IMG/VR virus record: IMGVR_UViG_3300021387_001666
Location: 1-64,000 of that record
Source of the DNA: a virus
Lineage: Duplodnaviria > Caudoviricetes
Length of the DNA stretch: 64,000 nt
Reading direction: 5' to 3' (one strand)
In this document: piece after piece, positions 1 through 64,000 of the stretch
How positions within the stretch are numbered: position 1 is the stretch's first letter
Layout of the letters: each line of letters opens with the position of its first letter
Program-made: the position numbers and the translations under genes
Notes under the pieces: model-generated
What the model saw: only the letters and a program-made list of their open reading frames with translations
What the model was told of the DNA's origin: nothing
Databases searched by the model: none

Positions 1-596
1 CTTTTTATTCTTGGGATAGTATATTTTTTATAAGACCTACCGCTTAAAAGATAATAAATGGCAGAAGAAGCCATTTTGTATTCTTTACTTATTTTTGGAA
101 CAGACATTCCACTTTCTCTTTTATCAAATATGTCGTTTATTTGCTCTTCAGTTAATGGACTTTGTTGTATAACAGGCGTTGTCAACGCTTTTTCATCACT
201 CAATCCAGCATGTTTTCTTTTATCAATAGTAGAACTATTTATGCCTGTAATTCTACTCCACTCAGCAATAGTATGTGTTTCGCCGTTTAATGTTAATCTA
301 CGGTTATTCTTACTATTGTTATTTTGTTGCAAATAAGAAACCCATCGACAATTATGTGGTTCATAATTTCCATTGGAATCTATCCTATCGAGTGTCATTT
401 TCTCGTTGTAACCATTAGCTAAAGACCAATCCCTGAATTGTACATAGTCATTTTTCCACTCATCACATACTACAATACCTTTACCCATATAATTTTTATA
501 TCCTATAGACTTCGGGTAGTAGCATCGAGCTTTCATGCCACACCAAATTCGGTAAAGCCTTGTTTTTGAGCCATGTTCAAAATATTTTTTGTTCAT
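1..596 (-). CDS. HNH-type homing endonuclease with C-terminal HTH (3' end runs off the window; missing from ORF track)
   Basis: Manual translation from ATG 596: MNKKYFEHGSKTRLYRIWCGMKARCY...VCDEW...TLDRIDSNGNYEPHNCRWVS...QNNN...LTLNGETHTIAEWSRITGI; typical phage HNH family; frame open to base 1. Confidence 0.85.
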   Translation of the reverse strand, partial: MNKKYFEHGSKTRLYRIWCGMKARCYYPKSIGYKNYMGKGIVVCDEWKNDYVQFRDWSLANGYNEKMTLDRIDSNGNYEPHNCRWVSYLQQNNNSKNNRRLTLNGETHTIAEWSRITGINSSTIDKRKHAGLSDEKALTTPVIQQSPLTEEQINDIFDKRESGMSVPKISKEYKMASSAIYYLLSGRSYKKYTIPRIK

Positions 597-609
597 ATTT
601 ATTTTTTTA

Positions 610-678
610 TTACATCCATTCTTCACTACACCCAACCATCATCAAGGCGGTAAGTGCTAATAGGATAATCTTTTTCAT
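610..678 (-). pseudogene. Lipoprotein signal-peptide stub (22 aa)
   Basis: MKKIILLALTALMMVGCSEEWM*; basic N-terminus, hydrophobic core, lipobox VGC, then stop just before HNH gene. Confidence 0.45.
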
Positions 679-871
679 ACTCTGCTACTATTTATTGATT
701 TCTTTTATCCCAATTATGACGACACATTTCTAATACTATAGACCATTTCCACCACGATAAGGAAATTTCCCATAAATACCAAAATTTATGTCTGCATTCA
801 ACGGATGGTAGAATATATCTCCATCCATAATCCACTATTGCTTTATAAAAATTTATTTCCATACTCTACTA

Positions 872-1120
872 TTATTGATTACCTTTAAGTTGTTCAATGA
901 ATCCATGAATGTCTGCCATAAGGTCTAACTTGTAAAACTTTTCAGCAGCATTACTACCAAGGTTTAGGTTGGTCATAAACTCTTCTATTTCGTCAAGCAC
1001 ATAGTTTGCGCCTGCTTCAATACCTAACTTGTATGATAGCTGTTCGGAATATCCTACATCACCTTGTTCTTTTCTAAAGGCTGTGGATAACTCTTCGGAC
1101 TTTTCTTTAATACTTTTCAT
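872..1120 (-). CDS. Hypothetical phage protein
   Basis: 82-aa ORF in minus-strand gene block; GIEAGANYVL segment resembles small Bacteroidetes phage proteins. Confidence 0.65.
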   Translation of the reverse strand: MKSIKEKSEELSTAFRKEQGDVGYSEQLSYKLGIEAGANYVLDEIEEFMTNLNLGSNAAEKFYKLDLMADIHGFIEQLKGNQ

Positions 1121-1147
1121 ACGCCTTTTTTGTTTTATAATTATTAG

Positions 1148-1218
1148 CAGGACTTATAGGAGTCGAACCTATAACCTCAGAGCCAAATTCTGATGTATTA
1201 CCGTTATACTAAAGTCCC
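1148..1218 (-). tRNA. tRNA-Gln(TTG)
   Basis: Acceptor GGGACTT/AAGTCCT, anticodon stem TCAGA/TCTGA with loop ATTTGGC, T arm ATAGG-TTCGACT-CCTAT; no encoded CCA. Confidence 0.9.
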
Positions 1219-1316
1219 TGAAGAATCCCCTCCGCTGAGGGGAAAATAGTAGCAAATGAAAAAATTTTAAAATATGATTATAAAGTGTTGAAGTGACCCT
1301 CACGGGCTTATATTGA

Positions 1317-1820
1317 AAAGTGGCACATGCTGTAGTTAAATGGTTAATTTGATACAGATAGGAAGTCATGAACCACAGCATTTGAGATATGTTGTGCTTT
1401 CAGAGATTCTTGCAAGATATAACATATTACACTTCTAATGAAGCACCCTTTGAGTGATAACCCTTCGTATGTTATAAATCTCTTTCCGCACCCTTCCTTT
1501 ATTCTCACACGGAATAGATACCTCATACCCTTCCTTTGATATGGTAGCATTCTTCATAGAGGTCAGTGCCTAACGGCTCTTCTACTTCTCGCGTACCTAT
1601 TTTTCGCCCTCAAAGCCCTAAATAGCACCTAACAGCACTCCTTGGATTTCTCCGTGGGCTGTTACAGGGGCACTGGTTTGTGCTACATACTGTTGCCCCT
1701 TTTTCTGAGACTAAGAGATTTTGGAAGATACAGACAGTCGCTCACCATAGTAAAGCCCTTAATCATTAGATTCAAATGTCCTATACATCTGCCATGACTG
1801 TCTGTAAACCGTGCCACTTT
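1317..1820 (-). ncRNA. Unassigned ~500-nt large structured RNA upstream of tRNA-Gln
   Basis: Closing 10-bp helix 1811-1820/1317-1326; internal helices 1796-1806/1729-1739, 1713-1721/1476-1484, 1694-1700/1666-1672, 1658-1664/1630-1636, 1371-1381/1327-1337; no credible ORF; promoter and boxA-like element upstream. Confidence 0.7.
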
Positions 1821-1831
1821 ATATGTAAACC

Positions 1832-1867
1832 TGTCAAAGAACTCTCTTGTTTCTTGCCGCAAAGGTA
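1832..1867 (-). promoter_or_regulatory. Bacteroidetes -7 promoter (TACCTTTG, 1860-1867) followed by boxA-like GTTCTTTGACA (1832-1842)
   Basis: Matches TAnnTTTG consensus; boxA-like motif typical of stable-RNA leaders. Confidence 0.7.
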
Positions 1868-2009
1868 TATAAATAACTTGGAGCTGAAATGAGTCTAATA
1901 GTCACACTAAGATTTTACTTATTTTCATGGGTATCAAATATAAATAATAATATAAAACCCATGATGAATGCCAGTGTGACTTTGACTATTAATGGTTCTA
2001 TAGATGTAT

Positions 2010-2288
2010 TCATTTTGAAAATAGATTTAAAACATCGTCTATACTATATTCATTATTCTCAGGAGGAGTGAATTTGCTTGAGGACTCAGAAGGAGGGAGA
2101 GGGGAGGGGAAGAGGTTATTAATATTATGCCTATTCTTGGAAGATGAAAGTATTACCTCCCCCTTTTCCTCATTCCCTAAGGCTTCTAAGGATTCAACAT
2201 AGAGACTTATGAGCCTGAATATGTCAATATCTTTGGATAGTCCTCTTTTTAAAACAAACACCTCTATGTCAGATAGTCTTATCTTCAT
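2010..2288 (-). CDS. Hypothetical protein
   Basis: 92-aa ATG ORF co-oriented with neighbours. Confidence 0.55.
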   Translation of the reverse strand: MKIRLSDIEVFVLKRGLSKDIDIFRLISLYVESLEALGNEEKGEVILSSSKNRHNINNLFPSPLPPSESSSKFTPPENNEYSIDDVLNLFSK

Positions 2289-2369
2289 GAGAATCGAACA
2301 TACAATATCCTATGATAGCTGCTATCAGGAAAGCTGCTGATGTCAAAGCCAATGAATAAATGAGTATCA

Positions 2370-2618
2370 TCATTGTTCATAGTATTTAGAATAGTTATTA
2401 AGCCTGGCTTCTCCCTTAGCAAAGAAACACCTTGCTACCAGTTGTGAGTTGGAATGTGTGGGAGATACAAAGGGATTGAGGTTTTGTTGTCTTCTGATTT
2501 GCTTTGAAACCAGCTTCCTCATGATAGGATTGAGTTCCTTATGGAAAGCTATAAAACTCTTGTGACTCTGCTGTAGATCCTCTTGGATGTCCAACATTGC
2601 TTGTTCTTTTGCATTCAT
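2370..2618 (-). CDS. Hypothetical protein
   Basis: 82-aa ATG ORF with AT-rich leader. Confidence 0.65.
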   Translation of the reverse strand: MNAKEQAMLDIQEDLQQSHKSFIAFHKELNPIMRKLVSKQIRRQQNLNPFVSPTHSNSQLVARCFFAKGEARLNNYSKYYEQ

Positions 2619-2769
2619 ACTGCTAATGTTTTAAAGGGTTATAATTAAATGGATTGTAAGCTGTGGATATATCTAAAGGGCAATAAAAAGAGAGGGAGCG
2701 GAAAGTATTACTACCTTCCTACTCCCTCCATACAAAAACCCTTTAAATAACATGAAACCATGATATTAG

Positions 2770-2844
2770 TGAGCCTGAGGGGACTCCAACCCCTAACCGT
2801 GATTTTAGAAGAATCATGCTCTAATGCTGTTGAGCTACAGGCCC
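2770..2844 (-). tRNA. tRNA-Arg(TCT)
   Basis: Acceptor GGGCCTG/CAGGCTC, D arm GCTC..GAGC, anticodon stem TGATT/AATCA with loop CTTCTAA, T arm AGGGG-TTGGAGT-CCCCT (variant T loop). Confidence 0.88.
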
Positions 2845-3190
2845 TTATAGAAGGAGCCACTATATTTATTCTAACTTATTATGGCGTAAAGAGGAAAAAT
2901 GCAGTGTGGCTCCTTCTAATAGATTATACTATTCTGTATTCATTCTTAAGCTTTGGCTTTAGCTGCCATGCTTCTTCCTTCTGAAGGTAAGACAGCTTAG
3001 AGTCGTCTGCTTCATAGTTTATCCAATCAGTCCAGGATACTCCTTCAGAAGTGAATATTTGGTATCTTTTCTGTATCATAGTTTAATCCGGTTAGAATTG
3101 TATCTTCCTCTTCATCGGGAATACCTATGTATGGATAGTCAAGGCAAGGCTGCTTTGCTGCCTGTACCATTCTGTAACCTTGGGATAGTG

Positions 3191-3583
3191 TCATTGTTTC
3201 TTAGCTATAAGTTTTTCTATTTGCTGCATCAAACTAAGAGTTTCTTCCTTGACTCTCTCAATAGGCCACTTTTCTCTTGTGTCACCATAGTGGACAGTAT
3301 CAAAGCCAATGACTCTGAAGTTCTCCAAATCCTTGGGGTCAGGAATGCTTGTAAGAGGTATAAAAGACCTGTTCTCCATGAAATTCCAATTTTCATCAAG
3401 GGTTATACCTCCATGCACAGAAACTAAATAGTCAAGGGATTTATTATCATCCCAACCTGCTCCGCTCATAGAAGATATAGGAAGTTCTTCACTAAAAGCT
3501 ACATAACCATTATACTCCCCACCTCTGTTTTCTGCATGAAATGCGTGGTGGAAGGGGTTCATCATTAAGAATGCTATTACCAT
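3191..3583 (-). CDS. Conserved hypothetical phage protein
   Basis: NGYV...VHGGIT...IGFDTVHYGD motif set seen in a widespread phage family. Confidence 0.75.
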   Translation of the reverse strand: MVIAFLMMNPFHHAFHAENRGGEYNGYVAFSEELPISSMSGAGWDDNKSLDYLVSVHGGITLDENWNFMENRSFIPLTSIPDPKDLENFRVIGFDTVHYGDTREKWPIERVKEETLSLMQQIEKLIAKKQ

Positions 3584-3756
3584 AGTTATTTTTGTTTTTC
3601 AAATTCTTCAAATACCATATCATCAATGACCATATCTACATAGTCATGTGCCAGAGCAACATCTATTGATGTGAGACTTTCACCGTTAGCAGGCTTGTTG
3701 AGAAGCTTTTTGGCTTTAAGCAGGAGGGTTATCTTTTCTTGAGGTGTCATAATTAC

Positions 3757-4107
3757 TTATATCTTTAGGGTTCTATAGTCTAAACCATCAGGAGTATAGA
3801 TAGTGGTATAGTCAGGATTTCCCTCTGGAGAATTTCCTTTCATATACTCATAATCTTTCCATACTATAGGATGAATTTCATCATAGGACTTGTCTTCTCC
3901 TGGATAACAGAAGTTAATCATCACCTCTTTAATCTGCTGTTCTGTTAGATGACCATAGTAAGATATGGCACATTCTCCAAACTGGTCCATATAGAGGCTG
4001 CGGAACTTATTTATCTTCTCTCCCTTCTTATTTTCCCTTAAGGATAAGACATAAGCTGCATTAGCAAGGAAGGGAACCTCAATGTCTTGGATTGTTGTTG
4101 CGTACAT
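3757..4107 (-). CDS. Hypothetical protein
   Basis: 116-aa ATG ORF in operon. Confidence 0.7.
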   Translation of the reverse strand: MYATTIQDIEVPFLANAAYVLSLRENKKGEKINKFRSLYMDQFGECAISYYGHLTEQQIKEVMINFCYPGEDKSYDEIHPIVWKDYEYMKGNSPEGNPDYTTIYTPDGLDYRTLKI

Positions 4108-4137
4108 ATTATGTTTGTTTAAAGGGTTTGTTTGAAT

Positions 4138-4692
4138 TTATCTGTTATTCTCTATATATGTCATAAAGAGAGAGTCTATCTCACTAGTATCATCAATAGA
4201 TGATTTCTTTGTAGTAAGAATAAAAGATCTGAGAAGTAACATATCCTGATAAGGAGGCTCAAAGGAAGAAACATAGTTGATTGTGGCTTGTAAAGCTTCC
4301 TCTGGTGTAAAGTGGAAGTCATGTACAGCTACAAGGGTTCTGAGCTTCTGAGCTATTATATTAATCGTACCTCTCCATTTATGGGTAGTCCCTGGTTTAT
4401 TGCCCTGAGGATAACAGTTCATCAGTTTTATAGCCAACTCCTCAAAGTCTATACCAGAGTTGATTACTTTCTCATTGGATTCCAGAAGTATTTGAGCAAC
4501 TAAGTCCTTGTTGTTATTGGAAAGGATAATACTCATAGTCTTCATTACATTTCTTTCAGCAAGAGCTTTTTTGATAATAGTATTGTGACAGTCTTCTAAG
4601 TCTATCTCGAAGTAACCTAATAGTAGCAGAAGAAATTCTCCAAGGGAAAGATTGTGTTTCTGAAGTATCTTTGTATTTATTGTTATATTCAT
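4138..4692 (-). CDS. crAss-type conserved protein, possible replication/DNA-binding
   Basis: 184 aa; N-terminal wHTH-like region, FEEL...YP.G.K.GT..WRG segment. Confidence 0.6.
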   Translation of the reverse strand: MNITINTKILQKHNLSLGEFLLLLLGYFEIDLEDCHNTIIKKALAERNVMKTMSIILSNNNKDLVAQILLESNEKVINSGIDFEELAIKLMNCYPQGNKPGTTHKWRGTINIIAQKLRTLVAVHDFHFTPEEALQATINYVSSFEPPYQDMLLLRSFILTTKKSSIDDTSEIDSLFMTYIENNR

Positions 4693-4910
4693 AATCTAAG
4701 AGATTTATATTGTTTATCAGTAAGAATAATCCAGTTACCATTATAATCTTCACATAACCAGTCACCTAAACGAGCGATCTGACCATTGGTAAGATGGTAA
4801 CAATAGGAGTTATTTTCTTTATGGATAGAGGTAATACAAGACAAATTGAATATATCTTCAATGCATTTACCTTCAATGTGTATAGATTGTCTAAGTCTCA
4901 TAGCTAACAA
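4689..4910 (-). CDS. Hypothetical protein
   Basis: Short ORF overlapping neighbours; GDWLCED...W motif. Confidence 0.55.
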   Translation of the reverse strand: MLAMRLRQSIHIEGKCIEDIFNLSCITSIHKENNSYCYHLTNGQIARLGDWLCEDYNGNWIILTDKQYKSLRL

Positions 4911-5079
4911 GTTCTAAGCAATTCTCTGAAGCATAACTCTTTAAACCATCATTAAATTGAATGGTATAGAAGGGTTTGGTAGTTCTGCAAGTATCTACGA
5001 TAGTAACTATATCTCCTATATTGTTTGGGGAAAGGAAATTCTTAATTATCTTACACCTATCACCAATCTTATATTTCAT
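4891..5079 (-). CDS. Small SH3/KOW-like hypothetical protein
   Basis: MKYKIGDRCKI...GDIVTIV...E.CLELV pattern. Confidence 0.65.
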   Translation of the reverse strand: MKYKIGDRCKIIKNFLSPNNIGDIVTIVDTCRTTKPFYTIQFNDGLKSYASENCLELVSYET

Positions 5080-5087
5080 AAGTACAA

Positions 5088-5393
5088 TTACTTTTCTATT
5101 AAAGTATTAATTTCTTTTTCACAGGATTTCTTAGAAAGATAAGACTCAAGTATAGCATCATAATCAGGGAGAATAGCATACTCTACCAACGTCTTTATGC
5201 AATATTCAATAGATACTTGTTCTGTATGTATATCAGTTTTTTCCAGAGACAGAAATAATCTATTTTGTGTATAGCAAAGCCATGTAGTGACAGCAGTATT
5301 ATTATGTATCTCAAAACCTGTACTATCTATCACAATAGCTGTTATTTCATCTTTATTGGGAGTTTTAAAGGTGAAGACTTCGTTTTTCTTCAT
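5088..5393 (-). CDS. Hypothetical protein
   Basis: 101-aa ATG ORF. Confidence 0.65.
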   Translation of the reverse strand: MKKNEVFTFKTPNKDEITAIVIDSTGFEIHNNTAVTTWLCYTQNRLFLSLEKTDIHTEQVSIEYCIKTLVEYAILPDYDAILESYLSKKSCEKEINTLIEK

Positions 5394-5667
5394 GTTATTT
5401 GTAATATTTGGGTTTGTTTGGAGAATAAAATGTAATCTAATTACTAAAAACTGGACAAAAAAGATAGATAGCAGGACGTAATAGTTGCAAATATTGAACT
5501 ATAAAGGGCAGTAAAATGTGTAATGTTAAAATTGATAGGTTAAAAGTGTGTAGAGTTGGGAGGCTCCGCAATCCTTTGGGGGAGTGGATATTCCACAATC
5601 TCTACACACATAACTATCTAAGGCACAGACAGTTACAACATATTACTAAGAAGAAAAGCTGAGTGTA

Positions 5668-5982
5668 TTAAACACCCAACTCCACATCTTCCCAAGCATT
5701 TGCACCCTGCTTACAGAGAGAATAGTTGCCACTCTCAAGTTCAACAACCTGGAGAGAGTCCTTCTGCTCTGCAATCTCACGAGGAGACAGCTCTCCCATC
5801 TTGCTAGAGAATGCAACAAAGCAGCGGCTGTTATCCTCAGGATTGGTGAAGATACAGGACTTGAAAGCCTCACCTGTTTCCTTATTGACAAAATCTCCCA
5901 CCTGCATCTTGCCATGAGACTTGGCAAATGCCAGAAGTGACCAACTGTTCTTAATACCTACATTCTGAGCTGTATTAGCCAT
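5668..5982 (-). CDS. Conserved beta-rich protein, paralog A
   Basis: 104 aa, highly similar to 8359-8676 product. Confidence 0.85.
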   Translation of the reverse strand: MANTAQNVGIKNSWSLLAFAKSHGKMQVGDFVNKETGEAFKSCIFTNPEDNSRCFVAFSSKMGELSPREIAEQKDSLQVVELESGNYSLCKQGANAWEDVELGV

Positions 5983-6108
5983 AATGAATTCAGGCCCCTA
6001 ATTGTCCTGTATGTGCTGCAATACTAACATAAACTATCAAGGACAGCAAACCCTATCAAGCCTTTAAAACTATTTGAATTTCACATTAGCATAGCTAACT
6101 GCTACTCT

Positions 6109-6149
6109 CCAAAATATAGGGGTGGTGATGTGTCTCTTGACTACTTATA
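6109..6149 (-). promoter_or_regulatory. Repeated phage-specific upstream element, copy 1
   Basis: TATAAGTAGTCAAG...CACCA..CCTATATTTTGG, 41 nt; same spacing as copy at 8131-8171. Confidence 0.55.
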
Positions 6150-6350
6150 AAACTACAAAGCCTCTTCATCTTGCAGGACTTACCAAAAGAAAGAAATATA
6201 AAAGAAAGAAAAGGTAGTCCAAAACCTAATGTGGTGTGCTGGCTTTATCTTATTACATTAATATAAATCATTAATGGATTTAGTAAGTAGCATTATAGTA
6301 TAGATACTTTTAATTAATTATGCATTGTTAAATATTAAAAGGATAACATT

Positions 6351-6638
6351 ATGAAAGATTATTTTTATTTAAATCTGTCCAAGATGATAGAGCTCTCCAA
6401 GATATTGGGGAACAGTGAGATTAAGATGATGCTGGGAATTATGTATTGTCTGAGTATTACAGGCGAGAAGTGGTTTGTTAATAATGCAGAGAATAGGAGC
6501 AGAATAGCCAGTATAGGTTTTAACAAGACTCCTGAGAGAATAAGCACACAGCTTGGCTCTATGACTAAGAAGGGTGTTCTGAAGAGAGAGGCTAATGGTG
6601 TCTATAGTATTCCTGAAGGGCTATTTATTGTTCCCTAA
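6351..6638 (+). CDS. RepL-like winged-helix protein (short)
   Basis: C-terminal wHTH: ..ISTQLGSMTKKGVLKREANGVYSIP. Confidence 0.65.
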   Translation: MKDYFYLNLSKMIELSKILGNSEIKMMLGIMYCLSITGEKWFVNNAENRSRIASIGFNKTPERISTQLGSMTKKGVLKREANGVYSIPEGLFIVP

Positions 6639-6698
6639 ATAATATAATATAGAGAGAGAAAGTTAACTGCTTTAATATCAGCATTTTATAGAAAATTA

Positions 6699-6783
6699 CA
6701 TCCTCAAATATGAGTGAAACATCCTCAAATATGAGGCAACTTGTATCAAATATGAGGAAAACTTCCTCAAGAAATGAGGAAAA
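6699..6783. repeat. Four ~21-bp iteron/operator-like repeats with palindromic core CCTCA-AATA-TGAGG
   Basis: TGAG at 6711, 6732, 6753, 6775 (spacing 21,21,22). Confidence 0.85.
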
Positions 6784-6818
6784 AGTAGTCATTAGAATGA
6801 TTAAATAGTAATCAAATT

Positions 6819-7283
6819 ATGAGTAAATATACTACAAGAATAGTCTCAAATAGAAGATTAGACCCAGAGACTAAAGAGTTGAGGGAATACACTTACAGAA
6901 CAGAAGTTATAAAGAATGAGGTAGAGCCGTTCTTTCTAACATATAGCAGGGAAATACTGGCTCTATATGGTAAATCCATATTTAATGCTACTACCAAGGT
7001 ATTGTGGAAACTACTGGAGTTTGCAGAGTACAATACAGGAAAGGTATATATCACAACCGAAAGGAGAAATACCATTATGGATGTCTGTAGTATCTCAAGA
7101 GCATCTTACGACAGAGCTGTCAGAGAATTAGTGGAAGCGGAGATTATGAAGAAGGAAGGAAATACTTATACCATCAGGCATGATATGTTCTGGAAGGGTG
7201 ACAGGGATGAAAGGAAGAGGTTATTAAATGCCAGACTTAAAATATCATTCTCCCCTGTATTTCCTAAAGATATTGAAGATTAA
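6819..7283 (+). CDS. RepL-like plasmid replication initiator / wHTH protein
   Basis: KVLWKLLEFAEYNTGKV...ISRASYDRAVRELVEAEIM...Y.I...FWKG, RepL-family pattern; RepL-like genes are known in crAss-like phages. Confidence 0.75.
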   Translation: MSKYTTRIVSNRRLDPETKELREYTYRTEVIKNEVEPFFLTYSREILALYGKSIFNATTKVLWKLLEFAEYNTGKVYITTERRNTIMDVCSISRASYDRAVRELVEAEIMKKEGNTYTIRHDMFWKGDRDERKRLLNARLKISFSPVFPKDIED

Positions 7284-7380
7284 TAAAAAGAAAAGAAAGG
7301 GAGGAGAAGGATAATCCCCTGCTTAAAGCAAGACTATAAAGGAGCTGAACTTATTCAGGTAAAGCCCAACTCCTTATCAG

Positions 7381-7599
7381 TCACTTTCTCAGCTTGGATG
7401 CAGCATCATAATACTCATAGTTGTCAATGGCATCTATCCAGTTGTACTCATCCTCAAGAGTATCAAGCAGTGCCTCAGTTGACTCGTAGTAGTAATGATA
7501 CTTGTCCACCTGGCTGATTGAACTGTTCCATCCAGCCACACACACCATATTGCTGACCAGCAATACCAGTACAGCAATCAAAAGCTTCTTATCTGTCAT
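7381..7599 (-). CDS. Small membrane-anchored hypothetical protein
   Basis: N-terminal hydrophobic helix. Confidence 0.65.
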   Translation of the reverse strand: MTDKKLLIAVLVLLVSNMVCVAGWNSSISQVDKYHYYYESTEALLDTLEDEYNWIDAIDNYEYYDAASKLRK

Positions 7600-7735
7600 A
7601 TCTAATTGAATTAAATGTTATCTACTAATATACCAGCTACTATTGCCAAAAGCCAGCTTATAGCTCATGGCATTAAGGTAAGAGGTGAAGTTGCCCCTTA
7701 CCAAATATCCATAAGAGTCAAATACCTTATACATA

Positions 7736-7999
7736 TCACAGAGTCTTAAAGTCCTTACAATGCTGGTTGTACTCCTCAATGGTAATCTTCATAGGACCAA
7801 AGCAAGTAATGATGATCTTAAAGCCCTGATGCTGAATCCTTGGTCTCTTAGGTCTGACAGCCTTAATCTCCCAGCCCTCATCAAGCATTTTCTTTAAGTC
7901 ACTTACTTCAAATTCCTTATGAGCCCTAAGTCTTTCCTTTCTGTTAGGTGTTGATGAACTAATGCACCATTCTCCCTTGTAAATCTTCTTATTGTTCAT
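7736..7999 (-). CDS. Hypothetical protein
   Basis: 87-aa ATG ORF downstream of repeated upstream element. Confidence 0.65.
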   Translation of the reverse strand: MNNKKIYKGEWCISSSTPNRKERLRAHKEFEVSDLKKMLDEGWEIKAVRPKRPRIQHQGFKIIITCFGPMKITIEEYNQHCKDFKTL

Positions 8000-8130
8000 A
8001 GTTGTATTGTTTTTAAGTCATTGTCTATCAAAAAGGCAAGATAAGATGTAATATGCGTCGAGTCCCCAAAGTATTTGCAACTACTACGGTTCATACTGCA
8101 CTCTTAGATGATTCATTACACCCTCTCCTG

Positions 8131-8171
8131 CCAAGATATAGGAATGGTGCTGTCTTCCTTGACTATTTATA
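8131..8171 (-). promoter_or_regulatory. Repeated phage-specific upstream element, copy 2
   Basis: TATAAATAGTCAAG...CACCA..CCTATATCTTGG. Confidence 0.55.
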
Positions 8172-8358
8172 AATCTAATGAAGTCTTATACCTTATTATA
8201 TTATATAGCACTAAGATAAAAAGCTAATACAGCTGCGCAGTTTTTAAAATTTTCATTTTGTTGGCTTTGAGGTTCTGCGATGTGTTTCCTTGAAATCATC
8301 AGCAAAGCATTTCAAAAAAAGAAGGGAAGCAGGATTTCTCCCACTTCCCATTCTCTCC

Positions 8359-8676
8359 TTACAGGCCAAGGTCAACATCCTCCCAGGCATTCTGACCCTG
8401 TTTGCACAGGCTGTAGTTGCCTGACTCCAGCTGAACCACTTGGAGTTCATCCTTCATGGTAGCAATCTCCCTTGGGGTCAATTCACCCATCTTGGAACTG
8501 AATGCCACGAAGCATCTGCTCTGGTCTGGTGCAGTGAAGATGCAGGACTTGAAGACCTCTCCAGTCTCCTTGTTTGCAAACTCACCGACTTGCATCTTCC
8601 CATGACTTCTTGCAAAGGCAATGAGTGACCAGCTGTTGATGATTCCCTGGTTGTTGTTACTGTTGTTCTGTGCCAT
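8359..8676 (-). CDS. Conserved beta-rich protein, paralog B (start ATG 8676)
   Basis: MAQNNSNNNQGIINSWSLIAFARSHGKMQVGEF...AWEDVDLGL; aligns end to end with paralog A. Confidence 0.85.
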   Translation of the reverse strand: MAQNNSNNNQGIINSWSLIAFARSHGKMQVGEFANKETGEVFKSCIFTAPDQSRCFVAFSSKMGELTPREIATMKDELQVVQLESGNYSLCKQGQNAWEDVDLGL

Positions 8677-8837
8677 AGTAGTATCTCCTCTCAGAGCTGC
8701 GGACCTATCAGAGTTCAGGTCTAACTCCACCACAAACCATACTGCTAACTTCGAAGGTGGTGAATCTCCTCTGTTAGGGCGGGGGTATATCCCCAATCCA
8801 AAATCAGGAGGGGGTGGTGTGTGGGTTTATCCCCGTC

Positions 8838-9092
8838 TTTTATACATACAATAGATTTTTTTGAAAAATGGCAGGGGGGGATGAACCCCAACTGTCAAGG
8901 ACAGGGGGAGGTGTGATATGTTATGTCACACTTATACACATACTTTACATTTTTAGATAAAATCCCTCCCCTCGTTTTTACACATACAATAGAAATTCCA
9001 CAAATATGTCCCACTTTTATACACACCTAAGATTTTTCTAAAATTGTCCTCCGCTTATACACATACTCCAAATTTTTCTAAAATCCCCCACC
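8838..9092. repeat. Degenerate ~40-44-bp tandem repeats at the strand-switch region
   Basis: Units TT(A/T)TACACATAC..A(G/A)ATTTTT..AAAAT..CCC starting near 8931, 8975, 9014, 9054 (plus 8838). Confidence 0.6.
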
Positions 9093-9177
9093 ACAAGTAC
9101 TACCTTCCTCAACTCTTCTTACCACTCTCCTTATATCTTCCTGTTAATAAAGGAATGTATATACCTTTGCCAGAAAA

Positions 9178-9564
9178 ATGGGAAGAATAGAGGTACATAA
9201 TAGGGAAGTAATGACCAGTGCAGAGTATAGGGCTAATCAAATGGATACATGGCCATCTCCTCTTGAAGAGAGAATGAAGGATTTTCTTGATGAGAATTAT
9301 ATTGAGTATGAGTCTCAGAAAATATTCTATATCTATGCTGATGATGGTTGGATAACAAAATACTACATAGCAGATTTCTATATACCCCATGCTGATATAA
9401 TTATAGAAGTGGATGGTAAATTTCATGATGACCATAAACAGCATGATAAAATGAGAACCAAGGAAATACAAGAACAATATCCTGGGATAGAGGTTCTGAG
9501 ATACAAATGGAAGGATTTATCTGATGCAGATAAAATGGATGATTTGTTATGCAGAATACAATAG
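9178..9564 (+). CDS. DUF559/Vsr-like PD-(D/E)XK endonuclease
   Basis: YIADFY...IIEVDGKFH...D..R...VLRY motif. Confidence 0.85.
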   Translation: MGRIEVHNREVMTSAEYRANQMDTWPSPLEERMKDFLDENYIEYESQKIFYIYADDGWITKYYIADFYIPHADIIIEVDGKFHDDHKQHDKMRTKEIQEQYPGIEVLRYKWKDLSDADKMDDLLCRIQ

Positions 9565-9694
9565 GTAGTTTATTTAAGTCCTAATGTCTTTATTTATAGG
9601 TGTTTAGGCAAATTTCTTGGCAATGTGTTGGCAGTAAAAAGATTATTTTGTACCTTTGCATCGTCAAAAGATGTTTAACTAACACCTTATTATA

Positions 9695-10024
9695 ATGAAA
9701 GGGTTAAGACAGTACATTAGAAAACATGGCAAACACTTTACTGAAAAACTTGCAATGTCCATAACCAAAGGTAGATGGAGTTCTTCTGAGATTATGGAGA
9801 AGGCTGAGTCTATGGTGTACTATAATGTCACAGGCTCTACCATTGGTGATATAGTCTTCCTGACCAACTATGCCAAAGATACTGGCAAGGTATTCTACAA
9901 GACCAAATATAACTGTGTTAGATTTGCTTTGTGTATTGTTGGGGAGTATACCATGAGAGATGGTGCTATGTTCAAGAAGTGGGTAGGGGATATAAAGGAT
10001 TTTGACTTTACACCTTATATATAA
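9695..10024 (+). CDS. Hypothetical protein, paralog of 56815-57237
   Basis: YIRKHGKHFTEKLA vs YINNYGCHFSKKLY; own TACCTTTG promoter at 9651-9658. Confidence 0.7.
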   Translation: MKGLRQYIRKHGKHFTEKLAMSITKGRWSSSEIMEKAESMVYYNVTGSTIGDIVFLTNYAKDTGKVFYKTKYNCVRFALCIVGEYTMRDGAMFKKWVGDIKDFDFTPYI

Positions 10025-10106
10025 TAATGGGATGATTTTTAGTTAAATATGAAAAATTGTTCAAGTAGAATTTGGTAATATCAGATATTCTTCGTACCTT
10101 TGCAGG

Positions 10107-10605
10107 CAAACAGGATGCCCATGGTCAGAGGAGACACTACCAAAGACTGGAAGACTGTAAAAGAGTTTTTTGAAATGGCTGAAATATTAGTAACTGTAGG
10201 ATTGCAATCTACCTAGGATAGAGAGGCTCTCGGTCAGATGACACACAACTACCCCCAAGATTCCCACAGGGATGCTGCGAGGTATTTATCCAAGGTCAGA
10301 AAGATTGCCAGTAACAGAAGATGGTTCTGGAAACTATGTACTGTTCAGGGGTTATCGGGGTGAAAATTTCTAAAGGTCTGAAAAGACAAAACCACTGCTA
10401 TAGCAGGAAGGAAGAATAGACTGGTCCAAAAGCTGTATTTCAGTGGAAGTAACACTTCCAACCTTCCCATTAAAGCAGGTTTTTGGGGAGGCCCCCGTAT
10501 GAAAAAGTTCTTCTAGTAGTCTTTTAAGTTTGATAGATTACAGTTACTCTTTAATGCCCGCCTGAAATATGACTTGTTGTAAAATAAGATACTAGCATGG
10601 GAGTT
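10107..10605 (+). ncRNA. ROOL-like large ornate ncRNA
   Basis: ORF-free, between promoter TACCTTTG (10095-10102) and terminator; terminal CCCATG/CATGGG pairing, crossing long-range helices, GNRA-capped hairpins; motifs GGGATGCTGCG, GTAACAGA, TATGTACTG, CCTGAAATATG recall ROOL consensus (from memory, unverified). Confidence 0.75.
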
Positions 10606-10619
10606 AACCCTTGCATTAT

Positions 10620-10665
10620 GAAGTCCCTTCCAAATTTTAGAGCCTCTCGGAAGGGGCTTCTTTTT
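10620..10665 (+). terminator. Intrinsic terminator after ncRNA
   Basis: GAAGTCCCTTCC...GGAAGGGGCTTC-TTTTT. Confidence 0.8.
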
Positions 10666-10738
10666 GTCTTAGCACAATCCTAAGATGCTTTGAATCTATC
10701 CTCCTTATGGTTAATTTTGCAATCAAAAAAGGAAGAGT

Positions 10739-11344
10739 ATGAAAAAGTATTTAATTCTTACTATTATTGTTTTGCTCGCCCTCGTAGGAGTTATGTGGAA
10801 GCAGGTAAAGTATGTCAATCAGAAGTGGGAGACTTCAGAGGCTAATCTGAAAGCCTATGCCAATATTAATAGAGAGGTTGAAGGACAGAATATGGCCTTA
10901 CATCTTACTATAGACCAGCTTGGCTATTTTAAGGATTCTGTACTTCAGGAACTTGACAATACAAGAAGACAGCTGAAGATTAAAGACAAGAACCTCAAAG
11001 CCCTTCAGTCAGTATCTTCCAGCTTTTCCAAATCAGATACCATTATCCTCAAGGACACCTTATTCAAGGAGGTATCATTAAATATTGATACTGTTCTTGG
11101 GGATAAGTGGTATAATGTCAGGCTAGGACTCAAGTATCCTTCCATGATTGCAGTAAAACCATATTTTAAGAGTGAGAAACATATTGTAGTCTCCAGTAAG
11201 AAGGAAACTGTTAATCCTCCTAAGAAGTTCTGGCTGTTCAGACTTTTTCAGCGCAAGCATCTTGTTTTGCATATTGATGTGATTGAGAAGAATCCATACG
11301 TTAAGGACGAGACAAGTAGGTATGTTGAAATTTTAAAACAGTAG
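10739..11344 (+). CDS. Rz/spanin-like membrane-anchored coiled-coil protein
   Basis: N-terminal TM helix, coiled coil, DTIILKDT and KKFWLFRLF segments typical of Bacteroidetes phage spanin-like proteins. Confidence 0.65.
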   Translation: MKKYLILTIIVLLALVGVMWKQVKYVNQKWETSEANLKAYANINREVEGQNMALHLTIDQLGYFKDSVLQELDNTRRQLKIKDKNLKALQSVSSSFSKSDTIILKDTLFKEVSLNIDTVLGDKWYNVRLGLKYPSMIAVKPYFKSEKHIVVSSKKETVNPPKKFWLFRLFQRKHLVLHIDVIEKNPYVKDETSRYVEILKQ

Positions 11345-11347
11345 GAT

Positions 11348-11539
11348 ATGGTCATTAGTATAACCTTATTATATATAGTAGGAGCATTGGCAATGCACTA
11401 CATTGTATGTAAAAACTGTAGGGAGGATGTGGAATACCCTTCAGTTAGTATAGCCTGTCTATTATGGCCTATAGCTTTGGCCATATATTGTTTATTGTAT
11501 ATAGAACGATTTTTCAGATTCATAGGTAATAAATTTTAA
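11348..11539 (+). CDS. Small two-TM membrane protein
   Basis: Two hydrophobic stretches, LLWPI motif. Confidence 0.6.
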   Translation: MVISITLLYIVGALAMHYIVCKNCREDVEYPSVSIACLLWPIALAIYCLLYIERFFRFIGNKF

Positions 11540-11603
11540 GTTCTTTGTTTCATGTTTTTTGATTTCAATTATTTTTCCTCTTGCTTGTGAAAGCAGGAGG
11601 TTT

Positions 11604-12749
11604 TTATATTTCCAAGTCCCGAATAGCCTTTACCACAGTCTCATCCAATAGTTTTGCATATACCTGTTCTGTAATCTTAGTGGAGGAGTGCCCACATATT
11701 TTAGATACTATTTGCATGGGAACTCCTTCATTTAATAATAAGGTAGCTCCAGTATGTCTTGCCCAGTGAGTAGTTAATGGTTTGTCTATACCAGCAGCCT
11801 GAGCTACAATCTTTAGATACTCATTATACTTTACATTGCTTATGACAGGCAGTTTTCCATCATATTTATGTAATATATCCAATGCAGGAGAAAGTAATGG
11901 TATGGTAAAAGTCATGTTGGTCTTAATTCTGCTTCCTACATATACATTCACACCTTTAACTTCCTGCACCATTCTACTATCAAATTCCAATAAGTCTGAG
12001 TAACTAAGACAGGTGTAGGTTTGGAATACAAAGACATCCCGTACTCTTTCAATACATGCTGTAGGCATTTTAGATACTTTTAACCTACGGAACTCTTCAG
12101 GAGTCAGATATTTACTTATTCCACTGGTATTCTTTCCTCTGTCAATGTTTAGCCATTTATAGGGATTCCTTGTTATATAACCAGCACTCATAGCTTCTGA
12201 GATAAGGGTGTTCATATATTTATGGTAGTTCCCCCACTTACTGCTGACACACATTTTCATGTCAGAAAGGTACTTATCAAAGGCTATAATATTAGTATCA
12301 TTTATATCATTAAAAGACACTATCTTATTCCATTTGTAGAACAGTTTGGTAAAGCAGTCATATCTTTTTATAGTTCCAGGTGCCTTGCCATACTTCCATA
12401 CAGATACTCTCTGCTCCATAAATTCTACAAAAGTTTTAATGGTATCATTTCTTTTATAAAGCTCATCAGATAATTGGTTGATGTCAATACCTTTGTCATT
12501 CATCATATTGTATAGGATAGTTCTTATGTCTACAAGCATTTTGTCTAATGTCTGGCTTATCTGTATGAGATCAGGACAATTAATGATTTTTCCTTTCTTC
12601 CATTGGTAGGCATATAGCATGACTCCAGTACTAATGTACTTCTGTTGATAGTTATAACATACTCTGATTTCAACAGATGCCTTCCTTGTATCTGTAGCTG
12701 TCTTTCTTCTATCAAAGACTAATGTAATGCTTGGCTGTTTGTTATTCAT
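11604..12749 (-). CDS. int: Tyrosine integrase, Bacteroidetes (IntDOT/NBU-like) family
   Basis: N-terminal arm-binding domain (VEIRVCYNYQQKYISTGV), SAM-like core, TCLSYSD (Ser at first catalytic Arg position, as in IntDOT), HWARH, CGH, Tyr in QVYAK. Confidence 0.93.
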   Translation of the reverse strand: MNNKQPSITLVFDRRKTATDTRKASVEIRVCYNYQQKYISTGVMLYAYQWKKGKIINCPDLIQISQTLDKMLVDIRTILYNMMNDKGIDINQLSDELYKRNDTIKTFVEFMEQRVSVWKYGKAPGTIKRYDCFTKLFYKWNKIVSFNDINDTNIIAFDKYLSDMKMCVSSKWGNYHKYMNTLISEAMSAGYITRNPYKWLNIDRGKNTSGISKYLTPEEFRRLKVSKMPTACIERVRDVFVFQTYTCLSYSDLLEFDSRMVQEVKGVNVYVGSRIKTNMTFTIPLLSPALDILHKYDGKLPVISNVKYNEYLKIVAQAAGIDKPLTTHWARHTGATLLLNEGVPMQIVSKICGHSSTKITEQVYAKLLDETVVKAIRDLEI

Positions 12750-12808
12750 TGTTAAAGATTGTTAGTTTGGTGTTAATTGAAAATGTATTTATTATTTTAG
12801 AAACTTTG

Positions 12809-13166
12809 TGTACATAATAATTATGTACAGTGTACAGAATATGTACAGAATAAATATTGTATTCTAATATATAGGTTGGTTTATTATGATGGATAAAAAT
12901 AAAAAAAGAAAAAGATGCTATACACACCTTCTTCTCTGTTTAGTAGGAACATTCGGATTCGAACCGAAGACCTCTTCAATGTGACTGAAGCGCTCTAAAC
13001 CAGCTGAGCTATGCTCCTATCTGTTGCTCCCGTTGCCTTCCTGGTGAACCCGTTGGGATTCAAACCCAGAGGAAGAGAAAGATGTGTATGTGTTTAATAC
13101 CTAAATAGTTAGGTGGGAGGCTTAGTGATTACTGTATTGAGAGTGTACATAATATGTAAAGAATAA
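12809..13166. mobile_element. Putative attP: arm-type repeats flanking a tRNA-3'-end core
   Basis: TGTACA(T/G)AAT repeats at 12809, 12820 (inverted), 12831, 12842, 13144, 13155; core 13042-13068 reads TGGGTTTGAATCCCAACGGGTTCACCA on minus strand. Confidence 0.8.
12944..13018 (-). tRNA. tRNA-Val(CAC)
   Basis: Acceptor AGGAGCA/TGTTCCT, anticodon stem CTTCA/TGAAG with loop GTCACAT, T arm TTCGG-TTCGAAT-CCGAA. Confidence 0.9.
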
Positions 13167-13191
13167 GTATTTTTTTGTTTTTAGACTGATG

Positions 13192-13305
13192 CAAAGATAG
13201 CCATATTTTTTCAGATTATATCTGTATCCCAGCCTTAAATAACATTAAAAAATAGATAGTTTAATGGGAAAAATTAGGTTGTCTAAAGATTTTTGTTTAT
13301 CTTTG
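13192..13305. promoter_or_regulatory. Divergent Bacteroidetes promoters (minus 13192-13199; plus 13298-13305)
   Basis: Both TATCTTTG followed by CA. Confidence 0.7.
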
Positions 13306-13416
13306 CAAAGTCATTCATGGAAACGTAACACACTGAAAAACAATCTAAAAAGAATAGTGGTTAAAGTTTTACTTGAAGATATTTTGTAAAATCTAACTCT
13401 TAAAAGAATAACAACT

Positions 13417-13632
13417 ATGGTAAAAATGACCAAACAAGACCTACAATGGCAGGCAGAAAGTGATGCTTCCACAATGGCGAGGTATCAGGAAATTATCAGT
13501 GACAAGGCTAGAATGAACAGAGCTATTAAAGAAGCTAATAAACAAGCTTCTGACTTGAATAAGAGGGCTAATGCTATGAAGAGTGCAGCTAATATCAAGG
13601 CTACAGGAGGAAAAGTAAGCAGGAGGAAATAA
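13417..13632 (+). CDS. Small basic helical protein
   Basis: WQAESDA.TMARYQEI..D motif, Lys/Arg-rich tail. Confidence 0.75.
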   Translation: MVKMTKQDLQWQAESDASTMARYQEIISDKARMNRAIKEANKQASDLNKRANAMKSAANIKATGGKVSRRK

Positions 13633-13656
13633 TCTATACCTTATTATATATAGTGT

Positions 13657-14085
13657 ATGGATAATACTGAAAGACCCAATGATTATGATTCAGAGCCAGT
13701 GAAGTACTGTGCAAGGTGCTACTCTCTGAAGATTAAGTATGAAGAGGCACTAGACTCTGAATGTTGTGCTGATTGTGGAAGCACAGATATTCTGGAAGCA
13801 CCTGTCGAAGAGTGGGAACAAAGATATGAAAGGAGGTATGGTCATAAGTTTACTGTCAAGGAGGATAATCCTAAAAAGACCTATTTCTTTAAACTGTCCT
13901 TAAAGGAATTGATGGATAAGGTTTCAGACAGTCCTAAATGGCGAGAGGTTCTCAGAGGTATATATCCTCATTTCCCAGGTGGTTATAGTAAGGCTGATTC
14001 AATAGTGTTATTCTTTGACACCCTTGTCAAACAGAACAGATTGGAAGAATTAAGATTATTTTTGTTCAAACATTTTAAATATTAA
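13657..14085 (+). CDS. Zinc-finger protein
   Basis: PVKYCARCYSL...CADCGS; crAss-type gene upstream of terminase. Confidence 0.8.
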   Translation: MDNTERPNDYDSEPVKYCARCYSLKIKYEEALDSECCADCGSTDILEAPVEEWEQRYERRYGHKFTVKEDNPKKTYFFKLSLKELMDKVSDSPKWREVLRGIYPHFPGGYSKADSIVLFFDTLVKQNRLEELRLFLFKHFKY

Positions 14086-14090
14086 GGATT

Positions 14091-14447
14091 ATGGAGAAGA
14101 AGATTGGAAGTAAGGAAGTGGAGATGGAGGTGGTAAAGGATACTGACCAGCCTCAGAAATTAAGCTATGGGCAGCTAAATCAGGCTTGTGCAGAAATGTC
14201 TCAGCAGCTTCAACAGCAGAACAAGTATATTCAGCAGATGCACAAACAGCTTCAAGAAATGAGCTTTATGCTACAAAATAAGAGAATGGAGTATCTGTTC
14301 AAGGTAGTAGAGATTGCTCATAAAAGCCCTCTTTCAGATTATGTCTGCTTTGCCAAGGATTTTGTGGAGGAGTGTATCGCTGAGATTCAAGAGTCTCTGA
14401 CTATTCCTCAAGAGGAGAAGAAGGAAGAAACACCTAAAGAGGATTAA
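14091..14447 (+). CDS. Coiled-coil hypothetical protein
   Basis: Gln-rich heptads, in operon. Confidence 0.75.
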   Translation: MEKKIGSKEVEMEVVKDTDQPQKLSYGQLNQACAEMSQQLQQQNKYIQQMHKQLQEMSFMLQNKRMEYLFKVVEIAHKSPLSDYVCFAKDFVEECIAEIQESLTIPQEEKKEETPKED

Positions 14448-14448
14448 T

Positions 14449-14898
14449 ATGGAGAGTAATATGGATGCTGTTCCAAGACAGCAGGTAAATGATGAAGTCA
14501 AGAAGCTGAAGGAATTGTATAAGCCTAACAATGCTTTTACTGTTCCTGTAGCCAATACCCTGGATTTCTTCAAATGGTGGTGTGTCTTTCTCAGGCCTTT
14601 CATCCCTCTTACAGAAAGGGAAACTGATGTAGTGGCAAGCTTGCTTAGACAGAGATGGGAACTGAGTAAGATTATCAAAGACCCCTCCATTCTTGATACT
14701 ATGACTATGAGTGGCAACACTCTTGATAAGGTAGTCGAGGAGTGTAAGATTACTAAGTCACATTTCTACGTGGTTATGAGTTCTCTCAAGAAAAAGGGAG
14801 TCATCAATGGTCATATTAATCCCAGACTGATTCCAAATCTCAAGGAAGAAGGAGTATTCAAACTAACCATTCTATTCAAGGAAAACAATCAGGCATGA
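14449..14898 (+). CDS. Winged-helix DNA-binding protein
   Basis: LTERETDVVA...FYVVMSSLKKKGVI..INPRLIP. Confidence 0.7.
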   Translation: MESNMDAVPRQQVNDEVKKLKELYKPNNAFTVPVANTLDFFKWWCVFLRPFIPLTERETDVVASLLRQRWELSKIIKDPSILDTMTMSGNTLDKVVEECKITKSHFYVVMSSLKKKGVINGHINPRLIPNLKEEGVFKLTILFKENNQA

Positions 14899-15203
14899 GT
14901 TATGAAGAGATTATATCTACAGTTGCTGCTGAGATTGGCCTATCTTCAAGATTGGTGGACAAGACTTACAAAGCATATTGGAAAATAATAAGGGAACATA
15001 TTAAATCTCTTCCACTAAAAGAAGATCTGACCGATGAACAGTTTGTAAATCTTCAGCCTAATATTAACCTGCCCTCATTAGGCAAACTGAATGTAACCTT
15101 GGACAGGTATCATGGCATGAAGAAACATTTTGAGATACACTATAAGAATTATAAAGGTAACAAATATAAAAAGAAAGACAATGCTGAAAATAACAAAGAT
15201 TAA
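14895..15203 (+). CDS. HU/IHF-like DNA-binding protein
   Basis: EEIISTVAAEIGLS..LV...W...INLPSLGKL. Confidence 0.65.
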   Translation: MSYEEIISTVAAEIGLSSRLVDKTYKAYWKIIREHIKSLPLKEDLTDEQFVNLQPNINLPSLGKLNVTLDRYHGMKKHFEIHYKNYKGNKYKKKDNAENNKD

Positions 15204-15609
15204 TCCGGTTGCTACAAGAATGCTAGTGACAGGTGAGGTTTACAGTGAGGACATGTATAATGAGCATGGCATCATTGAAAACAAGAAGGGAGACATGAAA
15301 GAGTACCAGACTGTACTTGAGGTTGGTCCTATGGTCAGGGATATTAAGGTAGGTGATAAAATCATGCTCAACATGATGCACTTTGCAGTCATGCAGTATG
15401 ATAAAAACTCCATCAAGAATGATATGGGGATGCAGAAAATCAAGGGATTTCAGTTTCCTAAGATGGAGCTTACCAAGGAGGATGGCAGTAAGCAGGAATG
15501 CCTTTACATTGACCAGCAGGATATTGTGTTCTCATTTGAAGGTGAAGAGGTTCAGGGTAAGAAGAACCCAATTATTACTCCAGAGAAAAAAGGTATTGTA
15601 TTGAATTAA
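15181..15609 (+). CDS. GroES-like co-chaperonin
   Basis: INPVATRMLV...G.I...QTVLEVGPMVRDIKVGDKIM; start reassigned to ATG 15181. Confidence 0.7.
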   Translation: MLKITKINPVATRMLVTGEVYSEDMYNEHGIIENKKGDMKEYQTVLEVGPMVRDIKVGDKIMLNMMHFAVMQYDKNSIKNDMGMQKIKGFQFPKMELTKEDGSKQECLYIDQQDIVFSFEGEEVQGKKNPIITPEKKGIVLN

Positions 15610-15683
15610 TAGTAAGTAGAAGGATTGTTTTTAGGAGAAGGGGCCTGGGCTATAATGGCTCAGGTCTTTTTAATTTTAAGATT

Positions 15684-16241
15684 ATGAAACTAATTAAATA
15701 TGAAGATTTTCAGATTAAACTTGCTGATGAGGCATTCTTGGTGAGACCCATTAGGAGGCTCCTCCACCAAGATCGTTCAGAAAGAAAAGAGAATTTCTGG
15801 AGACAGATGGCATTTCTGTACTTTACTATTAGTCCTGCCTCTTCCTACTCCTATATCCTTGACCCTGAGGAAAGGGCCAAGGCTGTTATAGAACAGGAAG
15901 GACTACCTGCTGATTTCAGGCCATCAGAGTTGCTGTTAGAGGCTATGCAGATATATAGGAAACTAACTATTACTCCTTCACAGAAACTATTGGAGGCCTC
16001 CTTAAAGGCTGCGGATACAGTCAGTAAGTTCCTTAGTGACCCTGGCATACTAGATAAAACTGATGACAAGGGTAGACCTTTGTATCAGATTTCCTCTGTG
16101 ACAGCTGCATTGAAGAATGTGGAAGGTATAGTTAATTCTCTTCAAACACTTCAGAAGAAAGTAGAAGCAGAGTTGGAAGAAGACTCTGGAAAGGCAAGAG
16201 GTGCTCAGGAACTGACATTAGGAGATATAGGACTGGATTGA
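15684..16241 (+). CDS. Probable terminase small subunit
   Basis: Helical 185-aa protein directly upstream of TerL, as in crAss-like genomes. Confidence 0.55.
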   Translation: MKLIKYEDFQIKLADEAFLVRPIRRLLHQDRSERKENFWRQMAFLYFTISPASSYSYILDPEERAKAVIEQEGLPADFRPSELLLEAMQIYRKLTITPSQKLLEASLKAADTVSKFLSDPGILDKTDDKGRPLYQISSVTAALKNVEGIVNSLQTLQKKVEAELEEDSGKARGAQELTLGDIGLD

Positions 16242-16327
16242 TTATCTTGTCTTAGTGATATTTTAAGAGGCTTGCCTATGTGGTAAGCCTTTTTTATTTT
16301 TGCACCTATAAAGAGTAGAAGATTGTT

Positions 16328-19300
16328 ATGGATAATGTAATATGGAATAAATGTCAGACACCATTGGAGAAGCTGTCTGTGGTGGTTGATAGAGATACAC
16401 CAGATGAGAAGACTGTTATGTTTAAGGACAGCCCTGAGGAGGTACAAGAACAGTTCTGGGACTATGTAAATAACGTGCCATTTATTAAGTGGATGGTTTC
16501 TCCTAACAGACCGATGGTATCAGAGTTACCAAGGGATACTTATGGAAGGGCCATTATAGATGTTACAAAGCCTCCTATACTGGATGGTTCAGACTATTTC
16601 AGACAGACAGCTTTGGAATGGGAAGAAAACAATGGTCAGTATACTCATATAAAGCCTAATGCTAATCCCAACAGTGAGTTTGGTAAGTGGATTAGAGAAG
16701 AAAGAAGAAGGGGTTGGGAAGGATATGTTAATCCAGATACAGGCATGTGGGTAACAGGAGACTATTACTGGACACTCAATTATTGTCCTATGCATCTTGT
16801 TGAGAAGAGAGATGATGGCTTGGAGATGCGTACCACCAAGCATCCTAAGTTCTGGGATGGTCAGTTTCTATCTACCCACTATATTCTTCAGGCAAGGCAG
16901 AGAAAGCACCATGCAGCCTATCTTGCTTCGCGTGGTAAGGGTAAAACCACTGTTGGTGGAGGAATGCTTGCAAAGAGATTTATTATTGGTGAATTTGAAA
17001 ACAATAAGACAGATATACAATGTCTGGTTACTGCTGCTGATAAGACAAAATTAATTGGTGTAAATCAGATTCTTTCAGTATTTATTGATAATATAGACTT
17101 TGCAGCCAAGAATACCCAGTTTGCTTCAAGGAGGCTTAAAAGCAGTTTACAGGAACTCACATGGCAGATGGGCTATAAGAAGTCAGGCAGTGATGTAGCA
17201 TATGGTAGTAAGAATTCTGTGCAGGGAATTATTTCAGGTGTCAATCAGGACAAACTGAATGGTTCTCGTGGTGTCTTATATATCATCGAAGAGGCAGGTA
17301 TCTTCAAAGACCTTAATGACCTATATGGACTTATCAGACCTTCTGTAGAGCAAGGTTCTTCTGTGTTTGGTGAGATATTACTTTATGGAACCGCAGGTAA
17401 TGAGCAATCAGATTTTACAGCCTTTGCAGAAATGTTCTATTCTCCTGACGGCTACAACCTTTATGGTCTGGAGAATGTCTTTGATAAAGAAGGTCAAGGT
17501 AGGAAACAATGCTGTTTTTTCTATCCAGTCTACATGAACTATGATGATAGTTGTATAGATGAGAATGGTAATAGTGATATTACCAAGGCATTGTTTATGA
17601 TACTCATGGATAGATATAAGGTGAAGTATGGCAGTACAGACATTAATGCTATTACCAAGCGTATCTCCCAATACCCCATCACTCCACAAGAGGCTATCAT
17701 CAGAAGTCAGGGAAATGTATTCCCTGTTACAGAGTTGAATAACAGATTAAATCAAATAGATAATAACCCAGATGAATATAGTGATGTGTATGTAGGAGAA
17801 TTAGTACAGCAAAAAGATGGTACTGTAGAGTTTCAGCCTACAGGAGATATACCTATCAGGGAGTTTCCTACTAAAGATAATAAGGTGTTGGGAGCCTTGG
17901 AAATCTATGAGATGCCCCAGAAGAATAGTGAAGGTAAAGTACCTTATGACAGGTATGGTTTTGGCTGTTTGAAGGAAGGTGAAAAAATTAATACGAGTGA
18001 GGGTCTGAAGCCTGTAGAAACTATTACCCTTCAGGATAGTTTGATAGATATAGAAGGAAATGAGGTGGGAATACTTAACCTTCAGAAGTATTACAACGAA
18101 AATCCTGTGTATAAAGTAAAACTGTTTAATGTATATAGTCCAACTGTATTTAGTGAAGAACATCCTATATATTGCTGTACTCCAGAAAAGCATTATAGGA
18201 GTATAGACGTATGCAGGAGAGAAGGACTTCCTGAAAGATATTATTCCTATGATTTTGTCTTTAAGAAAGTAAAAGATTTAAAAGCAGGAGATGTGGTCAA
18301 GTCTCCAAATATTTACAGAAGGACTTATCCTTATATGTGCTATTGGGAGGATAACAATAGGATAGATAAGAAAATAGAAAATCCCCTATCTAAAGAAGGG
18401 TTTTGGTGGTTGCTTGGTCTTATTATTGGTGACGGTTGGGTATCTTGTGACGGGAAATCTGTTCACATTGTGTTCAATCAAAAGGAAGAATACTATATAG
18501 AAAAGGCAGAGCAGATAGTAAAAGAAGTGTTTAACCGTAAGTTTACACTGGTTAAAACGAATCCTGGCTGTGTAGAATTTTGCTTTGGTAGTAAAGTTTT
18601 ATGGGACTTTATAGCTAAATATATAGGCAGAGGGGCGGAGAACAAAAGTCTACCTGAGTGGATGAAAAGGATTCCGCATCATTTGAAAAAACAATTAATA
18701 CTTGGCTATCTTGCCTCCGATGGTAGTATCACCAATAATCAGGCAGAATTTGTGAGTGTCAGTCTGAAATTATTGTGTGATATGCAGGATATACTTTTCT
18801 CATTAGGTATTATCGGTGGGGTCAGCCAAATGAAAAAATATGTTCAAAAAAGTATAGCAGGAAATGATGTCGTAGGGGTTAAAGATAAATATCATTTGAG
18901 AATATCCAAAATAGATACAGCAAAAATATGTGAGTGGGATACTAATGATTTGAAGTTAAAACGCTTTAGTTTAAATAGTATAGAGGAAGAGAAAAGAATT
19001 AATAGAGTTTGGTTCAGTGATGATTTGGAATACATATACTTTAAAGTAGCATCTGTTGAAACAGAAGAATATGTTGGATATGTGTACAACTTTGAGTGTT
19101 TCACCCATACTTTTATGTGTAATTGGATACCTACCCATAATTGTGACCCCTTTGATGATGATGAATCAGGCACTATGTCTCTGGGAAGCCTATTTGTAAT
19201 GGATTTCTGGACAGACAGGCTTGTGGCAGAGTTTACAGGAAGACCCTCATTTGCCAATGAGCTCTATGAAAAGGTAAGACTGCTGTGCTTATTTTATAAT

Positions 19301-19789
19301 ATGAAAGGTCTCTATGAAAATAACTTGAAGGGTATCTTCAGTTATTTCAGCATGAGAAACTGTACCTATATGTTGGCAGATACTCCAGAGTATCTAAGAG
19401 ATAAACAGCTTATTACTTCTATTGGTTATGGCAACAAGTCGAAAGGAGTCAGGGCTACTACACCCATCATCAAAGCAGGTTTTAGAATGATAAGAGACTG
19501 GTTGCTGAAACCAGTTATTCACATAGAACATGATGTAGAAGGAAATGAGATTGAGGTTACTGTACCTAACCTATATAATATAAGGTGTAGAGCCTTGATA
19601 AAGGAGTTAATTCAGTGGAACCAATATGGCAACTTTGATAGAGTGATGGCCTTAGTACAATTGATGCTCTATAGGGAAGAAAAGATGATACTTTATCAGG
19701 GAGATGTGAAGAATGCAGAAAGTGGTGCTTCCGGTATGGAGAAGGATGACTACTTTGAGAAGAACTATCCTGGAAAGAAACGTTGGTAA
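16328..19789 (+). CDS. terL: Terminase large subunit (contains intein)
   Basis: Walker A ASRGKGKT, Walker B YIIEEAG, motif III YGTAG, nuclease G|CDPFDDD and C-terminal GNFDRV. Confidence 0.95.
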   Translation: MDNVIWNKCQTPLEKLSVVVDRDTPDEKTVMFKDSPEEVQEQFWDYVNNVPFIKWMVSPNRPMVSELPRDTYGRAIIDVTKPPILDGSDYFRQTALEWEENNGQYTHIKPNANPNSEFGKWIREERRRGWEGYVNPDTGMWVTGDYYWTLNYCPMHLVEKRDDGLEMRTTKHPKFWDGQFLSTHYILQARQRKHHAAYLASRGKGKTTVGGGMLAKRFIIGEFENNKTDIQCLVTAADKTKLIGVNQILSVFIDNIDFAAKNTQFASRRLKSSLQELTWQMGYKKSGSDVAYGSKNSVQGIISGVNQDKLNGSRGVLYIIEEAGIFKDLNDLYGLIRPSVEQGSSVFGEILLYGTAGNEQSDFTAFAEMFYSPDGYNLYGLENVFDKEGQGRKQCCFFYPVYMNYDDSCIDENGNSDITKALFMILMDRYKVKYGSTDINAITKRISQYPITPQEAIIRSQGNVFPVTELNNRLNQIDNNPDEYSDVYVGELVQQKDGTVEFQPTGDIPIREFPTKDNKVLGALEIYEMPQKNSEGKVPYDRYGFGCLKEGEKINTSEGLKPVETITLQDSLIDIEGNEVGILNLQKYYNENPVYKVKLFNVYSPTVFSEEHPIYCCTPEKHYRSIDVCRREGLPERYYSYDFVFKKVKDLKAGDVVKSPNIYRRTYPYMCYWEDNNRIDKKIENPLSKEGFWWLLGLIIGDGWVSCDGKSVHIVFNQKEEYYIEKAEQIVKEVFNRKFTLVKTNPGCVEFCFGSKVLWDFIAKYIGRGAENKSLPEWMKRIPHHLKKQLILGYLASDGSITNNQAEFVSVSLKLLCDMQDILFSLGIIGGVSQMKKYVQKSIAGNDVVGVKDKYHLRISKIDTAKICEWDTNDLKLKRFSLNSIEEEKRINRVWFSDDLEYIYFKVASVETEEYVGYVYNFECFTHTFMCNWIPTHNCDPFDDDESGTMSLGSLFVMDFWTDRLVAEFTGRPSFANELYEKVRLLCLFYNMKGLYENNLKGIFSYFSMRNCTYMLADTPEYLRDKQLITSIGYGNKSKGVRATTPIIKAGFRMIRDWLLKPVIHIEHDVEGNEIEVTVPNLYNIRCRALIKELIQWNQYGNFDRVMALVQLMLYREEKMILYQGDVKNAESGASGMEKDDYFEKNYPGKKRW
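17966..19141 (+). mobile_element. Intein with LAGLIDADG homing endonuclease (residues 547-938, 392 aa)
   Basis: Starts CLKEGEKI, block B SEEHP, LLGLIIGDG and LGYLASDG motifs, ends YNFEC..THN followed by extein Cys. Confidence 0.95.
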
Positions 19790-19968
19790 AGGCAGTAAAT
19801 TTTATTGTCAGGATATGCTGATAAGCATGATAAAGGGTACTATTCTTAGTGCCCTTTTTATTAATGCTTATGTGTAGAATAAGTTAGTATGATAGGCATG
19901 AATAAATATGTACTTTTGTGCCAGAAGATTGTAGAAACTTTAAGTAGAATTAAAAGAGAAGGATAACA

Positions 19969-21144
19969 ATGGAAGCATTAGGTTTAGACAACATCTATGG
20001 AGGCCCAGAGATTGATGATCTCTTTGGTACTTCTGATGAAACTACTGTAGAAGAGACTACAGAAGTAGCTGGTGAGGAGAAGCCAGCAGAGAAAAATACT
20101 GAGACAAATAAGACTACTGAGGTTGTAACCCCTGAAGATCTTTTTGAGGATGAAGGTACAAAGCAGCCAGAGAGCGTAGGTAGTGAAGAGCATAATGAGG
20201 AAAAGGGAAATGCCACCACTAGTGAAGACAATGGCACTTCTCCGAAAAACTTCTACTCTTCCATTGCCAATGCCTTGGCAGTGGATGGTATCTTCCCTAA
20301 CCTTGATGAGGAGACTATAGGCAAAGTAACAGATGCAGAGAGTCTGAGTGAAGCTATTGATGCTGAGGTTAATGCCCGTCTTGATGAGCGACAGAAAAGG
20401 ATTTCAAAAGCCTTGGAGAATGGTGTAGAGCCAAACAATATCCAACGCTATGAAGTTACCCTTGACTTCCTCAACAAAATCACAGATGCACAGCTTACTG
20501 ATGAGAGTGAGAAGGGTGAGCAGCTTAGGCAGAGGATTATCTTACAGGATTTCCTTAACAAAGGCTATAAGTCTGCAAAGGCAGAGCAGCTAACCCAGCG
20601 TGCAATTGACAATGGCACTGATGTAGAAGATGCAAAGGAAGCACTCCAGAGTAATAAGGAGTACTACCAGGAGCAGTATGATGAAGTGCTGAAGCAAGCT
20701 CAGAAAGATGCAGAGAAGGCTAAGGCAGAGAAGCAGAAGCAGGAAGAAAAGCTGAAGCAGTCTCTCCTTGAGGACAAGAACCTGATGGGAGACATGGAGA
20801 TTTCCAAAGACATTCGCAAGAAAGTGTATGAGAATATCTCCAGACCTATCTACAAAGACCCTGATACAGGCGAGTATCTGACAGCCATTCAGAAGTTTGA
20901 AGCAGAGCACCCAGGTGAGTTCTTGAAGTTTGCAGGTCTCTTCTACACCTTGACTGACGGTTTTAAGGACTTCAAGTCCTTTGCCAAGGCTGAGGTTAAG
21001 AAAGAAATGAGAAAAGGTCTAAGGGAGTTAGAACAAACCCTCCAGAACACAAGGAGAAATTCCGATGGCAGTCTTAACATGGTTGGCAGCAGGAAATCAG
21101 ACCCAGAGTCCTTCCTTGATGGTGGATTTAGACTTGCCCTTTAG
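19969..21144 (+). CDS. Acidic coiled-coil protein preceding MCP (scaffold-like crAss gene)
   Basis: Acidic disordered N-terminus, coiled coils, position before capsid gene; promoter TACTTTTG 19911-19918. Confidence 0.7.
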   Translation: MEALGLDNIYGGPEIDDLFGTSDETTVEETTEVAGEEKPAEKNTETNKTTEVVTPEDLFEDEGTKQPESVGSEEHNEEKGNATTSEDNGTSPKNFYSSIANALAVDGIFPNLDEETIGKVTDAESLSEAIDAEVNARLDERQKRISKALENGVEPNNIQRYEVTLDFLNKITDAQLTDESEKGEQLRQRIILQDFLNKGYKSAKAEQLTQRAIDNGTDVEDAKEALQSNKEYYQEQYDEVLKQAQKDAEKAKAEKQKQEEKLKQSLLEDKNLMGDMEISKDIRKKVYENISRPIYKDPDTGEYLTAIQKFEAEHPGEFLKFAGLFYTLTDGFKDFKSFAKAEVKKEMRKGLRELEQTLQNTRRNSDGSLNMVGSRKSDPESFLDGGFRLAL

Positions 21145-21221
21145 ACATTAGAAATAACTCAGGGGGTAAAACTTTTGAGTATAGGAAAGAGATTGTTTTT
21201 AATGTTTAACATGTTATTTAA

Positions 21222-22745
21222 ATGGGTAAATTAGGTAAATTTCAAAGTTTGGAGTTTGACAGCTGGGGAAAGACCAGTAAGCTGAATCACCTCGGAGGTA
21301 TCTTCCTGAGGAAGCCTGAGATGGCTACAAACCTGATGGTACAGTTGCTTGCTTTCCATAAGGGTAAGACTCTGGACACCTTCCTCTCACAGTTCCAAAC
21401 CAAGACGTTTGAGAGTGATGAGGAGTACACATGGCCTGTTATTGGCTCTATGGTTAAGAATCTTCCTCTTGTAGAGGCCAGGACTCTTGATGGCACTGTT
21501 GTTGCAGCAGATGCAGCTAATGTAGGAGCCAATGGTGAACCTTTCTATGTTATCTTCGATGAGGATTTGTTTGCAGATGGTGCACTGATTGTAGGTGAAC
21601 TGAATGAAATCTATCCTCTCCGCATTCTGGGTGATGGCTATCGTGAAGGTACTAACATTCGCTACAAGGTACAGGTTTGGGGCAGTGTTGTAGGTGGCAT
21701 GCCTGCTGAGCAGCTTCAGCCTGGTAAGAGGTTCTCTAAGGACTTTGCTCCTGTTGAGCGTGAGTTCTCCCGTAAGGTTGATGACATCACCTTCTCAAGC
21801 CCTGTTGCTATGCGTAATGAGTTCACCTCTATCCGTATGCAGCATAAGGTTTCTGGTGCTCTTATCAACAAGAAGATTGCCTTTGGTATTCCTGTAGAGG
21901 TAGAGACTAATGGTCGATACACTGTCAAGAACTATGACATGTGGATGCACTATGAGCAGTGGGTACTTGAGCAGCAGTGGAATGCAGCCAAGAACAAGGC
22001 ACTTGCTTTTGCCCGCAGTAACCGTAATGGCAATGGTGAGTATCTTGACATTGGTAAGTCTGGTGAGGTTATTCGTATGGGTGCAGGTCTGTTCCAGCAG
22101 ATGGAAGCAGGTAACACAGAGTTCTACAACACCTTCTCTCTGAAGAGGTTTATGACCTGTCTGTACAACATCAGCCGTGCTAACCTTGACTTTACAGAGC
22201 GTAGGTTCTTGGTGAAGACTGGTGAGCTTGGTGCTATCCAGTTCTCTGAGGCAGCTCTCCGTGAGGGTTCAGGTTGGAGTCCCATCAGCTATGAGTATGA
22301 TGCCAATGCTCTGGGTGTATTGACTAAGACTACCTCAAAGATGAATCCCAATGGTGGTGCCTACAAGATGACTGTTCCTCAGGTAACAGAATTTGTGGCT
22401 CCCAATGGTGCTTATGTAAAGATTGATGTTGACCCCATGTATGATGATCCTGTGCGTAATAAGATCATGTATCAGGGAGGTCCTGCCATGAGCCGTAGGT
22501 ATGACATCTTTGACATTGGTACTATGGACCAGCCCAACATTTTCAAGGTGGCTGTCAAGGGTCAGGAAGGTGATATGACCTCTTATGAGTGGGGCTTCCG
22601 TAATCCCTTCACTGGTAAGATGGGTAATGAGTTCATGAGTCATGATGAGGATAGTGCCACCATCCACAAGTTCACTACGACTGGTGTATGTGTGCTTGAC
22701 CCCACAAGGACTGTAAGCTTTATTCCCGATATTCTTCAGGGATAA
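21222..22745 (+). CDS. Major capsid protein (crAss-like)
   Basis: 507 aa, strongly biased codon use, EYTWPV, FSKDFAPVE, GAGLFQQME, TGELGAIQF, PMYDDPVRNK motifs. Confidence 0.9.
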   Translation: MGKLGKFQSLEFDSWGKTSKLNHLGGIFLRKPEMATNLMVQLLAFHKGKTLDTFLSQFQTKTFESDEEYTWPVIGSMVKNLPLVEARTLDGTVVAADAANVGANGEPFYVIFDEDLFADGALIVGELNEIYPLRILGDGYREGTNIRYKVQVWGSVVGGMPAEQLQPGKRFSKDFAPVEREFSRKVDDITFSSPVAMRNEFTSIRMQHKVSGALINKKIAFGIPVEVETNGRYTVKNYDMWMHYEQWVLEQQWNAAKNKALAFARSNRNGNGEYLDIGKSGEVIRMGAGLFQQMEAGNTEFYNTFSLKRFMTCLYNISRANLDFTERRFLVKTGELGAIQFSEAALREGSGWSPISYEYDANALGVLTKTTSKMNPNGGAYKMTVPQVTEFVAPNGAYVKIDVDPMYDDPVRNKIMYQGGPAMSRRYDIFDIGTMDQPNIFKVAVKGQEGDMTSYEWGFRNPFTGKMGNEFMSHDEDSATIHKFTTTGVCVLDPTRTVSFIPDILQG

Positions 22746-22837
22746 TTACTAGAGAAAAGGCAGTGAGGGGATTAAGTTCCTCTCCTGCCCATCTTTTTAA
22801 AATTTAGAATTAAGAGTTATAAAAGGAGAAGCTAAAA

Positions 22838-23857
22838 ATGGCAAAGAAAGAAAGAGTAGAAGAAGAGATGCCAAACTTGGAGAATATCAAGATAGATACC
22901 ACTCCGGCAGAGCAGCAGAAGGCAGTACCTCAGATGCCTGTGCAGGAACCTGTATACCAGAGACCTGCTATAAGGAAAGAGACATCAGCAAGTGAGCTGA
23001 TTAATCCTCTGAGGAAAGAGACAGTGATAGTGAAGTTTGTGGCAAGTCCCAATGCCTTGGTTCATACAAAAGGACATATACTGAGTGGTGGTATGGCAGA
23101 GGGCTCTACCAAGACTTATGTAGTACCAAGACTTCGTAATGGGCAGTATGTAAATGTGCTTACAGACAATGAAATGAAGTTCTTTGAGCATATTATGCAT
23201 CTGGAGCCTGGAGCATTGAGTATCTACAACAGAGTGAATAACTATTGGGATGATTCCAATGAACATGGCTTTGGTACTGTAACTCTGCATAAGCAGAATA
23301 ATTACCTTGACCTCAGTGATCCAATTGACTACATCAAGTATAAGGTGTTGCTGATGAATAAGGACTACATCTGTCCAAGCCTTCAAGAGTTGGAGGAAAG
23401 ACCAAAGGCTACCTATCAGTTTGTCATTGTCAGTGAGAATGCAGAGACCCAGATGAATCTCAGTAAGAATGATGCCAAGCGTGAAGGCTATATTCAGTAT
23501 GGTAAGATTAGTGAGGATTCAGATACCCTCCGTACCATTCTTGAAATCATTACAGGCAGACCTGTTGGCAGCATGACTAAGCTTGACTTCCTTCAGGCAA
23601 AGACTATGGATGAGATTGAGAAAGACCCTCGCAGGTTTATTTCTATCATCAAGGATGCTCTGCTTCCTGCCAAGGTACTCATTAAGAAGTCTGTAGAGGC
23701 AGGTCTTATCACTCGCAGGAATGACCTCTATTATTATGAGGGTCAGCCTATGTGTGACAATGGTGAAGACAGCACACTGAATAATGCCGCCAAGTATGTT
23801 ACCAACATCAAGCGTCAAGAGTTGAAATACTCTTTGGAGGCAAGGTTAAAGAGTTAG
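22838..23857 (+). CDS. Conserved crAss protein downstream of MCP
   Basis: YLDLSDPIDYIKYKVL, KATYQFVI motifs; synteny. Confidence 0.75.
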   Translation: MAKKERVEEEMPNLENIKIDTTPAEQQKAVPQMPVQEPVYQRPAIRKETSASELINPLRKETVIVKFVASPNALVHTKGHILSGGMAEGSTKTYVVPRLRNGQYVNVLTDNEMKFFEHIMHLEPGALSIYNRVNNYWDDSNEHGFGTVTLHKQNNYLDLSDPIDYIKYKVLLMNKDYICPSLQELEERPKATYQFVIVSENAETQMNLSKNDAKREGYIQYGKISEDSDTLRTILEIITGRPVGSMTKLDFLQAKTMDEIEKDPRRFISIIKDALLPAKVLIKKSVEAGLITRRNDLYYYEGQPMCDNGEDSTLNNAAKYVTNIKRQELKYSLEARLKS

Positions 23858-23915
23858 AATAATCAACAGGGTGGGGAGGTAACTCCCTTCCCTTTAAACA
23901 TAAAAGTATAGAGAT

Positions 23916-24815
23916 ATGACTGCACAGGAATTTGATGATGCGTTTGAGGTTTTATACAACAATATTACTTCAAATCAGGCTCCAGGTCTGAATGCTTATG
24001 AGAAGAGTATCTTCTTAACAAAAGCACAGGACGAAATACTTAAAAACTATTTCAATCCCAAGTCTAATAAGCTTGGGGAAGGCTTTGATGGTAATCAGAA
24101 GAGGCAGATAGACTTTTCCATGCTTACTTCTATATCCTCTGTTCAGAATATTGTCTATACTTATGCTACAGATAGCGATGTTACTGATAAAGATGGTAAT
24201 GCTACCTATACCAGAACTTCAGGCAGTGATGCAACTACTACCTATCAGTATGCGCAAGCCTATGATGAAAATGGTGATCCTATTGCTGACCATTATATCA
24301 GAGTATCTGACTCACAAGTTACTGGATTTGGCACTCCTCTTTATGACAACAGAGATGAATCCAAATGTGCCACTCTTCCTTCCAATGTCATGATGATTAT
24401 CAATGAGCGTGTGGAAGTTCTCAGAGGTGGAAGAGATGTGATTTTGACTGTAAAGCCTATATCTTTTGAGGAGTATGACAGGTTGATGAGTAAGCCCTAT
24501 AAGAGACCTTTGAAGTATCAGGCATGGAGACTTATCAACAACCAAGTATCCAATAAGGCAGATTTGGTTGTAGGCCCTGGAGATGTAATTCAAAACTACA
24601 CCCTGAGATATATCAGAAGGCCAAATCCAATTATTGTCTCTAATCTGGATGGATTAACTATCAATGGTAAAAGCGGGCAATCTGAGTGTGAGTTAGACCC
24701 CATTCTTCATGAGGAGATACTTCAGAGAGCAGTAGAACTTGCCAAGGTAGCTTGGACAACTACAGGTCAGGATAATCTTCAGTCAGTGATACAAGCAGGC
24801 CAGAGGAGCGAGTAA
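23916..24815 (+). CDS. Tail ring/tube protein
   Basis: YEKSIFLTKAQ...RYIRRP.PII...CELDPILHEEILQRAVELA. Confidence 0.85.
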   Translation: MTAQEFDDAFEVLYNNITSNQAPGLNAYEKSIFLTKAQDEILKNYFNPKSNKLGEGFDGNQKRQIDFSMLTSISSVQNIVYTYATDSDVTDKDGNATYTRTSGSDATTTYQYAQAYDENGDPIADHYIRVSDSQVTGFGTPLYDNRDESKCATLPSNVMMIINERVEVLRGGRDVILTVKPISFEEYDRLMSKPYKRPLKYQAWRLINNQVSNKADLVVGPGDVIQNYTLRYIRRPNPIIVSNLDGLTINGKSGQSECELDPILHEEILQRAVELAKVAWTTTGQDNLQSVIQAGQRSE

Positions 24816-24837
24816 TAACTAATAAAAATAAATAGCT

Positions 24838-25668
24838 ATGAAGATACAAGAGTTTTCAGATGCCTTTGACACCCTTTTAAATTCGTACAATACACAAGCT
24901 GACTTTGGAGAACAGGCTTCCAGGGCAGAAGTGGTTTTGGATGAATATGAGAAGTCAGTGTTCCTCACTCAGGCACAAGATATAGTAGTCAAGAGTTTCT
25001 TTGATAGGAAGAAGAACTCTACAGGTGATGGTTTTGATGACACTACAGAGAGACAAGTAGACTTCAGCTCCCTTATCAAGGTAGCCAGTCTCCAACCCTA
25101 TACTGGTGAAGATGCCATGCCTTTTGATGATAGGGGTATTATCTATCAGATGCCTCCCAGAAAGCATCCTGTAGAGCAGGAAGGCCAGACAGTATGGGTA
25201 GAGGAAGCAGGTACTACTGATGTGCTGTTCATTCTCAATGAGAAGCTGGTGACAGAGAAGCCTGTTGGAGAGAGTGGTTCCTATAGTAAGGACTATGTGG
25301 TTGTGCCTCTTAACTATAAGGAGTATGACAGAGAGATGTCCAAGCCTTATGCACAACCCAAGAAGAAGCAGGCGTGGAGGATGTTTCAGAATAACAGTAC
25401 TGGCTTTGACATTAAGTCAGAGCTGATACCTATCTTCAATCTCACAGCCAATGAGAGCATAGAGAAATATGTCATCAGGTATGTGCGCAGGCCATGTCCC
25501 ATCATTGTTGCTGACCTTCCTGATGGACTTGAGATTGATGGTTTTACCAAGGCACAGGATTGTGAGTTGAATCCTATCCTGCACCCAGAGATACTGCAAA
25601 GAGCTGTTGAGCTGGCTATCTCTACCAGAGGAGGCCAGAGAGTAGCAAGGGCAGACAATAATGCATAG
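24838..25668 (+). CDS. Tail ring/tube protein (paralog)
   Basis: YEKSVFLTQAQ...RYVRRP.PII...CELNPILHPEILQRAVELA. Confidence 0.85.
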   Translation: MKIQEFSDAFDTLLNSYNTQADFGEQASRAEVVLDEYEKSVFLTQAQDIVVKSFFDRKKNSTGDGFDDTTERQVDFSSLIKVASLQPYTGEDAMPFDDRGIIYQMPPRKHPVEQEGQTVWVEEAGTTDVLFILNEKLVTEKPVGESGSYSKDYVVVPLNYKEYDREMSKPYAQPKKKQAWRMFQNNSTGFDIKSELIPIFNLTANESIEKYVIRYVRRPCPIIVADLPDGLEIDGFTKAQDCELNPILHPEILQRAVELAISTRGGQRVARADNNA

Positions 25669-25675
25669 GTAGCTT

Positions 25676-26413
25676 ATGAAGAATGAGGAATTTTCAAATC
25701 AGTTTGACATTCTTGTAAATTCTTACAGGAGGTTCAGGGACTTTGATGACAAAGAAGCCCCTGATACCATAGAATTTGATGAGTACGAGAAATCCCTCTA
25801 TCTTACCAAAGCACAGGAGGAAATAGTTCTCTCGTTGTATAATGGCAAAAACTCTTCTCTTCAAAGCTTTGAAGAGACTGAGGAGCTGAGAAGATACCTG
25901 TCTAACCTTATCAGGGAAGTGTCTCTCATCCCAGAGACTAATACCTCAGGTACTCCTATTGGTATAGATAAAACCAAGAAGACCAGATTCTTCACTCTTC
26001 CAGAAAACCTTTGGTTCATTACCTATGAAAGTGTGAGTGTCTCTGATAGCAAGTGTGGGGAAGAAACTTCAATGGAAGTTGTGCCTGTCACACAGGATGA
26101 GTACCACAGAATTAGGAAGAATCCTTTTAGGGGAGCCAACAACAGGAGGTCATTGAGACTTGACTTGCCTGACAATATGGTAGAGATTATCAGCAAGTTT
26201 ACCGTCACTTCCTACTATGTGAGGTATCTTATGAAACTTGAACCTATTGTGTTGGGTGACCTTCCTGATGGAGTATCCATAGAAGGTGTGAGTACTGCCA
26301 ATACCTGTAAGGTACATGAGGGATTGCACCAGAGAATACTTGAGAGAGCTGTTGAAATGGCTCTTCAAAGCAGGGGATATATAAGAAACAATAATAATAG
26401 TGAGAATAGATAA
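25676..26413 (+). CDS. Tail ring/tube protein (paralog)
   Basis: YEKSLYLTKAQ...LHQRILERAVEMA. Confidence 0.85.
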   Translation: MKNEEFSNQFDILVNSYRRFRDFDDKEAPDTIEFDEYEKSLYLTKAQEEIVLSLYNGKNSSLQSFEETEELRRYLSNLIREVSLIPETNTSGTPIGIDKTKKTRFFTLPENLWFITYESVSVSDSKCGEETSMEVVPVTQDEYHRIRKNPFRGANNRRSLRLDLPDNMVEIISKFTVTSYYVRYLMKLEPIVLGDLPDGVSIEGVSTANTCKVHEGLHQRILERAVEMALQSRGYIRNNNNSENR

Positions 26414-26470
26414 CGTCTGACAGGGTAGGCCATACCATCAGGCAATGTTTAACTTAAATGTTTTAATATT

Positions 26471-27481
26471 ATGGCTAATTTTTCAGTAAATCAAGTCCAT
26501 CAGTTGTATGTAATCAGTGGTTATAATGCCTCAGTGACTAATGCATCGGCTGTTGGTACTATTGGTGCCATTAAGTCTATTGATGACATTCGTGGTAAGG
26601 AAGTGATGTTCAACTACAAGGGTGCTGAGAGTGTTCTCGCCAGTGACTTCATTCAGATTCACAACATTGGCTATGTCAAGGCAGTTCCTGCTTCAGACAT
26701 GGTTACTGTGATGAAGAAGATTGAGATTACCCTTGACCCCACTATCAACAGTGGTGCCCCTGTAAGTGGTCAGGACTATGTTCTGAGCATTAACTTCAGG
26801 AACTTCTTCTCCAGTGGTGATGCTTCTCAGTACTTCAAGGATGCAGCTGTTCATGCTACTGCCAGCATGAGTGCCAGTGACTTCTACAAGGCAATGGTCA
26901 ACTCACTTAATGCTGCTTTCAGCCGTGAGCCAGGTGCAACCAAGACTTCTAATCCTTACCTGAAGTTCTCTTGGAAGCCCAATGCTACTACTGCTACCAC
27001 TGCTGATGCTATTGTGATTGAGGAGGTTCCCCAGGAGTGGGCACTTGGTACCAAGAAGGCTCGCAGGATTATGTTTGATGTTTTCTGCTCTACCATCTAC
27101 ACTGGTGGTGATGATGTGGTTTGGGGTACTGTGACTGATGCTACTCCTGCCAAGAGTGCTGCTGTTGTAGGTACTAATGCAGTAGGTAATGGTCAGCAGA
27201 TTGCAGACCTTGAGTGGTTCTGCATGGGTGAGCGTGGTGACCAGTACAGGAATGTAGGATGGCCTAATGTCATTCCCACCAAGTATCTGGTAGACCCCAC
27301 TCAGCAGTATCATGTGCTTGAGCTGCACTATGCCTTCACTGACACTGGTGTCAACAGCTACCGCACTGAGAAGGAGATTACCATTGTAGCTCCTGCTACT
27401 ACAGCAGGCAAGGCAGCTCTGAATGACTTCATTGATGCCTTTGAGGCTGCTACTGGCCTTACCATTGCAGGTATTGCCTAA
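26471..27481 (+). CDS. Auxiliary capsid/structural protein
   Basis: Highly expressed codon bias; ADLEWFCMGERGDQYR motif; synteny after ring genes. Confidence 0.75.
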   Translation: MANFSVNQVHQLYVISGYNASVTNASAVGTIGAIKSIDDIRGKEVMFNYKGAESVLASDFIQIHNIGYVKAVPASDMVTVMKKIEITLDPTINSGAPVSGQDYVLSINFRNFFSSGDASQYFKDAAVHATASMSASDFYKAMVNSLNAAFSREPGATKTSNPYLKFSWKPNATTATTADAIVIEEVPQEWALGTKKARRIMFDVFCSTIYTGGDDVVWGTVTDATPAKSAAVVGTNAVGNGQQIADLEWFCMGERGDQYRNVGWPNVIPTKYLVDPTQQYHVLELHYAFTDTGVNSYRTEKEITIVAPATTAGKAALNDFIDAFEAATGLTIAGIA

Positions 27482-27564
27482 AGGTAGGTTTGGGTTATCT
27501 AACTATGGGGAGAGGGACTTTCTAATCCCTTTCCCCTTTTTATTAACTAAAAGAATGATAAGAT

Positions 27565-27849
27565 ATGAAAGTACTAAAAGTCGTTTTGTCTAATGATGCT
27601 CCTAACATGAAGGATGCCTTGTGGCTTAAGCCTGAAAAAGATGGCTATGCCCTGTATGTACCTGATGGCTCTTGGAAAAAGCTGAAGCTCTCTGCTGGCA
27701 ATGCAGAGTCTGAGGTGGCCTATGAAGAGGCAGGAGCAGCTGAAGCAGCCAAGAAGAAGCTTATTGGCAGCAGCAAGGATAAATCTACCACTATGTCTCT
27801 CTATGGTCTGAAGGCCTATGTAGATGAGCAGATAGCAAGTTTGGAATAA
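27565..27849 (+). CDS. Small structural/fibre-associated protein
   Basis: AP...LWLKP N-terminal motif; LYGLKAYVD. Confidence 0.6.
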   Translation: MKVLKVVLSNDAPNMKDALWLKPEKDGYALYVPDGSWKKLKLSAGNAESEVAYEEAGAAEAAKKKLIGSSKDKSTTMSLYGLKAYVDEQIASLE

Positions 27850-27864
27850 AAACAGCAGTTGTCT

Positions 27865-28344
27865 ATGGGAGTATTAAGTTCTATATGGTATGGTAAGGAA
27901 GAACCTCCCCGCAGAAACATGATGTGGGCAAGGCCTGTTGATGGTGGTTTTGCCTTCTACATATTTGATGGAAAGTGGAAGCCTCAGAAGGTAATGAATG
28001 ATGAATCTACTGCCTATACAGGTGATGATGCAGTTCTGCATTTGGAGAATGCAGAAATCAATGAGCCTTATACCAATGTATATATAGGTATAGGTGAGAC
28101 TGCTGAGGATGTCCTGCTTCCTGTCAATTTGTATGAAAGTGTCAAAAAGGGATTTACTATTTCCTTCACCAATGCCTCAGGGCATATATATGTCCTCAGT
28201 AAGTCAGAGAGACTGCCTAAGCTCAGCATGAATAACTACTATATTCCTGCCAACACAGGTACAATCACAATAGATGGAGTCCTCTTTTTTGTACTTAAAA
28301 GTGAGAACAGCTATGGTGGCAGCTTTGTTATAGAAGTAAACTAA
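27865..28344 (+). CDS. Structural/fibre-associated protein
   Basis: EPP...MWARP N-terminus; C-terminal domain shared with 57728 and 59410 products. Confidence 0.6.
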   Translation: MGVLSSIWYGKEEPPRRNMMWARPVDGGFAFYIFDGKWKPQKVMNDESTAYTGDDAVLHLENAEINEPYTNVYIGIGETAEDVLLPVNLYESVKKGFTISFTNASGHIYVLSKSERLPKLSMNNYYIPANTGTITIDGVLFFVLKSENSYGGSFVIEVN

Positions 28345-28359
28345 AGAAAGGAGGTACAG

Positions 28360-28971
28360 ATGATTATATTTGACCAACTTAGGATTTCAGATGATGGCAA
28401 GCGCATGTACATCAATATACATGTGAATACAGCCAGCTACTTTGATAATATCTATCTGGACAGTCTGACTATTGTCTCTGCTGATAAGGTGTCTGAGACT
28501 AGTCCCACTGTTCCAAGTACAGATTATATTTATCAGAAGACCTTTGATGGCAATACCAAAGAAGCTGCTTTGGTACTTCAGCCTGTAGACTTCAATGAGC
28601 AGTTTGCTGGCAATGATTTCAGCCATGACTTGTTCTTTGTGTATGTCAAGGTAAAAGGAACACCTGATGCATGTACCCCTTGTAGGCTTGATGAAGAGAT
28701 TACCCTTGGAGTGACCTTCGATGAGAACCTGCTTTATCAGAGAGTGATGCAGTTTACCAAGAGTCTGGCCAATGACTGTCAGATACCAGTAGAATTTACA
28801 GATTTCATTCTGCTGTGGAATGCCTTCAAGGCCAGCATAGAGACAGAACACTATATTCCTGCTGTCAAGTACTACAACATGCTGTTTGGCAGGGATTCTT
28901 CTGGTCAGCCTTATGGTGCTTATAATAGTTCATCTGGTATAATCACTAAACCCTGTGGATGTCATGGATGA
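28360..28971 (+). CDS. Tail hub-type structural protein
   Basis: Ends KPCGCHG; crAss synteny. Confidence 0.65.
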   Translation: MIIFDQLRISDDGKRMYINIHVNTASYFDNIYLDSLTIVSADKVSETSPTVPSTDYIYQKTFDGNTKEAALVLQPVDFNEQFAGNDFSHDLFFVYVKVKGTPDACTPCRLDEEITLGVTFDENLLYQRVMQFTKSLANDCQIPVEFTDFILLWNAFKASIETEHYIPAVKYYNMLFGRDSSGQPYGAYNSSSGIITKPCGCHG

Positions 28972-29332
28972 ACTGTTGTATAATGCCCTTGGTAACTACT
29001 ATCATGCTTTAGAGCTGAAGGGATATATGTCTCATAGTCATGCACAGAAGCTGCTGTTGCTGATATTCTACAGAGACTTTGTGTTTCATGACTACAGAGG
29101 GTTACTGAGCAGAGAAGACTATCTTCTGATAGAAAGAGCTTTAGACTGTCTTTGGGGCAGTTCATGTTTAATTCCTTATCCTGATTATTTGAAGATGAGT
29201 AAACTACATTTAGGTGCAATGACTGAAATAGGTCAGAGAGTCAAGACCCTTGAGGATACAGAAGTATTGAAGACCATGCTTGCTGATGGTTCCAGTGATT
29301 CAGATATTATTATTACCAAAGAAGAGGACTAA
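28964..29332 (+). CDS. Tail hub-type structural protein 2
   Basis: Overlaps previous stop; helical; crAss synteny. Confidence 0.6.
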   Translation: MDELLYNALGNYYHALELKGYMSHSHAQKLLLLIFYRDFVFHDYRGLLSREDYLLIERALDCLWGSSCLIPYPDYLKMSKLHLGAMTEIGQRVKTLEDTEVLKTMLADGSSDSDIIITKEED

Positions 29333-29422
29333 CAATCATCCTTAACACGGTAAATAGTTTCTTTAATGTGGCTCAGAGGTATGCTATAAAGTAGTACCTT
29401 TGAGCCATAAAAATATATAATT

Positions 29423-30127
29423 ATGAAGATAAGTGAATTAGTATATAGTTGTCTAGATTTATCCAAAGCAGCAACATCAGATGATTCTTGGGTAACTGAG
29501 GAACATGTTATATTCCTGCTGAAGAAGTACCGTAGCTTCCTCATTAAGAAGGAGCAGGATAAAGAGAAAGGCAGTCAGGAGGTAGCTTCAGAGTTTGAGT
29601 ACCAGCAGATATGCCTGGACTTGGAGAAGGTAGCTGCTATGGATGGAGAGCCCTGCACAGGAGGATATTATCTGAGAACTACCCAGAAGATACCCAAGGT
29701 GTTGGAAGGTACTCAGCCAAGAGTATATCCTCTGGATTACTATCAGGGAATCAACATCAGCTATGTATCAAGGGATAGAATGAGATATGTAGGTACTAAT
29801 CCTTATCTACAGAATATTATCTATACTTCTATTGGTCCTGACCTCCACCTCTATCTGAATAGCTCAAATCCTCAGTTCCTCTATCTAAAGAAGTTGCGTA
29901 TGAGTGCCATCTTTGAAGATATAGACGAAGCAGCTGAGCTTTTGTGTGACAGTGAAGGAGAGTCTGAAAGCTGTGATGTTTTAGATATGGAATTTCCTAT
30001 TAGGGATTACCTTGTGCCTCCTCTGATTGAACTGGTAGTCAAGGAGCTTAGCGGGGTAAAATACCAGCCCAAAGATGAGAGGAACAACAGTTCAGACGAC
30101 TTATCCAAAGTTAATCAGCAGAGATAA
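29423..30127 (+). CDS. Tail ring protein
   Basis: QQICLDLEKV..C, RMRYVG.N.Y, AIFED, C-terminal DERNNSSD; promoter TACCTTTG 29395-29402. Confidence 0.75.
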   Translation: MKISELVYSCLDLSKAATSDDSWVTEEHVIFLLKKYRSFLIKKEQDKEKGSQEVASEFEYQQICLDLEKVAAMDGEPCTGGYYLRTTQKIPKVLEGTQPRVYPLDYYQGINISYVSRDRMRYVGTNPYLQNIIYTSIGPDLHLYLNSSNPQFLYLKKLRMSAIFEDIDEAAELLCDSEGESESCDVLDMEFPIRDYLVPPLIELVVKELSGVKYQPKDERNNSSDDLSKVNQQR

Positions 30128-30621
30128 TGGCAGCAACAGTACGCAATTATAAGATTACCAATTCTATCGGTGTGTATGACATATACAAAGCCATTAGGAA
30201 ACATGGCTGGTTTAATATAGGAAGGCCACTGAAGGAACATGAGTTCTATACTATTATCAGGAGCATTAACAAGCTACTGGCAGAAAATATCATAAATGGA
30301 GAGACTGTAGTTTTTCCAGAACAGATGGGCAGCTTGGAGCTGAGAAAGTATCCTAAAGGAGTGAGTTTTGTAAATGGTAAGCTAAAAAATACCTATCCAA
30401 TAGACTGGGGAAGTACTAATAAGCTCTGGGCAGAGGATGAGGAAGAGAAAGCAAAACATACTCTGATTAGATATGAAAGTCCTATGGTCTATCATGTCAG
30501 GTATTGCAAAGAAAATGCCACCTATGAGAATAAGATTTTCTATCAGTTCAGGCTACATCAGAAAATAAAGAAAAGACTCAAGGATAACATCATTAATGGT
30601 AAAACAGATACACTATGGTAA
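30127..30621 (+). CDS. IHF/HU-like protein
   Basis: G.TVVFPEQMGSLELRK, IDWGSTNKLW motifs of crAss IHF-like gene. Confidence 0.7.
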   Translation: MAATVRNYKITNSIGVYDIYKAIRKHGWFNIGRPLKEHEFYTIIRSINKLLAENIINGETVVFPEQMGSLELRKYPKGVSFVNGKLKNTYPIDWGSTNKLWAEDEEEKAKHTLIRYESPMVYHVRYCKENATYENKIFYQFRLHQKIKKRLKDNIINGKTDTLW

Positions 30622-31361
30622 AGGAGATAAGATATACAAATATAAGGAGAGTTCTTGATAACCTTCATGATCATCCTATGCTCTCCAGTCTGACTTTGGA
30701 GCAAGTAGTCAGATATACTCTGAGATTCGTATCTATTCATGGGTACTCCAAGCTCTACAAAGACAAGGAGACAGATGTAGATATACATGAGTTTAGAGGA
30801 CTGCTCCCCTGTGACCTTATTAGTATTGTTCAGGTGAAGGATGATTGTAGTGGTATTTGCCTAAGGAGTATGACTGATACTTTTACTCCAGGTTTAGTAC
30901 CTCCCCCTCCCTCTCCCTCACACCCCCATCCTCACATGCCTTATATTCCTCCTATGGCCTCTGGTCATGGAGAAGCTTCCTTCAAGACACAAGGCAGGGT
31001 TATCTTCACTTCTTTTCCTGAAGGTAAAATCAAGATTGCCTATAAGGCTATTCCTGTGGATGAAGATGGTTTTCCTTTGCTGATAGACAATGAGAATTAT
31101 CTGGCTTGTCTGGAAGCTTATATTAAGAAGCAGGTGTTTACAGTCATGTTTGACCAAGGTAAAATCTCGGCAGGAGTTCTTCAGAATGCACAGACAGATT
31201 ACAGCTGGCTTAGTGGGCAACTTCAAAGTGAGTTCCAGATACCCAGCTACTCAGAAATGCAATCAATACAAAACTATGTAACTTCAATACTTCCAAGTAT
31301 GAAGGCCTTTGATAGTCACTTCAAGCATCTTGGTGACAGGGAGTATATTTACAAGCACTAA
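30615..31361 (+). CDS. Tail tubular/portal-proximal ring protein
   Basis: RGLLPCDL, IFTSFPEG.I.IAY.AIPVDEDGFPL. Confidence 0.8.
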   Translation: MVKEIRYTNIRRVLDNLHDHPMLSSLTLEQVVRYTLRFVSIHGYSKLYKDKETDVDIHEFRGLLPCDLISIVQVKDDCSGICLRSMTDTFTPGLVPPPPSPSHPHPHMPYIPPMASGHGEASFKTQGRVIFTSFPEGKIKIAYKAIPVDEDGFPLLIDNENYLACLEAYIKKQVFTVMFDQGKISAGVLQNAQTDYSWLSGQLQSEFQIPSYSEMQSIQNYVTSILPSMKAFDSHFKHLGDREYIYKH

Positions 31362-31374
31362 AGGAGGATAGACT

Positions 31375-34300
31375 ATGGCAAAGAAACTGATGAGTTGGAA
31401 GACTAAAGGAATGAACAGAGACCTGAGTGTCTCTGCTTTCAATCCTGAGTTTGCCTTTGAGAATATGAACCTCAGGCTCTCTACCAATGAGGGCAACACC
31501 ATGATGTCATGGGTTAATGAGAAGGGTACTGCTCCTATTACTGTTCAGCTTAATCTGGATAGTATCAAAGTATATCATCCACAAGCAGTGGGTGAGACAG
31601 AAGAACAGTATAACAGCAGGATAACAAATATAGCTAATGCAGGTATTCAAGGTCATGCTTTGGGAACAGCTATCCTGAATAACACCTTGGTTATCTTTAC
31701 AACAACTTATTACTATAACCAACAGGGTACTTTAGTTACGGAAAAAGACTACATTTATTGCTTGAATTATACCGGTTCAAGTAATGAATCAGGTAGGATT
31801 ATGGAGGGAAAGCTGCTGTTTGAAGGACATATGGATTTAGACCCCAACTATCCTCTTGAGACCTTAGTATCCTATGAGTCAGAGCAGGTGCAGAAAGTCT
31901 ACTGGACTGACAATAAGAACCAGCCAAGACTCATCAACATAGCAGCTACTATTCCTGATGGAGGCTATAATGACGGAACATTTGACTTTGTAAGCACCTT
32001 GCAGCTAGAAGAAGGAGTTACCATTCAGAAGATGCTGGGAGCTTCAGGTATGTTTGCCCCTGGAGTTATCCAGTATGCCTTTACCTACTTCAACAAATAC
32101 AGTCAGGAGAGCAATATCTTCTATATCTCTCCCTTGTTGTATATCTCCTTCAAGGACAGAGGTGCCTCACCTGAAGAAAAGGTAGATAATGCCTTCAAGA
32201 TTACTATTGTCAATGTTGACACTCGCTTTGACTATATCAGGGTATATTCTATTCAGAGAACCAGTATAGATGCTACACCTATTGTCAAGAGGGTACAGGA
32301 TATTAAGGTAGATGGCAGAACAAGGGTTGACTATATAGATACAGGCATTAATGGAGATTCTGTAGACCCTACAGAACTGCTGTATAAGGGTGGAGAGACT
32401 GTTGCTGTAAAGACTATGGAGCAGAAGGATAATACTCTGTTCTTAGGAAATCTGTCTATTACAAGACCAAGAATAGAAACTATTTCAATCAGTGATAATA
32501 TCACAATCTCTGCTAACAGCCATAGGACAATCTATCCTACTGTTGTTTCTATAGGAACCTACGAATATGCCAGTCAGCTGACAGCCTTTGACAGTCATGG
32601 TAATAGTGTTCCCTGTGCAGGCTTCAAGAGAGGTGACTATTACAGATGTGGTGTGCAGTTCCAATATAAGACAGGTATCTGGAGTGACCCTATCTTTATT
32701 AAAGATATAAAGGTAGAAGCTTCACCCGTTTACCATAAGGCTTCAGGCAATACTCCTGTATCTATTGATTTGCCAGTTATATCAGGAAGGATTTATGATG
32801 AAGGTAATAATACCCCTTTGGCTGATTTGGTAGGAGCAGGCTATGTGAAATTAAGACCTGTTGTGGTATATCCTAACATACAGGATAGATGTACTATTTG
32901 TCAGGGTGTGGCTAATAAGACACTTTATACTTCTGAACAGCAAGACACTACAAAATCTCTACATGGGCAGGCTTCTTGGTTCTTCAGACCCTTTAATAAT
33001 ACAGAAACTGTGGATTCCAATGGGGCTGTTTATCCTGTGTCAGGAGATTTGGAATACATGGATGCAAATGATAACCCCAGCAACATCAAGAGAACAGAAA
33101 TACAAGGCTATTATAACGATAAGCATATATTTAAGTCTCAAAGTGAATTATTCACTCTGAACTCACCCGATGTAGAGTTTGACACTCAGCTGAGCAATTT
33201 GGACTTTTCATCTTTAAAAGGAATGGAGGTAGGAACTGTTGAGTTTGAAAACACTTTATCGGATATTTCCATTCAGACAGAAAGTCCTACTATCAGTAGG
33301 AATGGTGCTGGTGTTGTCTCTAAGTCTTTTGATGCTACTAAATCCTATGGTATTGTTTCTGGTCTGTTTTATGATGATTATATTGTAGATGATAATGATG
33401 GTACTATCAGAGATTTGGAACCAGAGCATAGTGCAGTAAAGTGGATGGTTTACCTTTGGAATAAATCAGGCTCTCTAAATAATGATATTGTAAGACCTTC
33501 TAATTTAGGTACAGCCTCTGCTGTATTGAAGAAAAAGGTTATTTCCAATCTAAGATACACAGATACAGTCTTTAAGTCTGCTATGCCTAGTAGTATGGGT
33601 GCTCTTCAGGATATTCAGCTCTTTTTCAGCAATGAGGTAAGTGTTGTAAAGCTAAAGGACAAAATCTACCAAGGAAATATAGATACTATGCTTATGCCTG
33701 ATAATCCTGATGGCATGTATTTTGCCTTTAATAATTATGATGAGAATGGCATAATCACTCCAAATATAATTAATACTGATTTTACAGATTCTATAAAATG
33801 GAAAACCTATGCGAAAGGACAAGAAGCAACTAACTATGGCATTTATAAGTATGATAATGATGAGTGGAAAGTAAGTAGAAGGGAAGTAGGTGAGAGTTAC
33901 AGAGACCTTGTTATCAAGAAAGAAGGAGTGAGGATGAAATACAAATCTACCTCTCACTTGGCTATTCTTGATAGTAATAACTCTACAGCTATAACTTGGG
34001 ATGTAGTAGACAAGCTTCCTATCATAGAGATAGGTAGGGAGTTTAATGATGATGATGTACAAGCAGGTAATACCTCTCTGTTTGGTGGAAGGTCATCAGA
34101 TGCTCTGAAGGAAAATATATGGGTTCCTTGTGGTGAACCTGTATCTCTTGTGAATGCAGATGGTACTCCTCTTACCGAAAAAACTTTTGAATACTCTTAT
34201 GGTGATACCTATTATCAGCGATGGGATTGCCTGAAGACCTATCCATTCACTCCTGAGGATATTAATCAGGTGGTGGAGATTGGCAGCTTTATGCTTGAGA

Positions 34301-35652
34301 CCAGAGTAAATATAGATGGCAGGTATGACAGGAACAGAGGACAGCTGAATAATCTGAACATGACTCCTCAGAACTTCAATCTAATAAATCCTGTATACTC
34401 TCAGCTGAATAATTTCTTCACCTACAGAATACTGGATGAGGACTACTATAAGAGTAACAAGTATCCTAATCAGGTAGTATGGTCAAAAGCCAAGCAGTCT
34501 GGAGCAGATGTAGACCTGTGGACAAATATTACCCTGTCTTCCTCTATGGAGCTTGATGGAGACAAAGGACAGGTGAATAAGCTTGTCAGGTGGGATAATC
34601 AGCTCATCTGTCTGCAAGATACAGGTATCAGTCAGATACTCTATAATGAGAATACTCAGATTTCCACTGAAGCAGGAGTGCCTGTTGAAATAGCCAATAG
34701 TGAAAAGGTGCAGGGTAAGAGGTATATCAGCAACAGCATAGGCTGTTCTAACAAGTGGTCTGTAGCTACCTCTCCTCAAGGTCTGTACTTTCTGGATAGT
34801 CATAACAAGGGTATCTTCAGGTTCAATGGACAGTTGCAGAATGTCTCTGCTTCCCTTGGCTTCAGCTCATGGGCACAATGTATTCCTACAGCTGCTGGTG
34901 ATATTACTTGGACACCAGATGGTTTCAATGACTTTGTTACCTACTATGACAAGAAGAATCAGGATGTGCTGTTCATTAGTAAGGAGGAGTGTCTGGCCTA
35001 TTCTGAAAGGTTTGGAGTGTTTACCTCCTTCTATAGCTACGAGGGTATTCCCTATCTGTGTAATCTGCTGGATACTGGAATATGGTTGAGAAATGTTAAG
35101 AACAACGACACTTTCAAGACCATCCTGCATAACCATAATGAAGGAGGGTATTGCCGATTCTTTGATGCAGCCAAACCTTATCATACTATTCTTGTGGGTA
35201 ATCCAGAACCTCAAGCAGACAAGATATTCACCAACCTTGAGTTCAGGGCTACAGTGGATGGAGATGGTACACATGAGACAGTTGGTCAGGAAGAAGTGTT
35301 CAAGAAGTTCTATCTGCCTTTCAATACCTTGGAGACTTGGGATGAATATCAGAGAGGTTGGGCTCAGTTGGACATCAGGGATGGTCATGCTGCTATGATA
35401 CATCATCCTCGGCTGAATAATGATGCTTCTCTCAAGAGGAAGTTCAGGATATGGAGATGTGATATTCCGAGGGACAATGCAGACCTTAGTGATAGGGATG
35501 TAGATCTTAATATATCAAGATATAAGAAACATCCTATGGACAGGATGCGCAACCCTTGGATATACCTCAAGCTAACAAAGGACTATAAAAATAAAAAAGA
35601 GGATCTTCCAAGAGTAGAGGTACATGATTTTGTGATGACATATTACGTGTGA
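31375..35652 (+). CDS. Tail stabilization (muzzle) protein
   Basis: KGMNRDLS start, YWTDN.NQPR.IN, GDTYYQRWDCLK, KRKFRIW, RMRNPW end. Confidence 0.9.
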   Translation: MAKKLMSWKTKGMNRDLSVSAFNPEFAFENMNLRLSTNEGNTMMSWVNEKGTAPITVQLNLDSIKVYHPQAVGETEEQYNSRITNIANAGIQGHALGTAILNNTLVIFTTTYYYNQQGTLVTEKDYIYCLNYTGSSNESGRIMEGKLLFEGHMDLDPNYPLETLVSYESEQVQKVYWTDNKNQPRLINIAATIPDGGYNDGTFDFVSTLQLEEGVTIQKMLGASGMFAPGVIQYAFTYFNKYSQESNIFYISPLLYISFKDRGASPEEKVDNAFKITIVNVDTRFDYIRVYSIQRTSIDATPIVKRVQDIKVDGRTRVDYIDTGINGDSVDPTELLYKGGETVAVKTMEQKDNTLFLGNLSITRPRIETISISDNITISANSHRTIYPTVVSIGTYEYASQLTAFDSHGNSVPCAGFKRGDYYRCGVQFQYKTGIWSDPIFIKDIKVEASPVYHKASGNTPVSIDLPVISGRIYDEGNNTPLADLVGAGYVKLRPVVVYPNIQDRCTICQGVANKTLYTSEQQDTTKSLHGQASWFFRPFNNTETVDSNGAVYPVSGDLEYMDANDNPSNIKRTEIQGYYNDKHIFKSQSELFTLNSPDVEFDTQLSNLDFSSLKGMEVGTVEFENTLSDISIQTESPTISRNGAGVVSKSFDATKSYGIVSGLFYDDYIVDDNDGTIRDLEPEHSAVKWMVYLWNKSGSLNNDIVRPSNLGTASAVLKKKVISNLRYTDTVFKSAMPSSMGALQDIQLFFSNEVSVVKLKDKIYQGNIDTMLMPDNPDGMYFAFNNYDENGIITPNIINTDFTDSIKWKTYAKGQEATNYGIYKYDNDEWKVSRREVGESYRDLVIKKEGVRMKYKSTSHLAILDSNNSTAITWDVVDKLPIIEIGREFNDDDVQAGNTSLFGGRSSDALKENIWVPCGEPVSLVNADGTPLTEKTFEYSYGDTYYQRWDCLKTYPFTPEDINQVVEIGSFMLETRVNIDGRYDRNRGQLNNLNMTPQNFNLINPVYSQLNNFFTYRILDEDYYKSNKYPNQVVWSKAKQSGADVDLWTNITLSSSMELDGDKGQVNKLVRWDNQLICLQDTGISQILYNENTQISTEAGVPVEIANSEKVQGKRYISNSIGCSNKWSVATSPQGLYFLDSHNKGIFRFNGQLQNVSASLGFSSWAQCIPTAAGDITWTPDGFNDFVTYYDKKNQDVLFISKEECLAYSERFGVFTSFYSYEGIPYLCNLLDTGIWLRNVKNNDTFKTILHNHNEGGYCRFFDAAKPYHTILVGNPEPQADKIFTNLEFRATVDGDGTHETVGQEEVFKKFYLPFNTLETWDEYQRGWAQLDIRDGHAAMIHHPRLNNDASLKRKFRIWRCDIPRDNADLSDRDVDLNISRYKKHPMDRMRNPWIYLKLTKDYKNKKEDLPRVEVHDFVMTYYV

Positions 35653-35781
35653 AGAATTGTTTGTCTATACTGAACGAGGTAGGGAAATCTTAATGGTTTC
35701 CTTACCTTTTTTTATACTGGGTTTAAGTCTTGAAGTATTTCTAAGTCTAATACTTATCTTTGCAACAAAAATATACTTAGG

Positions 35782-38700
35782 ATGAAGAAGAATAAGTTAT
35801 ATACAGTCAATGAATGGAACCAACCGGCATTTATGCTTAAGAATAGGTTTGATTGGGGAGGATTGGCAGCAGCAGACAGGAGAGCTAATCCTTGGAACTA
35901 TGTTGATGATGAAGACATTACCCAGCAATACATGAACTCCAAGAATGCCTTTGGAATTTCAAAGGCAGATAATCCTTTTAGTAAAGGTAATATTAAGAGT
36001 ACAGCAGCTGCTGTAGGCACAGCTTTGGCTCCAACTGTGGGGAGTCTTATCAGTGATGGCTATGAGTCAGGTGCTGGAGATGCTATAGGTACTGTTGGAA
36101 GTACTGTTGGAAATGCCTTAAAAACGGTTAATCCTCTTTTGGGAACTGCTGTTGATTTTGGCTCTCAGTTTCTTAAAGGACTTACCAACAGGGCTATTGG
36201 CATCAAGACAAACCAAGCAGCTTTGAACAGAGCCAATAATAGTATCAATACATTGAATGGCTTTGTAAGTAATGCAGGTTCTTTTGATGCCGTACAAGGC
36301 CCTGAGGCTGTGGCTACAGAGAAGGTCTATGAAGGAGGCTGGTTTAGTGGAAGCAAGGCAAGGAGGAAGAACAGAGCCCTTCAAGAGAGATTGAATAATG
36401 CCAAATCTTTTGCCTTCAGAAGTGTGGATAATAACATTAATAACTTAGCAGAAGACCAGATGAACAATGCACTGGCTAACTACAGTGCCTATGGTGGTCC
36501 TCTCGATATGCTTGAAGATACAACCAATATGGGAGCAATAGAATATGGTTTTATGAGTGACTATCTTACAGAGAAGAGACGTCAGAATGAATTAAAGAAC
36601 AAACTATCTGGTATGGCTACTGTTCCTGCCTTTATGCCAAACAGCTATGCTATTGGAGGTGATTTGCAGACTAATGGAGCGGATTTTTCTGATGGCCTAA
36701 CAATTATTAGTGCAGGAGGAACACATGAGTCAAATCCAAATGAAGGAGTACAGCTTGGTGTTGATTCAGAAAATGTTCCAAATTTAGTTGAAGAGGGTGA
36801 GACCATTTTCAATGATTATGTTTATAGCAATAGAATATTGGCTGATGAAGCCACTAAGCAGCTGTTTAGACTGCCTAAGAAAAAGGATATTACCTTTGCA
36901 GAGATTTCCAAGAAGCTTGAGAAGGAGATTGCAGAGAGACCCAACGATCCTATCAGTAAAAGTTCTTTTGAGAAACAGATGGCAGAACTGGCAGATGAGC
37001 AGGAGAGACAAAAGCAAGAGATGGAGGCTGAAAGAGCCAAGGCAGCTTTTGAAGCACTGACTCCTGAGGAACAGGCAGCTGTTATGCAAGAGGTTTCTGC
37101 AAGACAGAATATTGCTGCACAAGAGCAAGCTATAGCAGAGCAGCAAGCTATGCAGCAGCCTACTCCTGAGGAAGCAGCTATGATGCAGCAGCAACAGATG
37201 TTGCAGGCTGATGGTAGTGAGGCTGCTTTAGGGCAGGAGCCTCAGATGAATTGCTTTGGTGGTAAGATTAATAAGTTTGAGGAAGGAGGTAGAAAGAGGA
37301 ATGCAGGCACATGGAAGAAGGGAACTTCTTCAGAAAACTGGAATACCTATACAAGAGGAGGTCTGAGAGACTATCTGAACAGCATTATAGAAAGAGTGAA
37401 CAATGCTTCTTCTGAAGAAGAAAAGAATAAGATACGTCAGGAAGCCATCAAGACTGTAGGAGATATTCAGCAGGCCTATGCAAAGGCTTATCAGAGTAGT
37501 CTTACTCCCTCACAGGAAAATGAAGCTGTAAGAACTCTCCAGTCCTTATTCCAACAGGCTAATGGAAATGCCTACTTTGGCAATATCTCAGACAACATTA
37601 ATCTTCCAGCAGGCCACAATACTACAGATACAGAGAAAGGCGGTTATGTAGATGCCTTATGGGGACCAAGGACTTCTATCAGAAACTGGGGTTCTACAGA
37701 ATATGGAGATGCAGACTATTATAAAGACTTGGCAGACTTGGCTACTCAGGCAGGTTTAGTCTATGCTCCAAATGCAGACTGGACTTATGGTGATAATCAG
37801 CTATATGGACTCTCTATGCCAGCACCTGTCAATAATGAAGGTACTACTTCTACTGTTACACCTACAGGAAGGGTATTTCATGCAATGGATGGTGATGACT
37901 ATGATGGATATATAGAAGGTGCTTTTGGTCCTAATGTAGGAGCAGAAACCAGAAGAGAAGTTCTTCCAAATGGTGATACTGTTATCTATCATGGCAGAGC
38001 AAATGCTTCTGTTGGTAATGAAGGAGTAACAGCTCCTGGAACTAAGAATGACAGAGTGACTCCAAAGCATAAGGCAGGATGGCTGAGATATGCAGGACTG
38101 TTTGGACCTGCTGTAGGTCTTGGCTTACAGGCATTGGGTGTAGGCAGGCCAGATACTGCAAGTCTGGATGCAGCTATTAGCAGTTCAGGCGATGTAAATC
38201 TTGCAGACTATCAACCTATTGGTAACTATCTTACCTATAGGCCTCTTGATATATGGTATCAGCAAAATGCACTAAATGCCCAGAGCAGGGCTACTGACAG
38301 GGCACTTCTGAATAACAGCTCTCCATCAAGGATGTCAGGATTGCTGGCTAATGGCTACAACAGTCAGATAGCTTCAGGTAATTTGTTCAGACAAGCACAG
38401 GAATATAATGATGCTCTACAAAAACAAGTAGAGGAGTTTAACAGAGGAACTAACCAATTCAATGCTGAAGCTTATAACAGGAATAGTCAATTCAATGCAG
38501 ATGCAAAGAACAGGGCAAGACAGTATAATGCACAGCTGAGACTACAGGCAGCCAGAGAAAAAATAGATGCAGATGCAGGTTGGTATAATGGTCTCTATGG
38601 TAATCTGTCAGGTCTATTTAAGGGTATTAGTGATATAGGTCGTGAGAATGAGCAGTTTAACTGGCTTTCAGACCTTGCTGCTGATGGAGCCTTTGGCAAT

Positions 38701-38787
38701 CTTGGTACTAGCAACACTGGCAGAAGGTGGACTAAAGAGCAGAAAGCCAAGGGAGGCAAGATAAAGAAGAGAGGTTTAACTATTTAA
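35782..38787 (+). CDS. Virion cargo/ejection protein 1
   Basis: GGTHESNP.GV...VEEGETI..DYVYSNR conserved crAss domain, Gly-rich segments, several xxGG motifs; promoter 35755-35762. Confidence 0.75.
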   Translation: MKKNKLYTVNEWNQPAFMLKNRFDWGGLAAADRRANPWNYVDDEDITQQYMNSKNAFGISKADNPFSKGNIKSTAAAVGTALAPTVGSLISDGYESGAGDAIGTVGSTVGNALKTVNPLLGTAVDFGSQFLKGLTNRAIGIKTNQAALNRANNSINTLNGFVSNAGSFDAVQGPEAVATEKVYEGGWFSGSKARRKNRALQERLNNAKSFAFRSVDNNINNLAEDQMNNALANYSAYGGPLDMLEDTTNMGAIEYGFMSDYLTEKRRQNELKNKLSGMATVPAFMPNSYAIGGDLQTNGADFSDGLTIISAGGTHESNPNEGVQLGVDSENVPNLVEEGETIFNDYVYSNRILADEATKQLFRLPKKKDITFAEISKKLEKEIAERPNDPISKSSFEKQMAELADEQERQKQEMEAERAKAAFEALTPEEQAAVMQEVSARQNIAAQEQAIAEQQAMQQPTPEEAAMMQQQQMLQADGSEAALGQEPQMNCFGGKINKFEEGGRKRNAGTWKKGTSSENWNTYTRGGLRDYLNSIIERVNNASSEEEKNKIRQEAIKTVGDIQQAYAKAYQSSLTPSQENEAVRTLQSLFQQANGNAYFGNISDNINLPAGHNTTDTEKGGYVDALWGPRTSIRNWGSTEYGDADYYKDLADLATQAGLVYAPNADWTYGDNQLYGLSMPAPVNNEGTTSTVTPTGRVFHAMDGDDYDGYIEGAFGPNVGAETRREVLPNGDTVIYHGRANASVGNEGVTAPGTKNDRVTPKHKAGWLRYAGLFGPAVGLGLQALGVGRPDTASLDAAISSSGDVNLADYQPIGNYLTYRPLDIWYQQNALNAQSRATDRALLNNSSPSRMSGLLANGYNSQIASGNLFRQAQEYNDALQKQVEEFNRGTNQFNAEAYNRNSQFNADAKNRARQYNAQLRLQAAREKIDADAGWYNGLYGNLSGLFKGISDIGRENEQFNWLSDLAADGAFGNLGTSNTGRRWTKEQKAKGGKIKKRGLTI

Positions 38788-38802
38788 TATGGAGGAGTAG
38801 AT

Positions 38803-40182
38803 ATGCAAAATTATAAAAGGGGTCAATATGACTTTGTTGTAGATTCAAATTTCACTCCATTTACCATGCAGGAGATGCTTGCACCTCTTAGCATGTATAA
38901 AGATGCTTATGAGAAGAGTGAAGAGGCCTATACTGACCTCACTGATAAGGCTGACCAGTTTAAGTACTTATCAGAGACTCTTCCTGAGGGCAGTCAGGCA
39001 AGGAAAATATATGAAGGCTATTCCAATGAGCTTAATGCACAAGCCCAAGACTTAGCCCAGAATGGTCTTAACATGGGTAACAGGAGAGCCTTGACCAATT
39101 TGAAAAGAAGATACCAAGGAGAAATAGGAAGGCTTGTAAGTGCTGATGCTGCCATGCGAGAGGAAAGGAAGCTTCGTAGAACTATGAATGCCAAGGACTC
39201 CAGTATGCTCTATGCTATGGATAATTTGAGTATAGATGATTTTATGGATGGAAATACTCCTAACCTCTATAACATCAGTGGTACAGAACTCTACACTAGA
39301 GGAGCAGCTGCTGGTAAGGCTGCATCATCAAGAGTGTATCAGGCAGGTGATGAAGGTTCTACACTTGGCGGCTACTATAGAAAGTGGGTAGAAAGGAATG
39401 GATACTCCAAAGAGAGTATGGATGCTTTCAGAGCAAATGCAGCTACTATACCAGAGCTTCAGCAAGCAGCTGATGCTATTCTTGCAGAGAGAGGAGTAAC
39501 TGAAAATCTGACAGGCAACAACCTTGAAAGAGCAAGGCAGTCTGTACTCAATGGTATCATTGATGGTGCAGTCTATCAGGAAAGTATCAAACCAGTGAGA
39601 GATGAGGGTAGAATGAGTGCAGCACAAGCAGCTAGTAATGCTTTAGGCTGGGCTAATCATAATGAGAGTGTGAGGATGCATAATCTGCAACTGAAAATGT
39701 CAGGCTATGATGAAAATGGTGTCTATCATCCTGAGAATGACCAGACCCTAAAGAAAGCACAAGCTGTTGCAGCAGCCAAAGGAAGTTCTGGTGGCAGTAG
39801 AGGAGGTAGCACCATGAAGGATACTCAAACCTCTGGCAGGGTAAGACTCACATGGAATGGTAATAATCCTAATGATACCAATGGTGATGCAGATGATGAT
39901 TACACTGTAGAAGCAGTAGCCAATGATAACACTGAACATCCTGGAGTTCTTTATAGTTATGACAGGCTTCCTACCTATGTAAAGAAAGCTATTGCTCCAT
40001 TGGTAGGTGATGGTAAACAGCATCTGTATGATTATTATTTCAAGCCATACGAAGGAGGATTCTTCGATGATAGTGAAGCAAGTGTAGAGCTTGTGCCTAG
40101 AAAGATTATCACCCAGAATAGAAATGGTTCAACCTCTGATGGAGGTAGTGATGATGGAGGTTTAAATGATATTCCAGAATAA
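38803..40182 (+). CDS. Virion cargo/ejection protein 2
   Basis: F.PFTMQEM.AP N-terminus, helical; synteny. Confidence 0.7.
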   Translation: MQNYKRGQYDFVVDSNFTPFTMQEMLAPLSMYKDAYEKSEEAYTDLTDKADQFKYLSETLPEGSQARKIYEGYSNELNAQAQDLAQNGLNMGNRRALTNLKRRYQGEIGRLVSADAAMREERKLRRTMNAKDSSMLYAMDNLSIDDFMDGNTPNLYNISGTELYTRGAAAGKAASSRVYQAGDEGSTLGGYYRKWVERNGYSKESMDAFRANAATIPELQQAADAILAERGVTENLTGNNLERARQSVLNGIIDGAVYQESIKPVRDEGRMSAAQAASNALGWANHNESVRMHNLQLKMSGYDENGVYHPENDQTLKKAQAVAAAKGSSGGSRGGSTMKDTQTSGRVRLTWNGNNPNDTNGDADDDYTVEAVANDNTEHPGVLYSYDRLPTYVKKAIAPLVGDGKQHLYDYYFKPYEGGFFDDSEASVELVPRKIITQNRNGSTSDGGSDDGGLNDIPE

Positions 40183-40199
40183 ACTAAAAGAGTATAAGT

Positions 40200-43100
40200 A
40201 TGCCAATTATAACACCACAAGGACTTAAAGGTTTACAGGGAATAGGCAGTCTGTCAAAAGCAGATTATGATGCTTTTGTCAAGAAGAATGATGCCCTGAT
40301 TTCAAGACATGCCTATGACCCATCATATATTAGTAACCTGTATAGCAACAAGCAGTTTATTGACCGCTATGGAGTAGAGCAGTTCAAGGCTATTCCAGAC
40401 TTTGATATGAGGAATAGCCTATTGAGAGAAGATGTGGTTAATGAGGAGTGGGATAATATGTACGGAGATATGGATGACCAGTGGAAGCAGAAGTATGGCA
40501 TGATGTCAACAGATGCCAAGCAGAAGCTGCTGGAAAGTGACTGGTTGACTCCTACAGAATTTGACTCTGAATGGAAGCAGAAGTCTGATGCACTCAGAGG
40601 TATTACTAGAGACAAGAATGGTGGAGTCTCTATTGACCCTTTGAAGAATATTGGGGGACTTTCACAGGCTATGGCTGTATCAGAAGAAACAGGAGAAGCA
40701 GCACTACAGAGAGCTAGAGAAAGAAATAACAGAACACTTGACCATATCTATAATGATGATGTAGATAACTATGCCAAGGCTTTGGGTAATGAAGTGAATA
40801 CTGTATATAGCCAGAGTGATATTACTGGTATGAGTGATGAGCAGGTAAAGCAAGCTTTTGTTCAGGCTATCACCCCTGGTAGCTATGAAGGAAACATGGG
40901 TGTTCCTGAGTATGCCTCTCACTATGGCAATGGCAGTGATGAAGAAATAACCTCAGAGATGGAAGATTTCTCTGTGGATGATATGCGTCAGGTGCTTGCC
41001 AAGAAGAGAGCTTATGAGCAATATATGAGTCCTGATATGGCAGCAACAGCCCTTAATAATGATGCCAAAAGATATATCAAGGAGCATCAGGGAAGTTTCA
41101 AGAGGTTTGGACTATTTGCTAAGGATGTAGGTATTGCTTCTCTTAGTTATACTGCTGACAAGATTAATGGTATCTATAACCTTGGACTGATGGCTGCTGA
41201 TGCTATAGGAGACAAGCCTGTGGTATGGGTAGATGATACTGGTAATGTGGTAGATGCCAATACTATTGTCACAGAACAGAATGGCAGATTTGTCTATGGT
41301 CAAGGAACTGATGGTAAATTGCATCCTGTGCATCAGATGGAGATAGACCGCACTACCCTACATAATATGGGAAAGAATACTGATGGCAGCAATGATGAGA
41401 GTATCTTGAATCCTCTGTACTGGACAAGGGCAGAGCAGTTTGGCACATTGGATGAAGACCTCCAAAGGAAGTATGAAAAATTAGGCAGTAGTCCTTATAA
41501 GGTAGTCTATGACCCTAATGAGGATAGTGACCTGATGTATGAGTCCTTCAAGATGATGTCCTTTGGTTTGGCTGATGGTGCAGCCCAACTGATGCCCTTT
41601 GGTGTTGGTATGTTGGGTAAGACATTGAGCACAGCTAGTAAAGTAGGTAAAATAGGCAGAGGTCTTGGACAGGCATTGAACTGGACAGGCAGGCATCTTA
41701 CAGCACAGACAAAGACAGGTCAGTTAATACAAGGATTGGCAGGTGCGGAAGGTATAGCCTATGCCTATGAAAGGGGAGCTTTCCAAGAAACTCTTGCTCA
41801 GAACTTGGCTAATGCAGAGGAGGCAGCACTTAATAGAAGCAAGCAGGAAATCTATGACCAGTATCAGAATGATGAGCAATATAAGGCTCAGATGGATGCC
41901 CTGATAGATGCCAAAGCAGCCAGTATGAAGGCAGAGTATATAGCAGCATTGGGCGAAGGTGGCCAACAAAGAATTGTTGACAATGCCAAATTGGATGAGA
42001 TGCTGAGAGCCAGAGCACAACAGACAGTAATGGGTGAAGCAGTGCAGAGGAGACTGGATGAAATAAAGGGTTCTGATGAATATGTAGCCCTTCAGGAAGA
42101 GGCCATCAATTCAGCAGGGGATGCTGCTACAGCTACTTTTCTGCCAGAAGCCATTAAGTATGGACTGGTAAATACTGTTGGTTTCAGGAAATGGATGTAT
42201 AGCAATCCTACTGGCTTAAGGAATAAGGTAGCAGCAGGTCTGCAAGGATTAAGGGAAATTACTACTCCAGCAGGTAGACAGAGACTTGTAACAGAGGGAA
42301 GCAAGTTCTTGACCAGAGGACAGAAGTGGAAGCAGTTTGGTAAGACAGCAAGTAGTCAGATATGGGGAGGTGCTTGGACTAATGGTACTGATGATATGAT
42401 GGTTGATGCTGCTGAGAGAATCAATGAGGACAGTTTTGCCAGATACCTCCATGCTTTTGAGAACGGAGAGGCTATGGCAGATACCTATGGTTTTGCTGAT
42501 GGCTTGTATTCTTATTGGAAAGGACTGAATAACTCTTTAGGTCAGGAGACCACATGGAATGCTGCTACTGTCGGTGGATTAGGTTCTGTACTGAGCTTTA
42601 CTCCTAATATGGCAAATATAGCCCATCTTGCTACTAAGGAAGGCAGAGAAGCCTATAGGAATAACTTTAAGCGTGAGGCACTGAGAAATGAGGATGGTAC
42701 TGTAAAAAGGGATGAGCAAGGTAATATTCAGTATAAGGAAGTTGGTCTTGGTGAGAATTGGAGAGATAGGGCTAACTACTTTATTCAGAACGGTGTACTA
42801 AATACTTATTATGGAGCCAAGCAGAATGAAAGAGACCTTCAGCAACATGCAGACTATGTGAATAACCTGTTGGATGATTATGATGACTTCAAGGTTATTG
42901 AGGAACTAATCAACTCAGACATTGCTCTGGATAATGCAGAGACTGTAGGAGACCAAAAAACTATGAGGTTTGTCAAAGCCATCAATGCTGCTAATGCTTT
43001 GAACCGTTTGGCACAAAATGAGAATGATCCTACTACCTTAAGTTCTGTGGTACAGAATGCCAAGAGCTTCATACAGAGAGCAGCACAGATGCAGATGGAA

Positions 43101-46100
43101 GGAGAGAATGCCTTCACTGAGGAAGAGATGAACAATATGCTGGCTCAGTATTATGCTGCTAATCCTGGAGTGATACAGAGTGACTATCAAAACCAATTGG
43201 CTCTATATCAGATTAGTCAGAATGCCCAGAAGTTACAGGAGGCATCAGAGGCTTATGATAAGGCAGAAGAGCAGATTACCAAAATAGAAAGGAACCTTGG
43301 TAAGAGACTTGATCCTGCTGTAAGGGCTAAGATGAAGATGAATCAGGCTCTTGATGGCCATTGGAGAGAAAGAGTCAAGACCATGCAAAGTGAAATAGAT
43401 GATGCTTCAGACATTACAGGTGAGGTCAGTGAGGAAAATCTTATTCCTTCCGTTGGTGGCAGGAAGAATGCAGAGGCCCTTGTTACTGTATATGACAAGC
43501 AGATTGCAGAGCTTCAGAAGGAGATAGGAGAACAGCAGAAGCAGACACAGGAACTCAAGAATAAACTGGATGAAGCGAGAAGGAATAGGGAAACTGCTAA
43601 AACCAGTGATGAGGAGTATGCTACCCAGAAGATTTTAGAGGATGCTCAGTCAAAATATGATGATGCTGTGCAGCAGGAGAAGTATCTGTCTGACTTGATG
43701 TCTCTGACTTCAGAAAAGCAAAATAAAACTATACAGGCTCTTAAGAATCAGCAGACAGATGAAAGAGGAAAGTATATAGACAAAGTTCTGACTGCTGATG
43801 AGATATTTACCTTAGATCCTGTGACCAGAGCAAAGATGCTTAATCCTGAGAATAGAAATCTCTATAGTGATGCCCAGCAGAGGGAAATCTCCAAGTTGGA
43901 GCAGAGGCTACTGATGAGGGATGGTGATGCCTTGAGCAAAGTGCAGGATATTGCAAAACTGGCTCAGAGAATTGCCACTAATGAAGATGCCTATAGCAGA
44001 CTGGCACAAAACCCAGATGCTGCTGCTGTAGCCTTGGAGAGTCAGAGAGCACAAGCTGCTGATACTGCCTATAAACTGATGAATCAGAGAAATGCTGAGA
44101 CTATAGCAGATTTTGTGAATCAGTTTGAGGAAGGTATGAAAGGACATAATGAAGTTTCTCAGGATACTAAGAATGAATTTGTATTCAGGACACTTAGGAA
44201 GTTCAGTCCTACCTTGTTAGATATTGTAGAGGAAGATAACATGTTGCCTTGGTACCAGCAACAGGTACAGGATGCAAAAGAATGGGGCAAGGCTGTAGCA
44301 GACATTGATGCAGTAATAAACAATACTGAAGAAAGTATAGCATGGAAGAATAATGTCAGTCAGGCTATTGCTGGTGTGGTGGAGAATGCTATCAACAGAG
44401 ATGGTATTTTGACAAATTTGGAGAAAGCCATTGATGATGTGCAGAACCCTCAAGTAGCTCAGGATTTTGAGAAAGTGCTAAGTGGCCTGGAACAGTTGGG
44501 CTATCAGAGAGATGCTACTATCATTGAGAATAGGAAGCAGAGGAAACAGCGTGAGGAAGCAGAGGCTCAGAGGAAGAAAGATGCAGAGGAAGATGCTAAA
44601 ATAGCTGCTGCTGAAGCACAGGCTGCTGCACAAGAGGCTGCTAATGCTCAACAGGCACAGGTAGTAAATGCTGACGGCAGTAATCTTCAGAGTCCTTGGG
44701 AAGTTGCTCCTATAGACCAAAGTGAGGGTACTGCCGAACAAAGGGGAGAGTTGTCTGAGACTATTGATTTATCAGAAGAAACCCCTTCTCATAATGAGCT
44801 GGAAATAGAAGTTCCAACATTAGAAGGAGGTACTAGAAAGATTAATGCAGAAAAAATTAATTACTCGGATTTAAAGAAGGGAGATGCTGTATGGTATAGC
44901 GGTCCTGAGACACCTGCTCCCATTAATAGGGCAATAGTTGATGCAGTCGATAACAAAGATGTGTATTCATCAGAGGGCCTAATTCCTAAAAATAGAATCT
45001 ATTATAGGGAAGGTAATTCTCAAGTCAAAAGTAATAAAGAGGTAACTCCTGTCGTTACTAATAGTGTGGAAGAACAATTGGTTATTGACAATGGAGACAG
45101 TGTACAAGGCAAATCTGCTACTATTGATGAACAAATGAGTGAGACTGGTGATGGTAAGGAAGTACATAGCTCCGATGTAAACATAGACTATGCTGCTCAG
45201 AATGGTACTGGTGAACATGTAATTGAGACCAGTGCTACCTCATTGAGTGGCAATGCTATGTCTGAATGGAAACCAGGACCTCTTAAGAGTGATGGTAAAT
45301 TAGAGCATAAGCATGGTGAAAGACCAGATGATTCCATGAGTAAATATTATGCTTGGATTGAGACTGCTGGTATTAAGCTTCAGAATATCATTGATCAAGA
45401 ATTAGGCCAGATACTCAGACAGAATTCTCATGCCAAGGTAAAGTTTATGGTGGTAAGACCTGAGAGCAATGCCACTAATGATGGGGATATGAAAACCCAT
45501 TTAATGTTGGTATTGGACTATGACAACAAGATAAACAAAGGTATTACCCATATCCATAATGAAGGGAATGGTGGGGTTATTGAGAGTCAGGGTAAGCAGT
45601 ATCTGGTAATTGGTACTGCTGGTTATGGGAGCAGGAATGCTGATAAACAGGTTCTGTATGATACACTATTTAGTAATAATCCAAAGAGTCCTAATGGCTA
45701 TGGACTAGTGAAAAGAGGACTTGGAGAGTTCTGGAAAAATAATCCTTCAGAGAGATTTTATGTACATCCTATCTTGGAAACTGAGGTTGTACCTATGTCA
45801 TTGATTCCTGGTTACATAGTGAAACAACTGGAAAGTGACAGTAATCCTGAGTTTAGAAGTGTTAGGGAGTTATTGGCTGACCCTATAAGAAATCCCCTTG
45901 GATTGGAAATGAATGATCTTGGCTTTGGTATTCAGGAATTGACTAAGTTCATGGTGGTTGGTGCAAGTCTTGATAGGGTAATGGTTCCAAGGAATGTGGA
46001 TAGGAATGCTGGTAGTGCCTTTGTATTAATTCCTGCTAGTAATGGTAAAATGGTTCCAAGTTACTTGAAGCCTTTGTTCTACAATGAGATGAATGATGGG

Positions 46101-47351
46101 GCTTTGAAGAACAGGGTGATTGATTTGCTAAATGAAGTTACTGCTCCTGATTATGTTGCAAGACTTCAGGCTGTAGAGAATTTGAGTAGGATATTTCATT
46201 TTGACAAAGAAGGTAATACTATTCTTTTAATGAAGAGCAAGCCTGTATTGTCATTAGTCAGGGATGGTAAGCCTTTCAAGACCTTTACATTGGACAGTAA
46301 CTTTGACAGGCAGGTATTTATAGAGGCATTTAGTGAAATGAATCCAAGAGTAAATATCACTAAGTCTGTACTTCAGAGTAATGTATTGTTACAGCAGTAT
46401 GATGAAGCAGGAGCCTTGCAGACAGATATTGCTCAACTTGCTACTGCTGGCAGTTCCTATAGTATCTATGGATTGGATGCTCAGGGTAAGATGCTTCAGC
46501 CTGAGACTGTGAATAATGATATTCCAAGGACAGGCAGGAATTCTGACTTTAGGAATGGTGACAGGACTCAGGTGGTATTTAAGCATCAGTACTATAACTA
46601 TGATGTTAATGGGGGAAGATATTATTTGAATGGTATTTCTGTGATGGATGAAATTCTGGTAAGACACTTGGATTATAATAGAAGGATTATTGAAACTGGT
46701 CTGTCTCCTATAGAAAGTAATGGTGTGTGGAGTACTTATATTTTAGGTAACAAAGAGCATCCTGAGGCTGTAAGGGTGCATAGGAATACTAAGGAGGTTC
46801 AGGAGATTCCTGATGCAGAAGCTATACAGATTATAGAGCGTGTGGAGAAGGAACAGCAAGACAAGGAGAGAGCAGAAGCTGCAAGAAAGGCTATGGAGCC
46901 TAAGAAAGCAGAAGATGTTGAACTTGGTATGGAAGAACCAGGTTTAGTGGTGGATGATGAGACTGGAGAATTGGTTACTCCTGATGAACTCAGGCAAAGA
47001 CAGACTGAAAGGAATGCCCAGCTTGAGGAAAAAGAGAAGAAAGAGGGAGAGGGAGAAACCTCTGCTGAACAACTAAGTAATCAGTCTGACAAACTTCACA
47101 GGAGTGGAGCAGAACTTAGTAATGCTGTATCTGCTGCTACTCAGAACTTTACTGATTTGACTAAGAGTAAAGTATTCAAGCCATTTATGAAAAGGTTCAG
47201 GAGTATTATTCAACAGAAGTGGCCAGATGCTCCAAGTAAGGTAGTAGAATTGGAGAGATTCCTAAGAGACAAGAATATTGAGGTAGATGTCATTGGTACA
47301 TCAGAAACAGATATTCAAGTCTGGCTTGATACTATAAAGAATTGTAGGTAA
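40200..47351 (+). CDS. Giant (2383 aa) virion cargo/ejection protein
   Basis: Long helical protein with Gly/Ala-rich segments after muzzle and cargo genes; no RNAP motif seen. Confidence 0.7.
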   Translation: MPIITPQGLKGLQGIGSLSKADYDAFVKKNDALISRHAYDPSYISNLYSNKQFIDRYGVEQFKAIPDFDMRNSLLREDVVNEEWDNMYGDMDDQWKQKYGMMSTDAKQKLLESDWLTPTEFDSEWKQKSDALRGITRDKNGGVSIDPLKNIGGLSQAMAVSEETGEAALQRARERNNRTLDHIYNDDVDNYAKALGNEVNTVYSQSDITGMSDEQVKQAFVQAITPGSYEGNMGVPEYASHYGNGSDEEITSEMEDFSVDDMRQVLAKKRAYEQYMSPDMAATALNNDAKRYIKEHQGSFKRFGLFAKDVGIASLSYTADKINGIYNLGLMAADAIGDKPVVWVDDTGNVVDANTIVTEQNGRFVYGQGTDGKLHPVHQMEIDRTTLHNMGKNTDGSNDESILNPLYWTRAEQFGTLDEDLQRKYEKLGSSPYKVVYDPNEDSDLMYESFKMMSFGLADGAAQLMPFGVGMLGKTLSTASKVGKIGRGLGQALNWTGRHLTAQTKTGQLIQGLAGAEGIAYAYERGAFQETLAQNLANAEEAALNRSKQEIYDQYQNDEQYKAQMDALIDAKAASMKAEYIAALGEGGQQRIVDNAKLDEMLRARAQQTVMGEAVQRRLDEIKGSDEYVALQEEAINSAGDAATATFLPEAIKYGLVNTVGFRKWMYSNPTGLRNKVAAGLQGLREITTPAGRQRLVTEGSKFLTRGQKWKQFGKTASSQIWGGAWTNGTDDMMVDAAERINEDSFARYLHAFENGEAMADTYGFADGLYSYWKGLNNSLGQETTWNAATVGGLGSVLSFTPNMANIAHLATKEGREAYRNNFKREALRNEDGTVKRDEQGNIQYKEVGLGENWRDRANYFIQNGVLNTYYGAKQNERDLQQHADYVNNLLDDYDDFKVIEELINSDIALDNAETVGDQKTMRFVKAINAANALNRLAQNENDPTTLSSVVQNAKSFIQRAAQMQMEGENAFTEEEMNNMLAQYYAANPGVIQSDYQNQLALYQISQNAQKLQEASEAYDKAEEQITKIERNLGKRLDPAVRAKMKMNQALDGHWRERVKTMQSEIDDASDITGEVSEENLIPSVGGRKNAEALVTVYDKQIAELQKEIGEQQKQTQELKNKLDEARRNRETAKTSDEEYATQKILEDAQSKYDDAVQQEKYLSDLMSLTSEKQNKTIQALKNQQTDERGKYIDKVLTADEIFTLDPVTRAKMLNPENRNLYSDAQQREISKLEQRLLMRDGDALSKVQDIAKLAQRIATNEDAYSRLAQNPDAAAVALESQRAQAADTAYKLMNQRNAETIADFVNQFEEGMKGHNEVSQDTKNEFVFRTLRKFSPTLLDIVEEDNMLPWYQQQVQDAKEWGKAVADIDAVINNTEESIAWKNNVSQAIAGVVENAINRDGILTNLEKAIDDVQNPQVAQDFEKVLSGLEQLGYQRDATIIENRKQRKQREEAEAQRKKDAEEDAKIAAAEAQAAAQEAANAQQAQVVNADGSNLQSPWEVAPIDQSEGTAEQRGELSETIDLSEETPSHNELEIEVPTLEGGTRKINAEKINYSDLKKGDAVWYSGPETPAPINRAIVDAVDNKDVYSSEGLIPKNRIYYREGNSQVKSNKEVTPVVTNSVEEQLVIDNGDSVQGKSATIDEQMSETGDGKEVHSSDVNIDYAAQNGTGEHVIETSATSLSGNAMSEWKPGPLKSDGKLEHKHGERPDDSMSKYYAWIETAGIKLQNIIDQELGQILRQNSHAKVKFMVVRPESNATNDGDMKTHLMLVLDYDNKINKGITHIHNEGNGGVIESQGKQYLVIGTAGYGSRNADKQVLYDTLFSNNPKSPNGYGLVKRGLGEFWKNNPSERFYVHPILETEVVPMSLIPGYIVKQLESDSNPEFRSVRELLADPIRNPLGLEMNDLGFGIQELTKFMVVGASLDRVMVPRNVDRNAGSAFVLIPASNGKMVPSYLKPLFYNEMNDGALKNRVIDLLNEVTAPDYVARLQAVENLSRIFHFDKEGNTILLMKSKPVLSLVRDGKPFKTFTLDSNFDRQVFIEAFSEMNPRVNITKSVLQSNVLLQQYDEAGALQTDIAQLATAGSSYSIYGLDAQGKMLQPETVNNDIPRTGRNSDFRNGDRTQVVFKHQYYNYDVNGGRYYLNGISVMDEILVRHLDYNRRIIETGLSPIESNGVWSTYILGNKEHPEAVRVHRNTKEVQEIPDAEAIQIIERVEKEQQDKERAEAARKAMEPKKAEDVELGMEEPGLVVDDETGELVTPDELRQRQTERNAQLEEKEKKEGEGETSAEQLSNQSDKLHRSGAELSNAVSAATQNFTDLTKSKVFKPFMKRFRSIIQQKWPDAPSKVVELERFLRDKNIEVDVIGTSETDIQVWLDTIKNCR

Positions 47352-47353
47352 AG

Positions 47354-47386
47354 AAAAGAGGAAGTCATTTGGCTTCCTCTTTTTTA
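47354..47386. terminator. Bidirectional intrinsic terminator
   Basis: AAAAGAGGAAGTC-ATTT-GGCTTCCTCTTTTT between convergent genes. Confidence 0.85.
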
Positions 47387-47399
47387 TTTTTATAGGATT

Positions 47400-47612
47400 T
47401 TACTTATTCTTAGTAATACTATCTGCTTGTTCCCAAGTTAAATCTCCTTGAACCCCCTTCATCATTTCCTCCTGGGATAGATTAAATTCCTCCATAAATA
47501 CAGTATCAACAGGGACATCTTCTACTGTTTCACTCATGTTGTCTTCTGTAATATAATAAGATAGGATGGTGATTATCAAAACTCCTATTATTACAAAACT
47601 TTTCTTTTTCAT
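47400..47612 (-). CDS. Small membrane-anchored acidic protein (70 aa)
   Basis: MKKKSFVIIGVLIITILSYY; start reassigned to ATG 47612. Confidence 0.7.
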   Translation of the reverse strand: MKKKSFVIIGVLIITILSYYITEDNMSETVEDVPVDTVFMEEFNLSQEEMMKGVQGDLTWEQADSITKNK

Positions 47613-47619
47613 ATAATTA

Positions 47620-49911
47620 TTATTTTGGTCCTTTACCATTCTTATACCAATATTTTCCTGATGTTTCCCACCAGTCCTTAACAGCAGGGATTTGCCATGC
47701 TGTTTTACCAGCAGAATTAACATCTTTAGTATGCTTGGAATTTCCAGTATTATAATCTCCTTGGGCATAATACCTGAAAGCATCTAGTAAAGGAGGGGTA
47801 TTTCTATCTACATTGGCATTATTATATTGAAAGTTTCTCACTAAGTTTTCAGCAGGAATATAACCAAAAGCTGTAAAATAATTAGTATTACCTAATGCTC
47901 TATTATATATAGCATTTCCATCCTTATAGTTAAAATAAGGCATAGCCCCATTATGTGTTTCCTGAGTAGATAGTCCAAGCATCTCATTCATATTAATTTG
48001 TCTGGGAGCACCATATCTACTTCTTTTCTTGCGAGGATGTTCAGACAGTTGAGGGTTTCTATTATAAATACCTGCATATTTAGCCAGACTATCCAAGACA
48101 TTGGTTGAAGTAGTACTACCATTAATAAGAATAGATTTCTCAGGGATAAAAGGAATATCAAAGACAGGATTAGATGCTCCATTCTGAGCAGCATTATCTA
48201 CTATCTTTAGTTTCATCTGCCTTTCCAACCTCTCACTATCATTCTTTGTCTTTGAGGTATTTGGTCTTTGCCTCTTTGGAACCAGTTTCAATTCTTGTTT
48301 GTTTGGATAAACAGCTTTAATTACTTCAGCAGGCTTTCCTCTGTAAGTATATTGTTTTGATTTTTTCTCTGGTTCAGAAGAGAATAAACCTTTTAGCCAT
48401 TCTAAGAAACCACCATCTTCATATGTATTAGTCATAGCCATATCTACCATTGGCTCTTGAAGGGATCCTCCAAGTCCATGCTTCCAGTGTCTGCTATTCA
48501 GTGCAAAGGTAGCCATCTTCTTTTGAGCAGGAGTACCATGCTCCTTAAACCATGTGGCAGAATGACCTGTCCTCTCCTTCAGAGCGGTAAACTTTCCTCT
48601 ATTCTCTGGCTTGATATGGATTTTACCTCCTGAATCATACAGACTCATCATTTGGGCCACCTCTTTATAGTGCTCTCCAAAATACTTTGCATCATCCTCA
48701 TTATCAAATTTTATGGATTGCATATAGCTTCTCTGATCATTCTCAGGAGACCACACATTGTCTATAAATGCAAGGCCTCTGCCAGTATCTTGTATTTGAG
48801 GAGTTACCAGATTTTCATAAGACCCCACATATACATTGCCTCTTTTAGGTTCTCCAATACCTTTGTCATATTCATATTCCCCAGGCCATGTATAGCTTCT
48901 GGTGTCATAGTTAGTCATCCTCCTGGCAGTAGGATTGCCAAAATTGGCACTAATAGCCAGCTTTGACTTCATCATTCCAGTCATTGCAGGATTGGTATCT
49001 CCACCCTCAGCAAACTCATTATATTTGTCTTTGATTTCTTGAAGATTGGTAATACCGTTACTAACAGCTACCTTTATCATAGCAGCTTTCTCATTCATGG
49101 AAAGATTCTCCCATGCGTTTTTAGGTTGATACAAATAACCTCCTTCAGACATCTGTTTGATTGGTATATTGACTATAGGTTTACTAATTTTGAGTGCATC
49201 AGGTTGTTCAGTATGAGATGGGGCACTAACATTAAAGTTAGGTTTATAATCATCAGAATTTAGATTATATTTAGAGAAATATTGTTGCTTCCATTCCATT
49301 CGTTTCTGTGGAGAACCGATATATCTGAATGCAGTAGGAGTCCCAAGAGCATCTGATAAACTACTTAGTCTCTCATTTTTCTTCATTGTTGGGATAGTAT
49401 CTCCTTTATAAACTATATATGGAACACTATTTCCATTACTGTAGCTAAAAGTAGGCTCCCCTTTAAATGTTCTACCTGTCATAAGTACACTATGATGAGG
49501 TCCAAGTCTTTCGTCAGAAAATTGAACTAAATCTCCTTCTGCAACACTGTCTATTGGGATTACCTCAAATCCAAATTTATCAGGATTTCTTCTAAATGTT
49601 TTATTTCCTGAGACTTTAGCTCCCCTATCATTAAATTGACTAGTAGCAGTATATATACATGTTTCAGGATCAGCTGTTCCAAAGTATTTAATCCTTTCCT
49701 CATCTGACATTCCTATAATGGCAGCAGCAATGCTCCAAGGTGCTCTGCTTGGTATTATGGGGACATTAGGTGCAGTTTGTTGTAAAATATGAGAAGCTGC
49801 TGTACTTCTACTTTTAATAGCTTGCTCCTCTATATAACTTTCTAAAGATGGTATTGTGTAATTACCTTTAGGGGTTACTATTATCTCTCTTGTCAGGTAT
49901 TTCTTTGGCAT
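47620..49911 (-). CDS. Modular polyprotein: NlpC/P60-like N-domain, xxGG-separated modules, SLT/lysozyme-like C-domain
   Basis: ETCIYTAT...GDLVQF..GPHHSVL (Cys/His); IHIKPENRGKFT..FALNSRHWKH module; LSTQETHNG...DYNTG. Confidence 0.65.
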   Translation of the reverse strand: MPKKYLTREIIVTPKGNYTIPSLESYIEEQAIKSRSTAASHILQQTAPNVPIIPSRAPWSIAAAIIGMSDEERIKYFGTADPETCIYTATSQFNDRGAKVSGNKTFRRNPDKFGFEVIPIDSVAEGDLVQFSDERLGPHHSVLMTGRTFKGEPTFSYSNGNSVPYIVYKGDTIPTMKKNERLSSLSDALGTPTAFRYIGSPQKRMEWKQQYFSKYNLNSDDYKPNFNVSAPSHTEQPDALKISKPIVNIPIKQMSEGGYLYQPKNAWENLSMNEKAAMIKVAVSNGITNLQEIKDKYNEFAEGGDTNPAMTGMMKSKLAISANFGNPTARRMTNYDTRSYTWPGEYEYDKGIGEPKRGNVYVGSYENLVTPQIQDTGRGLAFIDNVWSPENDQRSYMQSIKFDNEDDAKYFGEHYKEVAQMMSLYDSGGKIHIKPENRGKFTALKERTGHSATWFKEHGTPAQKKMATFALNSRHWKHGLGGSLQEPMVDMAMTNTYEDGGFLEWLKGLFSSEPEKKSKQYTYRGKPAEVIKAVYPNKQELKLVPKRQRPNTSKTKNDSERLERQMKLKIVDNAAQNGASNPVFDIPFIPEKSILINGSTTSTNVLDSLAKYAGIYNRNPQLSEHPRKKRSRYGAPRQINMNEMLGLSTQETHNGAMPYFNYKDGNAIYNRALGNTNYFTAFGYIPAENLVRNFQYNNANVDRNTPPLLDAFRYYAQGDYNTGNSKHTKDVNSAGKTAWQIPAVKDWWETSGKYWYKNGKGPK

Positions 49912-49913
49912 AT

Positions 49914-50168
49914 TTATCTAATTAACGGTTCTATTATGCTACAGTAAACACAGGGAGTATAGATAAGCCTGTCTCTTTCAGACGCTATACAGCTATCTTT
50001 CTGTTCTGAAGTCCAGCCATTGTTTTCTGCTTTTCTTTCAGCTAAATCAACAGCAATAAGTAATTGGGTTTTATTTTTGGCCTTTTGCTGTTCTGTACAA
50101 GAATGGTTTTCTACAACTGCTAATCCAAGCAGTAGTACTCCTATTATTATATATAGTATTTTTTTCAT
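49914..50168 (-). CDS. Small membrane-anchored/exported protein
   Basis: MKKILYIIIGVLLLGLAVV; promoter TAAATTTG 50187-50194. Confidence 0.7.
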   Translation of the reverse strand: MKKILYIIIGVLLLGLAVVENHSCTEQQKAKNKTQLLIAVDLAERKAENNGWTSEQKDSCIASERDRLIYTPCVYCSIIEPLIR

Positions 50169-50272
50169 ACTTAATTATATTTGCTGCAAATTTAAGAATT
50201 ATTTCTATATTGACAAAGGATATAAGAAGTTTTCTTATCTAACAGACTTTTTATTATCAAAAAGACACAATT

Positions 50273-50737
50273 AGTCCCTTATGGACTTTCTTGGCTCATC
50301 ATCTTGAAACTTCCACTGCGCGGTCAGTTCAGCTAACTCGTAGCATAATTTAACTGTAATCTCCCTATTACCCCATTTACCCTCTACCTCTTTTCCATCA
50401 TAGCTTGGCGGGGAACAGCTTTATATTCAAGAAATTTGTGGCCTATCGGAGTTTGAGCTATCCTGTTATCTCGGAGATTATGTTTCCTCTTCTGAGGTAT
50501 CTCCTACAATCCGACTTCTGACCCTTACCATCTGCTTCCTGTTTCTCAATGGCGTAGGGTGTACATGAGACTATGACTCTCAAGGGCCTAAATATCTGGT
50601 AATAAAAACCAGAGAAAGAAAAATTGCAACCCTATAGTGACTCACAGGTTGCAATTATCTCCATCTCTGGTATATATTTGAGGAGCTCCCTCCGTCAAAT
50701 CCAACTATGTCCTTGCAATCAGAGTCACTTGATTACT
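50273..50737 (-). ncRNA. Putative structured RNA / leader with kissing-loop pair
   Basis: Promoter TATCTTTG 50742-50749; hairpins 50715-50736 and 50609-50670 with complementary loops; more helices downstream; no ORF. Confidence 0.5.
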
Positions 50738-50948
50738 GATGCAAAGATACACATATTTTTATAATAACCAAAATTTTAGCAGTTAATATTTATTAAATAG
50801 GTACGGGTACATTATTATATGTATTTCAGTTAACTCTTCTATACAGAATAGATAAGGATTGTCCTAAGCTATAGGGTAAGAAGCTGTATTATATTTATCT
50901 TTGCATCAAAGAAAATATATATGTTTAGAATTAATAAAAAGATATAAT

Positions 50949-51281
50949 ATGGCATCAGAAGTTGTAATTACACTGGTAGGATTATTCTGTACGACAGTAT
51001 CCAGTATAGTCACATTTATCCTCACAAGGAGGAAGTATAATACTGAGGTAGATTCTCAGCAGATAAAGAACATGGATGAATCTTTCGAGATTTACAAGAA
51101 GGTGATGAATGAGTCCTTGAATGCTCAGAATGAAAAGATTGCACTTCTTCAGAGAGAGAATGACAATCTTAGACAGCAGGTTAATAGCTTACAAGAACAG
51201 GTTATTAGTCTTGTAGGTATGCTTGGTGGTTCTTCTAAAGCAGTAAAAGGTCCAGAACCTATTGGTATGAAAGACATGTAA
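50949..51281 (+). CDS. Holin-like single-TM coiled-coil protein
   Basis: N-terminal TM, RRKY, coiled coil; directly upstream of amidase; promoter 50896-50903. Confidence 0.6.
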   Translation: MASEVVITLVGLFCTTVSSIVTFILTRRKYNTEVDSQQIKNMDESFEIYKKVMNESLNAQNEKIALLQRENDNLRQQVNSLQEQVISLVGMLGGSSKAVKGPEPIGMKDM

Positions 51282-51282
51282 T

Positions 51283-51930
51283 ATGAATAAACAGCAAGCT
51301 ATTATCATATTAGGTACAGCCCATAGGATGAGAGAGCCTGGAAAGGAATCTCCTGACAAGAGACTGAAGGAATGTATATATTCCAGAGAGCTGTGTAAAG
51401 AGATAGCTGATAAGCTAAGAGCATACGGCTGTAAGGTAGAGATAGACTATGAACCTCTTGACTTACCAAGAAGTATGCAGTCTCCCAACTATAAGCAGGA
51501 GCTGAATAATGAGCTGGCTATGAGGGTTAACTATGTCAATGAAATATGCAGACAGAAAGGTGCTAAGAATGTATTGTATGTTTCTATTCATGTAGATGCT
51601 TCAGGCAGTGATGGTCAGTGGCATAATCCTAATGGTTGGAGTGTAAGAGTCAGTCTTAATGCCTCAGAGAACAGCAAAAAGCTGGCAGGATGTCTGTTTG
51701 ACACAGCTAAGCAGAAAGGTCTTAAAGTAAGACAGCCTTCTATGTCTCAGAAATACTGGCCTCAGAATCTATTTGTATTGAGGAACACAGAATGTCCCGC
51801 AGTGTTGACAGAAAATTTATTTCAGGATAACAAAGCTGATGTAGATTACCTGCTGTCAGATGTTGGCAGGCATGTAATAGCAAGACTTCATGTAGAGGGA
51901 ATATTGAAATATGTTAGTGATGCGAATTAA
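51283..51930 (+). CDS. N-acetylmuramoyl-L-alanine amidase (Amidase_3) endolysin
   Basis: Zn ligands GTAH, KE, VSIH; PAVLTEN. Confidence 0.9.
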   Translation: MNKQQAIIILGTAHRMREPGKESPDKRLKECIYSRELCKEIADKLRAYGCKVEIDYEPLDLPRSMQSPNYKQELNNELAMRVNYVNEICRQKGAKNVLYVSIHVDASGSDGQWHNPNGWSVRVSLNASENSKKLAGCLFDTAKQKGLKVRQPSMSQKYWPQNLFVLRNTECPAVLTENLFQDNKADVDYLLSDVGRHVIARLHVEGILKYVSDAN

Positions 51931-52110
51931 TGATTGTGGGAATTTCTTTTCATTTGAAGTTGAATTAGTTAAATGGTTGAGGAGAGGGAGGCTGTGAAGT
52001 TTCCCTCTTTTATTTACTGTGTTAAGACAGATTAAGCATTATCTTTAGGTCTTAGGCTATCCCTTAAATCCTTTATATCTTTGCCTACAAAAAGAGTAAA
52101 GATTGTTTTT

Positions 52111-54516
52111 ATGGCATATAGTGCAATAGGAGGTTTTCCTCCTCAACAGTTAAGCTTCAGCAGGAAGAATAAGGCATGGAGGGTAAAATGTGTGGACTTT
52201 GCAGATGACCACAGCATTATGAGGAACCATGCTGCAGGAAAGTCATGGTATAACATGATGATAAACTATGACCTCATCAATGGAAAGATACACATGTCTG
52301 ACATTAAGGCTGTAGTAAATCCCTTTGGACTTGATGCATCTTTTATTCCAGATAATATTCAGCATTATTCAGTTATTAACCCAAAGCTGAATGTGCTTAG
52401 GGGTGAGGAAAGTGAAAGACTGTTTGATCCAAGACTGGTAGTTACTAATCCTACAGCCATCAGTGAGATGGAAGAGGAAAAGAATAAACAGGTGAATGCA
52501 AGGCTCCAGCAGCTTATTATGGATACCTCCCAGAGTGAAGAGGAGTTTCAGCAGCAACTTCAAAAGCTGGATGACTACTTTAACTATGAGTATCAGGACA
52601 AAAGGGAAATCAGAGGTAATCTGTTTCTCAGTCACTACTCAAGAGAGCTGGAATTTTCCCAGAAGTTCAATAAAGGCTTTGTGGATGCCTACACTGTAGG
52701 AGAGGAGATTTATCAGTGTGATATTGTAGGAGGAGAACCAACTCTTGAAAAGATAAGACCTATGGAGCTTGGTATTATCAGAAGTGGTGACTCTGACAGG
52801 ATAGAAGATGCAGATATGCTTATCCTTCAGAGATATAAGAGTCCAGGCTGGGTAATAGATGCTTATTGGGATCAGTTATCCAAGAAAGACATCGAGAGGA
52901 TAGAGGAGGGTAGTAATGGTGAATACAGCGGTTGGAAGGATTCTATGGATAACATAGATGCAAGACCAGGCAATCCATTAGTACCTGTACCTTGTGACTG
53001 GCAGGCAGGAGACAGCCATATCAATGCCAGTGAGCTCTTTAATGATGATAACTATACCAATATGACTCCCTATGACATTAATGGTAATGTCAGAGTATTG
53101 ACAGTCTATTGGAAGTCAAGAAGAAAAATCAAGAAAGTAAAAAGCTATAATCCTGAGACAGGTGAAGAAGAGTTCAACTTCTATCCAGAGACCTATCATT
53201 GTGATCCCATGAAGGGAGAGGAAGAGCAGATATTCTGGATTAATGAGGCATGGGAGGGCACTAAGATAGCAGAAGACATCTATGTCAACATGAGGCCCAG
53301 ACCTATACAATATAATAGGTTAAGCAATCCTTCTGTATGCCATTTTGGAATTGTAGGAAGTATCTATTCTATTAATGGTGATGAGCCCTATTCACTGGTA
53401 GATGCAGTAAAGCCTGATGCATACTTCTATGATATTGTCAGGGATAAGCTGATTAAGCTTATTTCCAAGAATATGGGCAAGTTGGCAAGAATGGACTTTG
53501 CCAAGATACCCAAAGGATGGGATATAGATAAATGGCTATATTTTGCCACTGTCAATGGTATAGCTGTTGAGGATAGCTTCAAGGAAGGAACAATAGGAGC
53601 CTCCACAGGTAAACTGGCAGCAGGACTTAACAATGCTTCCAATGGCGTTATAGATGTATCTTTAGGAAATGAGATACAATTCCACCTCAACCTACTTGAG
53701 TGGATAGCTAATAATATAGGTGAACTGGCTGGTATCTCAAGACAGAGAGAAGGACAGATAAGTAACAGAGAAACTGTAGGTGGTGTTGAAAGGGCAACCC
53801 TTCAGTCAAGCCATATTACCAAATGGCTATTCTTTATTCATGACAGTGTAAAGAAGAGAGCTATCGAATGTTTCCTTGAGACAGCTAAGATAGCCTATAA
53901 AGGCAGAAAAATTAAGTTTAACTACCTACAGCCTGATGGTAGCAGGAAACTTGTTGAGATAGATGGTGATGAGTTTGCAGAATGTGACTATGGTCTTGTA
54001 GTAGATACTGGTAATGATGTGCAGGAGCTTATGCAGAACCTTGGACAGCTTGCACAGGCAGGTCTTCAGAATGACAAGATGAACTTCTCTACCCTGATTA
54101 AGATTTATCTCACCAAGAGTCCTACAGAGAAGCAGAGACTTATTGAAAGATATGAGCAGAAAGTGGAGGAACAACAGAGGCAAGCTCAGCAGCAACAGCA
54201 GCAGCAGTTTGAGCAGCAGTTACAGCAGCAGGCTCAGCTTGAACAGGCTAAGATGGATAGAGAATATCAGATGCATCAGGAGAAGCTCCAGAATAACATC
54301 CTTACTTCTGAAATTGCATCTCAGGCAGAGGCTCAAAGATTTGCCATGATGAATCATGATAATGATGAAGCCAATGACATTGAGAGAGAGAAGATAGCTG
54401 AGAATGCAAGACAATTTGATGCTAAATTGAAACTGGATACTAAGAAGCAGGCTGATGATGCAAGACTCAAGGAGAAACAAATTCAAGTGACCAAGCAGAA
54501 AGCCATTAATAAATAG
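52111..54516 (+). CDS. Portal protein (crAss-like)
   Basis: FPPQQL..K...W, PKLNVLRGEE, VYWKSRRKI, WINEAWEGTKI, GISRQREG.I..ETVGGVER; promoter 52076-52083. Confidence 0.9.
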   Translation: MAYSAIGGFPPQQLSFSRKNKAWRVKCVDFADDHSIMRNHAAGKSWYNMMINYDLINGKIHMSDIKAVVNPFGLDASFIPDNIQHYSVINPKLNVLRGEESERLFDPRLVVTNPTAISEMEEEKNKQVNARLQQLIMDTSQSEEEFQQQLQKLDDYFNYEYQDKREIRGNLFLSHYSRELEFSQKFNKGFVDAYTVGEEIYQCDIVGGEPTLEKIRPMELGIIRSGDSDRIEDADMLILQRYKSPGWVIDAYWDQLSKKDIERIEEGSNGEYSGWKDSMDNIDARPGNPLVPVPCDWQAGDSHINASELFNDDNYTNMTPYDINGNVRVLTVYWKSRRKIKKVKSYNPETGEEEFNFYPETYHCDPMKGEEEQIFWINEAWEGTKIAEDIYVNMRPRPIQYNRLSNPSVCHFGIVGSIYSINGDEPYSLVDAVKPDAYFYDIVRDKLIKLISKNMGKLARMDFAKIPKGWDIDKWLYFATVNGIAVEDSFKEGTIGASTGKLAAGLNNASNGVIDVSLGNEIQFHLNLLEWIANNIGELAGISRQREGQISNRETVGGVERATLQSSHITKWLFFIHDSVKKRAIECFLETAKIAYKGRKIKFNYLQPDGSRKLVEIDGDEFAECDYGLVVDTGNDVQELMQNLGQLAQAGLQNDKMNFSTLIKIYLTKSPTEKQRLIERYEQKVEEQQRQAQQQQQQQFEQQLQQQAQLEQAKMDREYQMHQEKLQNNILTSEIASQAEAQRFAMMNHDNDEANDIEREKIAENARQFDAKLKLDTKKQADDARLKEKQIQVTKQKAINK

Positions 54517-54678
54517 TTTTCGTAACAAGTAGTTTTCAAGCCCATTAACTCACTGATAGTTAGTGGGTTTTTTGTGTGTATGGGTATTGTTTGAACTCCC
54601 CCTTTAATCTCCCTATCTTTGCAGTGTCTTTGCAAGGATAAAACAATAAGTTTAACCAATTAAATATTTAAGATTATT

Positions 54679-55662
54679 ATGGGAGAAAATGGAGTTTTCG
54701 TATTCCCTGATGCAGCTACAAGAGATGCATCAAGTATAGACCCAAACCTTTTGCTTGCTCTTCAGAACAATGGAGGCTTTGGTGGCAATGGTAGTTGGAT
54801 TTGGATTCTGTTCCTTTGGATGATGTGGCAGAATGGTGGCTACAATGGTTTTAGGAATAATGGTGGTAGCTTTGCAGACCTGAGTGCCCAGCTGAATGGC
54901 AATGAGGGCAGACAGTATCTTGCTGAGATTATGAATGGCAGGTTTGATAACCTTGGTCAACTGGCTCAGATTGTGAATACCAGTGTCGAGACTGTGAAGA
55001 GTGGTATCTTCAGCTTGCAGAATGCCATTACTCAGGTAGGTTCACAGGTAGGTATGAGTGGCTTACAGGTTCAGAATGCTATCCAGGCAGGTAATGCAGC
55101 CCTGAGTCAGCAGCTCTGTAACTGTTGCTGCGAGAATAGGCTTGCTATTTGCAGCCAGACTAATGCGCTTCAGAGTACTATGGCTGCTAACCATGCTGCT
55201 GCTACTCTTCAGGCTGCTCAGAACCAAGCTGCTACTCAGCTTCAGATGGCTCAGATTGAGAGTGCAGATCAGCTGGCAGTATGTAAGCAAACTAATGAGT
55301 TATCTACACAAGCAGATAGGAATGCCAATACCATTCTCAATGCTATTGCAGGACAGAATACCCTTATTACCAAGGAGTTCTGTGACCTTAAGGAAAGGGA
55401 GCTTCAGAATAAGATTGATACTCAGGGAGACATTATCACCCAGCTGAGGGGCCAGATTAGCAATGACAGACAGACTGAAGCCTTCAATGCAAGGTTTAAT
55501 GCCCTTGAGAGTGCTTTCAATACTCTCGCTGCTAAGACTCCAAACACTGTACCTGTCCAATACCCTAATTTGGTGGCAGCCAATGCTACTCCCTATGTAG
55601 GAGGCTATGGTTATCCTAACTATGGTGGTTGGGGTGCCTATAATGGTGGTGTAGTACTTTAA
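54679..55662 (+). CDS. Gly-rich/hydrophobic N-terminus plus long coiled coil with CCC motif
   Basis: GGFGGNGSWIWILFLW, LCNCCCENR, heptads; first gene after promoter 54614-54621. Confidence 0.8.
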   Translation: MGENGVFVFPDAATRDASSIDPNLLLALQNNGGFGGNGSWIWILFLWMMWQNGGYNGFRNNGGSFADLSAQLNGNEGRQYLAEIMNGRFDNLGQLAQIVNTSVETVKSGIFSLQNAITQVGSQVGMSGLQVQNAIQAGNAALSQQLCNCCCENRLAICSQTNALQSTMAANHAAATLQAAQNQAATQLQMAQIESADQLAVCKQTNELSTQADRNANTILNAIAGQNTLITKEFCDLKERELQNKIDTQGDIITQLRGQISNDRQTEAFNARFNALESAFNTLAAKTPNTVPVQYPNLVAANATPYVGGYGYPNYGGWGAYNGGVVL

Positions 55663-55686
55663 TAATAAGGAAATAGGAGGTTAAGT

Positions 55687-56025
55687 ATGAGTTGTTGTAA
55701 TAAAATAATAGCAACTAACGCTGGTGGTATTCCTTATTTTGAAAGTACCAATACCACAATAGGTACTGAGAACATCAATATAGCTCTTGGTGTGCGCAGA
55801 ATACAGCCTGTAGGATATATAACTGTAATTATCAGCAATGTTATACCTACTGATACTACTGCAACACTTCCAGTCAATCTTACCCTGAATGATGTTACCA
55901 AGCCTTTGACTTTGCCAAATGGCACACCAGTAACAGCAGCAGAGTTGCTGAATGTAAGTAACATACTTGTATTCAATGACAGGACTAATGGACTACTGAC
56001 ATTGATGTCTCGCACAATAGCTTAG
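55687..56025 (+). CDS. Small beta-sandwich protein
   Basis: Thr/Val/Ile-rich 112 aa. Confidence 0.75.
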   Translation: MSCCNKIIATNAGGIPYFESTNTTIGTENINIALGVRRIQPVGYITVIISNVIPTDTTATLPVNLTLNDVTKPLTLPNGTPVTAAELLNVSNILVFNDRTNGLLTLMSRTIA

Positions 56026-56050
56026 TATTAATTTTCAAAAGTAATTAACT

Positions 56051-56530
56051 ATGTTTTCAAGTTTAAGCAGGGGAAGTATTCTACAAGGAGTAGACAGAAC
56101 TGATGGAATGAAGTGGTTCACAGGTTCTGTAGAGAGTGTTATGCCTTCCATGAACAATCAGTTTCCTTATGTCAATGTAGACATTATAGCAAATGTCAAT
56201 GGCAAACAGAGACAGTTTAGGGGAGTACATAACAATGAGAGTATTGCTGATTTTGGTAATGACTCTGTTATCATAGCAGATAACAAGGACACACTTTACA
56301 ACTATGTAAAGTCTCTTCTGAAGGTCAGTGAAGATGCTGTTAATCCTGATAATATCAAGAAACACAAGGAATGGATACCTCAGTATAAGAGTGTTCTTTC
56401 TGAAATGTTTCCAGGTTCTACCAGCAATGATGAAGTCAAGGAGCTTAAGGAGGAGGTCAGCAGCTTGAAGTCTCAGCTTGCGGAAGCTATCTCCCTGCTT
56501 AAGCAAGGAAACACTAAAACAACAGAATAA
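56051..56530 (+). CDS. Hypothetical protein with C-terminal coiled coil
   Basis: In operon. Confidence 0.75.
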   Translation: MFSSLSRGSILQGVDRTDGMKWFTGSVESVMPSMNNQFPYVNVDIIANVNGKQRQFRGVHNNESIADFGNDSVIIADNKDTLYNYVKSLLKVSEDAVNPDNIKKHKEWIPQYKSVLSEMFPGSTSNDEVKELKEEVSSLKSQLAEAISLLKQGNTKTTE

Positions 56531-56532
56531 TT

Positions 56533-56751
56533 ATGGTAGTAATGTTTAAGATGACTCCTGAAAAGAAGGAGAAATTTAGCAAGAAGATAGACAAGATGAT
56601 GGACTTCCTTGAGGAGTTCAAAGAGTGTCTGGAGGATTCTGAGGACTATGATGAAGAGGAGTATGAGGAGCCTATGTATCGTGGTGGCAGTATGTCAAGA
56701 CGTGGTGGTTCTTTTATGAGAAGCCGTTATAGCCGTAGGGATGGAATGTAA
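56533..56751 (+). CDS. Small acidic then Arg-rich protein
   Basis: EDYDEEEYEE followed by RGG/RYSR tail. Confidence 0.75.
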   Translation: MVVMFKMTPEKKEKFSKKIDKMMDFLEEFKECLEDSEDYDEEEYEEPMYRGGSMSRRGGSFMRSRYSRRDGM

Positions 56752-56814
56752 TTCATAACTGTTGGGGTCTGTAGGTCTTAAGGTTTGCAGACCCCTTTTA
56801 AAATAACAAAGACT

Positions 56815-57237
56815 ATGTATCATAAAGAAATGGGAGGCTATGATGATATTCCTGAGGGAATGAAGATATACATCAATAACTATGGTTGTCACTTCAGCAA
56901 GAAGCTCTATGAGGAAGCAGCTAGTAGAATGTATACCAAGTCTGGAGTCAAGAAGGAGCATATCCCTCCATATACCAGAGAAGAGGTAGACAGGATGCTG
57001 GATAAGTATGGTATCAAGCTCAATAGGAATAAGCTGTATGACCATTGTTATGTTGCTTCCATGTGTGCAAATGATTTCTTGGGTAAGTCTGTTCCTGACG
57101 AAGCTCACATGGCACAGTTCATTAAGGATATGATTGATGACCCTGATGCTACTGAGGGCTTCATCTTCAACCGATTTATTGGCGATTGCTACTTCATGAA
57201 CAATCCTATTGAATGGGAAGACATACTGGATGATTAG
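56815..57237 (+). CDS. Conserved hypothetical helical protein
   Basis: YINNYGCHFSKKL, D..YVASM..NDF.G.S, DDPD, PIEWED. Confidence 0.8.
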   Translation: MYHKEMGGYDDIPEGMKIYINNYGCHFSKKLYEEAASRMYTKSGVKKEHIPPYTREEVDRMLDKYGIKLNRNKLYDHCYVASMCANDFLGKSVPDEAHMAQFIKDMIDDPDATEGFIFNRFIGDCYFMNNPIEWEDILDD

Positions 57238-57625
57238 GCAACATTTCTATGTTGAGCATTATTGGGAGGTCACTGTTTATTATGATTTAAACTTTGGCCT
57301 CTTTCAGTATATTGAAGAAGAACTGGCTGATATAGGATTTCTTTCTGAGGATATAGAGGATGTATTTTATGAGTTGGAGTTTGGAAATGCCAAGGCTGTT
57401 ACCTGTAGTAATCTCTACTATCATACCAGTATTATCCTCCTCTCTCCCCACATCTCTTCTAAAGACTATATAGATTCTATAGTCCATGAGGCAGAACATG
57501 TGAAACAAGCAATGCTTAAAGCCTATAAGATAGAGGATAGAGGAGAACCTCCTGCCTATACTATAGGTTATCTTATTAGCAGGATGTATCCAGTTTTCAA
57601 AAGTATTATCTGTAATTGCAGATAG
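57230..57625 (+). CDS. HEXXH zinc metallopeptidase-like protein
   Basis: IVHEAEH...GEPPAYTIGY. Confidence 0.7.
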   Translation: MIRQHFYVEHYWEVTVYYDLNFGLFQYIEEELADIGFLSEDIEDVFYELEFGNAKAVTCSNLYYHTSIILLSPHISSKDYIDSIVHEAEHVKQAMLKAYKIEDRGEPPAYTIGYLISRMYPVFKSIICNCR

Positions 57626-57727
57626 TATTCACTTATCTTTCTGCTCTCTTTATTTGCAATTAGGATTTTATTTAGCATTTCTCTAATCAACTATATAATA
57701 GCTATTTTTGCAAAAACTATTAATAGT

Positions 57728-58678
57728 ATGATTACAGATCGAGAGAAATATATAGGTGAATCCCCAATGAAGGACCAGCCTAATAAACCCCTTAAGTTTA
57801 AGTTGGGAGATAGGGTTGTAAAGAACAGGCATCTTGATGATGACTCTGTAGCCTCCCGCAACCTCATGGATAGTGCTGTCACTCCAGACAAGCTGAATGC
57901 TGCTGTCATGAACAGCCTTGTGCTGCCAGCTATCCATCGGATTACAGACCCTATCAACAAGGCTCTGGTAGAACTGAGGCAGCTTATAGGCTCCTATAAC
58001 AAGCATGGAGTGGCAGTAAGTAATGAGTTTGGCACTGCTGAGGATATAGGCATCTCCCAGAAAGCACTCACAGATGCCATCAACAAGGTGTGGACAAAGC
58101 TGGAGGATATTACAGGAGAGCCTTATACAGGTATTAACATGACTATCTCTCCCAAGTATTTCATCAGTGAAGATGGTGCTTCTGTACATATCCAGGCAAG
58201 GACAGCAGAGGCCAATGGAGTGTTTGAGAAGATTTCCTTCTATGTGAATGGTTCCCTTGTCATAGAGGAAGAAAACACAGACTACTATGAGGGAGATATT
58301 GAGCTTACAGAGACCAGTGTGATTAAATGTGTTGCCAAGATTATGGGTATTGAATATAAGAGGGAAGATATAGTTACTCACTACAACAGCTTCTGGATTG
58401 GAGCAGGAGCCTCCTATGCAGACATCATGGATGTAGAGCATGTCATCCCCATTACAGATGGTATGCGAGGTTCTTATGATGTCACTTGTGCAGACAGTGA
58501 CCATATTATCATTGTTATGGCAGAGAGCATGAGGCCTGAGTTCATCAGGGCAGATATGAACAGCTTCGAGATTCCCTTTGAAGAGACTACTGTCACTATC
58601 GACAATAAGAACTATAGTGTGTTTACTTCAAGGAATACTTATGAGGCTGGAACATATAATATTGATATTAACGGATAA
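57728..58678 (+). CDS. Structural/fibre protein
   Basis: SAVTPDKL, GISQKALT repeat motifs, Ig-like C-terminal part; promoter 57703-57710. Confidence 0.65.
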   Translation: MITDREKYIGESPMKDQPNKPLKFKLGDRVVKNRHLDDDSVASRNLMDSAVTPDKLNAAVMNSLVLPAIHRITDPINKALVELRQLIGSYNKHGVAVSNEFGTAEDIGISQKALTDAINKVWTKLEDITGEPYTGINMTISPKYFISEDGASVHIQARTAEANGVFEKISFYVNGSLVIEEENTDYYEGDIELTETSVIKCVAKIMGIEYKREDIVTHYNSFWIGAGASYADIMDVEHVIPITDGMRGSYDVTCADSDHIIIVMAESMRPEFIRADMNSFEIPFEETTVTIDNKNYSVFTSRNTYEAGTYNIDING

Positions 58679-58690
58679 AATAATACAGCT

Positions 58691-59224
58691 ATGTATAACA
58701 ATATTAATGTAAATGTCAGTGGGCCTATTCAGCCTACAGCTACATATAAGACTAAGGTTCTTAAAGGTAATCATTCCTTTGCTTCTCAGGTTACTGAGCC
58801 TAATATGAAGTATGTCATCAAGCATGACTTTGTGCTAGATGGAGATGTTACTATTCCTGAGAATTGTATATTAGAATTTGATGGGGGTAGTATTATTGGT
58901 GAGTATACTATTACTTGCCAAGATACAATATTCATTTTTGCACAGAATGAGGATGATGTGTTTGTGGGTGTTACATTAAATGGTATTTTTAAGAAACGTA
59001 GTGGTAGTTATAATGACCTTGAAAATAAGCCTGTAATTCCTGTAATACCTGCCAATGTTTCTGCTTTTAATAACGACGTAAATTATCAAGTTGTGACAGC
59101 TGGAACTACTGAAGAAAGACCAACTAATGTTATTATAGGATTTTGTTATTTTGACACAACTCTTAACAAGCCTATTTGGTGGACTGGTACTGCATGGGTA
59201 GATGCAACAGGTCAAACAGTCTAA
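58691..59224 (+). CDS. Tail fibre-associated protein
   Basis: IPENCILEFDGGSI and GTTEERP..GFCYFDTTLNKPIWW.G..WVDATG motifs. Confidence 0.75.
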   Translation: MYNNINVNVSGPIQPTATYKTKVLKGNHSFASQVTEPNMKYVIKHDFVLDGDVTIPENCILEFDGGSIIGEYTITCQDTIFIFAQNEDDVFVGVTLNGIFKKRSGSYNDLENKPVIPVIPANVSAFNNDVNYQVVTAGTTEERPTNVIIGFCYFDTTLNKPIWWTGTAWVDATGQTV

Positions 59225-59234
59225 ACTCTAAGTT

Positions 59235-59405
59235 ATGAACAAGCTATTCTATTTCCTAATGATATGCCTCTACCTCCTTGGAACAATAGGAGGTATTGGC
59301 AATGCTGTCTACAACAAGTCCTATCTCATTGCAGTAGGTGTGGCAGCTGTTGGTTATATGGCCTTTGGTAAGGTTAAAGATTATTTTGATAAACTTATAA
59401 AATAA
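59235..59405 (+). CDS. Small two-TM protein (56 aa; not in ORF track)
   Basis: MNKLFYFLMICLYLLGTIGGIGNAVYNKSYLIAVGVAAVGYMAFGKVKDYFDKLIK*. Confidence 0.6.
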   Translation: MNKLFYFLMICLYLLGTIGGIGNAVYNKSYLIAVGVAAVGYMAFGKVKDYFDKLIK

Positions 59406-59409
59406 TAAT

Positions 59410-60090
59410 ATGGCAAATAATGAATTTACAATTCCTATTCCTGCAAGACTAAAGAACGTGGCTAAAGGAGGCCATGTTGCAGGAGCGGACCAAATAATAG
59501 ATGATGAACTTGGACTTGAGCAGAGTGTTATCAACAAGGCTGTTTTTGGCAATGCTATAACTGTAGGTTTCAGTGCAAGTCCTGCTACTATAAATGTTGG
59601 CAGTTCTACTGATGTTACCTTTACGGCTACAAGCACTAAGGTTGAAGCTACAAGCATAGTCATCAAGAAAGATAATGATATATTAAAGGAAGGTAGCGGT
59701 ACTGTTTTAAATGCTACTGCTGCTGTTAATCCTATAGATGATGCAGGCAGCACATTCAAGGCTGAGTTTGCTATTGGTGGTCTGTCAAGGATTTCTACTC
59801 TTAGGACTATATTCTTTGGTTTCGGAGGTGCTGAATATTCTGATAATGTACTGAAGAAAGCAAGCTTGAAGTCTGGTGTTGGTGGAACATATACTGTGAA
59901 TGTAACTGCTGCAAACAGCTATGTATGGTTTGTTGTTCCTAATAGCATGACTATTAGCAAGGCTACTAAGAGTGGGTTTAATTATCCTCTTGAATCTGCT
60001 CAGAATGTTACTGTCGGAGGTACTGCTTATAAGGCATACAGAACTAAGAATACATATGATGTGGGAAATGAAGTTGTTGTACTATCTTAA
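59410..60090 (+). CDS. Structural Ig-like/fibre protein
   Basis: VAGADQIIDD..QS.IN N-module; beta-rich. Confidence 0.7.
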   Translation: MANNEFTIPIPARLKNVAKGGHVAGADQIIDDELGLEQSVINKAVFGNAITVGFSASPATINVGSSTDVTFTATSTKVEATSIVIKKDNDILKEGSGTVLNATAAVNPIDDAGSTFKAEFAIGGLSRISTLRTIFFGFGGAEYSDNVLKKASLKSGVGGTYTVNVTAANSYVWFVVPNSMTISKATKSGFNYPLESAQNVTVGGTAYKAYRTKNTYDVGNEVVVLS

Positions 60091-60102
60091 ATTTGAAACA
60101 TT

Positions 60103-62703
60103 ATGGCAAACAAGAAAACAGGTGATATTGAAATAGGTGGCAGACTGTTTAATACTGCTACTGGTAATATAGTTGCTGGTGCTGATGCTATCAAGGATGA
60201 GGCAAAAGGCAAGACTCAAGCTGAAATAAATGTTGAGACTTATGAGCATGTGGCTGACATTAATGCTGCACTTCAAGAACTCAGTCCCGACCAAACAGAG
60301 GCTCTTGCACTGGCTACAGATGTGGTAAATTTAAAAGGAGATGTTGACCAAGGTGCAGTCTTTGATGTAAGTGCCAAATATCCTACAAGTGGTGTGGATG
60401 GTGGCAATACTTATACTCTTGAAGGTGCGCTTGCTGTACTTAATGCTAATCTTCCTGCCAGCAAGAAGAAGGGTGGAATGAGCATCAAGTTTGTACAGAG
60501 TTCTGACAACAAGTATGTGCAGTATAGATTGATGGCTGATGCATGGAGTGATGATACTGATGATTGGTTTATTTCAGAAGAAGGTGTTTATGTAGAGAAT
60601 CCTGAGTTTGTCTATGTAAAGACAGATGCAGAAAATAAAATCTTATGGGCTATTAAGGCTGACGGCAGTATTTACTATGGTGCAGGATGTCCACAACAAG
60701 TAAAGGACTACATTGAAGAAAAACTCTCATCATTATCTCTTGACGAATATGAGGATATAGTTGCTTTCATGAACGGCTTAGAAGAAGGGGACAAAACCTT
60801 ACAGCAGCTATTGACTGAAAAACTTGATGCAGAAGGATTGGATGCTAATGCTCTTGGCACAATTGAAGTTATTGAAAATCAAGAGTGGATTGATGTTAAG
60901 ACAGACTCAGAGGGTAAAATCCTTGAAGGAGTTAAGGCTGACGGGACTAAGGTTATTGAACTACCTCTTGAAATACAAGGAGTACGTCAGGAAACTGTTG
61001 ATAATCCTGAATTTATACAAGTTACTACTGATTTGGAAGGGAAGATTATTGAAGGGACTAAAAAGGATGGCAAAAAGGTGTTCTTCGCTGGGATTGAAGG
61101 AGTGGTTATGGATGCCGATATTGATAAATTAGAACATGATGTAGAATATGCCAATAGCCAAATTGCTTCTCTTACTGATGAGATTAAAGATATAGATGGC
61201 TGCTATCATGGAAATAATGCTATTGAACTGGCATATATTGACATGAACTCTACACTTGTTTCAAGTCATTTGAAGAATGGAGAAAAAGGACTTGTAGTTA
61301 GTGCAAGACCAGAACTTGTAATAAAGGATAGCCAAGGCAATGTAACTATTAACGATGATGTTGATTATATATGCTCGTCTGCATTCCTTTATGGCACAGT
61401 TTATTATAAGGTGTTCAGCGATATAGTCAATGGTGTTACAGAATGGTTCTTTGTTGAATATGATGAAAAGGCTGGATACAACAACTTAAAGAGCGCCTCT
61501 GTTCCTCTTATGGAAACTATGCCAGACTATAGTCAAGAATCCTGGGATTGGAGTAAAGATGTAAATGGGAGGTACACTATTATGCAACAGGTCTATGACT
61601 ATCTTGATGCTTTGATGGTTGAAAACCCTACTGTTATGGAAAAGTATGACCCAATGGCTACTCAGGATTATGAAGAAGATGGTGTAACTATTCGTGCTAT
61701 GCCAAAATTACGTGAATGGGACACTAATCCTCCGATTATACAATACATGATTAATCATGGGTATAGCCAGTATCCTTTTTGGTATAATGGTATTTCGGAA
61801 GGAGATTATGATATAACTGTAGGAAGTAACATTTATCATGCACATCTTAAAGCAACACCGAAGTTTAAAACTTTTGTATATAAGTTAAGTAAAAAAGATA
61901 TATGGTATTCAACAAGAAGCAATAGTAAAAAGATTGCAAGAAGAACATTGTATATTCAGGCGGGTGTTCATGGTGACGAGAATATGGGTCCTGTTGCTAC
62001 TGCACATTTGGTCAAGGAGCTTCTCAGCGACTCAAAGGGGGCTTATTCAGTATTAGCCAATTATGATGTTTATATTCTGCCGGTTCTTGACGGCTATAAC
62101 TCTTTGCATGGTTCATACAATGGTGCTTATGGCACTAATGCCAACAGGAATTATCCTACTCCTTGGTGGAGAGAAGAAGATGCTGCATGGGGACTGGCTG
62201 CTGGTGACTATTTTGTCACACGACTTGCCTGTGCTTTTATAGATGTTTTCAAACCAGATGTAGCATTTGATGTGCATGACCAGACTGCTACTGCTCTTGA
62301 TAGCCAAGGAAACTATTTCCATGACTTTGGATATTTCTGTAGTGGCCTTTACCATACTTGCCACCAGATGTATCAGACTGTTGCGGAGATATTGAATGTA
62401 GTTCGCAATACACAAAGATTTGAGCAATACTTTGGTACTAAAAACCAAATTCCTCAGTTCAGTGCTCGGTGTGAAAGAATGAATGCGGCTCATGCTCACG
62501 ATTATTTCTTCTACAAGGATATGAGAACATCAGGACTTATGGAACTTCCAAGTAGTATTAACTGGGTAGCACAGGAAGATGGTAGTTGTATATCACAAAG
62601 AGTTATTGAAAATGACTATAATGTTCATACATGGGAACTTGCAGCACTAATTCTAATTAACTTTACTTATGGAATGTGCGAATATAATTTGATAACAAAA
62701 TAA
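60103..62703 (+). CDS. Tail fibre/spike with C-terminal M14-like zinc peptidase domain
   Basis: KKGGMSIKFVQSSDNKYVQYRL fibre module, 3x EN.E..TD.EGKI..G.K.DG, then QAGVHGDE, NANRNY, DVH. Confidence 0.75.
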   Translation: MANKKTGDIEIGGRLFNTATGNIVAGADAIKDEAKGKTQAEINVETYEHVADINAALQELSPDQTEALALATDVVNLKGDVDQGAVFDVSAKYPTSGVDGGNTYTLEGALAVLNANLPASKKKGGMSIKFVQSSDNKYVQYRLMADAWSDDTDDWFISEEGVYVENPEFVYVKTDAENKILWAIKADGSIYYGAGCPQQVKDYIEEKLSSLSLDEYEDIVAFMNGLEEGDKTLQQLLTEKLDAEGLDANALGTIEVIENQEWIDVKTDSEGKILEGVKADGTKVIELPLEIQGVRQETVDNPEFIQVTTDLEGKIIEGTKKDGKKVFFAGIEGVVMDADIDKLEHDVEYANSQIASLTDEIKDIDGCYHGNNAIELAYIDMNSTLVSSHLKNGEKGLVVSARPELVIKDSQGNVTINDDVDYICSSAFLYGTVYYKVFSDIVNGVTEWFFVEYDEKAGYNNLKSASVPLMETMPDYSQESWDWSKDVNGRYTIMQQVYDYLDALMVENPTVMEKYDPMATQDYEEDGVTIRAMPKLREWDTNPPIIQYMINHGYSQYPFWYNGISEGDYDITVGSNIYHAHLKATPKFKTFVYKLSKKDIWYSTRSNSKKIARRTLYIQAGVHGDENMGPVATAHLVKELLSDSKGAYSVLANYDVYILPVLDGYNSLHGSYNGAYGTNANRNYPTPWWREEDAAWGLAAGDYFVTRLACAFIDVFKPDVAFDVHDQTATALDSQGNYFHDFGYFCSGLYHTCHQMYQTVAEILNVVRNTQRFEQYFGTKNQIPQFSARCERMNAAHAHDYFFYKDMRTSGLMELPSSINWVAQEDGSCISQRVIENDYNVHTWELAALILINFTYGMCEYNLITK

Positions 62704-62727
62704 TATAACTTTTTAAAAATTAAAAAT

Positions 62728-63489
62728 ATGGGTAATTATTGTTTAGTAACTAAGTTAAAAGAAGCTGTTCAAAATGACAACCTTCTTAAAATGGGCGAAT
62801 GTATCTTAACAGCAAGAACTGCTGTAGTCAATAACGGATTGTATTTAAAGCCTAAAAACTCTGGTTCGTTAGATTTGGCATTCTCAACTCCTGTTTCAAT
62901 TTATACAGCAGATTGGGAGCTTATTGAATCAAATGTTAGCAGCTATACTGCTACAACAGTGGTTAAGATTGCTTTACCTGTTAATACAGATGTCAAAATA
63001 CATATTATCAAAAAGGGCGATATTCAATCAGTACAGGCGATTGGAGATGTAAATGTATCATTTAACGGGTTTGATTATTTGGATTCGTTAGGGTCATTAG
63101 AATTTAATACCAATGGTGTTCTTTCTAATCTTGACATCAATTTCTTGAAAGAGTCCGATAATATCAATTATGTTAATATCAAGAATGGTGTTGGAGGAGA
63201 TATTAATGCCGTCTCTGGAAAGAACCTCTCTGAGTTTAGAATCTACAACGCAAGCGATGTGTATGGCGATATTGAAGCATTCTCTGCTTGTACCAAGATT
63301 ACAATCCTCATTATTAACACAACTAATATTACAGGAAGTGTTGATAACCTACTTGATGCTTTGGCTGCATCAGGTAAGACAACGACTATCAGTTCTTTGA
63401 GAATTTCTGACAAGGTAACATTTAGCAAGGGTGGTGCTGGTTCTTATAGTATTGTGTTTAGCAATGGTACTTGGGATGTAGCAAGTTAA
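62728..63489 (+). CDS. Fibre-associated protein with LRR-like C-terminus
   Basis: CLVTKLK..V.N.NL.K.GE N-terminus; GDI...L..L repeats. Confidence 0.65.
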   Translation: MGNYCLVTKLKEAVQNDNLLKMGECILTARTAVVNNGLYLKPKNSGSLDLAFSTPVSIYTADWELIESNVSSYTATTVVKIALPVNTDVKIHIIKKGDIQSVQAIGDVNVSFNGFDYLDSLGSLEFNTNGVLSNLDINFLKESDNINYVNIKNGVGGDINAVSGKNLSEFRIYNASDVYGDIEAFSACTKITILIINTTNITGSVDNLLDALAASGKTTTISSLRISDKVTFSKGGAGSYSIVFSNGTWDVAS

Positions 63490-63624
63490 CACAAAAAACC
63501 ATAGTTCTTGTAATAACTAGGTACAAAAGGCAGTCACTTCGGTGACTTTAATCTAAAAAGTCCCATCCTCAGTGGTGGGACTTATAAAACAAATAAAGAT
63601 AATAAAGAATATAAAACAAAAGTT

Positions 63625-63783
63625 ATGTTTGGTTTTCTTAAAAGATTATGCTGTAAACACGAGTATGAATGGAAACGCAATATTTATGGTGATGAAATAA
63701 ATTATTGTGGTGGGAAACGTTCAATATGGAAGTGTAAGAAATGTGGTAAAATTCAATATAGAGATAAATTATATGGAAAATAG
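63625..63783 (+). CDS. Small Zn-ribbon protein
   Basis: RLCCKHEY...WKCKKCGK, 52 aa. Confidence 0.65.
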   Translation: MFGFLKRLCCKHEYEWKRNIYGDEINYCGGKRSIWKCKKCGKIQYRDKLYGK

Positions 63784-64000
63784 TTTTGCAATGCCTATTG
63801 GCGGCAAAAGTATTTTAAGAAGTACTGGTGAAGAAGTTGAGATTATTGACTTTGAAGCTAAAATTCGTGGTGATAGAGCTGATGAAGATTGGGTTACTTA
63901 TATTGATTCAGAAGGCAAGGAGCATATTAAGGAACATCTTAATATTCAGCTGGACTTTAAGACTGTCGCTAATGACACTTTTGGTAAATTGCTAGACATA
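63773..64000 (+). CDS. Hypothetical protein (truncated by window end)
   Basis: MENSFAMPIGGKSILRSTGEEVEII... open to the end. Confidence 0.6.
   Translation, partial: MENSFAMPIGGKSILRSTGEEVEIIDFEAKIRGDRADEDWVTYIDSEGKEHIKEHLNIQLDFKTVANDTFGKLLDI

Follow-up and report, generated by a model that had tools for sequence, protein, structure and literature searches.

A crAss-like phage locus with a near-copy of a bacterial rRNA-operon leader, a long-range closing helix and a putative uncatalogued RNA ahead of tRNA-Gln

Large structured RNAs encoded by phages are few and, to our knowledge, none of them has a known function. Phage T4 produces two small stable RNAs of unknown function, species 1 and 2 (rnaC and rnaD), which are co-transcribed with tRNAs and freed by the tRNA-processing enzymes; we know of no rrn-type leader in T4. 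Nor is such a leader, as far as we know, a described feature of GOLLD and ROOL. The tRNAs in the spacers of bacterial ribosomal RNA (rrn) operons are typically tRNA-Ile and tRNA-Ala. In these operons, the boxA RNA binds NusB-S10 and nucleates the rrn antitermination complex (PMC10250234 and work cited there), which renders the polymerase Rho-resistant on untranslated RNA (PMC10250234). According to a published model, the anchoring of boxA keeps the leader strand near the exit channel and aids formation of the leader-trailer helix (PMC10250234). Lambdoid phages carry a boxA in their own transcripts, at the nut sites (boxA and boxB, acting with N and the Nus factors).

The DNA analysed here, referred to as the window, covers the opening 64 kb of an IMG/VR virus record of 108 kb. 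IAS virus, uncultured 'cr' phages and Bacteroides crAss-like phages have major capsid proteins 55-58 % identical to the one encoded here, and we therefore assign the record to a crAss-like phage of a Bacteroidota host. The nearest relatives of the phage come from the same metagenome set. All elements of the unit described below lie on the minus strand in the order -7 box, boxA leader, P1 (the closing helix), ORF-free RNA, tRNA-Gln and protein genes, and the GC content in the unit rises to 0.475 against a background of about 0.33. The outer elements are the following, with L076, L220 and L222 denoting loci from other contigs.

1860..1867, minus strand: promoter -7 box TACCTTTG, of the Bacteroidota TAnnTTTG type, read from the sequence
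1820..1842, minus strand: rrn-type leader GTTCTTTGACAGGTTTACATATA, 23 nt, found by motif search; the boxA 12-mer GTTCTTTGACAG occupies 1842-1831 and is followed by a spacer ending in CATATA
1811..1820, minus strand: P1 5′ strand AAAGUGGCAC (DNA AAAGTGGCAC), placed like the leader strand in a leader-trailer helix; from the inverted pair and homologs
1317..1326, minus strand: P1 3′ strand GUGCCACUUU (DNA GTGCCACTTT), the trailer strand; identical in L076 and L220
1296..1313, minus strand: conserved AUAUAAGCCCGUGAGGGU (hairpin GCCC-GUGA-GGGU), then a U-rich stretch; 18 of 18 positions identical in L220, two copies in L222
1227..1242, minus strand: hairpin CCCCUC-AGCG-GAGGGG, 8 nt before tRNA-Gln; AGCG-loop hairpins also occur elsewhere
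1147..1218, minus strand: tRNA-Gln, anticodon UUG, called by ARAGORN (Rfam tRNA model, 62.1 bits), 98 nt downstream of P1
872..1120, minus strand: first protein gene of the unit, 82 aa, of no family, starting 27 nt past tRNA-Gln

An earlier sequence-only reading of this DNA had claimed a promoter, a boxA-like leader, a perfect 10-bp closing helix and a tRNA-Gln after the RNA. The promoter (1867-1860, minus strand), the helix (1820-1811 with 1326-1317) and the tRNA (1218-1147) were all confirmed, and the case for the leader became stronger. The helix encloses 484 ORF-free bases, which makes 504 nt with the helix included. TAnnTTTG is the Bacteroidota promoter consensus, and judging from the position of the -7 box transcription would start about 7 nt downstream of it.

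The 23-nt leader occurs as a single copy in the window and in the 108-kb genome, and it recurs at the syntenic place in G002, a complete relative with 74 % capsid identity. Searching with a degenerate form of the motif, GTTCTTTGAnAGnTTTnCATATA, we recovered 23 stretches from public metagenome contigs, most of them sharing the rRNA-operon flanks of one or two bacterial lineages and some on large contigs with several copies. In five of the ten stretches checked with Rfam (L079, L082, L088, L089 and L091), 16S rRNA was located 96-192 nt downstream of the motif; these five include every locus with such flanks that was checked. The phage leader is identical to the leaders of bacterial rRNA operons at 21 of 23 positions, and the -7 box TACCTTTG is also present upstream of the host rrn leaders in L088, L079 and L091. 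Duplex prediction on two host operons paired the leader bases from CAUAU onwards with the 16S trailer in both host lineages. In each of the four phage loci, the sequence just past CAUAUA is predicted to pair with the far end of the RNA, and the closing helix begins a few bases past boxA, as in the host operons. We conclude from this match that the phage has a genuine rrn boxA leader which nearly copies the host form, and the match may also hint at the host. Such a near-copy predicts dependence on NusB/S10, Rho resistance and end-to-end pairing aided by the antitermination complex; for the phage boxA itself, NusB-S10 binding and Rho resistance are what we infer by analogy. As read from the sequence, there is no hairpin between boxA and P1 in the window, and a conserved hairpin lies upstream of boxA in L076 and L207. 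The leader alone gave chance matches only in blastn searches against 50,697 GenBank phages, and a relaxed leader pattern gave about 90 matches, nearly all within genes.

With its promoter, boxA, leader-trailer helix, enclosed product and tRNA, the unit thus follows the plan of an rrn operon, with which it shares the -7 box, the leader bases, a long-range helix starting just past boxA and a tRNA that follows (PMC10250234). It differs from an rrn operon in that the enclosed RNA is not rRNA, the helix has 10 bp instead of 25-40 bp, the tRNA is tRNA-Gln, and the unit is phage-encoded with protein genes downstream. A decayed 16S rRNA was rejected, as neither the region nor the phage genome gave any SSU or LSU signal. 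Searches by blastn against the host operons found no similarity beyond the leader.

The RNA is phage-borne and adjoins a tRNA in a phage from a rumen sample, as GOLLD and ROOL often do, rumen origin being a feature of ROOL (PMC12286853), and a divergent GOLLD-like RNA or a new class were the two identities that the sequence-only reading had offered. We consider a very divergent GOLLD or ROOL, or any other catalogued RNA (tmRNA, RNase P, 6S, group I/II intron), to be very improbable. The comparison with Rfam which that reading had proposed matched no family: none of the 4227 models of Rfam 15 gave a match at E up to 10 in the 1-kb region 1100-2100, and L076, G002 and L220 did not match any Rfam family either. 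At gathering score, the whole window was free of GOLLD and ROOL matches, and positions 10095-10665 of the window had no match. Candidate identities as tmRNA, RNase P RNA, 6S, group I or II intron, riboswitch or T-box were rejected for want of a model match, and ARAGORN found no tmRNA, in line with the earlier statement that tmRNA, RNase P and group II intron signatures are missing. The conserved core is only 214-229 nt long; unlike GOLLD and ROOL, which measure about 580-800 nt and whose covariance models were not matched, it amounts to about 220 nt. The GOLLD-like identity is therefore abandoned in favour of the new class, which gained from the lack of any Rfam 15 match at E up to 10 and from homologs that share a common core (about 215-230 nt).

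A protein-coding gene, with a changed genetic code or in the form of small ORFs, is hardly credible. The longest minus-strand frames in the RNA have 59-70 aa, with one frame extending into the tRNA; there were no Pfam matches for the frames of the region and a single sub-threshold PHROG match (E 0.027), which agrees with the earlier view that no credible ORF is present. If TAG is read as Gln, one minus-strand frame is open for 130 codons, but it lacks a plausible start and any Pfam or PHROG match, no suppressor tRNA is encoded by the phage, and the standard code leaves its long genes open. Moreover, L076 and L220 have not conserved the small ORFs, and the gene caller left the minus strand here empty in an identical contig from a sheep sample.

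Collecting homologs, which had also been proposed, yielded three relatives of the RNA with pairs that change on both sides, a result that rests on 3-4 sequences. All three are from uncultured phages: L076/L077 with 214 nt, L220 with 229 nt and the distant G002 with 652 nt. L076, L077 and L101 represent one phage type from two IMG/VR samples. In L076, the leader is followed by AAAGUGGUGC ... GUGCCACUUU around 194 nt, with tRNA-Gln 5 nt past P1, and the flanking proteins have no detectable similarity to those of the window phage. L220 is a 72-kb contig, reached via a 63 % homolog of the 82-aa gene, and has a TAAATTTG promoter, boxA, UAAGUGGCAC ... GUGCCACUUU (229 nt), both small hairpins as in the window and an atypical tRNA, a 94-nt tRNA-like sequence on which ARAGORN made no call. 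A second copy of AGUGGCAC lies 82 nt downstream. G002 has boxA and GGAUGCGG ... CCGCAUCC around a 652-nt ORF-free RNA, without a tRNA and without a promoter of its own; by sequence it shares the leader alone with the window. The RNA is thus followed by a tRNA and then by early protein genes in three of the four lineages. An idea that a Gln codon (CAA) acts as a 'specifier' was dropped, as only 3-5 nt support it and the L220 tRNA-like sequence is not called by ARAGORN.

The homologs consist of blocks that are 93-97 % identical, separated by unalignable sequence. Between the window, L076 and L220, the alignable parts are the leader with P1, then P3, CUUGCAAG, the linker and P4. The elements of this core in the window are listed below.

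1488..1491, minus strand: P2 5′ strand GUGC, tentative, from homolog comparison
1477..1483, minus strand: P3 5′ strand AGAGAUU, from homologs and RNAalifold
1409..1416, minus strand: invariant 8-nt palindrome CUUGCAAG, an unpaired bulge that immediately precedes the P3 3′ strand; no difference among the window, L076, L220 and G002
1402..1408, minus strand: P3 3′ strand AAUCUCU, from homologs
1394..1397, minus strand: P2 3′ strand GCAC, tentative, from homolog comparison
1382..1393, minus strand: conserved single-stranded linker AACAUAUCUCAA, within the block 1416-1375, from the block alignment
1375..1381, minus strand: P4 5′ strand AUGCUGU, from homologs and RNAalifold
1327..1333, minus strand: P4 3′ strand ACAGCAU, abutting P1, from homologs

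The block 1416-1375 is identical to L076 at 38 of 41 positions, and 31 of its 42 columns are identical in all three of these sequences. The linker in the window reads GAAAGCAC-AACAUAUCUCAA. Several changes between the homologs preserve pairing. The P1 5′ strand of L076, AAAGUGGUGC, has two changes which both lead to G-U pairs and so fit pairing only in an RNA of the minus strand, and that of L220 is UAAGUGGCAC. In P4, a U-A pair of the window is C-G in L076 and L220. G002 contains UGGAAUU ... CUUGCAAG-AGUUCCA, which corresponds to P3 with the same bulge and adds two further double changes, and with G002 included three of the seven P3 pairs change on both sides and stay paired across the four sequences. 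P2 has the strands GUGC/GCAC in the window, GUG/UAC in L076 and GUGU/ACAC in L220; such a 4-bp helix tentatively accounts for two variable linker positions, and it is held as tentative because the P1 3′ strand is an equally good partner. The blemishes are a U-U in P4 of L220, an A-C at the end of its P3 and an A-G in P2 of L076. We rejected a pseudoknot pairing GURC within P3 with the linker, since the position of the partner is not homologous across the three sequences.

RNAalifold found P3 and P4 unprompted, and P1, P3 and P4 are all within the unconstrained minimum-energy fold of the window RNA. In alignment A5, the P3 and P4 cells are 95 % paired, a share that drops to 27-57 % once the partner is shifted by 1-3 columns, and three pairs change on both sides and stay paired, a value equalled in 26 of 500 shuffles. 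This shuffle control is suggestive of covariation in the sequences, not proof. We estimated that about 0.14 perfect 10-bp inverted pairs are expected per 550 nt; the closing helix and the two inner helices stand above chance because the homologs keep them. Regarding folding energy, the values are ordinary for the window (z = -1.59, 7 of 100 shuffles as good) and L076 (z = -1.30), not beyond chance on their own, and they are z = -3.19 for L220 and z = -3.43 for G002. The core is complete in the window, L076 and L220, and in G002 it comprises P1 and P3 with the bulge only, so it is drawn from 3-4 sequences. The shared core, in which P2 is included tentatively, points to the common structure of a small uncatalogued family of phage RNAs. 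The conserved block had no complementarity beyond chance to host rRNA or tRNA.

The RNA is rare and its occurrence patchy. In L205 and L206, close relatives of the L076 phage, the RNA is absent and the same promoter stands directly before a protein gene, which marks the RNA and tRNA as an insert in an untranslated leader. L207 and L208 have the promoter, the leader hairpin and tRNA-Gln, with a short spacer in L207 and none in L208, and the distance from boxA to the tRNA ranges from about 70 nt (L207) to about 600 nt. Judging from these sequences, such leaders carry the RNA only sporadically. Synteny walks from the neighbouring proteins led mostly to loci without the RNA (L205, L206, L209-L219 and L222-L224) and yielded L207 and L220. 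Nothing was found at the syntenic place in G001, a complete relative. Pattern scans across IMG/VR, made with the leader, with the conserved block and with a relaxed form of the block, recovered L076/L077 and G002 only. The covariance model R1, run over 50 crAss-like records, recovered its own source record only, and the 49 others, including G001, were without a match; a weak repeated R1 match in L229, L231 and L232 was discarded because it lies inside a 796-aa ORF. No match to the RNAs of the window, L076 or G002 was found by blastn among the 50,697 GenBank phages, and the block pattern gave two chance matches in 185,579 species genomes, both in coding regions.

The remainder of the window RNA belongs to this phage only. 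The sequence-only reading described an ornate RNA of about 500 nt with at least five further helices of 7-11 bp, one of them spanning about 240 nt. The following domain and pairs were found.

1484..1810, minus strand: extra 5′ domain, 327 nt, several hairpins, GC up to 0.475, in this phage only
1806-1796/1739-1729, minus strand: perfect inverted pair, 11 bp
1721-1713/1484-1476, minus strand: 9-bp pair spanning 228 nt
1664-1658/1636-1630, minus strand: perfect inverted pair, 7 bp
1483-1477/1408-1402, minus strand: perfect inverted pair, 7 bp (P3)
1476-1468/1426-1418, minus strand: perfect inverted pair, 9 bp
1384-1371/1337-1324, minus strand: imperfect 14-nt pair, 86 % complementary, with P4 as its core

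The perfect pairs of 11, 9, 9, 7 and 7 bp bear out the claim of inner helices as far as the window goes, but just P3 and the P4 core are kept in the homologs. The long-span helix likewise exists, as the 9-bp pair over 228 nt; it joins the P3 5′ strand with a second AAUCUCU inside the 327-nt domain and competes with the conserved P3, and since it shares a strand with P3 we regard it as an alternative pairing or chance. The length of 504 nt also holds for this phage, with the reservation that 327 of the 504 nt are found here alone: the distance from P1 to P3 on the 5′ side is 15 nt in the short homologs against 327 nt in the window. Neither the remaining genome nor 1.5 Mb of fetched loci contained a further copy of the domain. 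Homology between the 5′ domains of the window and G002 is not claimed, as the short strings they share are not colinear. By this comparison of sequences, about 180 nt of the roughly 500-nt RNA form the core, and the remainder is an expansion specific to the lineage.

Such an expansion raises the question of how much of the RNA matters. The phage might have captured an rrn leader and trailer for strong tRNA expression, with the interior as drifting and expanding filler in which a few blocks are kept for processing. The variable length between boxA and the tRNA would suit such filler, as would L208, in which nothing stands between the promoter, leader hairpin and tRNA-Gln, the 327 nt without a counterpart and the ordinary folding energy of the window RNA. 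We nevertheless hold this explanation to be rather improbable, because the 42-nt block and P1 are 74-97 % identical between phages that have no detectable protein homology around the locus and whose flanks are unalignable, because base pairs change on both sides, and because G002 keeps boxA, P1 and P3 with the bulge yet has no tRNA.

Taken together, the unit probably makes a folded RNA of no catalogued family together with tRNA-Gln, and by analogy with the rrn operon the phage probably borrows the host machinery for rRNA transcription and folding. The explanation that we prefer is a new small family of phage RNAs that are transcribed and closed like an rRNA precursor and are stable and trans-acting, and we put it at a little better than even (roughly 0.55). 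The identity of boxA and the homologous core are much firmer than the step to a stable trans-acting RNA. Host RNA polymerase would start at the -7 box, and boxA would then recruit NusB/S10 and the other rrn antitermination factors, by which the long untranslated stretch would escape Rho termination; as an insert in an untranslated leader, the RNA and tRNA lie at a site where Rho protection would be needed. The 5′ strand of P1 would be kept close to the RNA exit channel until its 3′ partner appears, and the ends would pair as in the 16S leader-trailer helix. In this way an untranslated stretch of about 0.3-0.7 kb could be transcribed at full length and closed end to end. An RNase P cut at the 5′ end of the tRNA, and possibly an RNase III cut at P1, would leave a stable RNA of about 0.2-0.65 kb. 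The released RNA would act in trans, probably via the invariant linker and the palindromic bulge as a protein-binding or self-pairing (dimerising) site. Among the points against this scheme, P1 is short for RNase III at 10 bp, and much of the RNA appears not to be constrained, given that the distance from boxA to the tRNA varies and 327 nt have no counterpart.

GOLLD and ROOL form homo-oligomers, and the unpaired palindrome could support self-association here too (PMC12286853). A bolder version, to which we give little credence, has the host antitermination complex serving as a folding chaperone and an abundant RNA pairing with itself via CUUGCAAG and acting in trans, where it could either soak up a host factor (e.g. 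Nus factors, an rRNA- or tRNA-processing protein or a defence protein) or build an RNA-only assembly like ROOL and GOLLD. In that version the phage would in effect pass off its own RNA as a ribosomal RNA precursor.

The RNA may also act in cis. As a leader, the core would sense a signal or bind a factor and so control whether polymerase passes a weak terminator-like hairpin (1313-1250) and goes on to the tRNA and the early genes, in the manner of riboswitches, nut/put sites or the EAR element. The RNA is indeed located between the promoter and the first genes of the operon in the window, L076 and L220, boxA is itself a cis-acting antitermination signal, and the window and L220 share a conserved hairpin and U-rich stretch past P1. 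The P1 3′ strand also has other partners, namely GAAAGCAC of the linker and, in L220, the second AGUGGCAC copy. The AUAUAAGCCCGUGAGGGU hairpin with its U-rich stretch may be a weak terminator or a processing signal, but the terminator scan made no call at 1296..1313. Furthermore, no riboswitch, T-box or leader family matched, the tRNA of L076 begins 5 nt past P1 and leaves no space for an expression platform, the G002 RNA has neither a tRNA nor its own promoter, and 214-652 nt is large for a sensor. We thus regard a cis-acting leader as unlikely, though worth keeping in view beside the trans-acting RNA that we favour.

Like the nut sites of lambdoid phages, the locus places a boxA in the phage's own transcript, with antitermination assumed here by analogy. 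Unlike them, its boxA copies the host rrn consensus and is followed by a long-range closing helix, not by a 15-nt boxB hairpin, and the product is an ncRNA with a tRNA. The likeness to T4 species 1 and 2, which we compare by description alone, lies in an RNA within a phage tRNA unit, and the hosts and phage groups are unrelated. The tRNA-Gln is outside the closing helix, which closes around a dedicated RNA with its own conserved core. We found no paper that connects boxA to crAss-like phages or to tRNAs encoded by phages, and what appears to be new is the crAss-like setting and the helix closed around a dedicated conserved RNA. If the predicted NusB/S10 dependence, Rho resistance and assisted end pairing hold, the use of boxA by phages would extend from lambda-type antitermination of protein genes to the synthesis of a stable RNA, would reach beyond Proteobacteria into Bacteroidota, and would take in the crAss-like phages, which dominate the viromes of gut and rumen.

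At the downstream end of the unit, the layout leads us to assume that tRNA-Gln is co-transcribed with the RNA, and the terminator scan called no terminator between tRNA-Gln and the first protein gene. The homolog of the 82-aa protein in L220 (P0134, 63 % identical) is encoded downstream of the RNA in the same layout, after an intervening 90-aa gene. AGCG-loop hairpins with differing, fully complementary stems are located 5′ of the tRNAs in L220, L222 and L207.

In four phages, tRNAs lie downstream of a hairpin whose AGCG loop is invariant. These are the window phage, L220 (an uncultured phage locus with a homologue of the ORF-free boxA RNA), L222 (a locus from the synteny walks) and L207 (a relative of the L076 phage):

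Window 1227-1242 (-), AGCG-loop hairpin
L220, about 2080-2100, AGCG-loop hairpin
L222, about 1810-1830, AGCG-loop hairpin
L207, about 1838-1854, AGCG-loop hairpin

The stems (CCCCUC/GAGGGG, GCCUCAC/GUGGGGC, UCUCUC/GAGAGA and CCUCUU/AAGAGAG, in the same order) keep full complementarity in every case despite entirely different sequences, and the hairpin may be a signal for processing or protein binding.

Two loci carry a tRNA-like gene with an insertion of ~20 nt:

L220:2109-2202, tRNA-like gene with insertion
L222, about 1870-1970, tRNA-like gene with insertion

The former scores 30.8 bits against the Rfam tRNA; ARAGORN called no tRNA for either gene. CUA is present in the anticodon-region sequence, and the genes could be intron-containing or suppressor tRNAs.

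The motif AUAUAAGCCCGUGAGGGU, a GCCC-GUGA-GGGU hairpin often with a U-run after it, lies at window 1296-1313 (-) and is shared with L220 and L222, the latter having two copies and lacking the boxA RNA. Between the promoter and tRNA-Gln of L076 (a further locus with a boxA RNA homologue) and its relatives L207 and L208, another hairpin is conserved, with the sequence CCUCCGACAYUYGUGARARCGGUARGAGG and a U-run after it; it looks like a terminator or attenuator upstream of boxA:

L076:2215-2243, hairpin
L207, about 1770-1800, hairpin
L208:272-300 (-), hairpin

Within the boxA RNA, a second copy of AAUCUCU at window 1713-1721 (-), in the lineage-specific domain, is able to rival the 3′ strand of the conserved helix P3 (1402-1408, also minus strand) for pairing with AGAGAUU, which reflects either a potential alternative fold or coincidence.

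Elsewhere in the window, GTTTTTTGAAA at 10165 (+) has one mismatch to the boxA core and lies inside 10095-10665, flagged as another candidate RNA by the sequence-only reading; Rfam searches at gathering score returned no family for this region. A second local GC peak (5600-6000, 0.44-0.475) coincides in part with ORFs on the minus strand, 93-104 aa long, and is therefore probably coding. L218, a synteny-walk locus whose phage encodes a homologue of the 82-aa gene that follows the window tRNA-Gln, has 530 nt without genes (650-1181) downstream of a TATCTTTG promoter. This stretch looks rich in hairpins and contains neither boxA nor tRNA.

Two further observations concern protein genes of the window:

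3-635 (-), HNH endonuclease gene (PHROG 3377, E 9e-57)
16328-19789 (+), large terminase ORF, 1153 aa

The endonuclease gene, incomplete at the contig start, lies three genes downstream of tRNA-Gln. The terminase match covers residues 63-546; the remainder of the ORF matches endonuclease and ribonucleotide-reductase-like PHROGs, a pattern that points to an intein or to fusion with a homing-endonuclease module.

What the first reader, a model, noticed from the sequence alone, without database searches (positions are those of the whole stretch)
1317..50749. One phage carrying up to three distinct ~0.5-kb structured RNAs
Three unrelated ORF-free, promoter-driven, heavily paired segments (1317-1820, 10107-10605, 50273-50737) in a gene-dense genome point to an RNA-based programme (scaffold, decoy for host defence nucleases, or packaging aid) that I do not know to be described for crAss-like phages.
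Basis: inference. Interest (0 to 1): 0.7.

Follow-up and report, generated by a model that had tools for sequence, protein, structure and literature searches.

The report
Three RNA genes in crAss-like phage
This crAss-like phage from animal guts carries three separate genes for large non-coding RNAs of no catalogued family; two are abundant in gut RNA data, and the third belongs to a folded RNA family also present, unannotated, in the laboratory phage crAss001, so it can now be studied at the bench.

Summary
The three gaps are real non-coding units, each behind a Bacteroidetes host-type promoter box (TAnnTTTG). R1 and R3 lie on the minus strand, R2 on the plus strand.

- **R1 and R2:** RNA-library contigs from two studies match, at 100% identity, almost only R1 (1394-1810) and R2 (10124-10483) within 13.5 kb.
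- **R3:** it is composite. A 140-nt leader with a covarying loop-loop pair and a terminator-like hairpin precedes a 320-nt core.
- **R3 core:** 21 of 57 pairs show compensatory changes, against 7.5±2.1 in shuffles. Relatives occur in rumen crAss-like phages, cr128_1, crAss001 and 25 crAssBcn isolates, often heading tRNA arrays.
- **R2:** it is 95% identical in two phages whose flanking genes are 68-81% identical. In other relatives the same promoter-terminator slot holds the R3-type RNA or other RNAs.
- **R1:** it is an orphan.

None matches Rfam, including ROOL, GOLLD, tmRNA and RNase P. The three do not co-occur elsewhere and show no special inter-RNA pairing, so a coordinated programme is not supported. 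They look like swappable accessory RNA cassettes; function is untested.

Precedent exists: phi14:2 has two abundant long ncRNAs. This scan has flagged other large crAss-phage RNAs on other genomes, though none resembling these in sequence.

The parts
1860..1867 (-). R1 promoter -7 box TACCTTTG (Bacteroidetes type)
   Evidence: Read from the minus-strand sequence. The same box drives R2, R3 and phage tRNAs in relatives.
1317..1853 (-). R1 RNA, an orphan large ncRNA. A 10-bp closing helix pairs 1811-1820 with 1317-1326.
   Evidence: RNA-library contigs at 100% identity cover 1394-1810 in X5, X6 and X7, from two studies, while the flanks are bare. Folding z is -2.7 on the transcribed strand. No Rfam hit. 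No relative found.
1147..1218 (-). tRNA-Gln(UUG) directly downstream of R1 on the same strand
   Evidence: ARAGORN and Rfam.
10071..10102 (+). R2 promoter (TTTG ... TACCTTTG)
   Evidence: Motif scan. This block is the only part of the R2 query conserved in 8 of 50 related genomes. There it precedes tRNAs and other RNAs.
10107..10668 (+). R2 RNA of about 560 nt, with intrinsic terminator 10640-10668
   Evidence: RNA contigs cover 10124-10483, with sequencing adapter directly before 10124 in X5. It is 95% identical in L102 and L103, where flanking genes are 68-81% identical. Terminator called. No Rfam hit, ROOL included.
10459..10488 (+). R2 hairpin with the conserved loop UUAAAGCAGGUUUU, a module shared with 'type C' phage RNAs
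   Evidence: The loop is identical while the stems differ: CCCA/UGGG in R2, AGGC/GCCU and GGGC/GCCC in type C. A pattern scan finds it only in these RNAs plus one coding chance hit.
50742..50772 (-). R3 promoter (TTTG ... TATCTTTG)
   Evidence: Motif scan. Conserved in G003.
50596..50738 (-). R3 leader module. The first hairpin loop GUGACUC (50728-50722) is complementary to loop GAGUCAC (50643-50637) of a terminator-like hairpin (50655-50623 plus a U-run).
   Evidence: The module occurs alone before a 248-aa gene in G003. There both loops changed together, to GUGAGAC and GUCUCAC, keeping complementarity.
50262..50590 (-). R3 core: a roughly 320-nt structured RNA of a new family conserved in Crassvirales
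   Evidence: Homologues L010, L104, L108 and L109. 21 of 57 pairs are compensatory and 99% of cells are paired; 0 of 500 shuffles reach this, and slid controls give 0-4. Distant members are type B in G033-G036, cr128_1 and crAss001.
50273..50287 (-). 3' hairpin of the R3 core, containing the family-invariant AGGGA, followed by a weak U-run
   Evidence: The motif is kept in all family members.
50187..50217 (-). Separate promoter of the downstream 84-aa and 763-aa genes; it bounds the R3 unit
   Evidence: Motif scan. ORFs.
10689..10719 (+). Separate promoter of the 201-aa gene; it bounds the R2 unit and forms the right edge of the RNA 'slot'
   Evidence: Motif scan. The flank is conserved in relatives whose slot content differs.

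Best explanation
The window holds three independent genes for stable, abundant, trans-acting non-coding RNAs.

**How they are made (shown unless marked).**
- Each has its own consensus Bacteroidetes host-type promoter box. I infer from this that the host RNA polymerase transcribes them. In relatives the same promoter type drives the phage's tRNA genes.
- Each is bounded from the next gene by a terminator hairpin and/or a second promoter.
- R3 is composite: a short regulatory leader (kissing-loop or attenuator type) followed by a 320-nt core.
- The core belongs to a previously uncatalogued, covariation-supported RNA family. The family is spread patchily through Crassvirales, often at the head of tRNA arrays, and includes the culturable phage crAss001.
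- R2 and R1 are different RNAs. R2 shares one hairpin module with another phage RNA family. R1 is so far unique.

**Their evolutionary behaviour (shown).** The RNAs behave as exchangeable accessory cassettes. In otherwise syntenic phages, one promoter-terminator slot next to the integrase holds R2, the R3-type RNA, a third family, or something else.

**Function (inferred, not shown).**
- About 40%: high-copy protein-binding RNAs that sequester or scaffold a host or phage factor during takeover (decoy, sponge or counter-defence).
- About 20%: a tRNA- or translation-linked role.
- About 15%: ROOL/GOLLD-like self-assembly.
- The remainder: other roles.
For: **Non-coding.**. Family alignments carry indels that are not multiples of three.

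**Promoters and boundaries.**

**Expression.**
- Three RNA libraries from two studies carry contigs with 0 mismatches over 1394-1810 and 10124-10483.
- 24 to 27 of the 30 bins across 13.5 kb are empty in each RNA library.
- A DNA-like run (X1) covers 28 of 30 bins.

**Structure of the R3 core.**
- 21 of 57 pairs are compensatory against 7.5±2.1 in shuffles, and slid controls give 0-4.
- 24 of 38 consensus pairs are compensatory across nine deep members.

**Family spread.**
- L010, L104, L108 and L109.
- G033-G036, heading a tRNA array with 14 genes called by ARAGORN.
- cr128_1.
- crAss001 at 714-898, nhmmer E=1.3e-15, unannotated, with a tRNA array starting about 700 nt downstream beyond gp3 and gp4; also 25 crAssBcn isolates and cr112_1.

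**Cassette behaviour.**
- R2 is 95% identical against 68-81% for its flanks.
- L105 has flanks 82-84% identical but unrelated slot content.
- L104 and L108 carry the R3-type RNA in the slot, in the transcribed orientation.
- L124 carries type C.

**Patchiness.** The family motif is in 5 of 50 portal-related genomes.

**Not a known family.** No Rfam family matches even at E up to 10.
Against:
- The RNA evidence rests on assembled contigs, which give neither strand, ends nor level, and DNA carry-over cannot be formally excluded.
- R2 folds no better than shuffles. Its three near-identical copies show no compensatory change, and three substitutions break predicted pairs.
- R1 has no relatives, so its structure rests on a z-score near -3 only.
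- In crAss001 and cr128_1 the family member lies just upstream of an ORF without a clear terminator, which fits a leader role there.
- The window's R3 core has no promoter of its own and sits behind a terminator-like hairpin. Its synthesis may therefore depend on read-through.
- Function is entirely inferred.
Confidence: 0.75

Rival explanations
1. They are cis-acting leaders or precursors. R3 would be a long 5' UTR controlling the 84-aa and 763-aa cell-wall hydrolase cassette, R2 a leader of the 201-aa gene, and R1 the 5' part of a tRNA-Gln precursor.
For: - The R3 leader has a covarying loop-loop pair around a terminator-like hairpin, which is attenuator-like, and it precedes a protein gene directly in G003.
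- Family members in crAss001 and cr128_1 end 10-40 nt before an ORF.
- R1 has no called terminator before tRNA-Gln.
Against: - R2 and the R3 core are each followed by a terminator hairpin and then a second full promoter for the downstream gene.
- The same RNA family precedes unrelated genes: a hydrolase cassette, the 201-aa gene, tRNA arrays and gp3.
- RNA contigs cover the RNAs but not the downstream genes.
Confidence: 0.1
2. They are selfish or neutral mobile cassettes, RNA-gene 'morons' that spread by recombination at the conserved promoter and terminator flanks and do nothing useful for the phage.
For: - Slot replacement among syntenic phages.
- R2 is far more similar than its flanks, which implies recent transfer.
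- Patchy distribution.
- R1 has 10-bp terminal inverted repeats.
Against: - Strong purifying selection on structure over deep divergence, from rumen phages to crAss001.
- No transposase, target duplication or multiple copies; each is single-copy in its genome.
- High RNA abundance.
Confidence: 0.07
3. They are DNA-level elements (replication origin, R-loop primer, packaging or recombination site) rather than RNA genes. This applies especially to R3, which sits at the divergent strand switch.
For: R3 lies where gene orientation and GC skew flip. It carries a purine-rich tract on the transcribed strand.
Against: - The R3 core occurs at two unrelated genome positions, near the portal and in the integrase-side slot, always in the orientation of a promoter.
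- Its covariation includes G-U pairs, an RNA signature.
- R1 and R2 are found in RNA libraries.
Confidence: 0.03
4. They are mRNAs for small proteins, or decayed genes.
For: ORFs of 40-68 aa exist on the transcribed strands, for example 1550-1344 (-) at 68 aa.
Against: - No family hit.
- Frames are not kept: homologues differ by indels of 1, 2, 5 and 8 nt.
- Substitutions follow base-pairing, not codons.
Confidence: 0.04

Closest known systems
ROOL and GOLLD RNAs, large ornate RNAs of phages and prophages (PMC5737381; cryo-EM in PMC12286853)
   Same: - Hundreds of nucleotides long and non-coding.
- Encoded in phage genomes, often next to tRNA genes and possibly co-expressed with them.
- Function unknown; ROOL was first found in rumen data.
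   Different: - No covariance-model match even at E up to 10.
- The hosts are Bacteroidota phages.
- The R3 core is only about 320 nt.
- Oligomeric cage formation is untested.
The two long ncRNAs of crAss-like Cellulophaga phage phi14:2, at the g004-g005 and g005-g006 junctions (10.1101/2020.03.07.982082)
   Same: - A Crassvirales phage with more than one long intergenic transcript more abundant than most mRNAs.
- They are made from early infection onward and persist.
- Function unknown.
   Different: - No significant sequence similarity to R1, R2 or R3.
- ARAGORN reads the second phi14:2 RNA as a tmRNA, which none of the window's RNAs is.
- The phi14:2 paper described neither structures nor families.
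Unannotated gp2-gp3 intergenic RNA of Bacteroides phage crAss001 (MH675552.1, about 663-990) and of cr128_1 (MT774392.1, 3916-4211)
   Same: - Same family as the R3 core.
- Shared blocks are GGGU.GUA, a covarying hairpin, GAG, UUAUAAG, ACC...GA.AAAAGGU..AGGGUAAA and AGGGA.
- Helices covary.
   Different: - These are distant members, alignable by BLAST over about 90-190 nt.
- They sit directly before an ORF.
- The records annotate nothing there.
Y RNAs bound by Ro60/TROVE proteins
   Same: - crAss001 (gp96) and G033-G036, which carry family members, encode a TROVE protein 4-8 kb away.
- In G033 and G034 the TROVE gene sits behind the same promoter type.
   Different: - The window's genome, G051, G052 and cr128_1 have the RNA but no TROVE gene.
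- In crAss001 the stretch just downstream of gp96 holds tRNA-like elements with inserts. Read by eye, these are better Y-RNA candidates.
- No Rfam Y-RNA hit.
tmRNA, RNase P RNA, 6S RNA and group I/II introns, the other large bacterial or phage RNAs
   Same: Size range; tRNA-gene neighbourhood for tmRNA and RNase P substrates.
   Different: - No Rfam or ARAGORN match.
- No tRNA-like acceptor or T-arm.
- A 15-nt identity of type B with the phi14:2 tmRNA is one helix strand and is not significant overall.

Membership tests
ROOL (Rfam) | Match to the family covariance model | tested here: not met
   cmscan with permissive filters at E up to 10 on R2 alone and R1 alone, and E up to 5 on the R3 region, gave no ROOL hit.
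ROOL (Rfam) | [quoted passage not shown] | tested here: inconclusive
   R2 is about 560 nt, a similar size. Its junctions and pseudoknots cannot be established from three copies that are 95-97% identical.
ROOL/GOLLD kind | Phage or prophage location, often beside tRNA genes | tested here: met
   R1 precedes tRNA-Gln. Type B heads a tRNA array with 14 genes called by ARAGORN. The L104 member precedes tRNA-Met. In crAss001 the tRNA array starts about 700 nt downstream, beyond gp3 and gp4.
GOLLD (Rfam) | Match to the family covariance model | tested here: not met
   No hit in any scan.
tmRNA | tRNA-like domain plus tag reading frame (ARAGORN, Rfam) | tested here: not met
   ARAGORN finds none in the window, L099, L104, L120 or L124, but does find one in phi14:2 as a positive control.
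RNase P RNA, 6S RNA, group I/II introns, riboswitches | Match to the Rfam covariance models | tested here: not met
New 'R3-core' Crassvirales RNA family (defined here) | Conserved blocks (GAAGUYGGRUWGUA, a variable covarying hairpin, GAG, CCCNAUA, UAUAA, GA.AA.AGG..AGGGUAAA, AGGGA) and profile-HMM match | tested here: met
   R3 core scores nhmmer E=1e-70 to 1.5e-86; this is partly circular, because it is one of the sequences the profiles were built from. Independent support comes from BLAST to L010, L104, L108 and L109. R1 and R2 give no hit at E up to 10 or 1, so they are not members.
New 'R3-core' Crassvirales RNA family (defined here) | Helices supported by compensatory change | tested here: met
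   21 of 57 pairs, with 0 of 500 shuffles reaching this. 24 of 38 pairs across nine deep members, though that alignment is imperfect at the 5' end of crAss001.
Y RNA (Ro60 partner) | Co-occurrence with and adjacency to a TROVE/Ro60 gene | tested here: not met
   TROVE is absent from G000, G051, G052 and cr128_1, and present in crAss001 and G033-G036.
phi14:2 long ncRNAs | Sequence homology | tested here: not met
   Local alignment z is at most 2.7 and within the shuffle range; nhmmer E is above 0.5.

The most novel reading that the evidence does not exclude
Crassvirales phages may carry a fast-swapping arsenal of large structured RNAs. These RNAs sit behind a fixed promoter-terminator slot and at the heads of tRNA arrays. 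They would act as RNA-only effectors against the host, for example decoys for tRNA- or RNA-targeting defence nucleases, or self-assembling RNA particles. A phage would then stack several different ones, three here, the way phages stack anti-defence proteins. The R3-core family would be the first such effector testable in a cultured crAss-like phage.
Probability: 0.2. Interest if true: 0.85.

Novelty: new variant of a known kind. Interest (0 to 1): 0.62.

Why it matters
- **What is added to the known kind.** Large structured RNAs of phages such as GOLLD and ROOL are among the least understood RNAs, and the known ones come mostly from Firmicutes-type hosts. This finding gives a covariation-supported new family in Crassvirales, the dominant phages of mammalian guts. 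It also gives two further abundant RNAs in the same genome.
- **Evolutionary pattern.** These RNA genes are exchanged as cassettes at a fixed slot. That pattern is usually seen for host-interaction or counter-defence genes.
- **Testability.** The family is present, unannotated, in crAss001 and 25 crAssBcn isolates that grow on Bacteroides intestinalis. Function can therefore be tested directly by deletion, pull-down or cryo-EM rather than inferred from metagenomes.
- **Annotation.** Current crAss-like genome records list nothing at these loci.

Tried and rejected
- **Alternative genetic codes.** Rereading TAG=Q, TGA=W or TAA=Q opens no credible ORF.
- **Named phage records.** blastn of R1, R2 and R3 found no match.
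- **R1 relatives.**
  - None in 50 portal-related genomes or in five further genomes.
  - A search with the neighbouring 92-aa protein found nothing.
  - A 21-mer scan of IMG/VR found nothing.
  - A 20-mer scan of JGI metagenomes gave only a chance 22-nt hit.
- **Full covariance model of the R3 family.** I used nhmmer profiles and pair counts instead.
- **tmRNA idea for type A/B.** A 15-nt identity and three collinear blocks with the phi14:2 tmRNA looked suggestive. Overall similarity is within shuffles, and the block is one strand of a covarying helix.
- **RNase P P4-like look of AGAAGUCGGG/CCCGAU.** The topology is wrong and there is no CM hit.
- **Ro60 partner idea.** No consistent co-occurrence.
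- **Inter-RNA pairing among R1, R2 and R3.** Duplex energies of -199, -200 and -186 kcal/mol compare with shuffle means of -204, -188 and -184 (sd about 10). This is a crude test that ignores intramolecular structure.
- **Pairwise similarity among the three RNAs.** Nothing significant.
- **R2 covariation from three copies.** No compensatory change found.
- **The genome search sensitivity.** The DNA search missed the known L108 copy in G052, so its negative results are weak.
- **Uncovered parts of the window in RNA-library contigs.** These are not evidence of silence.

Full report
**What the window is.** The window is the first 64 kb of a 108,188-nt IMG/VR virus record estimated 93% complete. 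Its portal protein is 53-55% identical to those of cr128_1, cr126_1 and IAS virus. Other matches are Bacteroides, Flavobacterium and Cellulophaga crAss-like phages, so it is a member of Crassvirales. It carries an integrase at 11604-12749 on the minus strand and three tRNA genes. Runs holding parts of it are bovine and other animal gut samples.

**Checking the observation: coding.**
- None of the three stretches has an ORF of 70 aa or more.
- Rereading any one stop codon does not open a credible frame.
- The small ORFs match no PHROG or Pfam family.

**Checking the observation: promoters and ends.**
- The full Bacteroidetes promoter pattern TTTG-N17-23-TAnnTTTG occurs only nine times in the 108-kb genome. 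Two of these are directly upstream of R2 (10071-10102, plus strand) and R3 (50772-50742, minus strand). Two more are just after each RNA, before the next protein gene.
- R1 has the -7 box TACCTTTG at 1867-1860 on the minus strand.
- R1 and R3 are therefore minus-strand units. The transcribed strand is the G-rich one in all three.
- R2 ends in a called intrinsic terminator at 10640-10659 plus a T-run.
- R3 ends in the hairpin 50287-50273.
- R1 has no called terminator and is followed by tRNA-Gln on the same strand.

**Checking the observation: folding energy.** Thermodynamic evidence alone is modest.

| RNA | z, plus strand | z, minus strand |
|---|---|---|
| R1 | -3.3 | -2.7 |
| R2 | -0.6 | -0.1 |
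| R3 | -1.4 | -2.3 |

**Expression.**
- I laid the contigs of four public runs on window 1-13500.
- In three RNA-seq metatranscriptomes from two studies, the contigs with 0 mismatches cover 1394-1810 (R1) and 10124-10483 (R2). Apart from these there is only weak cover of one or two short stretches per run and the tRNA-Val region.
- A DNA-like run of a related population covers 28 of 30 bins.
- In one run the contig starting at 10124 is preceded by sequencing adapter. That is compatible with an RNA end about 15 nt downstream of the predicted start.
- These are contigs, so they give no strand, level or true ends. The restriction to exactly the two ORF-free units, in two studies, still argues strongly for abundant stable RNAs.

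**R3 is two modules: the core.**
- The 3' part (50590-50262, minus) has homologues at about 71% identity in L010, L104, L108 and L109.
- A four-sequence alignment gives a consensus fold in which 21 of 57 pairs carry compensatory changes and 99% of cells pair. Shuffles give 7.5±2.1 and 0 of 500 reach 21. Sliding the partners by 1-3 columns gives 0-4.
- In L104, L108 and L109 the promoter sits immediately before the core.
- In the window and L010 the core instead follows a leader.

**R3 is two modules: the leader.**
- The leader (50738-50596) occurs alone in provirus G003, in front of a 248-aa gene.
- Its first hairpin loop is exactly complementary to the loop of a long U-tailed hairpin.
- In G003 both loops changed together, GUGACUC/GAGUCAC to GUGAGAC/GUCUCAC.
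- The leader is therefore a conserved regulatory element, and the window's core may depend on read-through of it.

**The R3-core family is wide but patchy.**
- Profile searches and motif scans find a diverged 'type B' form in four complete roughly 100-kb genomes, G033-G036. There it sits behind the same promoter type and directly heads a tRNA array, with 14 genes called by ARAGORN and more matches by Rfam.
- Only 5 of 50 portal-related genomes have the motif.
- A shorter form is in cr128_1, with nothing annotated there.
- With the cr128_1 RNA as query, BLAST finds crAss001, cr112_1 and 25 crAssBcn isolates, again with no annotation.
- In crAss001 the RNA fills the gp2-gp3 gap. It follows a TATGTTTG box and precedes gp3, gp4 and the tRNA array. 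nhmmer gives E=1.3e-15.
- Across nine deep members, 24 of 38 consensus pairs are compensatory. A hairpin enclosing the invariant ACC...GA.AAAAGGU..AGGGUAAA loop changes its stem completely between types. The 5' end of crAss001 is misaligned there, so this count is approximate.

**R2 and the slot.**
- R2 is 95% identical in L102 and L103 although the genes on both sides are only 68-81% identical at the DNA level.
- The three copies are too alike for covariation. There are 5 wobble-compatible changes, 3 pair-breaking changes and no double changes.
- In L105, whose flanks are 82-84% identical to the window, the space between the conserved promoter block and the 201-aa gene holds unrelated sequence. 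By eye that sequence has a promoter box on the other strand.
- In L104, L108 and L109 the same slot holds the R3-type core, in the orientation of the slot promoter.
- In L124 it holds a third family, 'type C', also found in L112, L113, L145 and L147.
- R2 shares with type C a roughly 110-nt region ending in a hairpin whose 14-nt loop is the same in all but one position (C or A) while the stem differs.
- Type C shares a GAAGGGUACAGGUAAAG block with the R3 family.
- So the three RNAs differ at sequence level, but R2 and R3 belong to a set of module-sharing RNAs that substitute for each other.

**R1.** No relative was found anywhere I could search. Its status rests on four things: the promoter box, the absence of ORFs, a z-score near -3 with a 10-bp closing helix, and the RNA contigs.

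**Not a known family.** Rfam 15 gives only the three tRNAs at gathering thresholds. Nothing relevant appears at E up to 5-10 on each region alone, nor on seven related loci. ARAGORN finds no tmRNA.

**Is it a three-RNA programme?**
- No other genome carries the set. Complete G051 has only one R3-type RNA.
- None of the 50 related genomes has R1 or R2.
- A crude duplex test shows no special complementarity.
- The data fit independent accessory cassettes better than a coordinated trio.

**Mechanism.**
- Shown: discrete promoter-bounded non-coding units, RNA presence for R1 and R2, a conserved fold for the R3 core, and cassette exchange.
- Inferred from the consensus host-type boxes: transcription by the host polymerase.
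- Inferred from patchiness, slot swapping, recent transfer of R2, high abundance and the accessory neighbourhood (integrase, HNH endonuclease, tRNAs): a host-interaction role as a high-copy binding or scaffold RNA. I put this at about 40%.
- A tRNA- or translation-linked role is suggested by the recurring position at the head of tRNA arrays (about 20%).
- ROOL/GOLLD-like self-assembly is possible (about 15%).

**Comparison with what is known.**
- ROOL and GOLLD share the kind: large, phage-borne, near tRNAs, function unknown (PMC5737381; PMC12286853). They do not share the family.
- For Crassvirales, Drobysheva et al. reported two long, very abundant, persistent ncRNAs in phi14:2. I find no homology to them, and ARAGORN reads the second as a tmRNA.
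- Earlier notes of this scan describe other large RNAs in crAss-like phages on other genomes. Sequence look-ups found no look-alike of the R3 family outside this genome.

**Verdict.** The 'programme' reading is not supported. The lasting result is a new structured RNA family that reaches into culturable crAss001, plus two further abundant phage RNAs and a swappable RNA slot.

Noticed in passing
L141 (NC_021806.1, Cellulophaga phage phi14:2) 4031-4500 +: ARAGORN calls a tmRNA (tag GSSVQKLAMVA*) in the g005-g006 gap. This is one of the two 'long non-coding RNAs' reported as highly abundant with unknown function. The record annotates nothing there.
   Followed up: partly
L149 (MH675552.1, crAss001) about 95965-96869, minus strand, just downstream of gp96 (TROVE protein): A 905-nt unannotated gap holds two tRNA-like elements with long inserts: acceptor and T-arm ends with a large internal insertion. 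By eye these look like YrlA-type Y RNAs next to the phage Ro60 homologue.
   Followed up: no
L092 1559-2974 + (G034); also G033, G035 and G036: Rumen or gut crAss-like genomes encode a 471-477-aa TROVE/Ro60-like protein (Pfam E=2e-10). In G033 and G034 it sits behind the same strong promoter type as the tRNAs and the type B RNA.
   Followed up: partly
L124 1444-1935 +; L112 14260-14700 -; L113; L145 5660-6125 +; L147 588-1080 +: 'Type C' is another roughly 450-nt promoter-to-terminator RNA family with long invariant stretches. In L124 it occupies the R2 slot.
   Followed up: partly
L121 (same contig as L105) about 1200-1790, minus strand: In a close relative the slot content is unrelated to R2. 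It appears to carry its own TATCTTTGCA box on the opposite strand, so it may be a further RNA cassette.
   Followed up: no
L119 5535-5985 -: A roughly 430-nt ORF-free unit behind a TATATTTG box shares the AGAAGUCGGAUUGUAAG ... CCGAUAGG blocks of the R3 family but is otherwise different. It may be a very distant member.
   Followed up: no
window 1520-1708: One RNA-library contig (X5, depth 3.7) joins 1520 to 1708, skipping 187 nt of R1. This could be a shorter R1 variant in the same sample or an assembly artefact.
   Followed up: no
window 11604-13199: A tyrosine integrase sits next to tRNA-Val in a crAss-like genome. Relative G003 is classed as a provirus by IMG/VR, so some of these phages may integrate.
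   Followed up: no
window 1227-1242 and 1296-1307, minus strand: Two short G+C hairpins (CCCCUC-AGCG-GAGGGG and GCCC-GUGA-GGGU) lie between R1 and tRNA-Gln. An identical 12-nt block around the second (CCGUGAGGGUC) recurs in the L119 RNA.
   Followed up: no
G000 64313-64665, 82223-82584, 83158-83594, 85168-85672 and 106334-106806 (beyond the window): These are further gaps of 350-505 nt without an ORF of 80 aa or more in the rest of the genome. They were not examined for more RNA genes.
   Followed up: no

Follow-up and report, generated by a model that had tools for sequence, protein, structure and literature searches.

A large structured RNA in crAss-like phages, apparently of a new family

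Large bacterial and phage RNAs with complex folds are rare (rRNA, group I and II introns, RNase P, tmRNA, OLE, GOLLD, ROOL, HEARO and raiA), and each new large ornate RNA has pointed to unusual biochemistry. The DNA analysed here, hereafter the window, is a stretch of 64,000 nt from a 108-kb IMG/VR virus (record IMGVR_UViG_3300021387_001666), and it raises the question of what occupies the gap at 10025-10738, between a 109-aa ORF (9695-10024) and a 201-aa ORF (10739-11344). A preliminary description had suggested a giant noncoding RNA resembling ROOL. We conclude that positions 10108-10666 (plus strand) are very probably the gene for a stand-alone, trans-acting, highly structured ncRNA with a predicted transcript of ~555 nt, and that it belongs to a real, apparently new family of large ornate phage RNA.

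The RNA gene and its relatives

No ORF of more than 41 aa is present in the gap, in agreement with the earlier view that it is noncoding, and none of substance appears when TAG is read as Q, TGA as W or TAA as Q, so that a hidden ORF under recoded stops was rejected; the 64-kb window also contains no suppressor tRNA. The promoter and terminator proposed for the RNA are likewise borne out (Table 1). The sigma-ABfr consensus of Bacteroidota reportedly comprises a -33 TTTG and a -7 TAnnTTTG separated by a spacer of ~19-21 nt, and the elements at 10071-10102 match this consensus in sequence; transcription of the RNA gene is predicted to start at ~10108-10112. A TAnnTTTG box is found in 20/20 full-length homologues, at 364-403 nt upstream of the conserved loop described below in type A and 286-293 nt upstream in type B. 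A hairpin with a T-run closes 19 of the 20, with stems that are unrelated between copies, the exception being L053 (A2), which has no clear terminator. The downstream membrane-protein gene has a separate -7 box ahead of it, indicating that the RNA is its own transcription unit of ~555 nt. The locus combines the marks of an independent gene for a structured ncRNA, namely a promoter, a terminator, the lack of a conserved ORF and helices with compensatory changes. The folding energy of the single sequence is not unusual (z = -1.2 for the plus strand and -1.1 for the minus strand), and the case for structure must therefore be comparative.

Relatives were sought first via the flanking proteins, which led to related viral contigs. 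Two of these (L003 and L004) carry a 656-nt copy at 96% nt identity, the neighbouring 201-aa protein being 74-75% identical in amino acids and the immediate neighbours differing. Three others (L005, L021 and L002) have only the promoter and the sequence downstream of the terminator in common with the window, with different cargo in between; a short motif common to L005 and the window sits in a stem that is fully compensatory. A scan for the motif CAACC-N6-TTAAAGCAGGTTTT returned 43 metagenome and 14 viral stretches, and nhmmer was used to separate true members from chance matches; many motif matches in viral and metagenome contigs were rejected as chance occurrences within ORFs. A second search with two unrelated conserved motifs, its matches screened with the covariance model R1 (see below), gave three new members, which keep CAACC, AGAC-GG, the architecture, the promoter, the terminator and PK2. 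The family comprises ~25 distinct relatives in viral and metagenome contigs, which fall into two main types, A and B (Table 1).

In INPHARED (GenBank phage genomes) blastn found no match for the A1, A3, B3 and B7 RNAs or for the 15-kb neighbourhood, and the 16 motif matches in GTDB bacterial genomes look like chance, nhmmer picking up none. The RNA gene is also absent from four related, nearly complete crAss-like genomes; together with its absence from GenBank phages, this marks it as a patchy accessory gene. Our literature search turned up no paper that contains the loop motif or describes a structured ncRNA of crAss-like phages. Very probably this RNA is the first to be described from a new family, which has so far been encountered in crAss-like phages only, the majority carrying an integrase.

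Table 1. Features of the RNA gene, its predicted fold and its surroundings in window coordinates, with the members of each subtype
Feature	Position	Strand	Details
Bacteroidota-type promoter	10071..10102	+	-33 TTTG 10071-74, 20-nt spacer, -7 TACCTTTG 10095-10102; read from sequence
RNA gene, ~555 nt, subtype A1	10108..10666	+	No ORF; 96% nt identity to L003/L004; nhmmer and covariance model
P0, closes junction	10162-10172 / 10501-10511	+	10/11 pairs in A1, 11/11 in A2, A-U to U-A swap
PK1 5' strands	10179..10202	+	CTGAAATA 10179-86 with TATTTCAG 10436-43; GGAT 10199-10202 with GTCC 10424-27
P1 domain	10204..10308	+	GCAATCT 10204-10 / AGATTGC 10302-08; ACC 10211-13 / GGT 10294-96
P1 inner stem	10216-22 / 10285-91	+	GGATAGA / TTTATCC
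PK2 (A1)	10221..10230	+	GAGAGGCTCT at P1 arm tip; perfect complement of terminator loop AGAGCCTCTC 10639-48
Hairpin H3	10311..10346	+	13 pairs, 5 with both sides changed
Pa, closes conserved core junction (10356..10497)	10356-60 / 10493-97	+	CGGGG / CCCCG
Pb	10368-71 / 10413-16	+	Inside Pa
Pc, GAAA loop	10376-79 / 10384-87	+	Inside Pa; GTCT-GAAA-AGAC
Pd	10392-98 / 10403-11	+	Inside Pa
Pe	10445-49 / 10455-59	+	Inside Pa
Pf region	10459..10491	+	CAACC, then stem CCTTCCCA 10462-69 / TGGGGAGG 10484-91
Intrinsic terminator	10620..10666	+	Stem 10620-31/10649-60, 17-nt loop with PK2 strand, T-run 10661-66
Separate -7 box for downstream 201-aa membrane-protein gene (10739-11344)	10712..10719	+	TAATTTTG; read from sequence
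Convergent tyrosine integrase, 381 aa	11604..12749	-	phrog_1, E = 1.8e-34
Subtype A1			Window, L069, L003, L004
Subtype A2			L053
Subtype A3			L048, L075, L064, L042, L063, L077, L074
Type B			L005, L067, L054, L052, L034, L036, L049/L044, L045, L059, L051

Predicted fold, pseudoknots and the conserved loop

The RNA is predicted to fold as a multi-helix junction made up of P0, the P1 arm, H3 and Pa, the last enclosing Pb/Pc/Pd, Pe and Pf. In the type A core alignment A7 (window 10200-10500), 56 pairs in 10 helices are 97.9% paired, against 32-47% with slid partners, and 23 pairs are changed on both sides, against 0-3 in the slid controls. Compensatory changes occur in all core helices but the short outer Pd step (helix 4, two invariant C-G pairs). 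The covariance model R1, built from type A alone (window 10353-10500, a 152-position core), recovers every type B copy at full length (E 1e-7 to 1e-10). Between the types, 93.4% of cells are paired, against 38-54% for slid partners, and two-sided changes are seen in 23 of 33 pairs, against 5-7, several pairs having three or four different Watson-Crick types; MAFFT alignments of A with B run out of register beyond the core, so these cross-type statistics rest on the model-guided alignment A10. The full type B structure, pseudoknots included, has 85 pairs of which 89% are paired (36-46% slid) and 29 show two-sided changes (5-10 slid), although this count, like the other covariation counts, is drawn from few clades in which inherited changes are counted repeatedly and so overstates the independent events. 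The peripheral 5' and 3' arms are unalignable between subtypes, and the outer structure is resolved in part only. The predicted helices are, on this comparative evidence, conserved by compensatory changes across two deeply diverged types.

The alignments also separate the helices that covary from several that had been proposed from the window sequence. Pairing in P1 is complete (100%), and three of its pairs are compensatory (A3 GTATCCT/AGGATAC; type B GATCC/GGATC and GACTC/GAGTC), and the formerly suggested AATCTA/TAGATT pairing competes with its outer stem, which has three compensatory changes. The Pf stem covaries completely (CCCA/TGGG, GGAG/CTCC, AGGC/GCCT, CCGA/TCGG) while its loop is kept; the helix CCCCAAGA/TTTTGGGG put forward earlier fails in A3, whereas TGGGGAGG covaries with CCTTCCCA. 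An end pairing CCCATG/CATGGG is perfect in the window only, three near-identical relatives having CCCAGG, and its 3' arm lies in a local hairpin of its own; an AAAGAC../..GTCTTT pairing is not kept in subtype A2. The two tetraloop hairpins named at the same time do exist, the GAAA hairpin being Pc (10376-87) and the GTAA hairpin lying at ~10573-88 (GTGA in L069). The 3' arm of all type B RNAs (e.g. L005:3790-3815) carries a tandem purine repeat, AGGAAU-N-AGGAAU, which in L034 reads AGGAAAG-AGGAAAG; we found neither a type A counterpart nor a pairing partner for it.

At least two long-range pseudoknots are predicted, one of them via the terminator loop, and the presence of pseudoknots in the preliminary description is thereby supported. 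PK1 connects the 5' arm with the junction that lies between AGAC and Pe. It shows compensatory changes in A2 (CTGGATTA/TAATTCAG; AGAT/GTCT), takes the form GCAATAG/CTATTGT in A3 and has equivalents in type B, where 11-bp and 7-bp helices are 87% and 83% paired with compensatory pairs; the cognate arm/junction duplexes are stronger than cross-type ones. The 10/10 inverted repeat of PK2 is present in 4/4 A1 copies, and in type B the long terminator loops show complementarity over 13-18 nt with the segment that follows P1, with which they covary. The terminator loop of A3 is short and lacks a complement of this kind. In type B, the 5' strand of Pa covaries both with the core 3' strand and with the terminator loop. 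A further 10/10 complement noted earlier, AGTAACTGTA 10189-98 with TACAGTTACT 10539-48, is indeed present in the window, but it is A1-specific and not kept in A2.

Pf closes a conserved 14-nt loop, TTAAAGCAGGTTTT (10470-83), whose nearly invariant part, UAAAG[C/A]AGG, stands next to invariant CAACC and AGG, although most members were retrieved through the loop motif and this invariance is partly an ascertainment effect. Among the three members from the search with unrelated motifs, two have the loop UUAAAGAAGGUUUU and one a short loop, UAAAGCAGG, and this variation reduces the conserved element to UAAAG[C/A]AGG rather than the full 14 nt. L186, on the reverse strand, is the divergent member with the shortened core loop UAAAGCAGG, and its 3' hairpin, ~60-110 nt beyond the core, contains a second UUAAAGCAGG, with AGCAGG pairing to CCUGCU; the motif can thus base-pair in some contexts. 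A scan of the phage's own genome for an antisense target of the loop gave no convincing complement, and the same scan of four Bacteroidota genomes, rRNA left out, gave many AT-rich chance matches and again no convincing complement. UUAAAGCAG resembles the loop UUAGAAGCAG of the 23S GTPase centre, which we take to be probably chance.

Genomic setting and the RNA slot

The major capsid protein (MCP) of the virus is 55-58% identical over its full length to those of IAS virus, cr106_1, cr112_1 and PhiCrAssBcn25, which identifies a crAss-like phage (Crassvirales) and supports the earlier proposal of a large ornate ncRNA in a crAss-like phage of a Bacteroidota host. TerL matches phrog_6681 and the MCP phrog_11589. 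The terminase ORF itself (16328-19789) is 1153 aa long, of which residues 63-546 give the terminase match; the remainder matches families of ribonucleotide reductases and endonucleases, pointing to an intein or to a fused insert with a homing endonuclease. The earlier placement of the RNA gene in a late region is not supported: its surroundings are the integrase, tRNA genes and small ORFs, and the terminase follows 5.6 kb downstream.

The integrase is followed on the same strand by tRNA-Val (together 11604-13018), an integration module in a crAss-like phage. In most contexts a convergent tyrosine integrase lies 0.1-3 kb from the RNA gene; it is found downstream of the RNA in L005, L052, L044 and L068, and L165, L149 and L186 have minus-strand ORFs of 384-398 aa downstream of the RNA that match an integrase in size and orientation only. 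The RNA lies directly upstream of a 201/218-aa gene in A1 and B1-B4. A3, B6 and B7 have other genes downstream, or genes on the other strand, A3 contexts consisting of small ORFs on the opposite strand. No consistent protein partner is found among the neighbours, the 109-aa, 201-aa and phrog_1365 genes each being present in some contexts only.

The same slot can hold other cargo. In L021, a related phage of 123 kb, this promoter/terminator slot contains a different RNA-like element of 0.33 kb (4455-4787) and tRNA-Met (4841-4909), and this element is homologous to window 50226-50589 on the minus strand (nhmmer E = 7e-31), so that RNA genes appear to move in and out of the slot. The corresponding region of the window (50226-50612, minus strand) is a second ORF-poor RNA-like element without a match to Rfam or to R1. 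RNA genes of these phages seem to change places between loci. In the close relative L002 the slot (2918-4000) holds ~1 kb of different sequence with short ORFs only. Similarity to the window (10503-10737) is limited to its final ~240 nt, and the cassette appears to have been replaced or to have recombined. Right behind the terminator T-run is an inverted repeat, CTTAG-N7-CTAAG (10668-10684), a candidate operator or boundary of the slot; the window, L003/L004, L005, L021 and L052 all keep it, whether or not their RNA cargo is the same. Of possible relevance to the mobility of the cassette is a 128-aa ORF (9178-9564) that has an HNH/homing-endonuclease signature and precedes the RNA gene by 0.5 kb. 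We are fairly sure that the RNA gene behaves as an exchangeable accessory cassette in an integrase-proximal slot.

Known RNAs, alternative explanations and possible role

With Rfam 15 at the gathering score, the 64-kb window contains three tRNAs only, with no ROOL, GOLLD or other family at the RNA gene; a permissive search of 9900-10800 (E<=10, permissive filters) gave noise only, and nine relatives matched neither ROOL, GOLLD nor any other family. The only Rfam match around window 1317-1867 is tRNA-Gln (1147-1218, minus strand). Membership in ROOL (RF03087) and in GOLLD (RF01998) was rejected on this lack of covariance-model matches in the window and the nine relatives. The label ROOL-like was thus wrong, while the broader kind of molecule that it stood for, in a crAss-like phage, holds.

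The RNA resembles ROOL (Weinberg et al. 2017, PMC5737381) in being a phage-borne molecule of the ~0.55-kb class with multistem junctions, pseudoknots, no ORF, its own transcript (predicted here) and tRNA genes in the wider neighbourhood. Its length of ~555 nt and lack of an ORF are features that are not specific to ROOL, and the structure-aware ROOL model gave no alignment at all to a molecule that has a multi-helix junction and at least two predicted pseudoknots. ROOL is found within tRNA islands and has few highly conserved nucleotides, whereas the RNA described here is integrase-proximal, has a strongly conserved hairpin loop of 9-14 nt and belongs to phages of a different host phylum, the Bacteroidota; the nearest tRNA (Val) is 2.3 kb off, on the other strand and not adjacent, the recurring neighbour being the convergent integrase. 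GOLLD, likewise a large RNA of phages or prophages, combines conservation of its 3' core with greater variation in its 5' part, as here, where the Pa-closed 3' core is conserved and the 5' arm and the P1 insert vary between types. GOLLD loci adjoin or hold tRNAs, and the slot of a related phage has an RNA followed by tRNA-Met, but GOLLD exceeds 800 nt compared with 450-565 nt here, gives no model match, and no member of the family described here has a tRNA inside or directly adjoining it. A divergent ROOL (or GOLLD) member extended to Bacteroidota phages would account for the similar size (mean length of ROOL 581 nt; PMC5737381), for an ornate, pseudoknotted, phage-borne RNA and for the tRNA genes of the neighbourhood and of the related slot; we consider it exceedingly unlikely, given the lack of any match at the gathering score, at E<=10 or in nine other members, and since several of the cited helices are out-competed.

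Other large or phage-encoded RNAs are more distant. The packaging RNA of phi29 (pRNA) is also phage-encoded with its own promoter, and it depends for its function on loop-loop complementarity, with which that of the terminator loop and internal segments here may be compared, but it is ~120-174 nt long, uses 4-nt intermolecular loops, belongs to phi29-like podoviruses and has no sequence or structural similarity to our RNA. OLE and raiA are large ornate ncRNAs that have covariation support and presumably work as assemblies of RNA or RNP, yet they are chromosomal, in Firmicutes and Actinobacteria, and have no model match here.

That the locus is no functional RNA, and instead a gene in decay, a spacer or a site that works as DNA (attP arm, origin or packaging site), is hardly credible: integrase and tRNA genes do lie nearby and the folding-energy z-score is weak, but dozens of compensatory changes keep the helices as the sequence diverges, every full-length member has both a promoter and a terminator, save L053 (no clear terminator), the RNA is more conserved than the neighbouring proteins, and no repeat of it is present elsewhere in the phage genome. 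The RNA could instead act in cis, as a long leader or attenuator for the 201-aa membrane-protein gene or, by convergent transcription, for the integrase. Its position upstream of the 201/218-aa gene and the frequent convergent integrase would suit such a role, and the type B terminator loop, pairing with internal segments, could in principle modulate termination; we rate it very improbable, as the downstream gene has its own -7 box and the differences in downstream genes among members (A3, B6, B7) argue that the RNA is not a leader, and the loop pairing extends into the terminator stem by no more than ~3 nt and is thus not a classical antiterminator. A large ribozyme, self-processing or acting on a host or phage substrate, would fit a large pseudoknotted multi-junction fold with few invariant nucleotides (AGAC-G, CAACC, UAAAGMAGG, AGG), but appears improbable in that no Rfam ribozyme family matches and the conserved nucleotides lie mostly in one hairpin loop, not across junctions; an intron is not in question, the RNA not being inserted in a gene.

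The RNA might also be ROOL- or GOLLD-like in function though unrelated, forming a homo-oligomer (ring or cage) in which the long complements are intermolecular. Two perfect 10-bp long-range complements exist in A1, where by our estimate ~0.15 would be expected by chance, and a type B Pa 5' strand with two covarying partners fits contacts of a domain-swap style; ROOL and GOLLD are themselves phage RNAs, recently shown to form cages made of RNA alone (bioRxiv 10.1101/2024.12.08.627333). Such complementarity fits intramolecular and intermolecular pairing alike, however, the 10-bp AGTAACTGTA pair is not kept in A2, and the A3 terminator loop is short and without a complement, so we regard this alternative as unlikely.

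We favour a stand-alone, trans-acting RNA that works through a binding partner. Host RNA polymerase would transcribe the gene, and the terminator hairpin would dock back on the RNA body to give a compact, nuclease-resistant particle, on which the conserved loop and junction may form a recognition surface for a conserved partner; candidates are a host or phage protein, another RNA or a second copy of the same RNA. Such a surface would imply a decoy, scaffold or assembly role, and the particle could serve as a decoy, scaffold or assembly unit in infection or lysogeny, as has been proposed for ROOL and GOLLD, to which it is compared by analogy only. By that analogy a partner-binding decoy, scaffold or RNP role would be the most likely one.

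Crassvirales are the most abundant gut phage group. On balance we think it probable that the RNA represents a class of large, ornate, pseudoknotted RNA that is restricted to crAss-like phages and has escaped description, that it is carried as an exchangeable cassette in an integrase-proximal slot by a phage with at least one further, unrelated RNA (0.4-0.5 kb), which in a relative occupies this slot, and that the Crassvirales run an unrecognised programme of large RNAs. If true, these RNAs might assemble by themselves into particles or act as decoys for host factors of translation or defence, the UAAAGMAGG loop being the part that is read. There are enough diverged relatives for a covariation-backed secondary structure with pseudoknots, which makes the RNA suited to in-vitro transcription, chemical probing and cryo-EM. 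The integrase link, and the way in which the cassette is exchanged for other RNA genes, point to a trade in RNA cargo among these phages, and this exchange would offer a concrete handle on the role of such RNAs in infection or lysogeny.

What the first reader, a model, noticed from the sequence alone, without database searches (positions are those of the whole stretch)
47400..50194. Antisense cassette: modular cell-wall hydrolase polyprotein flanked by two small membrane proteins (effector/immunity-like)
Seen: promoter, 84-aa membrane-anchored gene, 763-aa polyprotein, 70-aa membrane-anchored gene, terminator, all opposite to surrounding structural genes. The terminal domains look like NlpC/P60 (TC..GD..HH) and SLT/lysozyme (QET...YNTG), appear more AT-rich than the central modules, and each abuts a small exported protein with similar MKK..IIGVL leaders. 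Inference: a polymorphic, virion-loaded peptidoglycan hydrolase with cognate periplasmic inhibitors, as in T6SS Tae/Tai pairs, giving self-protection or kin-specific superinfection exclusion.
Basis: inference. Interest (0 to 1): 0.8.

Follow-up and report, generated by a model that had tools for sequence, protein, structure and literature searches.

The report
Mosaic phage cell-wall enzyme cassette
A crAss-like phage from an animal gut carries a self-contained three-gene unit; its large mosaic protein joins a likely cell-wall-cutting head to modules also found in virion cargo proteins, and its heads appear to move between phages together with small neighbouring membrane-protein genes.

Summary
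The anatomy is real: a host-type promoter motif, an 84-aa membrane-anchored gene, a 763-aa gene, a 70-aa membrane-anchored gene and a two-way terminator. All lie on the minus strand, between the giant virion-polymerase-like gene and a divergent holin-like/amidase pair.

The 763-aa protein is a five-module mosaic.
- **Head A (1-250):** NlpC/P60-like, with Cys85 and His140 aligning to the catalytic pair.
- **Modules B, C, D:** shuffled among hundreds of metagenomic phage proteins. D is present in all four crassvirus C1 cargo proteins tested, including crAss001 gp45. C and D also sit next to the portal-binding domain in other cargo proteins.
- **Head E (541-763):** a family with no Pfam model.

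The 84-aa gene accompanies head A in 3 of 3 loci where A is N-terminal, and is absent in 3 of 3 loci where the protein starts at B. In two contigs that are 98-99% identical, the C-terminal half and the downstream gene were replaced together.

Virion loading and an inhibitor ("immunity") role remain inference, and a lysis-module reading is a serious rival. I class this as a new variant of the polyvalent/polymorphic phage protein kind.

The parts
50187..50217 (-). Host-type (Bacteroidota-like) promoter motif, TTTG-N19-TAAATTTG, ending 19 nt before the 84-aa start codon
   Evidence: 7 matches in the window against 2.6 expected, and 3 of 100 shuffles reach 7. The consensus is recalled from the literature. 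Function was not tested.
49914..50168 (-). 84-aa bitopic membrane protein: an N-terminal anchor and a roughly 60-aa C-terminal part with 4 Cys. It is the partner gene of head A.
   Evidence: Homologues sit directly upstream of head-A proteins in L092 and L093 (alignment A9; BLASTP E 3e-10 and 1e-3). No informative family match.
47620..49911 (-). 763-aa mosaic protein with module order A-B-C-D-linker-E. No signal peptide or transmembrane span.
49162..49911 (-). Head A (aa 1-250): NlpC/P60-like papain-fold cysteine peptidase or amidase, with Cys85 and His140 invariant
   Evidence: C85 invariant and H140 at 90% or more in A3; both invariant in A1 and A7; 7 of 10 homologues hit Amidase_6 or NLPC_P60, one of them at the cut-off; hhalign probability 51.6%, E 1.5e-4, with the catalytic Cys and His aligned; controls gave 0.1%.
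48994..49152 (-). Module B (aa 254-306): a widespread module of about 45 aa that is usually the N-terminus of relatives
   Evidence: present in 180 of the 259 retrieved proteins
48646..48993 (-). Module C (aa 307-422): conserved, function unknown; it lies next to the CARG1 portal-binding domain in some cargo proteins
   Evidence: the D-C-CARG1, C-D-CARG1 and C-CARG1 orders occur in 6 proteins
48454..48645 (-). Module D (aa 423-486): basic module of about 60 aa, shared with crassvirus cargo protein C1
   Evidence: found at crAss001 gp45 370-430, cr85_1 208-269, DAC15 (two copies) and bajarodcaudo 329-394. It is absent from the window's own C1.
47623..48291 (-). Head E (aa 541-763): a family with no Pfam model and an invariant Glu651 in a QET motif. 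Candidate muralytic head; fold unverified.
   Evidence: It is fused to CARG1 in P0253 and lies inside an 873-aa protein in L007.
47400..47612 (-). 70-aa bitopic membrane protein with an acidic C-terminal part (79 aa if it starts at 47639). Narrowly distributed.
   Evidence: 6 clusters at 87-97% identity
47352..47385 (.). Two-way intrinsic terminator hairpin shared with the convergent polymerase-like gene
   Evidence: A 34-nt stretch at 88% identity follows the equivalent cassette in L093.
49128..50164 (-). Apparently optional unit: the 84-aa ORF (after its ATG) plus head A
   Evidence: tables 7 and 8: loose ends at 49127 and 50165 share 11 letters in runs from separate studies. This is a hint only, because the tool did not list it as a joint. 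Proteins that start at B are seen.
50901..51930 (+). Conserved divergent neighbours: a transmembrane plus coiled-coil holin- or spanin-like gene (likely start 50949) and an Amidase_3 endolysin (51283-51930)
   Evidence: The same divergent arrangement occurs in L090, L091, L093 and L098.

Best explanation
This is a self-contained accessory operon (host-type promoter to terminator) of a crAss-like phage from an animal gut. It encodes a member of a large, recombining family of polyvalent or polymorphic phage proteins.

Shown:
- The 763-aa protein is a mosaic: NlpC/P60-like head A, adaptor modules B, C and D, and a second head E.
- Modules C, D and E occur in other phages directly beside the portal-binding CARG1 domain of crassvirus cargo protein C1.
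- The window's own C1 has neither D nor any lysozyme domain.
- Head A comes and goes together with the upstream 84-aa membrane-protein gene.
- In relatives, the C-terminal half is exchanged together with the downstream gene.

Inferred:
- The protein is made late, alongside the structural, cargo and lysis genes.
- It is carried in the virion as cargo and expelled at infection, where its heads cut the peptidoglycan. Head A would cut peptide stems or act as an amidase. Head E would cut a bond not yet identified.
- The two small proteins have an N-in, C-out topology and expose short domains in the periplasm. They act as head-specific partners, most plausibly inhibitors.
- Such inhibitors would protect the infected cell from its own or sibling phages' enzyme, as T4 Spackle does against the gp5 lysozyme.
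For: MOSAIC NATURE. There are 841 relatives and 2409 representatives. Local BLAST shows that separate segments are shared with different proteins. Among the 259 retrieved proteins there are 38 different module orders, and none repeats A-B-C-D-E.

HEAD A. C85 is invariant and H140 is at 90% or more. 7 of 10 homologues hit Amidase_6 or NLPC_P60 over the GDL..H motif. hhalign against a Prevotella NlpC/P60 profile gives 51.6%, E 1.5e-4, and pairs C85 and H140 with the catalytic Cys and His; controls give 0.1%.

CARGO LINK.
- A profile containing module D hits PDB 7qog chain M, gp45.
- The D model hits 4 of 4 tested C1 proteins but not the window's C1.
- gp45 is a virion protein by mass spectrometry and cryo-EM (PMC10172136, passages read).
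- D-C-CARG1, C-D-CARG1, C-CARG1 and E-CARG1 orders occur in 7 proteins.
- The C1 proteins of cr85_1 and bajarodcaudo carry Phage_lysozyme2 between D and CARG1.
- The window's genome has no PF01464, PF18013 or PF00959 match.
- In crAss001, the minus-strand genes after gp47 include the cargo proteins gp49 and gp50.

OTHER HEADS ON THE SAME SCAFFOLD. Relatives carry Phage_lysozyme, Phage_lysozyme2 or Glucosaminidase domains (15, 8 and 6 of the 120 listed), a TseH-like domain and an ART-PolyVal domain.

CO-MOBILITY.
- Homologues of the 84-aa protein lie directly upstream of head A in L092 and L093.
- They are absent where the protein starts at B: L090, L091 and L098.
- L090 and L091 are 98-99% identical except for 1.8-1.9 kb that covers everything after module D plus most of the downstream ORF.
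- Loose ends in public runs fit a form of this very locus that lacks the 84-aa gene and head A.

LATE EXPRESSION. Transcription of late genes by the host polymerase in crassviruses is stated in PMC10136315 (passages read).

PRECEDENT. An inhibitor precedent exists in PMC7677548 (abstract seen in the listing).
Against: - There is no direct evidence that the protein is in virions. It lacks the CARG1 portal-binding domain.
- The function of module D is unknown, and D lies in a part of gp45 that is not resolved in the structure.
- The gene sits divergently next to holin-like and endolysin genes in 5 of 5 loci with enough flank. This fits a lysis role equally well.
- The 84-aa gene is upstream of its head, which is the holin-endolysin order rather than the usual effector-immunity order.
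- Head E showed no similarity to SLT, GH73, GH24, Phage_lysozyme2 or NlpC/P60 profiles (all under 1%).
- Homologues of the 70-aa protein are missing from the two distant head-E loci.
- The downstream ORFs exchanged between L090 and L091 have no membrane span, and the heads beside them are unidentified.
- L005 carries head A without an 84-aa homologue.
- No family model matches either small protein.
Confidence: 0.4

Rival explanations
1. Lysis-module reading. The 763-aa protein is an auxiliary multi-domain endolysin or lysis effector, co-regulated with the divergent holin-like gene and the amidase. The 84-aa protein is a single-span holin- or antiholin-like partner encoded just upstream of its muralytic head. 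The 70-aa protein is another lysis-timing or spanin-like membrane component.
For: - The same divergent arrangement with a transmembrane plus coiled-coil gene, followed by Amidase_3 or DUF5675, occurs in the window, L090, L091, L093 and L098. That is 5 of 5 loci with enough upstream flank.
- The lysis pair and the B-C-D region are shared between the window and L090 (75% and 89% nucleotide identity).
- A small membrane gene directly upstream of a muralytic domain, with a 2-nt spacer, is the classical holin-endolysin order.
- A holin and its lysin moving together would also explain the coupling between the 84-aa gene and head A.
Against: - Neither small protein matched a PHROG or Pfam family annotated as holin or spanin.
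- Relatives on the same scaffold carry non-lytic heads: ART-PolyVal and an HExxH motif in L098.
- Modules C, D and E are fused to the portal-binding domain of virion cargo proteins.
- L090, L091 and L098 keep the lysis pair without any 84-aa gene.
- From recall: endolysins of phages infecting Gram-negative bacteria are usually small and single-domain.
Confidence: 0.25
2. The small genes are not inhibitors. They are head-specific folding, membrane-targeting or assembly partners (as tail-fibre chaperones travel with fibre tips), or simply hitch-hiking small membrane 'moron' genes on the same recombining segments.
For: - Joint exchange of a C-terminal region and its downstream gene is also the signature of fibre-tip and chaperone modules (recall).
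- The ORFs exchanged between L090 and L091 are not membrane or exported proteins.
- The 70-aa protein is almost an orphan (6 clusters).
- The low GC of heads and small genes alike shows only that they were imported together.
Against: The 84-aa family keeps conserved periplasmic-side motifs across 31-35% identity while remaining glued to head A in three otherwise different loci. The tight 2-nt and 7-nt spacing suggests coupled synthesis.
Confidence: 0.2
3. Interbacterial polymorphic-toxin reading. Like the MuF/Bxa toxins of Bacteroidales prophages, the protein would be released, at lysis or by another route, to harm competitors. The small genes would be classical immunity genes.
For: - The scaffold is conserved while the C-terminal heads vary, and a downstream gene is exchanged along with the head.
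- P0009 carries a TseH-like T6SS-effector domain.
- L090 and L091 lie beside an integrase-like gene.
- MuF/Bxa precedents have small downstream immunity ORFs (PMC11699363: abstract and sections 7-8 read).
Against: - No MuF domain or any known trafficking domain was found.
- From recall: a muralytic toxin cannot cross the outer membrane of a Gram-negative target from outside.
- From recall: the window's phage is a crAss-like virus, and such viruses are not known to be temperate.
- The heads seen are mostly cell-wall enzymes typical of entry or exit functions.
Confidence: 0.1

Closest known systems
Polyvalent proteins of phages and conjugative elements (Iyer, Burroughs, Anand, de Souza, Aravind 2017; PMC5512222, passages read)
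   Same: - It is a large phage protein that strings several unrelated modules together.
- Peptidoglycan-attacking domains are a stated theme of that class.
- The phage versions are proposed to be packaged and injected.
- P0109, a relative on the same B/D scaffold, carries the ART-PolyVal domain plus a lysozyme.
- L098's relative has an HExxH motif, read by eye, like the metallopeptidases common in that class.
   Different: - Modules B, C, D and E are not among any Pfam-named domains.
- The phrase 'immunity protein' occurs 0 times in that paper's main text. Here, heads travel with small neighbouring genes.
- Here only cell-wall-type heads are evident.
- Supplementary domain lists could not be seen.
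Crassvirus cargo protein 1 (crAss001 gp45; PDB 7qog; PMC10172136, passages read; Pfam crAss_CARG1 PF25725)
   Same: It shares module D. In other members, modules C and E lie immediately before the portal-binding domain. Some C1 proteins carry a lysozyme domain in that slot.
   Different: The 763-aa protein has no CARG1 domain and shows no BLAST similarity to the window's own C1 (best E 0.12). It is encoded on the opposite strand beside the lysis genes and carries an extra NlpC/P60-like head.
MuF polymorphic toxins of temperate phages, including Bxa with Bsi/BAH (PMC5576092, listing only; PMC11699363, abstract and sections 7-8)
   Same: The proteins are phage-encoded, with a conserved virion-related N-terminal part and variable C-terminal heads. 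Small adjacent ORFs co-occur with their head.
   Different: There is no MuF domain. The heads here look muralytic rather than cytoplasmic toxins. One partner gene lies upstream. The genomic setting is next to lysis genes.
T4 tail lysozyme gp5 and its periplasmic inhibitor Spackle (PMC7677548, abstract in the listing)
   Same: This is the proposed working model: a small periplasm-exposed phage protein neutralises a virion-borne cell-wall enzyme and thereby excludes superinfecting kin.
   Different: No sequence comparison was made. From recall, the T4 genes are not adjacent. Here the pairing is genetic (adjacent and co-mobile) and untested biochemically.
T6SS amidase effector-immunity pairs (Tae/Tai, TseH/TsiH)
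   Same: A papain-fold cell-wall amidase is paired with a small envelope protein. P0009 carries a TseH-like domain (PF25218, 29.3 bits against a cut-off of 27) on the same B-C-D scaffold.
   Different: No T6SS genes or trafficking domains are present, and the element is a phage. The pairing rules of Tae/Tai are recalled, not tested.
Holin-endolysin cassettes
   Same: A small membrane-protein gene lies directly upstream of a muralytic domain, in a lysis-gene neighbourhood.
   Different: The protein is 763 aa with cargo-type modules. There is no match to a family annotated as holin. Relatives carry non-lytic heads.

Membership tests
NlpC/P60 superfamily (head A) | Catalytic Cys followed by His, in the conserved order and motifs | tested here: met
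   C85 is invariant and H140 is at 90% or more in A3; both are invariant in A1 and A7. hhalign pairs them with the Cys of DCSGF and the His of GHVGI in a Prevotella NlpC/P60 profile (51.6%, E 1.5e-4).
NlpC/P60 superfamily (head A) | Match to a family model above its curated cut-off | tested here: inconclusive
   The window's protein gave 0 families. Among 10 homologues, Amidase_6 matched 5 (one at 23.3 bits against a cut-off of 23.2) and NLPC_P60 matched 2 below the cut-off. That the two families share a clan is recalled.
NlpC/P60 superfamily (head A) | Papain-like fold | not testable with these tools
SLT / GH23 lytic transglycosylase (head E) | Match to PF01464 or profile similarity to SLT domains | tested here: not met
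   - No Pfam hit in the window's protein or in 10 homologues.
- PF01464 finds nothing in the genome at E<=10.
- hhalign against 11 Prevotella SLT domains gave 0.1-0.2%, whereas the SLT versus Phage_lysozyme2 control gave 64.7%.
Lysozyme-like fold in general (head E) | Catalytic Glu on a lysozyme-like fold | not testable with these tools
   - Glu651 (QET) is invariant in 18 sequences and kept in L007.
- The Atlas structural neighbours are GH73, SLT and GH19 clusters, but with TM of only 0.36-0.44 on a model of mean pLDDT 0.39.
- GH73, GH24 and Phage_lysozyme2 profiles all gave under 1%.
- The fold could not be predicted.
Polyvalent proteins (Iyer et al. 2017) | Several unrelated domains in one phage polypeptide, with combinatorial architectures | tested here: met
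   There are 38 module orders among the 259 retrieved proteins. Relatives carry lysozyme, glucosaminidase, TseH-like and ART-PolyVal heads.
Polyvalent proteins (Iyer et al. 2017) | Packaged in the virion and delivered with the DNA | not testable with these tools
   The support is indirect only: modules are shared with cargo protein C1.
Polymorphic toxin-immunity systems | Conserved N-terminal part with variable C-terminal heads | tested here: met
   The B-C-D region is 58-81% identical across P0005-P0010, P0018, P0028 and P0127, with unrelated C-termini. L090 and L091 diverge just after module D.
Polymorphic toxin-immunity systems | The adjacent small gene co-varies with the head | tested here: met
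   - The 84-aa family is with head A in 3 of 3 loci where A is N-terminal and absent in 3 of 3 loci that start at B.
- The downstream ORF is replaced together with the head in L090 versus L091.
- Counter-cases: L005 has head A without it, and L006 and L007 have head E without the 70-aa gene.
- The sample is small: 9 loci.
Polymorphic toxin-immunity systems | The head is toxic and is neutralised by the neighbouring protein | not tested
   This needs expression assays or complex prediction.
Crassvirus cargo protein 1 | CARG1 portal-binding domain (PF25725) | tested here: not met
   No hit in the 763-aa protein and none with a local CARG1 model. The window's true C1 is at 35782-38787.
T6SS Tae/Tai effector-immunity pairs | T6SS context or trafficking domain | tested here: not met
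   The record is a 108-kb phage. No such domains appeared in Pfam, NCBIfam or PADLOC scans.
Holin | Small membrane protein matching a known holin family | tested here: inconclusive
   One transmembrane span each. The only PHROG hits are to families of unknown function. Holins are too diverse for a blank to exclude membership.

The most novel reading that the evidence does not exclude
Bacteroidota phages, crassviruses included, would run a polymorphic virion-cargo effector system. Interchangeable enzymatic heads ride on a common B/C/D adaptor, which would be the part that threads the portal and tail. Each head would bring its own small membrane-anchored inhibitor gene. An infected cell would then be immune only to phages carrying the same heads. 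This amounts to head-specific superinfection exclusion and kin discrimination among phages, generalising the single T4 gp5/Spackle case into a recombining effector-immunity system.
Probability: 0.17. Interest if true: 0.85.

Novelty: new variant of a known kind. Interest (0 to 1): 0.58.

Why it matters
How crassviruses cross the cell wall is unknown. The published virion atlas assigns no muralytic activity: 'lysozyme' and 'peptidoglycan' occur 0 times in its main text.

This locus, together with the module map, has three consequences:
- It points to a set of exchangeable cell-wall heads attached to cargo-type modules.
- It gives a concrete candidate for the entry enzyme of a phage whose own C1 lacks one.
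- It shows natural swaps in which a head and a small neighbouring gene move as one unit.

If the small proteins are head-specific inhibitors, this would be a phage-level effector-immunity system with consequences for superinfection and phage competition in gut and rumen communities. If they are not, the family is still a large source, with no Pfam model, of enzymes active against the Bacteroidota cell wall.

Tried and rejected
**Structure route.** I substituted profile comparisons and the Atlas.

**Sequence searches of solved structures.**
- The protein alone gave nothing.
- Alignments A1-A4 gave only gp45, through module D.

**Head E.**
- Pfam on 10 homologues gave 0 relevant hits.
- A profile search with A6 found 36 proteins. 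None carried a Pfam domain over head E; P0253 carries CARG1 beside it.
- hhalign against SLT, GH73, GH24, a Phage_lysozyme2 seed and NlpC/P60 all gave under 1%. Forced global alignment did not align the motifs.
- The SLT versus GH73 control reached only 3.9%. This method therefore cannot see fold-level kinship, and the blank does not exclude a lysozyme-like fold.

**Atlas on B-C-D.** Nothing above chance level.

**NCBIfam and PADLOC.** No meaningful hits on the three proteins and on partners in relatives.

**Context look-ups.**
- The single-protein scan of viral contigs found no relative.
- A5 in genome contigs found none.
- The 763-aa protein was not found in 10 Prevotella-type genomes reached through the amidase (0 of 10).
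- The INPHARED phage collection holds only module D matches: 11 records by tblastn, 0 covering 80% or more.

**Rfam.** Nothing but 3 tRNAs in the window, and no credible hit in 50100-50950.

**Sigma-70 scan.** 13 promoter-like sites against 15.7 expected, which is uninformative for this host type.

**Public runs.**
- No RNA holder was listed, so nothing can be said on expression.
- In the 4 runs laid (all contigs), bins 49236-50082 had no cover. I use only the loose ends at 49127 and 50165 as a hint.
- A listed joint from 47388 to 49052 (24 letters on the shorter side, 3 runs) was set aside as too short to trust.

**Rejected readings.**
- 'Polyprotein cleaved at xGG'.
- That the two small proteins are paralogues.

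**Papers.** Searches found no paper joining crAss-like phages with polymorphic toxins or polyvalent proteins in the sense used here. Only listings were read for those. The virion mass-spectrometry tables of PMC10172136 and the domain lists of PMC5512222, which I could not see, may bear on the cargo and polyvalent claims.

Full report
**Setting.** The window is the first 64 kb of a 108,188-base IMG/VR virus record, estimated 93% complete. It is a crAss-like phage.
- It has a muzzle protein (PF25731, E 1e-273), cargo protein 1 at 35782-38787 (crAss_CARG1, E 3.1e-49) and cargo protein 2 at 38803-40182.
- It has a 2383-aa gene at 40200-47351, in the position of the virion polymerase subunit gp47 of crAss001, and a portal at 52081-54516 (phrog_6547, E 6e-143).
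- Its endolysin's closest relatives are in rumen Prevotellaceae assemblies (68% and 64% identity).
- Public runs holding parts of the locus are labelled gut or bovine gut metagenomes.

**Observation.** All stated parts exist.
- The three minus-strand ORFs are at 49914-50168 (84 aa), 47620-49911 (763 aa) and 47400-47612 (70 aa; 79 aa from an overlapping upstream ATG). They are separated by 2 and 7 nt.
- A 15-pair hairpin at 47352-47385, flanked by A- and T-runs, closes both this unit and the convergent polymerase-like gene.
- A TTTG-N19-TAAATTTG motif ends 19 nt before the first ATG. The pattern occurs 7 times against 2.6 expected, and 3 of 100 shuffles reach 7. By my reading, four of the seven lie just upstream of a gene or RNA start. 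The consensus itself is recalled.
- The Crassvirales review states that late genes (structural, cargo, lysis) are read by the host polymerase (PMC10136315, passages). A host-type promoter therefore fits late expression.
- Both small proteins have one N-terminal hydrophobic span preceded by Lys residues. The large protein has none.
- The GC claim holds: heads A and E and both small genes are at 0.32-0.35, modules C and D are at 0.40-0.46, and the window is at 0.39.

**Module map of the 763-aa protein.** The protein itself matches no Pfam, PHROG, NCBIfam or PADLOC family and no solved structure. It nevertheless has 841 relatives at E<=1e-3 in one database and 2409 representatives in another. Local BLAST against the retrieved proteins shows that they share separate pieces:
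- A, aa 1-250
- B, aa 254-306
- C, aa 307-422
- D, aa 423-486
- E, aa 541-763

With models built from these pieces, the 259 retrieved proteins show 38 different module orders. The commonest are B-D (90), B-E (27), E alone (23), B-D-E (11), B-A-D (11) and B-C-D (10). None repeats A-B-C-D-E. These proteins were fished with the query, so the counts describe the sample and not nature.

**Head A.**
- Cys85 is invariant and His140 is at 90% or more in A3. Both are invariant in A1 and A7.
- Of 10 homologues scanned, 5 hit Amidase_6 (best E 7.8e-5, at the curated cut-off) and 2 hit NLPC_P60 below the cut-off. All hits fall over the GDL..H motif.
- A profile comparison with three Prevotella NlpC/P60 domains gave 51.6% probability and E 1.5e-4, and placed Cys85 and His140 on the catalytic Cys and His. 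The same profile against SLT or GH73 gave 0.1%.
- I accept an NlpC/P60-like enzyme at superfamily level. The fold and the bond cut are untested.

**Head E.** Every test I could run failed:
- Pfam on the protein and on 10 homologues.
- PF01464 against the genome.
- A profile search, which found 36 proteins with no Pfam domain over head E.
- hhalign against SLT, GH73, GH24, Phage_lysozyme2 and NlpC/P60, all under 1%.

The positive control, SLT against Phage_lysozyme2, gave 64.7%. SLT against GH73 gave only 3.9%, so fold-level kinship is beyond this method. The Atlas's nearest structural clusters are glucosaminidase, SLT and GH19, but at TM 0.36-0.44 on a poor model. These are leads, not evidence. 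Head E is best described as a conserved family with no Pfam model, an invariant Glu and an unknown fold.

**Link to virion cargo.**
- Module D is the only part found in catalogued phages: 11 records, all at query residues 406-520.
- A profile containing D hits crAss001 gp45 in PDB 7qog (E 4.8e-7).
- A D model finds gp45 residues 370-430, cr85_1 C1 208-269, DAC15 C1 twice and bajarodcaudo C1 329-394. That is 4 of 4 tested. It does not find the window's own C1.
- gp45 is a virion protein. Its residues 425-552 bind the portal, residues 214-245 line the tail barrel, and the stretch between, which includes D, is not resolved (PMC10172136).
- In other retrieved proteins the CARG1 domain is immediately preceded by D-C (4 proteins), C-D (1), C (1) or the end of head E (P0253).
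- In L007 (a 91-kb contig), head E lies inside an 873-aa protein between 1153-aa and 905-aa ORFs. Pfam did not recognise CARG1 there.
- The C1 proteins of cr85_1 and bajarodcaudo carry Phage_lysozyme2 next to D and CARG1. The window's C1 has none.
- The whole genome has no PF01464, PF18013 or PF00959 match.
- In crAss001, the minus-strand genes after gp47 include the cargo proteins gp49 and gp50. Opposite orientation therefore does not argue against a virion protein.

Three of the five modules thus belong to the cargo-protein repertoire. This is the basis, and the only basis, for inferring virion delivery.

**Other heads on the same scaffold.**
- Among the 120 listed relatives, 15 carry Phage_lysozyme, 8 carry Phage_lysozyme2, 6 carry Glucosaminidase and 4 carry CARG1.
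- P0009 (B-C-D 78% identical) ends in a TseH-like T6SS-effector domain. P0109 joins a lysozyme to ART-PolyVal.
- L098's 945-aa relative has an HExxH motif, read by eye.

This places the family among the polyvalent proteins of Iyer et al. (PMC5512222).

**Do heads and small genes travel together?** Nine loci with context could be obtained.

(a) Head A at the N-terminus occurs in the window, L092 and L093.
- In all 3, a small membrane-protein gene homologous to the 84-aa protein lies directly upstream (31-35% identity, shared AVDLA..K..NGWT and TPC.YC motifs; BLASTP E 3e-10 and 1e-3).
- The C-terminal parts and the downstream genes differ among the three. L093 has a 70-aa lipoprotein, followed by the same terminator hairpin.

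(b) The protein starts at module B in L090, L091 and L098. In 3 of 3 there is no 84-aa homologue.

(c) L005 has head A at the C-terminal end of a B-first protein and no 84-aa homologue.

(d) L090 and L091 are 98-99% identical on both sides of a replaced stretch.
- The stretch is 1,876 nt in L090 and 1,820 nt in L091.
- It begins just after module D and ends 69 nt before the stop of the downstream ORF (158 aa against 117 aa).
- The C-terminal half and its downstream gene were therefore replaced as one piece.

(e) In contigs of four public runs from four studies, pieces fit 47351-49127 and 50165-50900.
- Contigs ending at 49127 run on with 11 letters. These are the first 11 letters of the loose end that precedes 50165 (tables 7 and 8).
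- Read by hand after the shared ATG, these letters encode ..YKGFVYTP.., the N-terminus typical of B-first relatives (P0005 starts MEYKGFTYTP).
- This fits a form of this very locus in which the 84-aa ORF and head A (49128-50164) are absent and the large gene uses the same start codon.
- The tool did not list it as a joint, so I count it as a hint.

(f) The 70-aa protein has only 6 clusters at 87-97% identity. It is absent from the two distant head-E loci, L006 and L007. Its coupling to head E is therefore shown only among near-identical relatives.

**Neighbourhood.** In the window, L090, L091, L093 and L098, the gene is divergent from a transmembrane plus coiled-coil gene followed by an Amidase_3 or DUF5675 gene. 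These are the 5 of 5 loci with enough upstream flank.
- Between the window and L090, the lysis pair is 75% identical in nucleotides and B-C-D is 89% identical.
- This conserved pairing is the main argument for the lysis-module rival.

**Mechanism and odds.** The descriptive picture is well supported: a recombining polyvalent family, an NlpC/P60-like head, cargo-type adaptor modules, and co-mobile small genes.
- I rate virion delivery at about 0.55.
- I rate the small proteins being head-specific inhibitors at about 0.3.
- I rate the whole chain at 0.4, as the best single story.
- The rivals are an auxiliary lysis enzyme with holin-like partners (0.25), partner genes that are chaperones or hitch-hikers (0.2), and a released interbacterial toxin of the MuF/Bxa kind (0.1).

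The working analogy for an inhibitor is T4 Spackle against the gp5 lysozyme (PMC7677548, abstract). The analogy for head-plus-neighbour modules is the MuF/Bxa family (PMC11699363).

**Novelty.**
- The kinds are known: polyvalent proteins, crassvirus cargo, virion-associated lysins and phage polymorphic toxins with immunity genes.
- What I could not find in print is the following: the B/C/D/E module set; its sharing between cargo protein C1 and free-standing genes next to lysis cassettes; and the joint mobility of heads with small membrane-protein genes. Searches returned listings only, and the polyvalent paper contains no 'immunity protein'.
- I classify this as a new variant of a known kind.

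**Limits.** There was no structure prediction and no exact-contig look-up. Only nine context loci were available. All counts on the retrieved proteins are biased by how they were fished. Nothing was measured on expression or protein content.

Noticed in passing
window 50273-50780 (-): About 500 nt with no ORF lie between the cassette's promoter and the divergent lysis genes. A second TTTG..TAnnTTTG motif sits at 50742-50772(-), and a weak hairpin at 50273-50287. Rfam gives no family. Earlier notes of this scan describe a covarying kissing-loop RNA here. L090, L091 and L098 have only about 150-290 nt at this position, so the RNA is not an obligatory part of the cassette. It could still act as a leader for it.
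   Followed up: partly
L090:2815-4690 versus L091:1498-3317: This is a clean natural replacement, in 98-99% identical backgrounds, of the C-terminal half of the large protein together with the downstream ORF. The replaced heads and both downstream proteins (158 aa and 117 aa) match no family.
   Followed up: partly
L098:12322-15159 (-): A related 123-kb crAss-like contig carries a 945-aa protein with modules B and D and, by eye, an HELLH (HExxH) motif near the C-terminus. It is again divergent from the holin-like gene and amidase, and has no small flanking genes.
   Followed up: partly
L002 (Bacteroides phage DAC15 C1, residues 191-315): Module D occurs twice in tandem in the DAC15 cargo protein C1.
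   Followed up: no
P0108 (1106 aa): This cargo protein C1 relative carries an intein with a LAGLIDADG homing-endonuclease domain in its N-terminal part.
   Followed up: no
L006:4980-5808 and 6131-7300: A head-E homologue sits right after a portal gene and is split over at least two frames, which suggests a frameshift or sequencing error. It is followed by a 389-aa protein with a YkuD L,D-transpeptidase-like domain.
   Followed up: no
L005:5736-6197 and L093:1862-2284: DUF5675 proteins (one with a weak YkuD-like hit) sit next to head-A proteins in two unrelated loci. They are possibly the endolysin of those phages.
   Followed up: no
window 47388 / 49052: Contigs of three public runs show a joint that skips 1663 nt, from the terminator to module B. 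Only 24 letters lie on the shorter side, which is too short to trust.
   Followed up: no
window 47620-49911: Five x-G-G sites (residues 257, 303, 428, 481 and 500) fall at module borders, as another note of this scan also says. There is no evidence of cleavage. A papain-fold head in the same protein makes self-processing worth a test.
   Followed up: partly
window 1147-1218, 2769-2844, 12943-13018: Three tRNA genes on the minus strand: Gln-TTG, Arg-TCT and Val-CAC.
   Followed up: no
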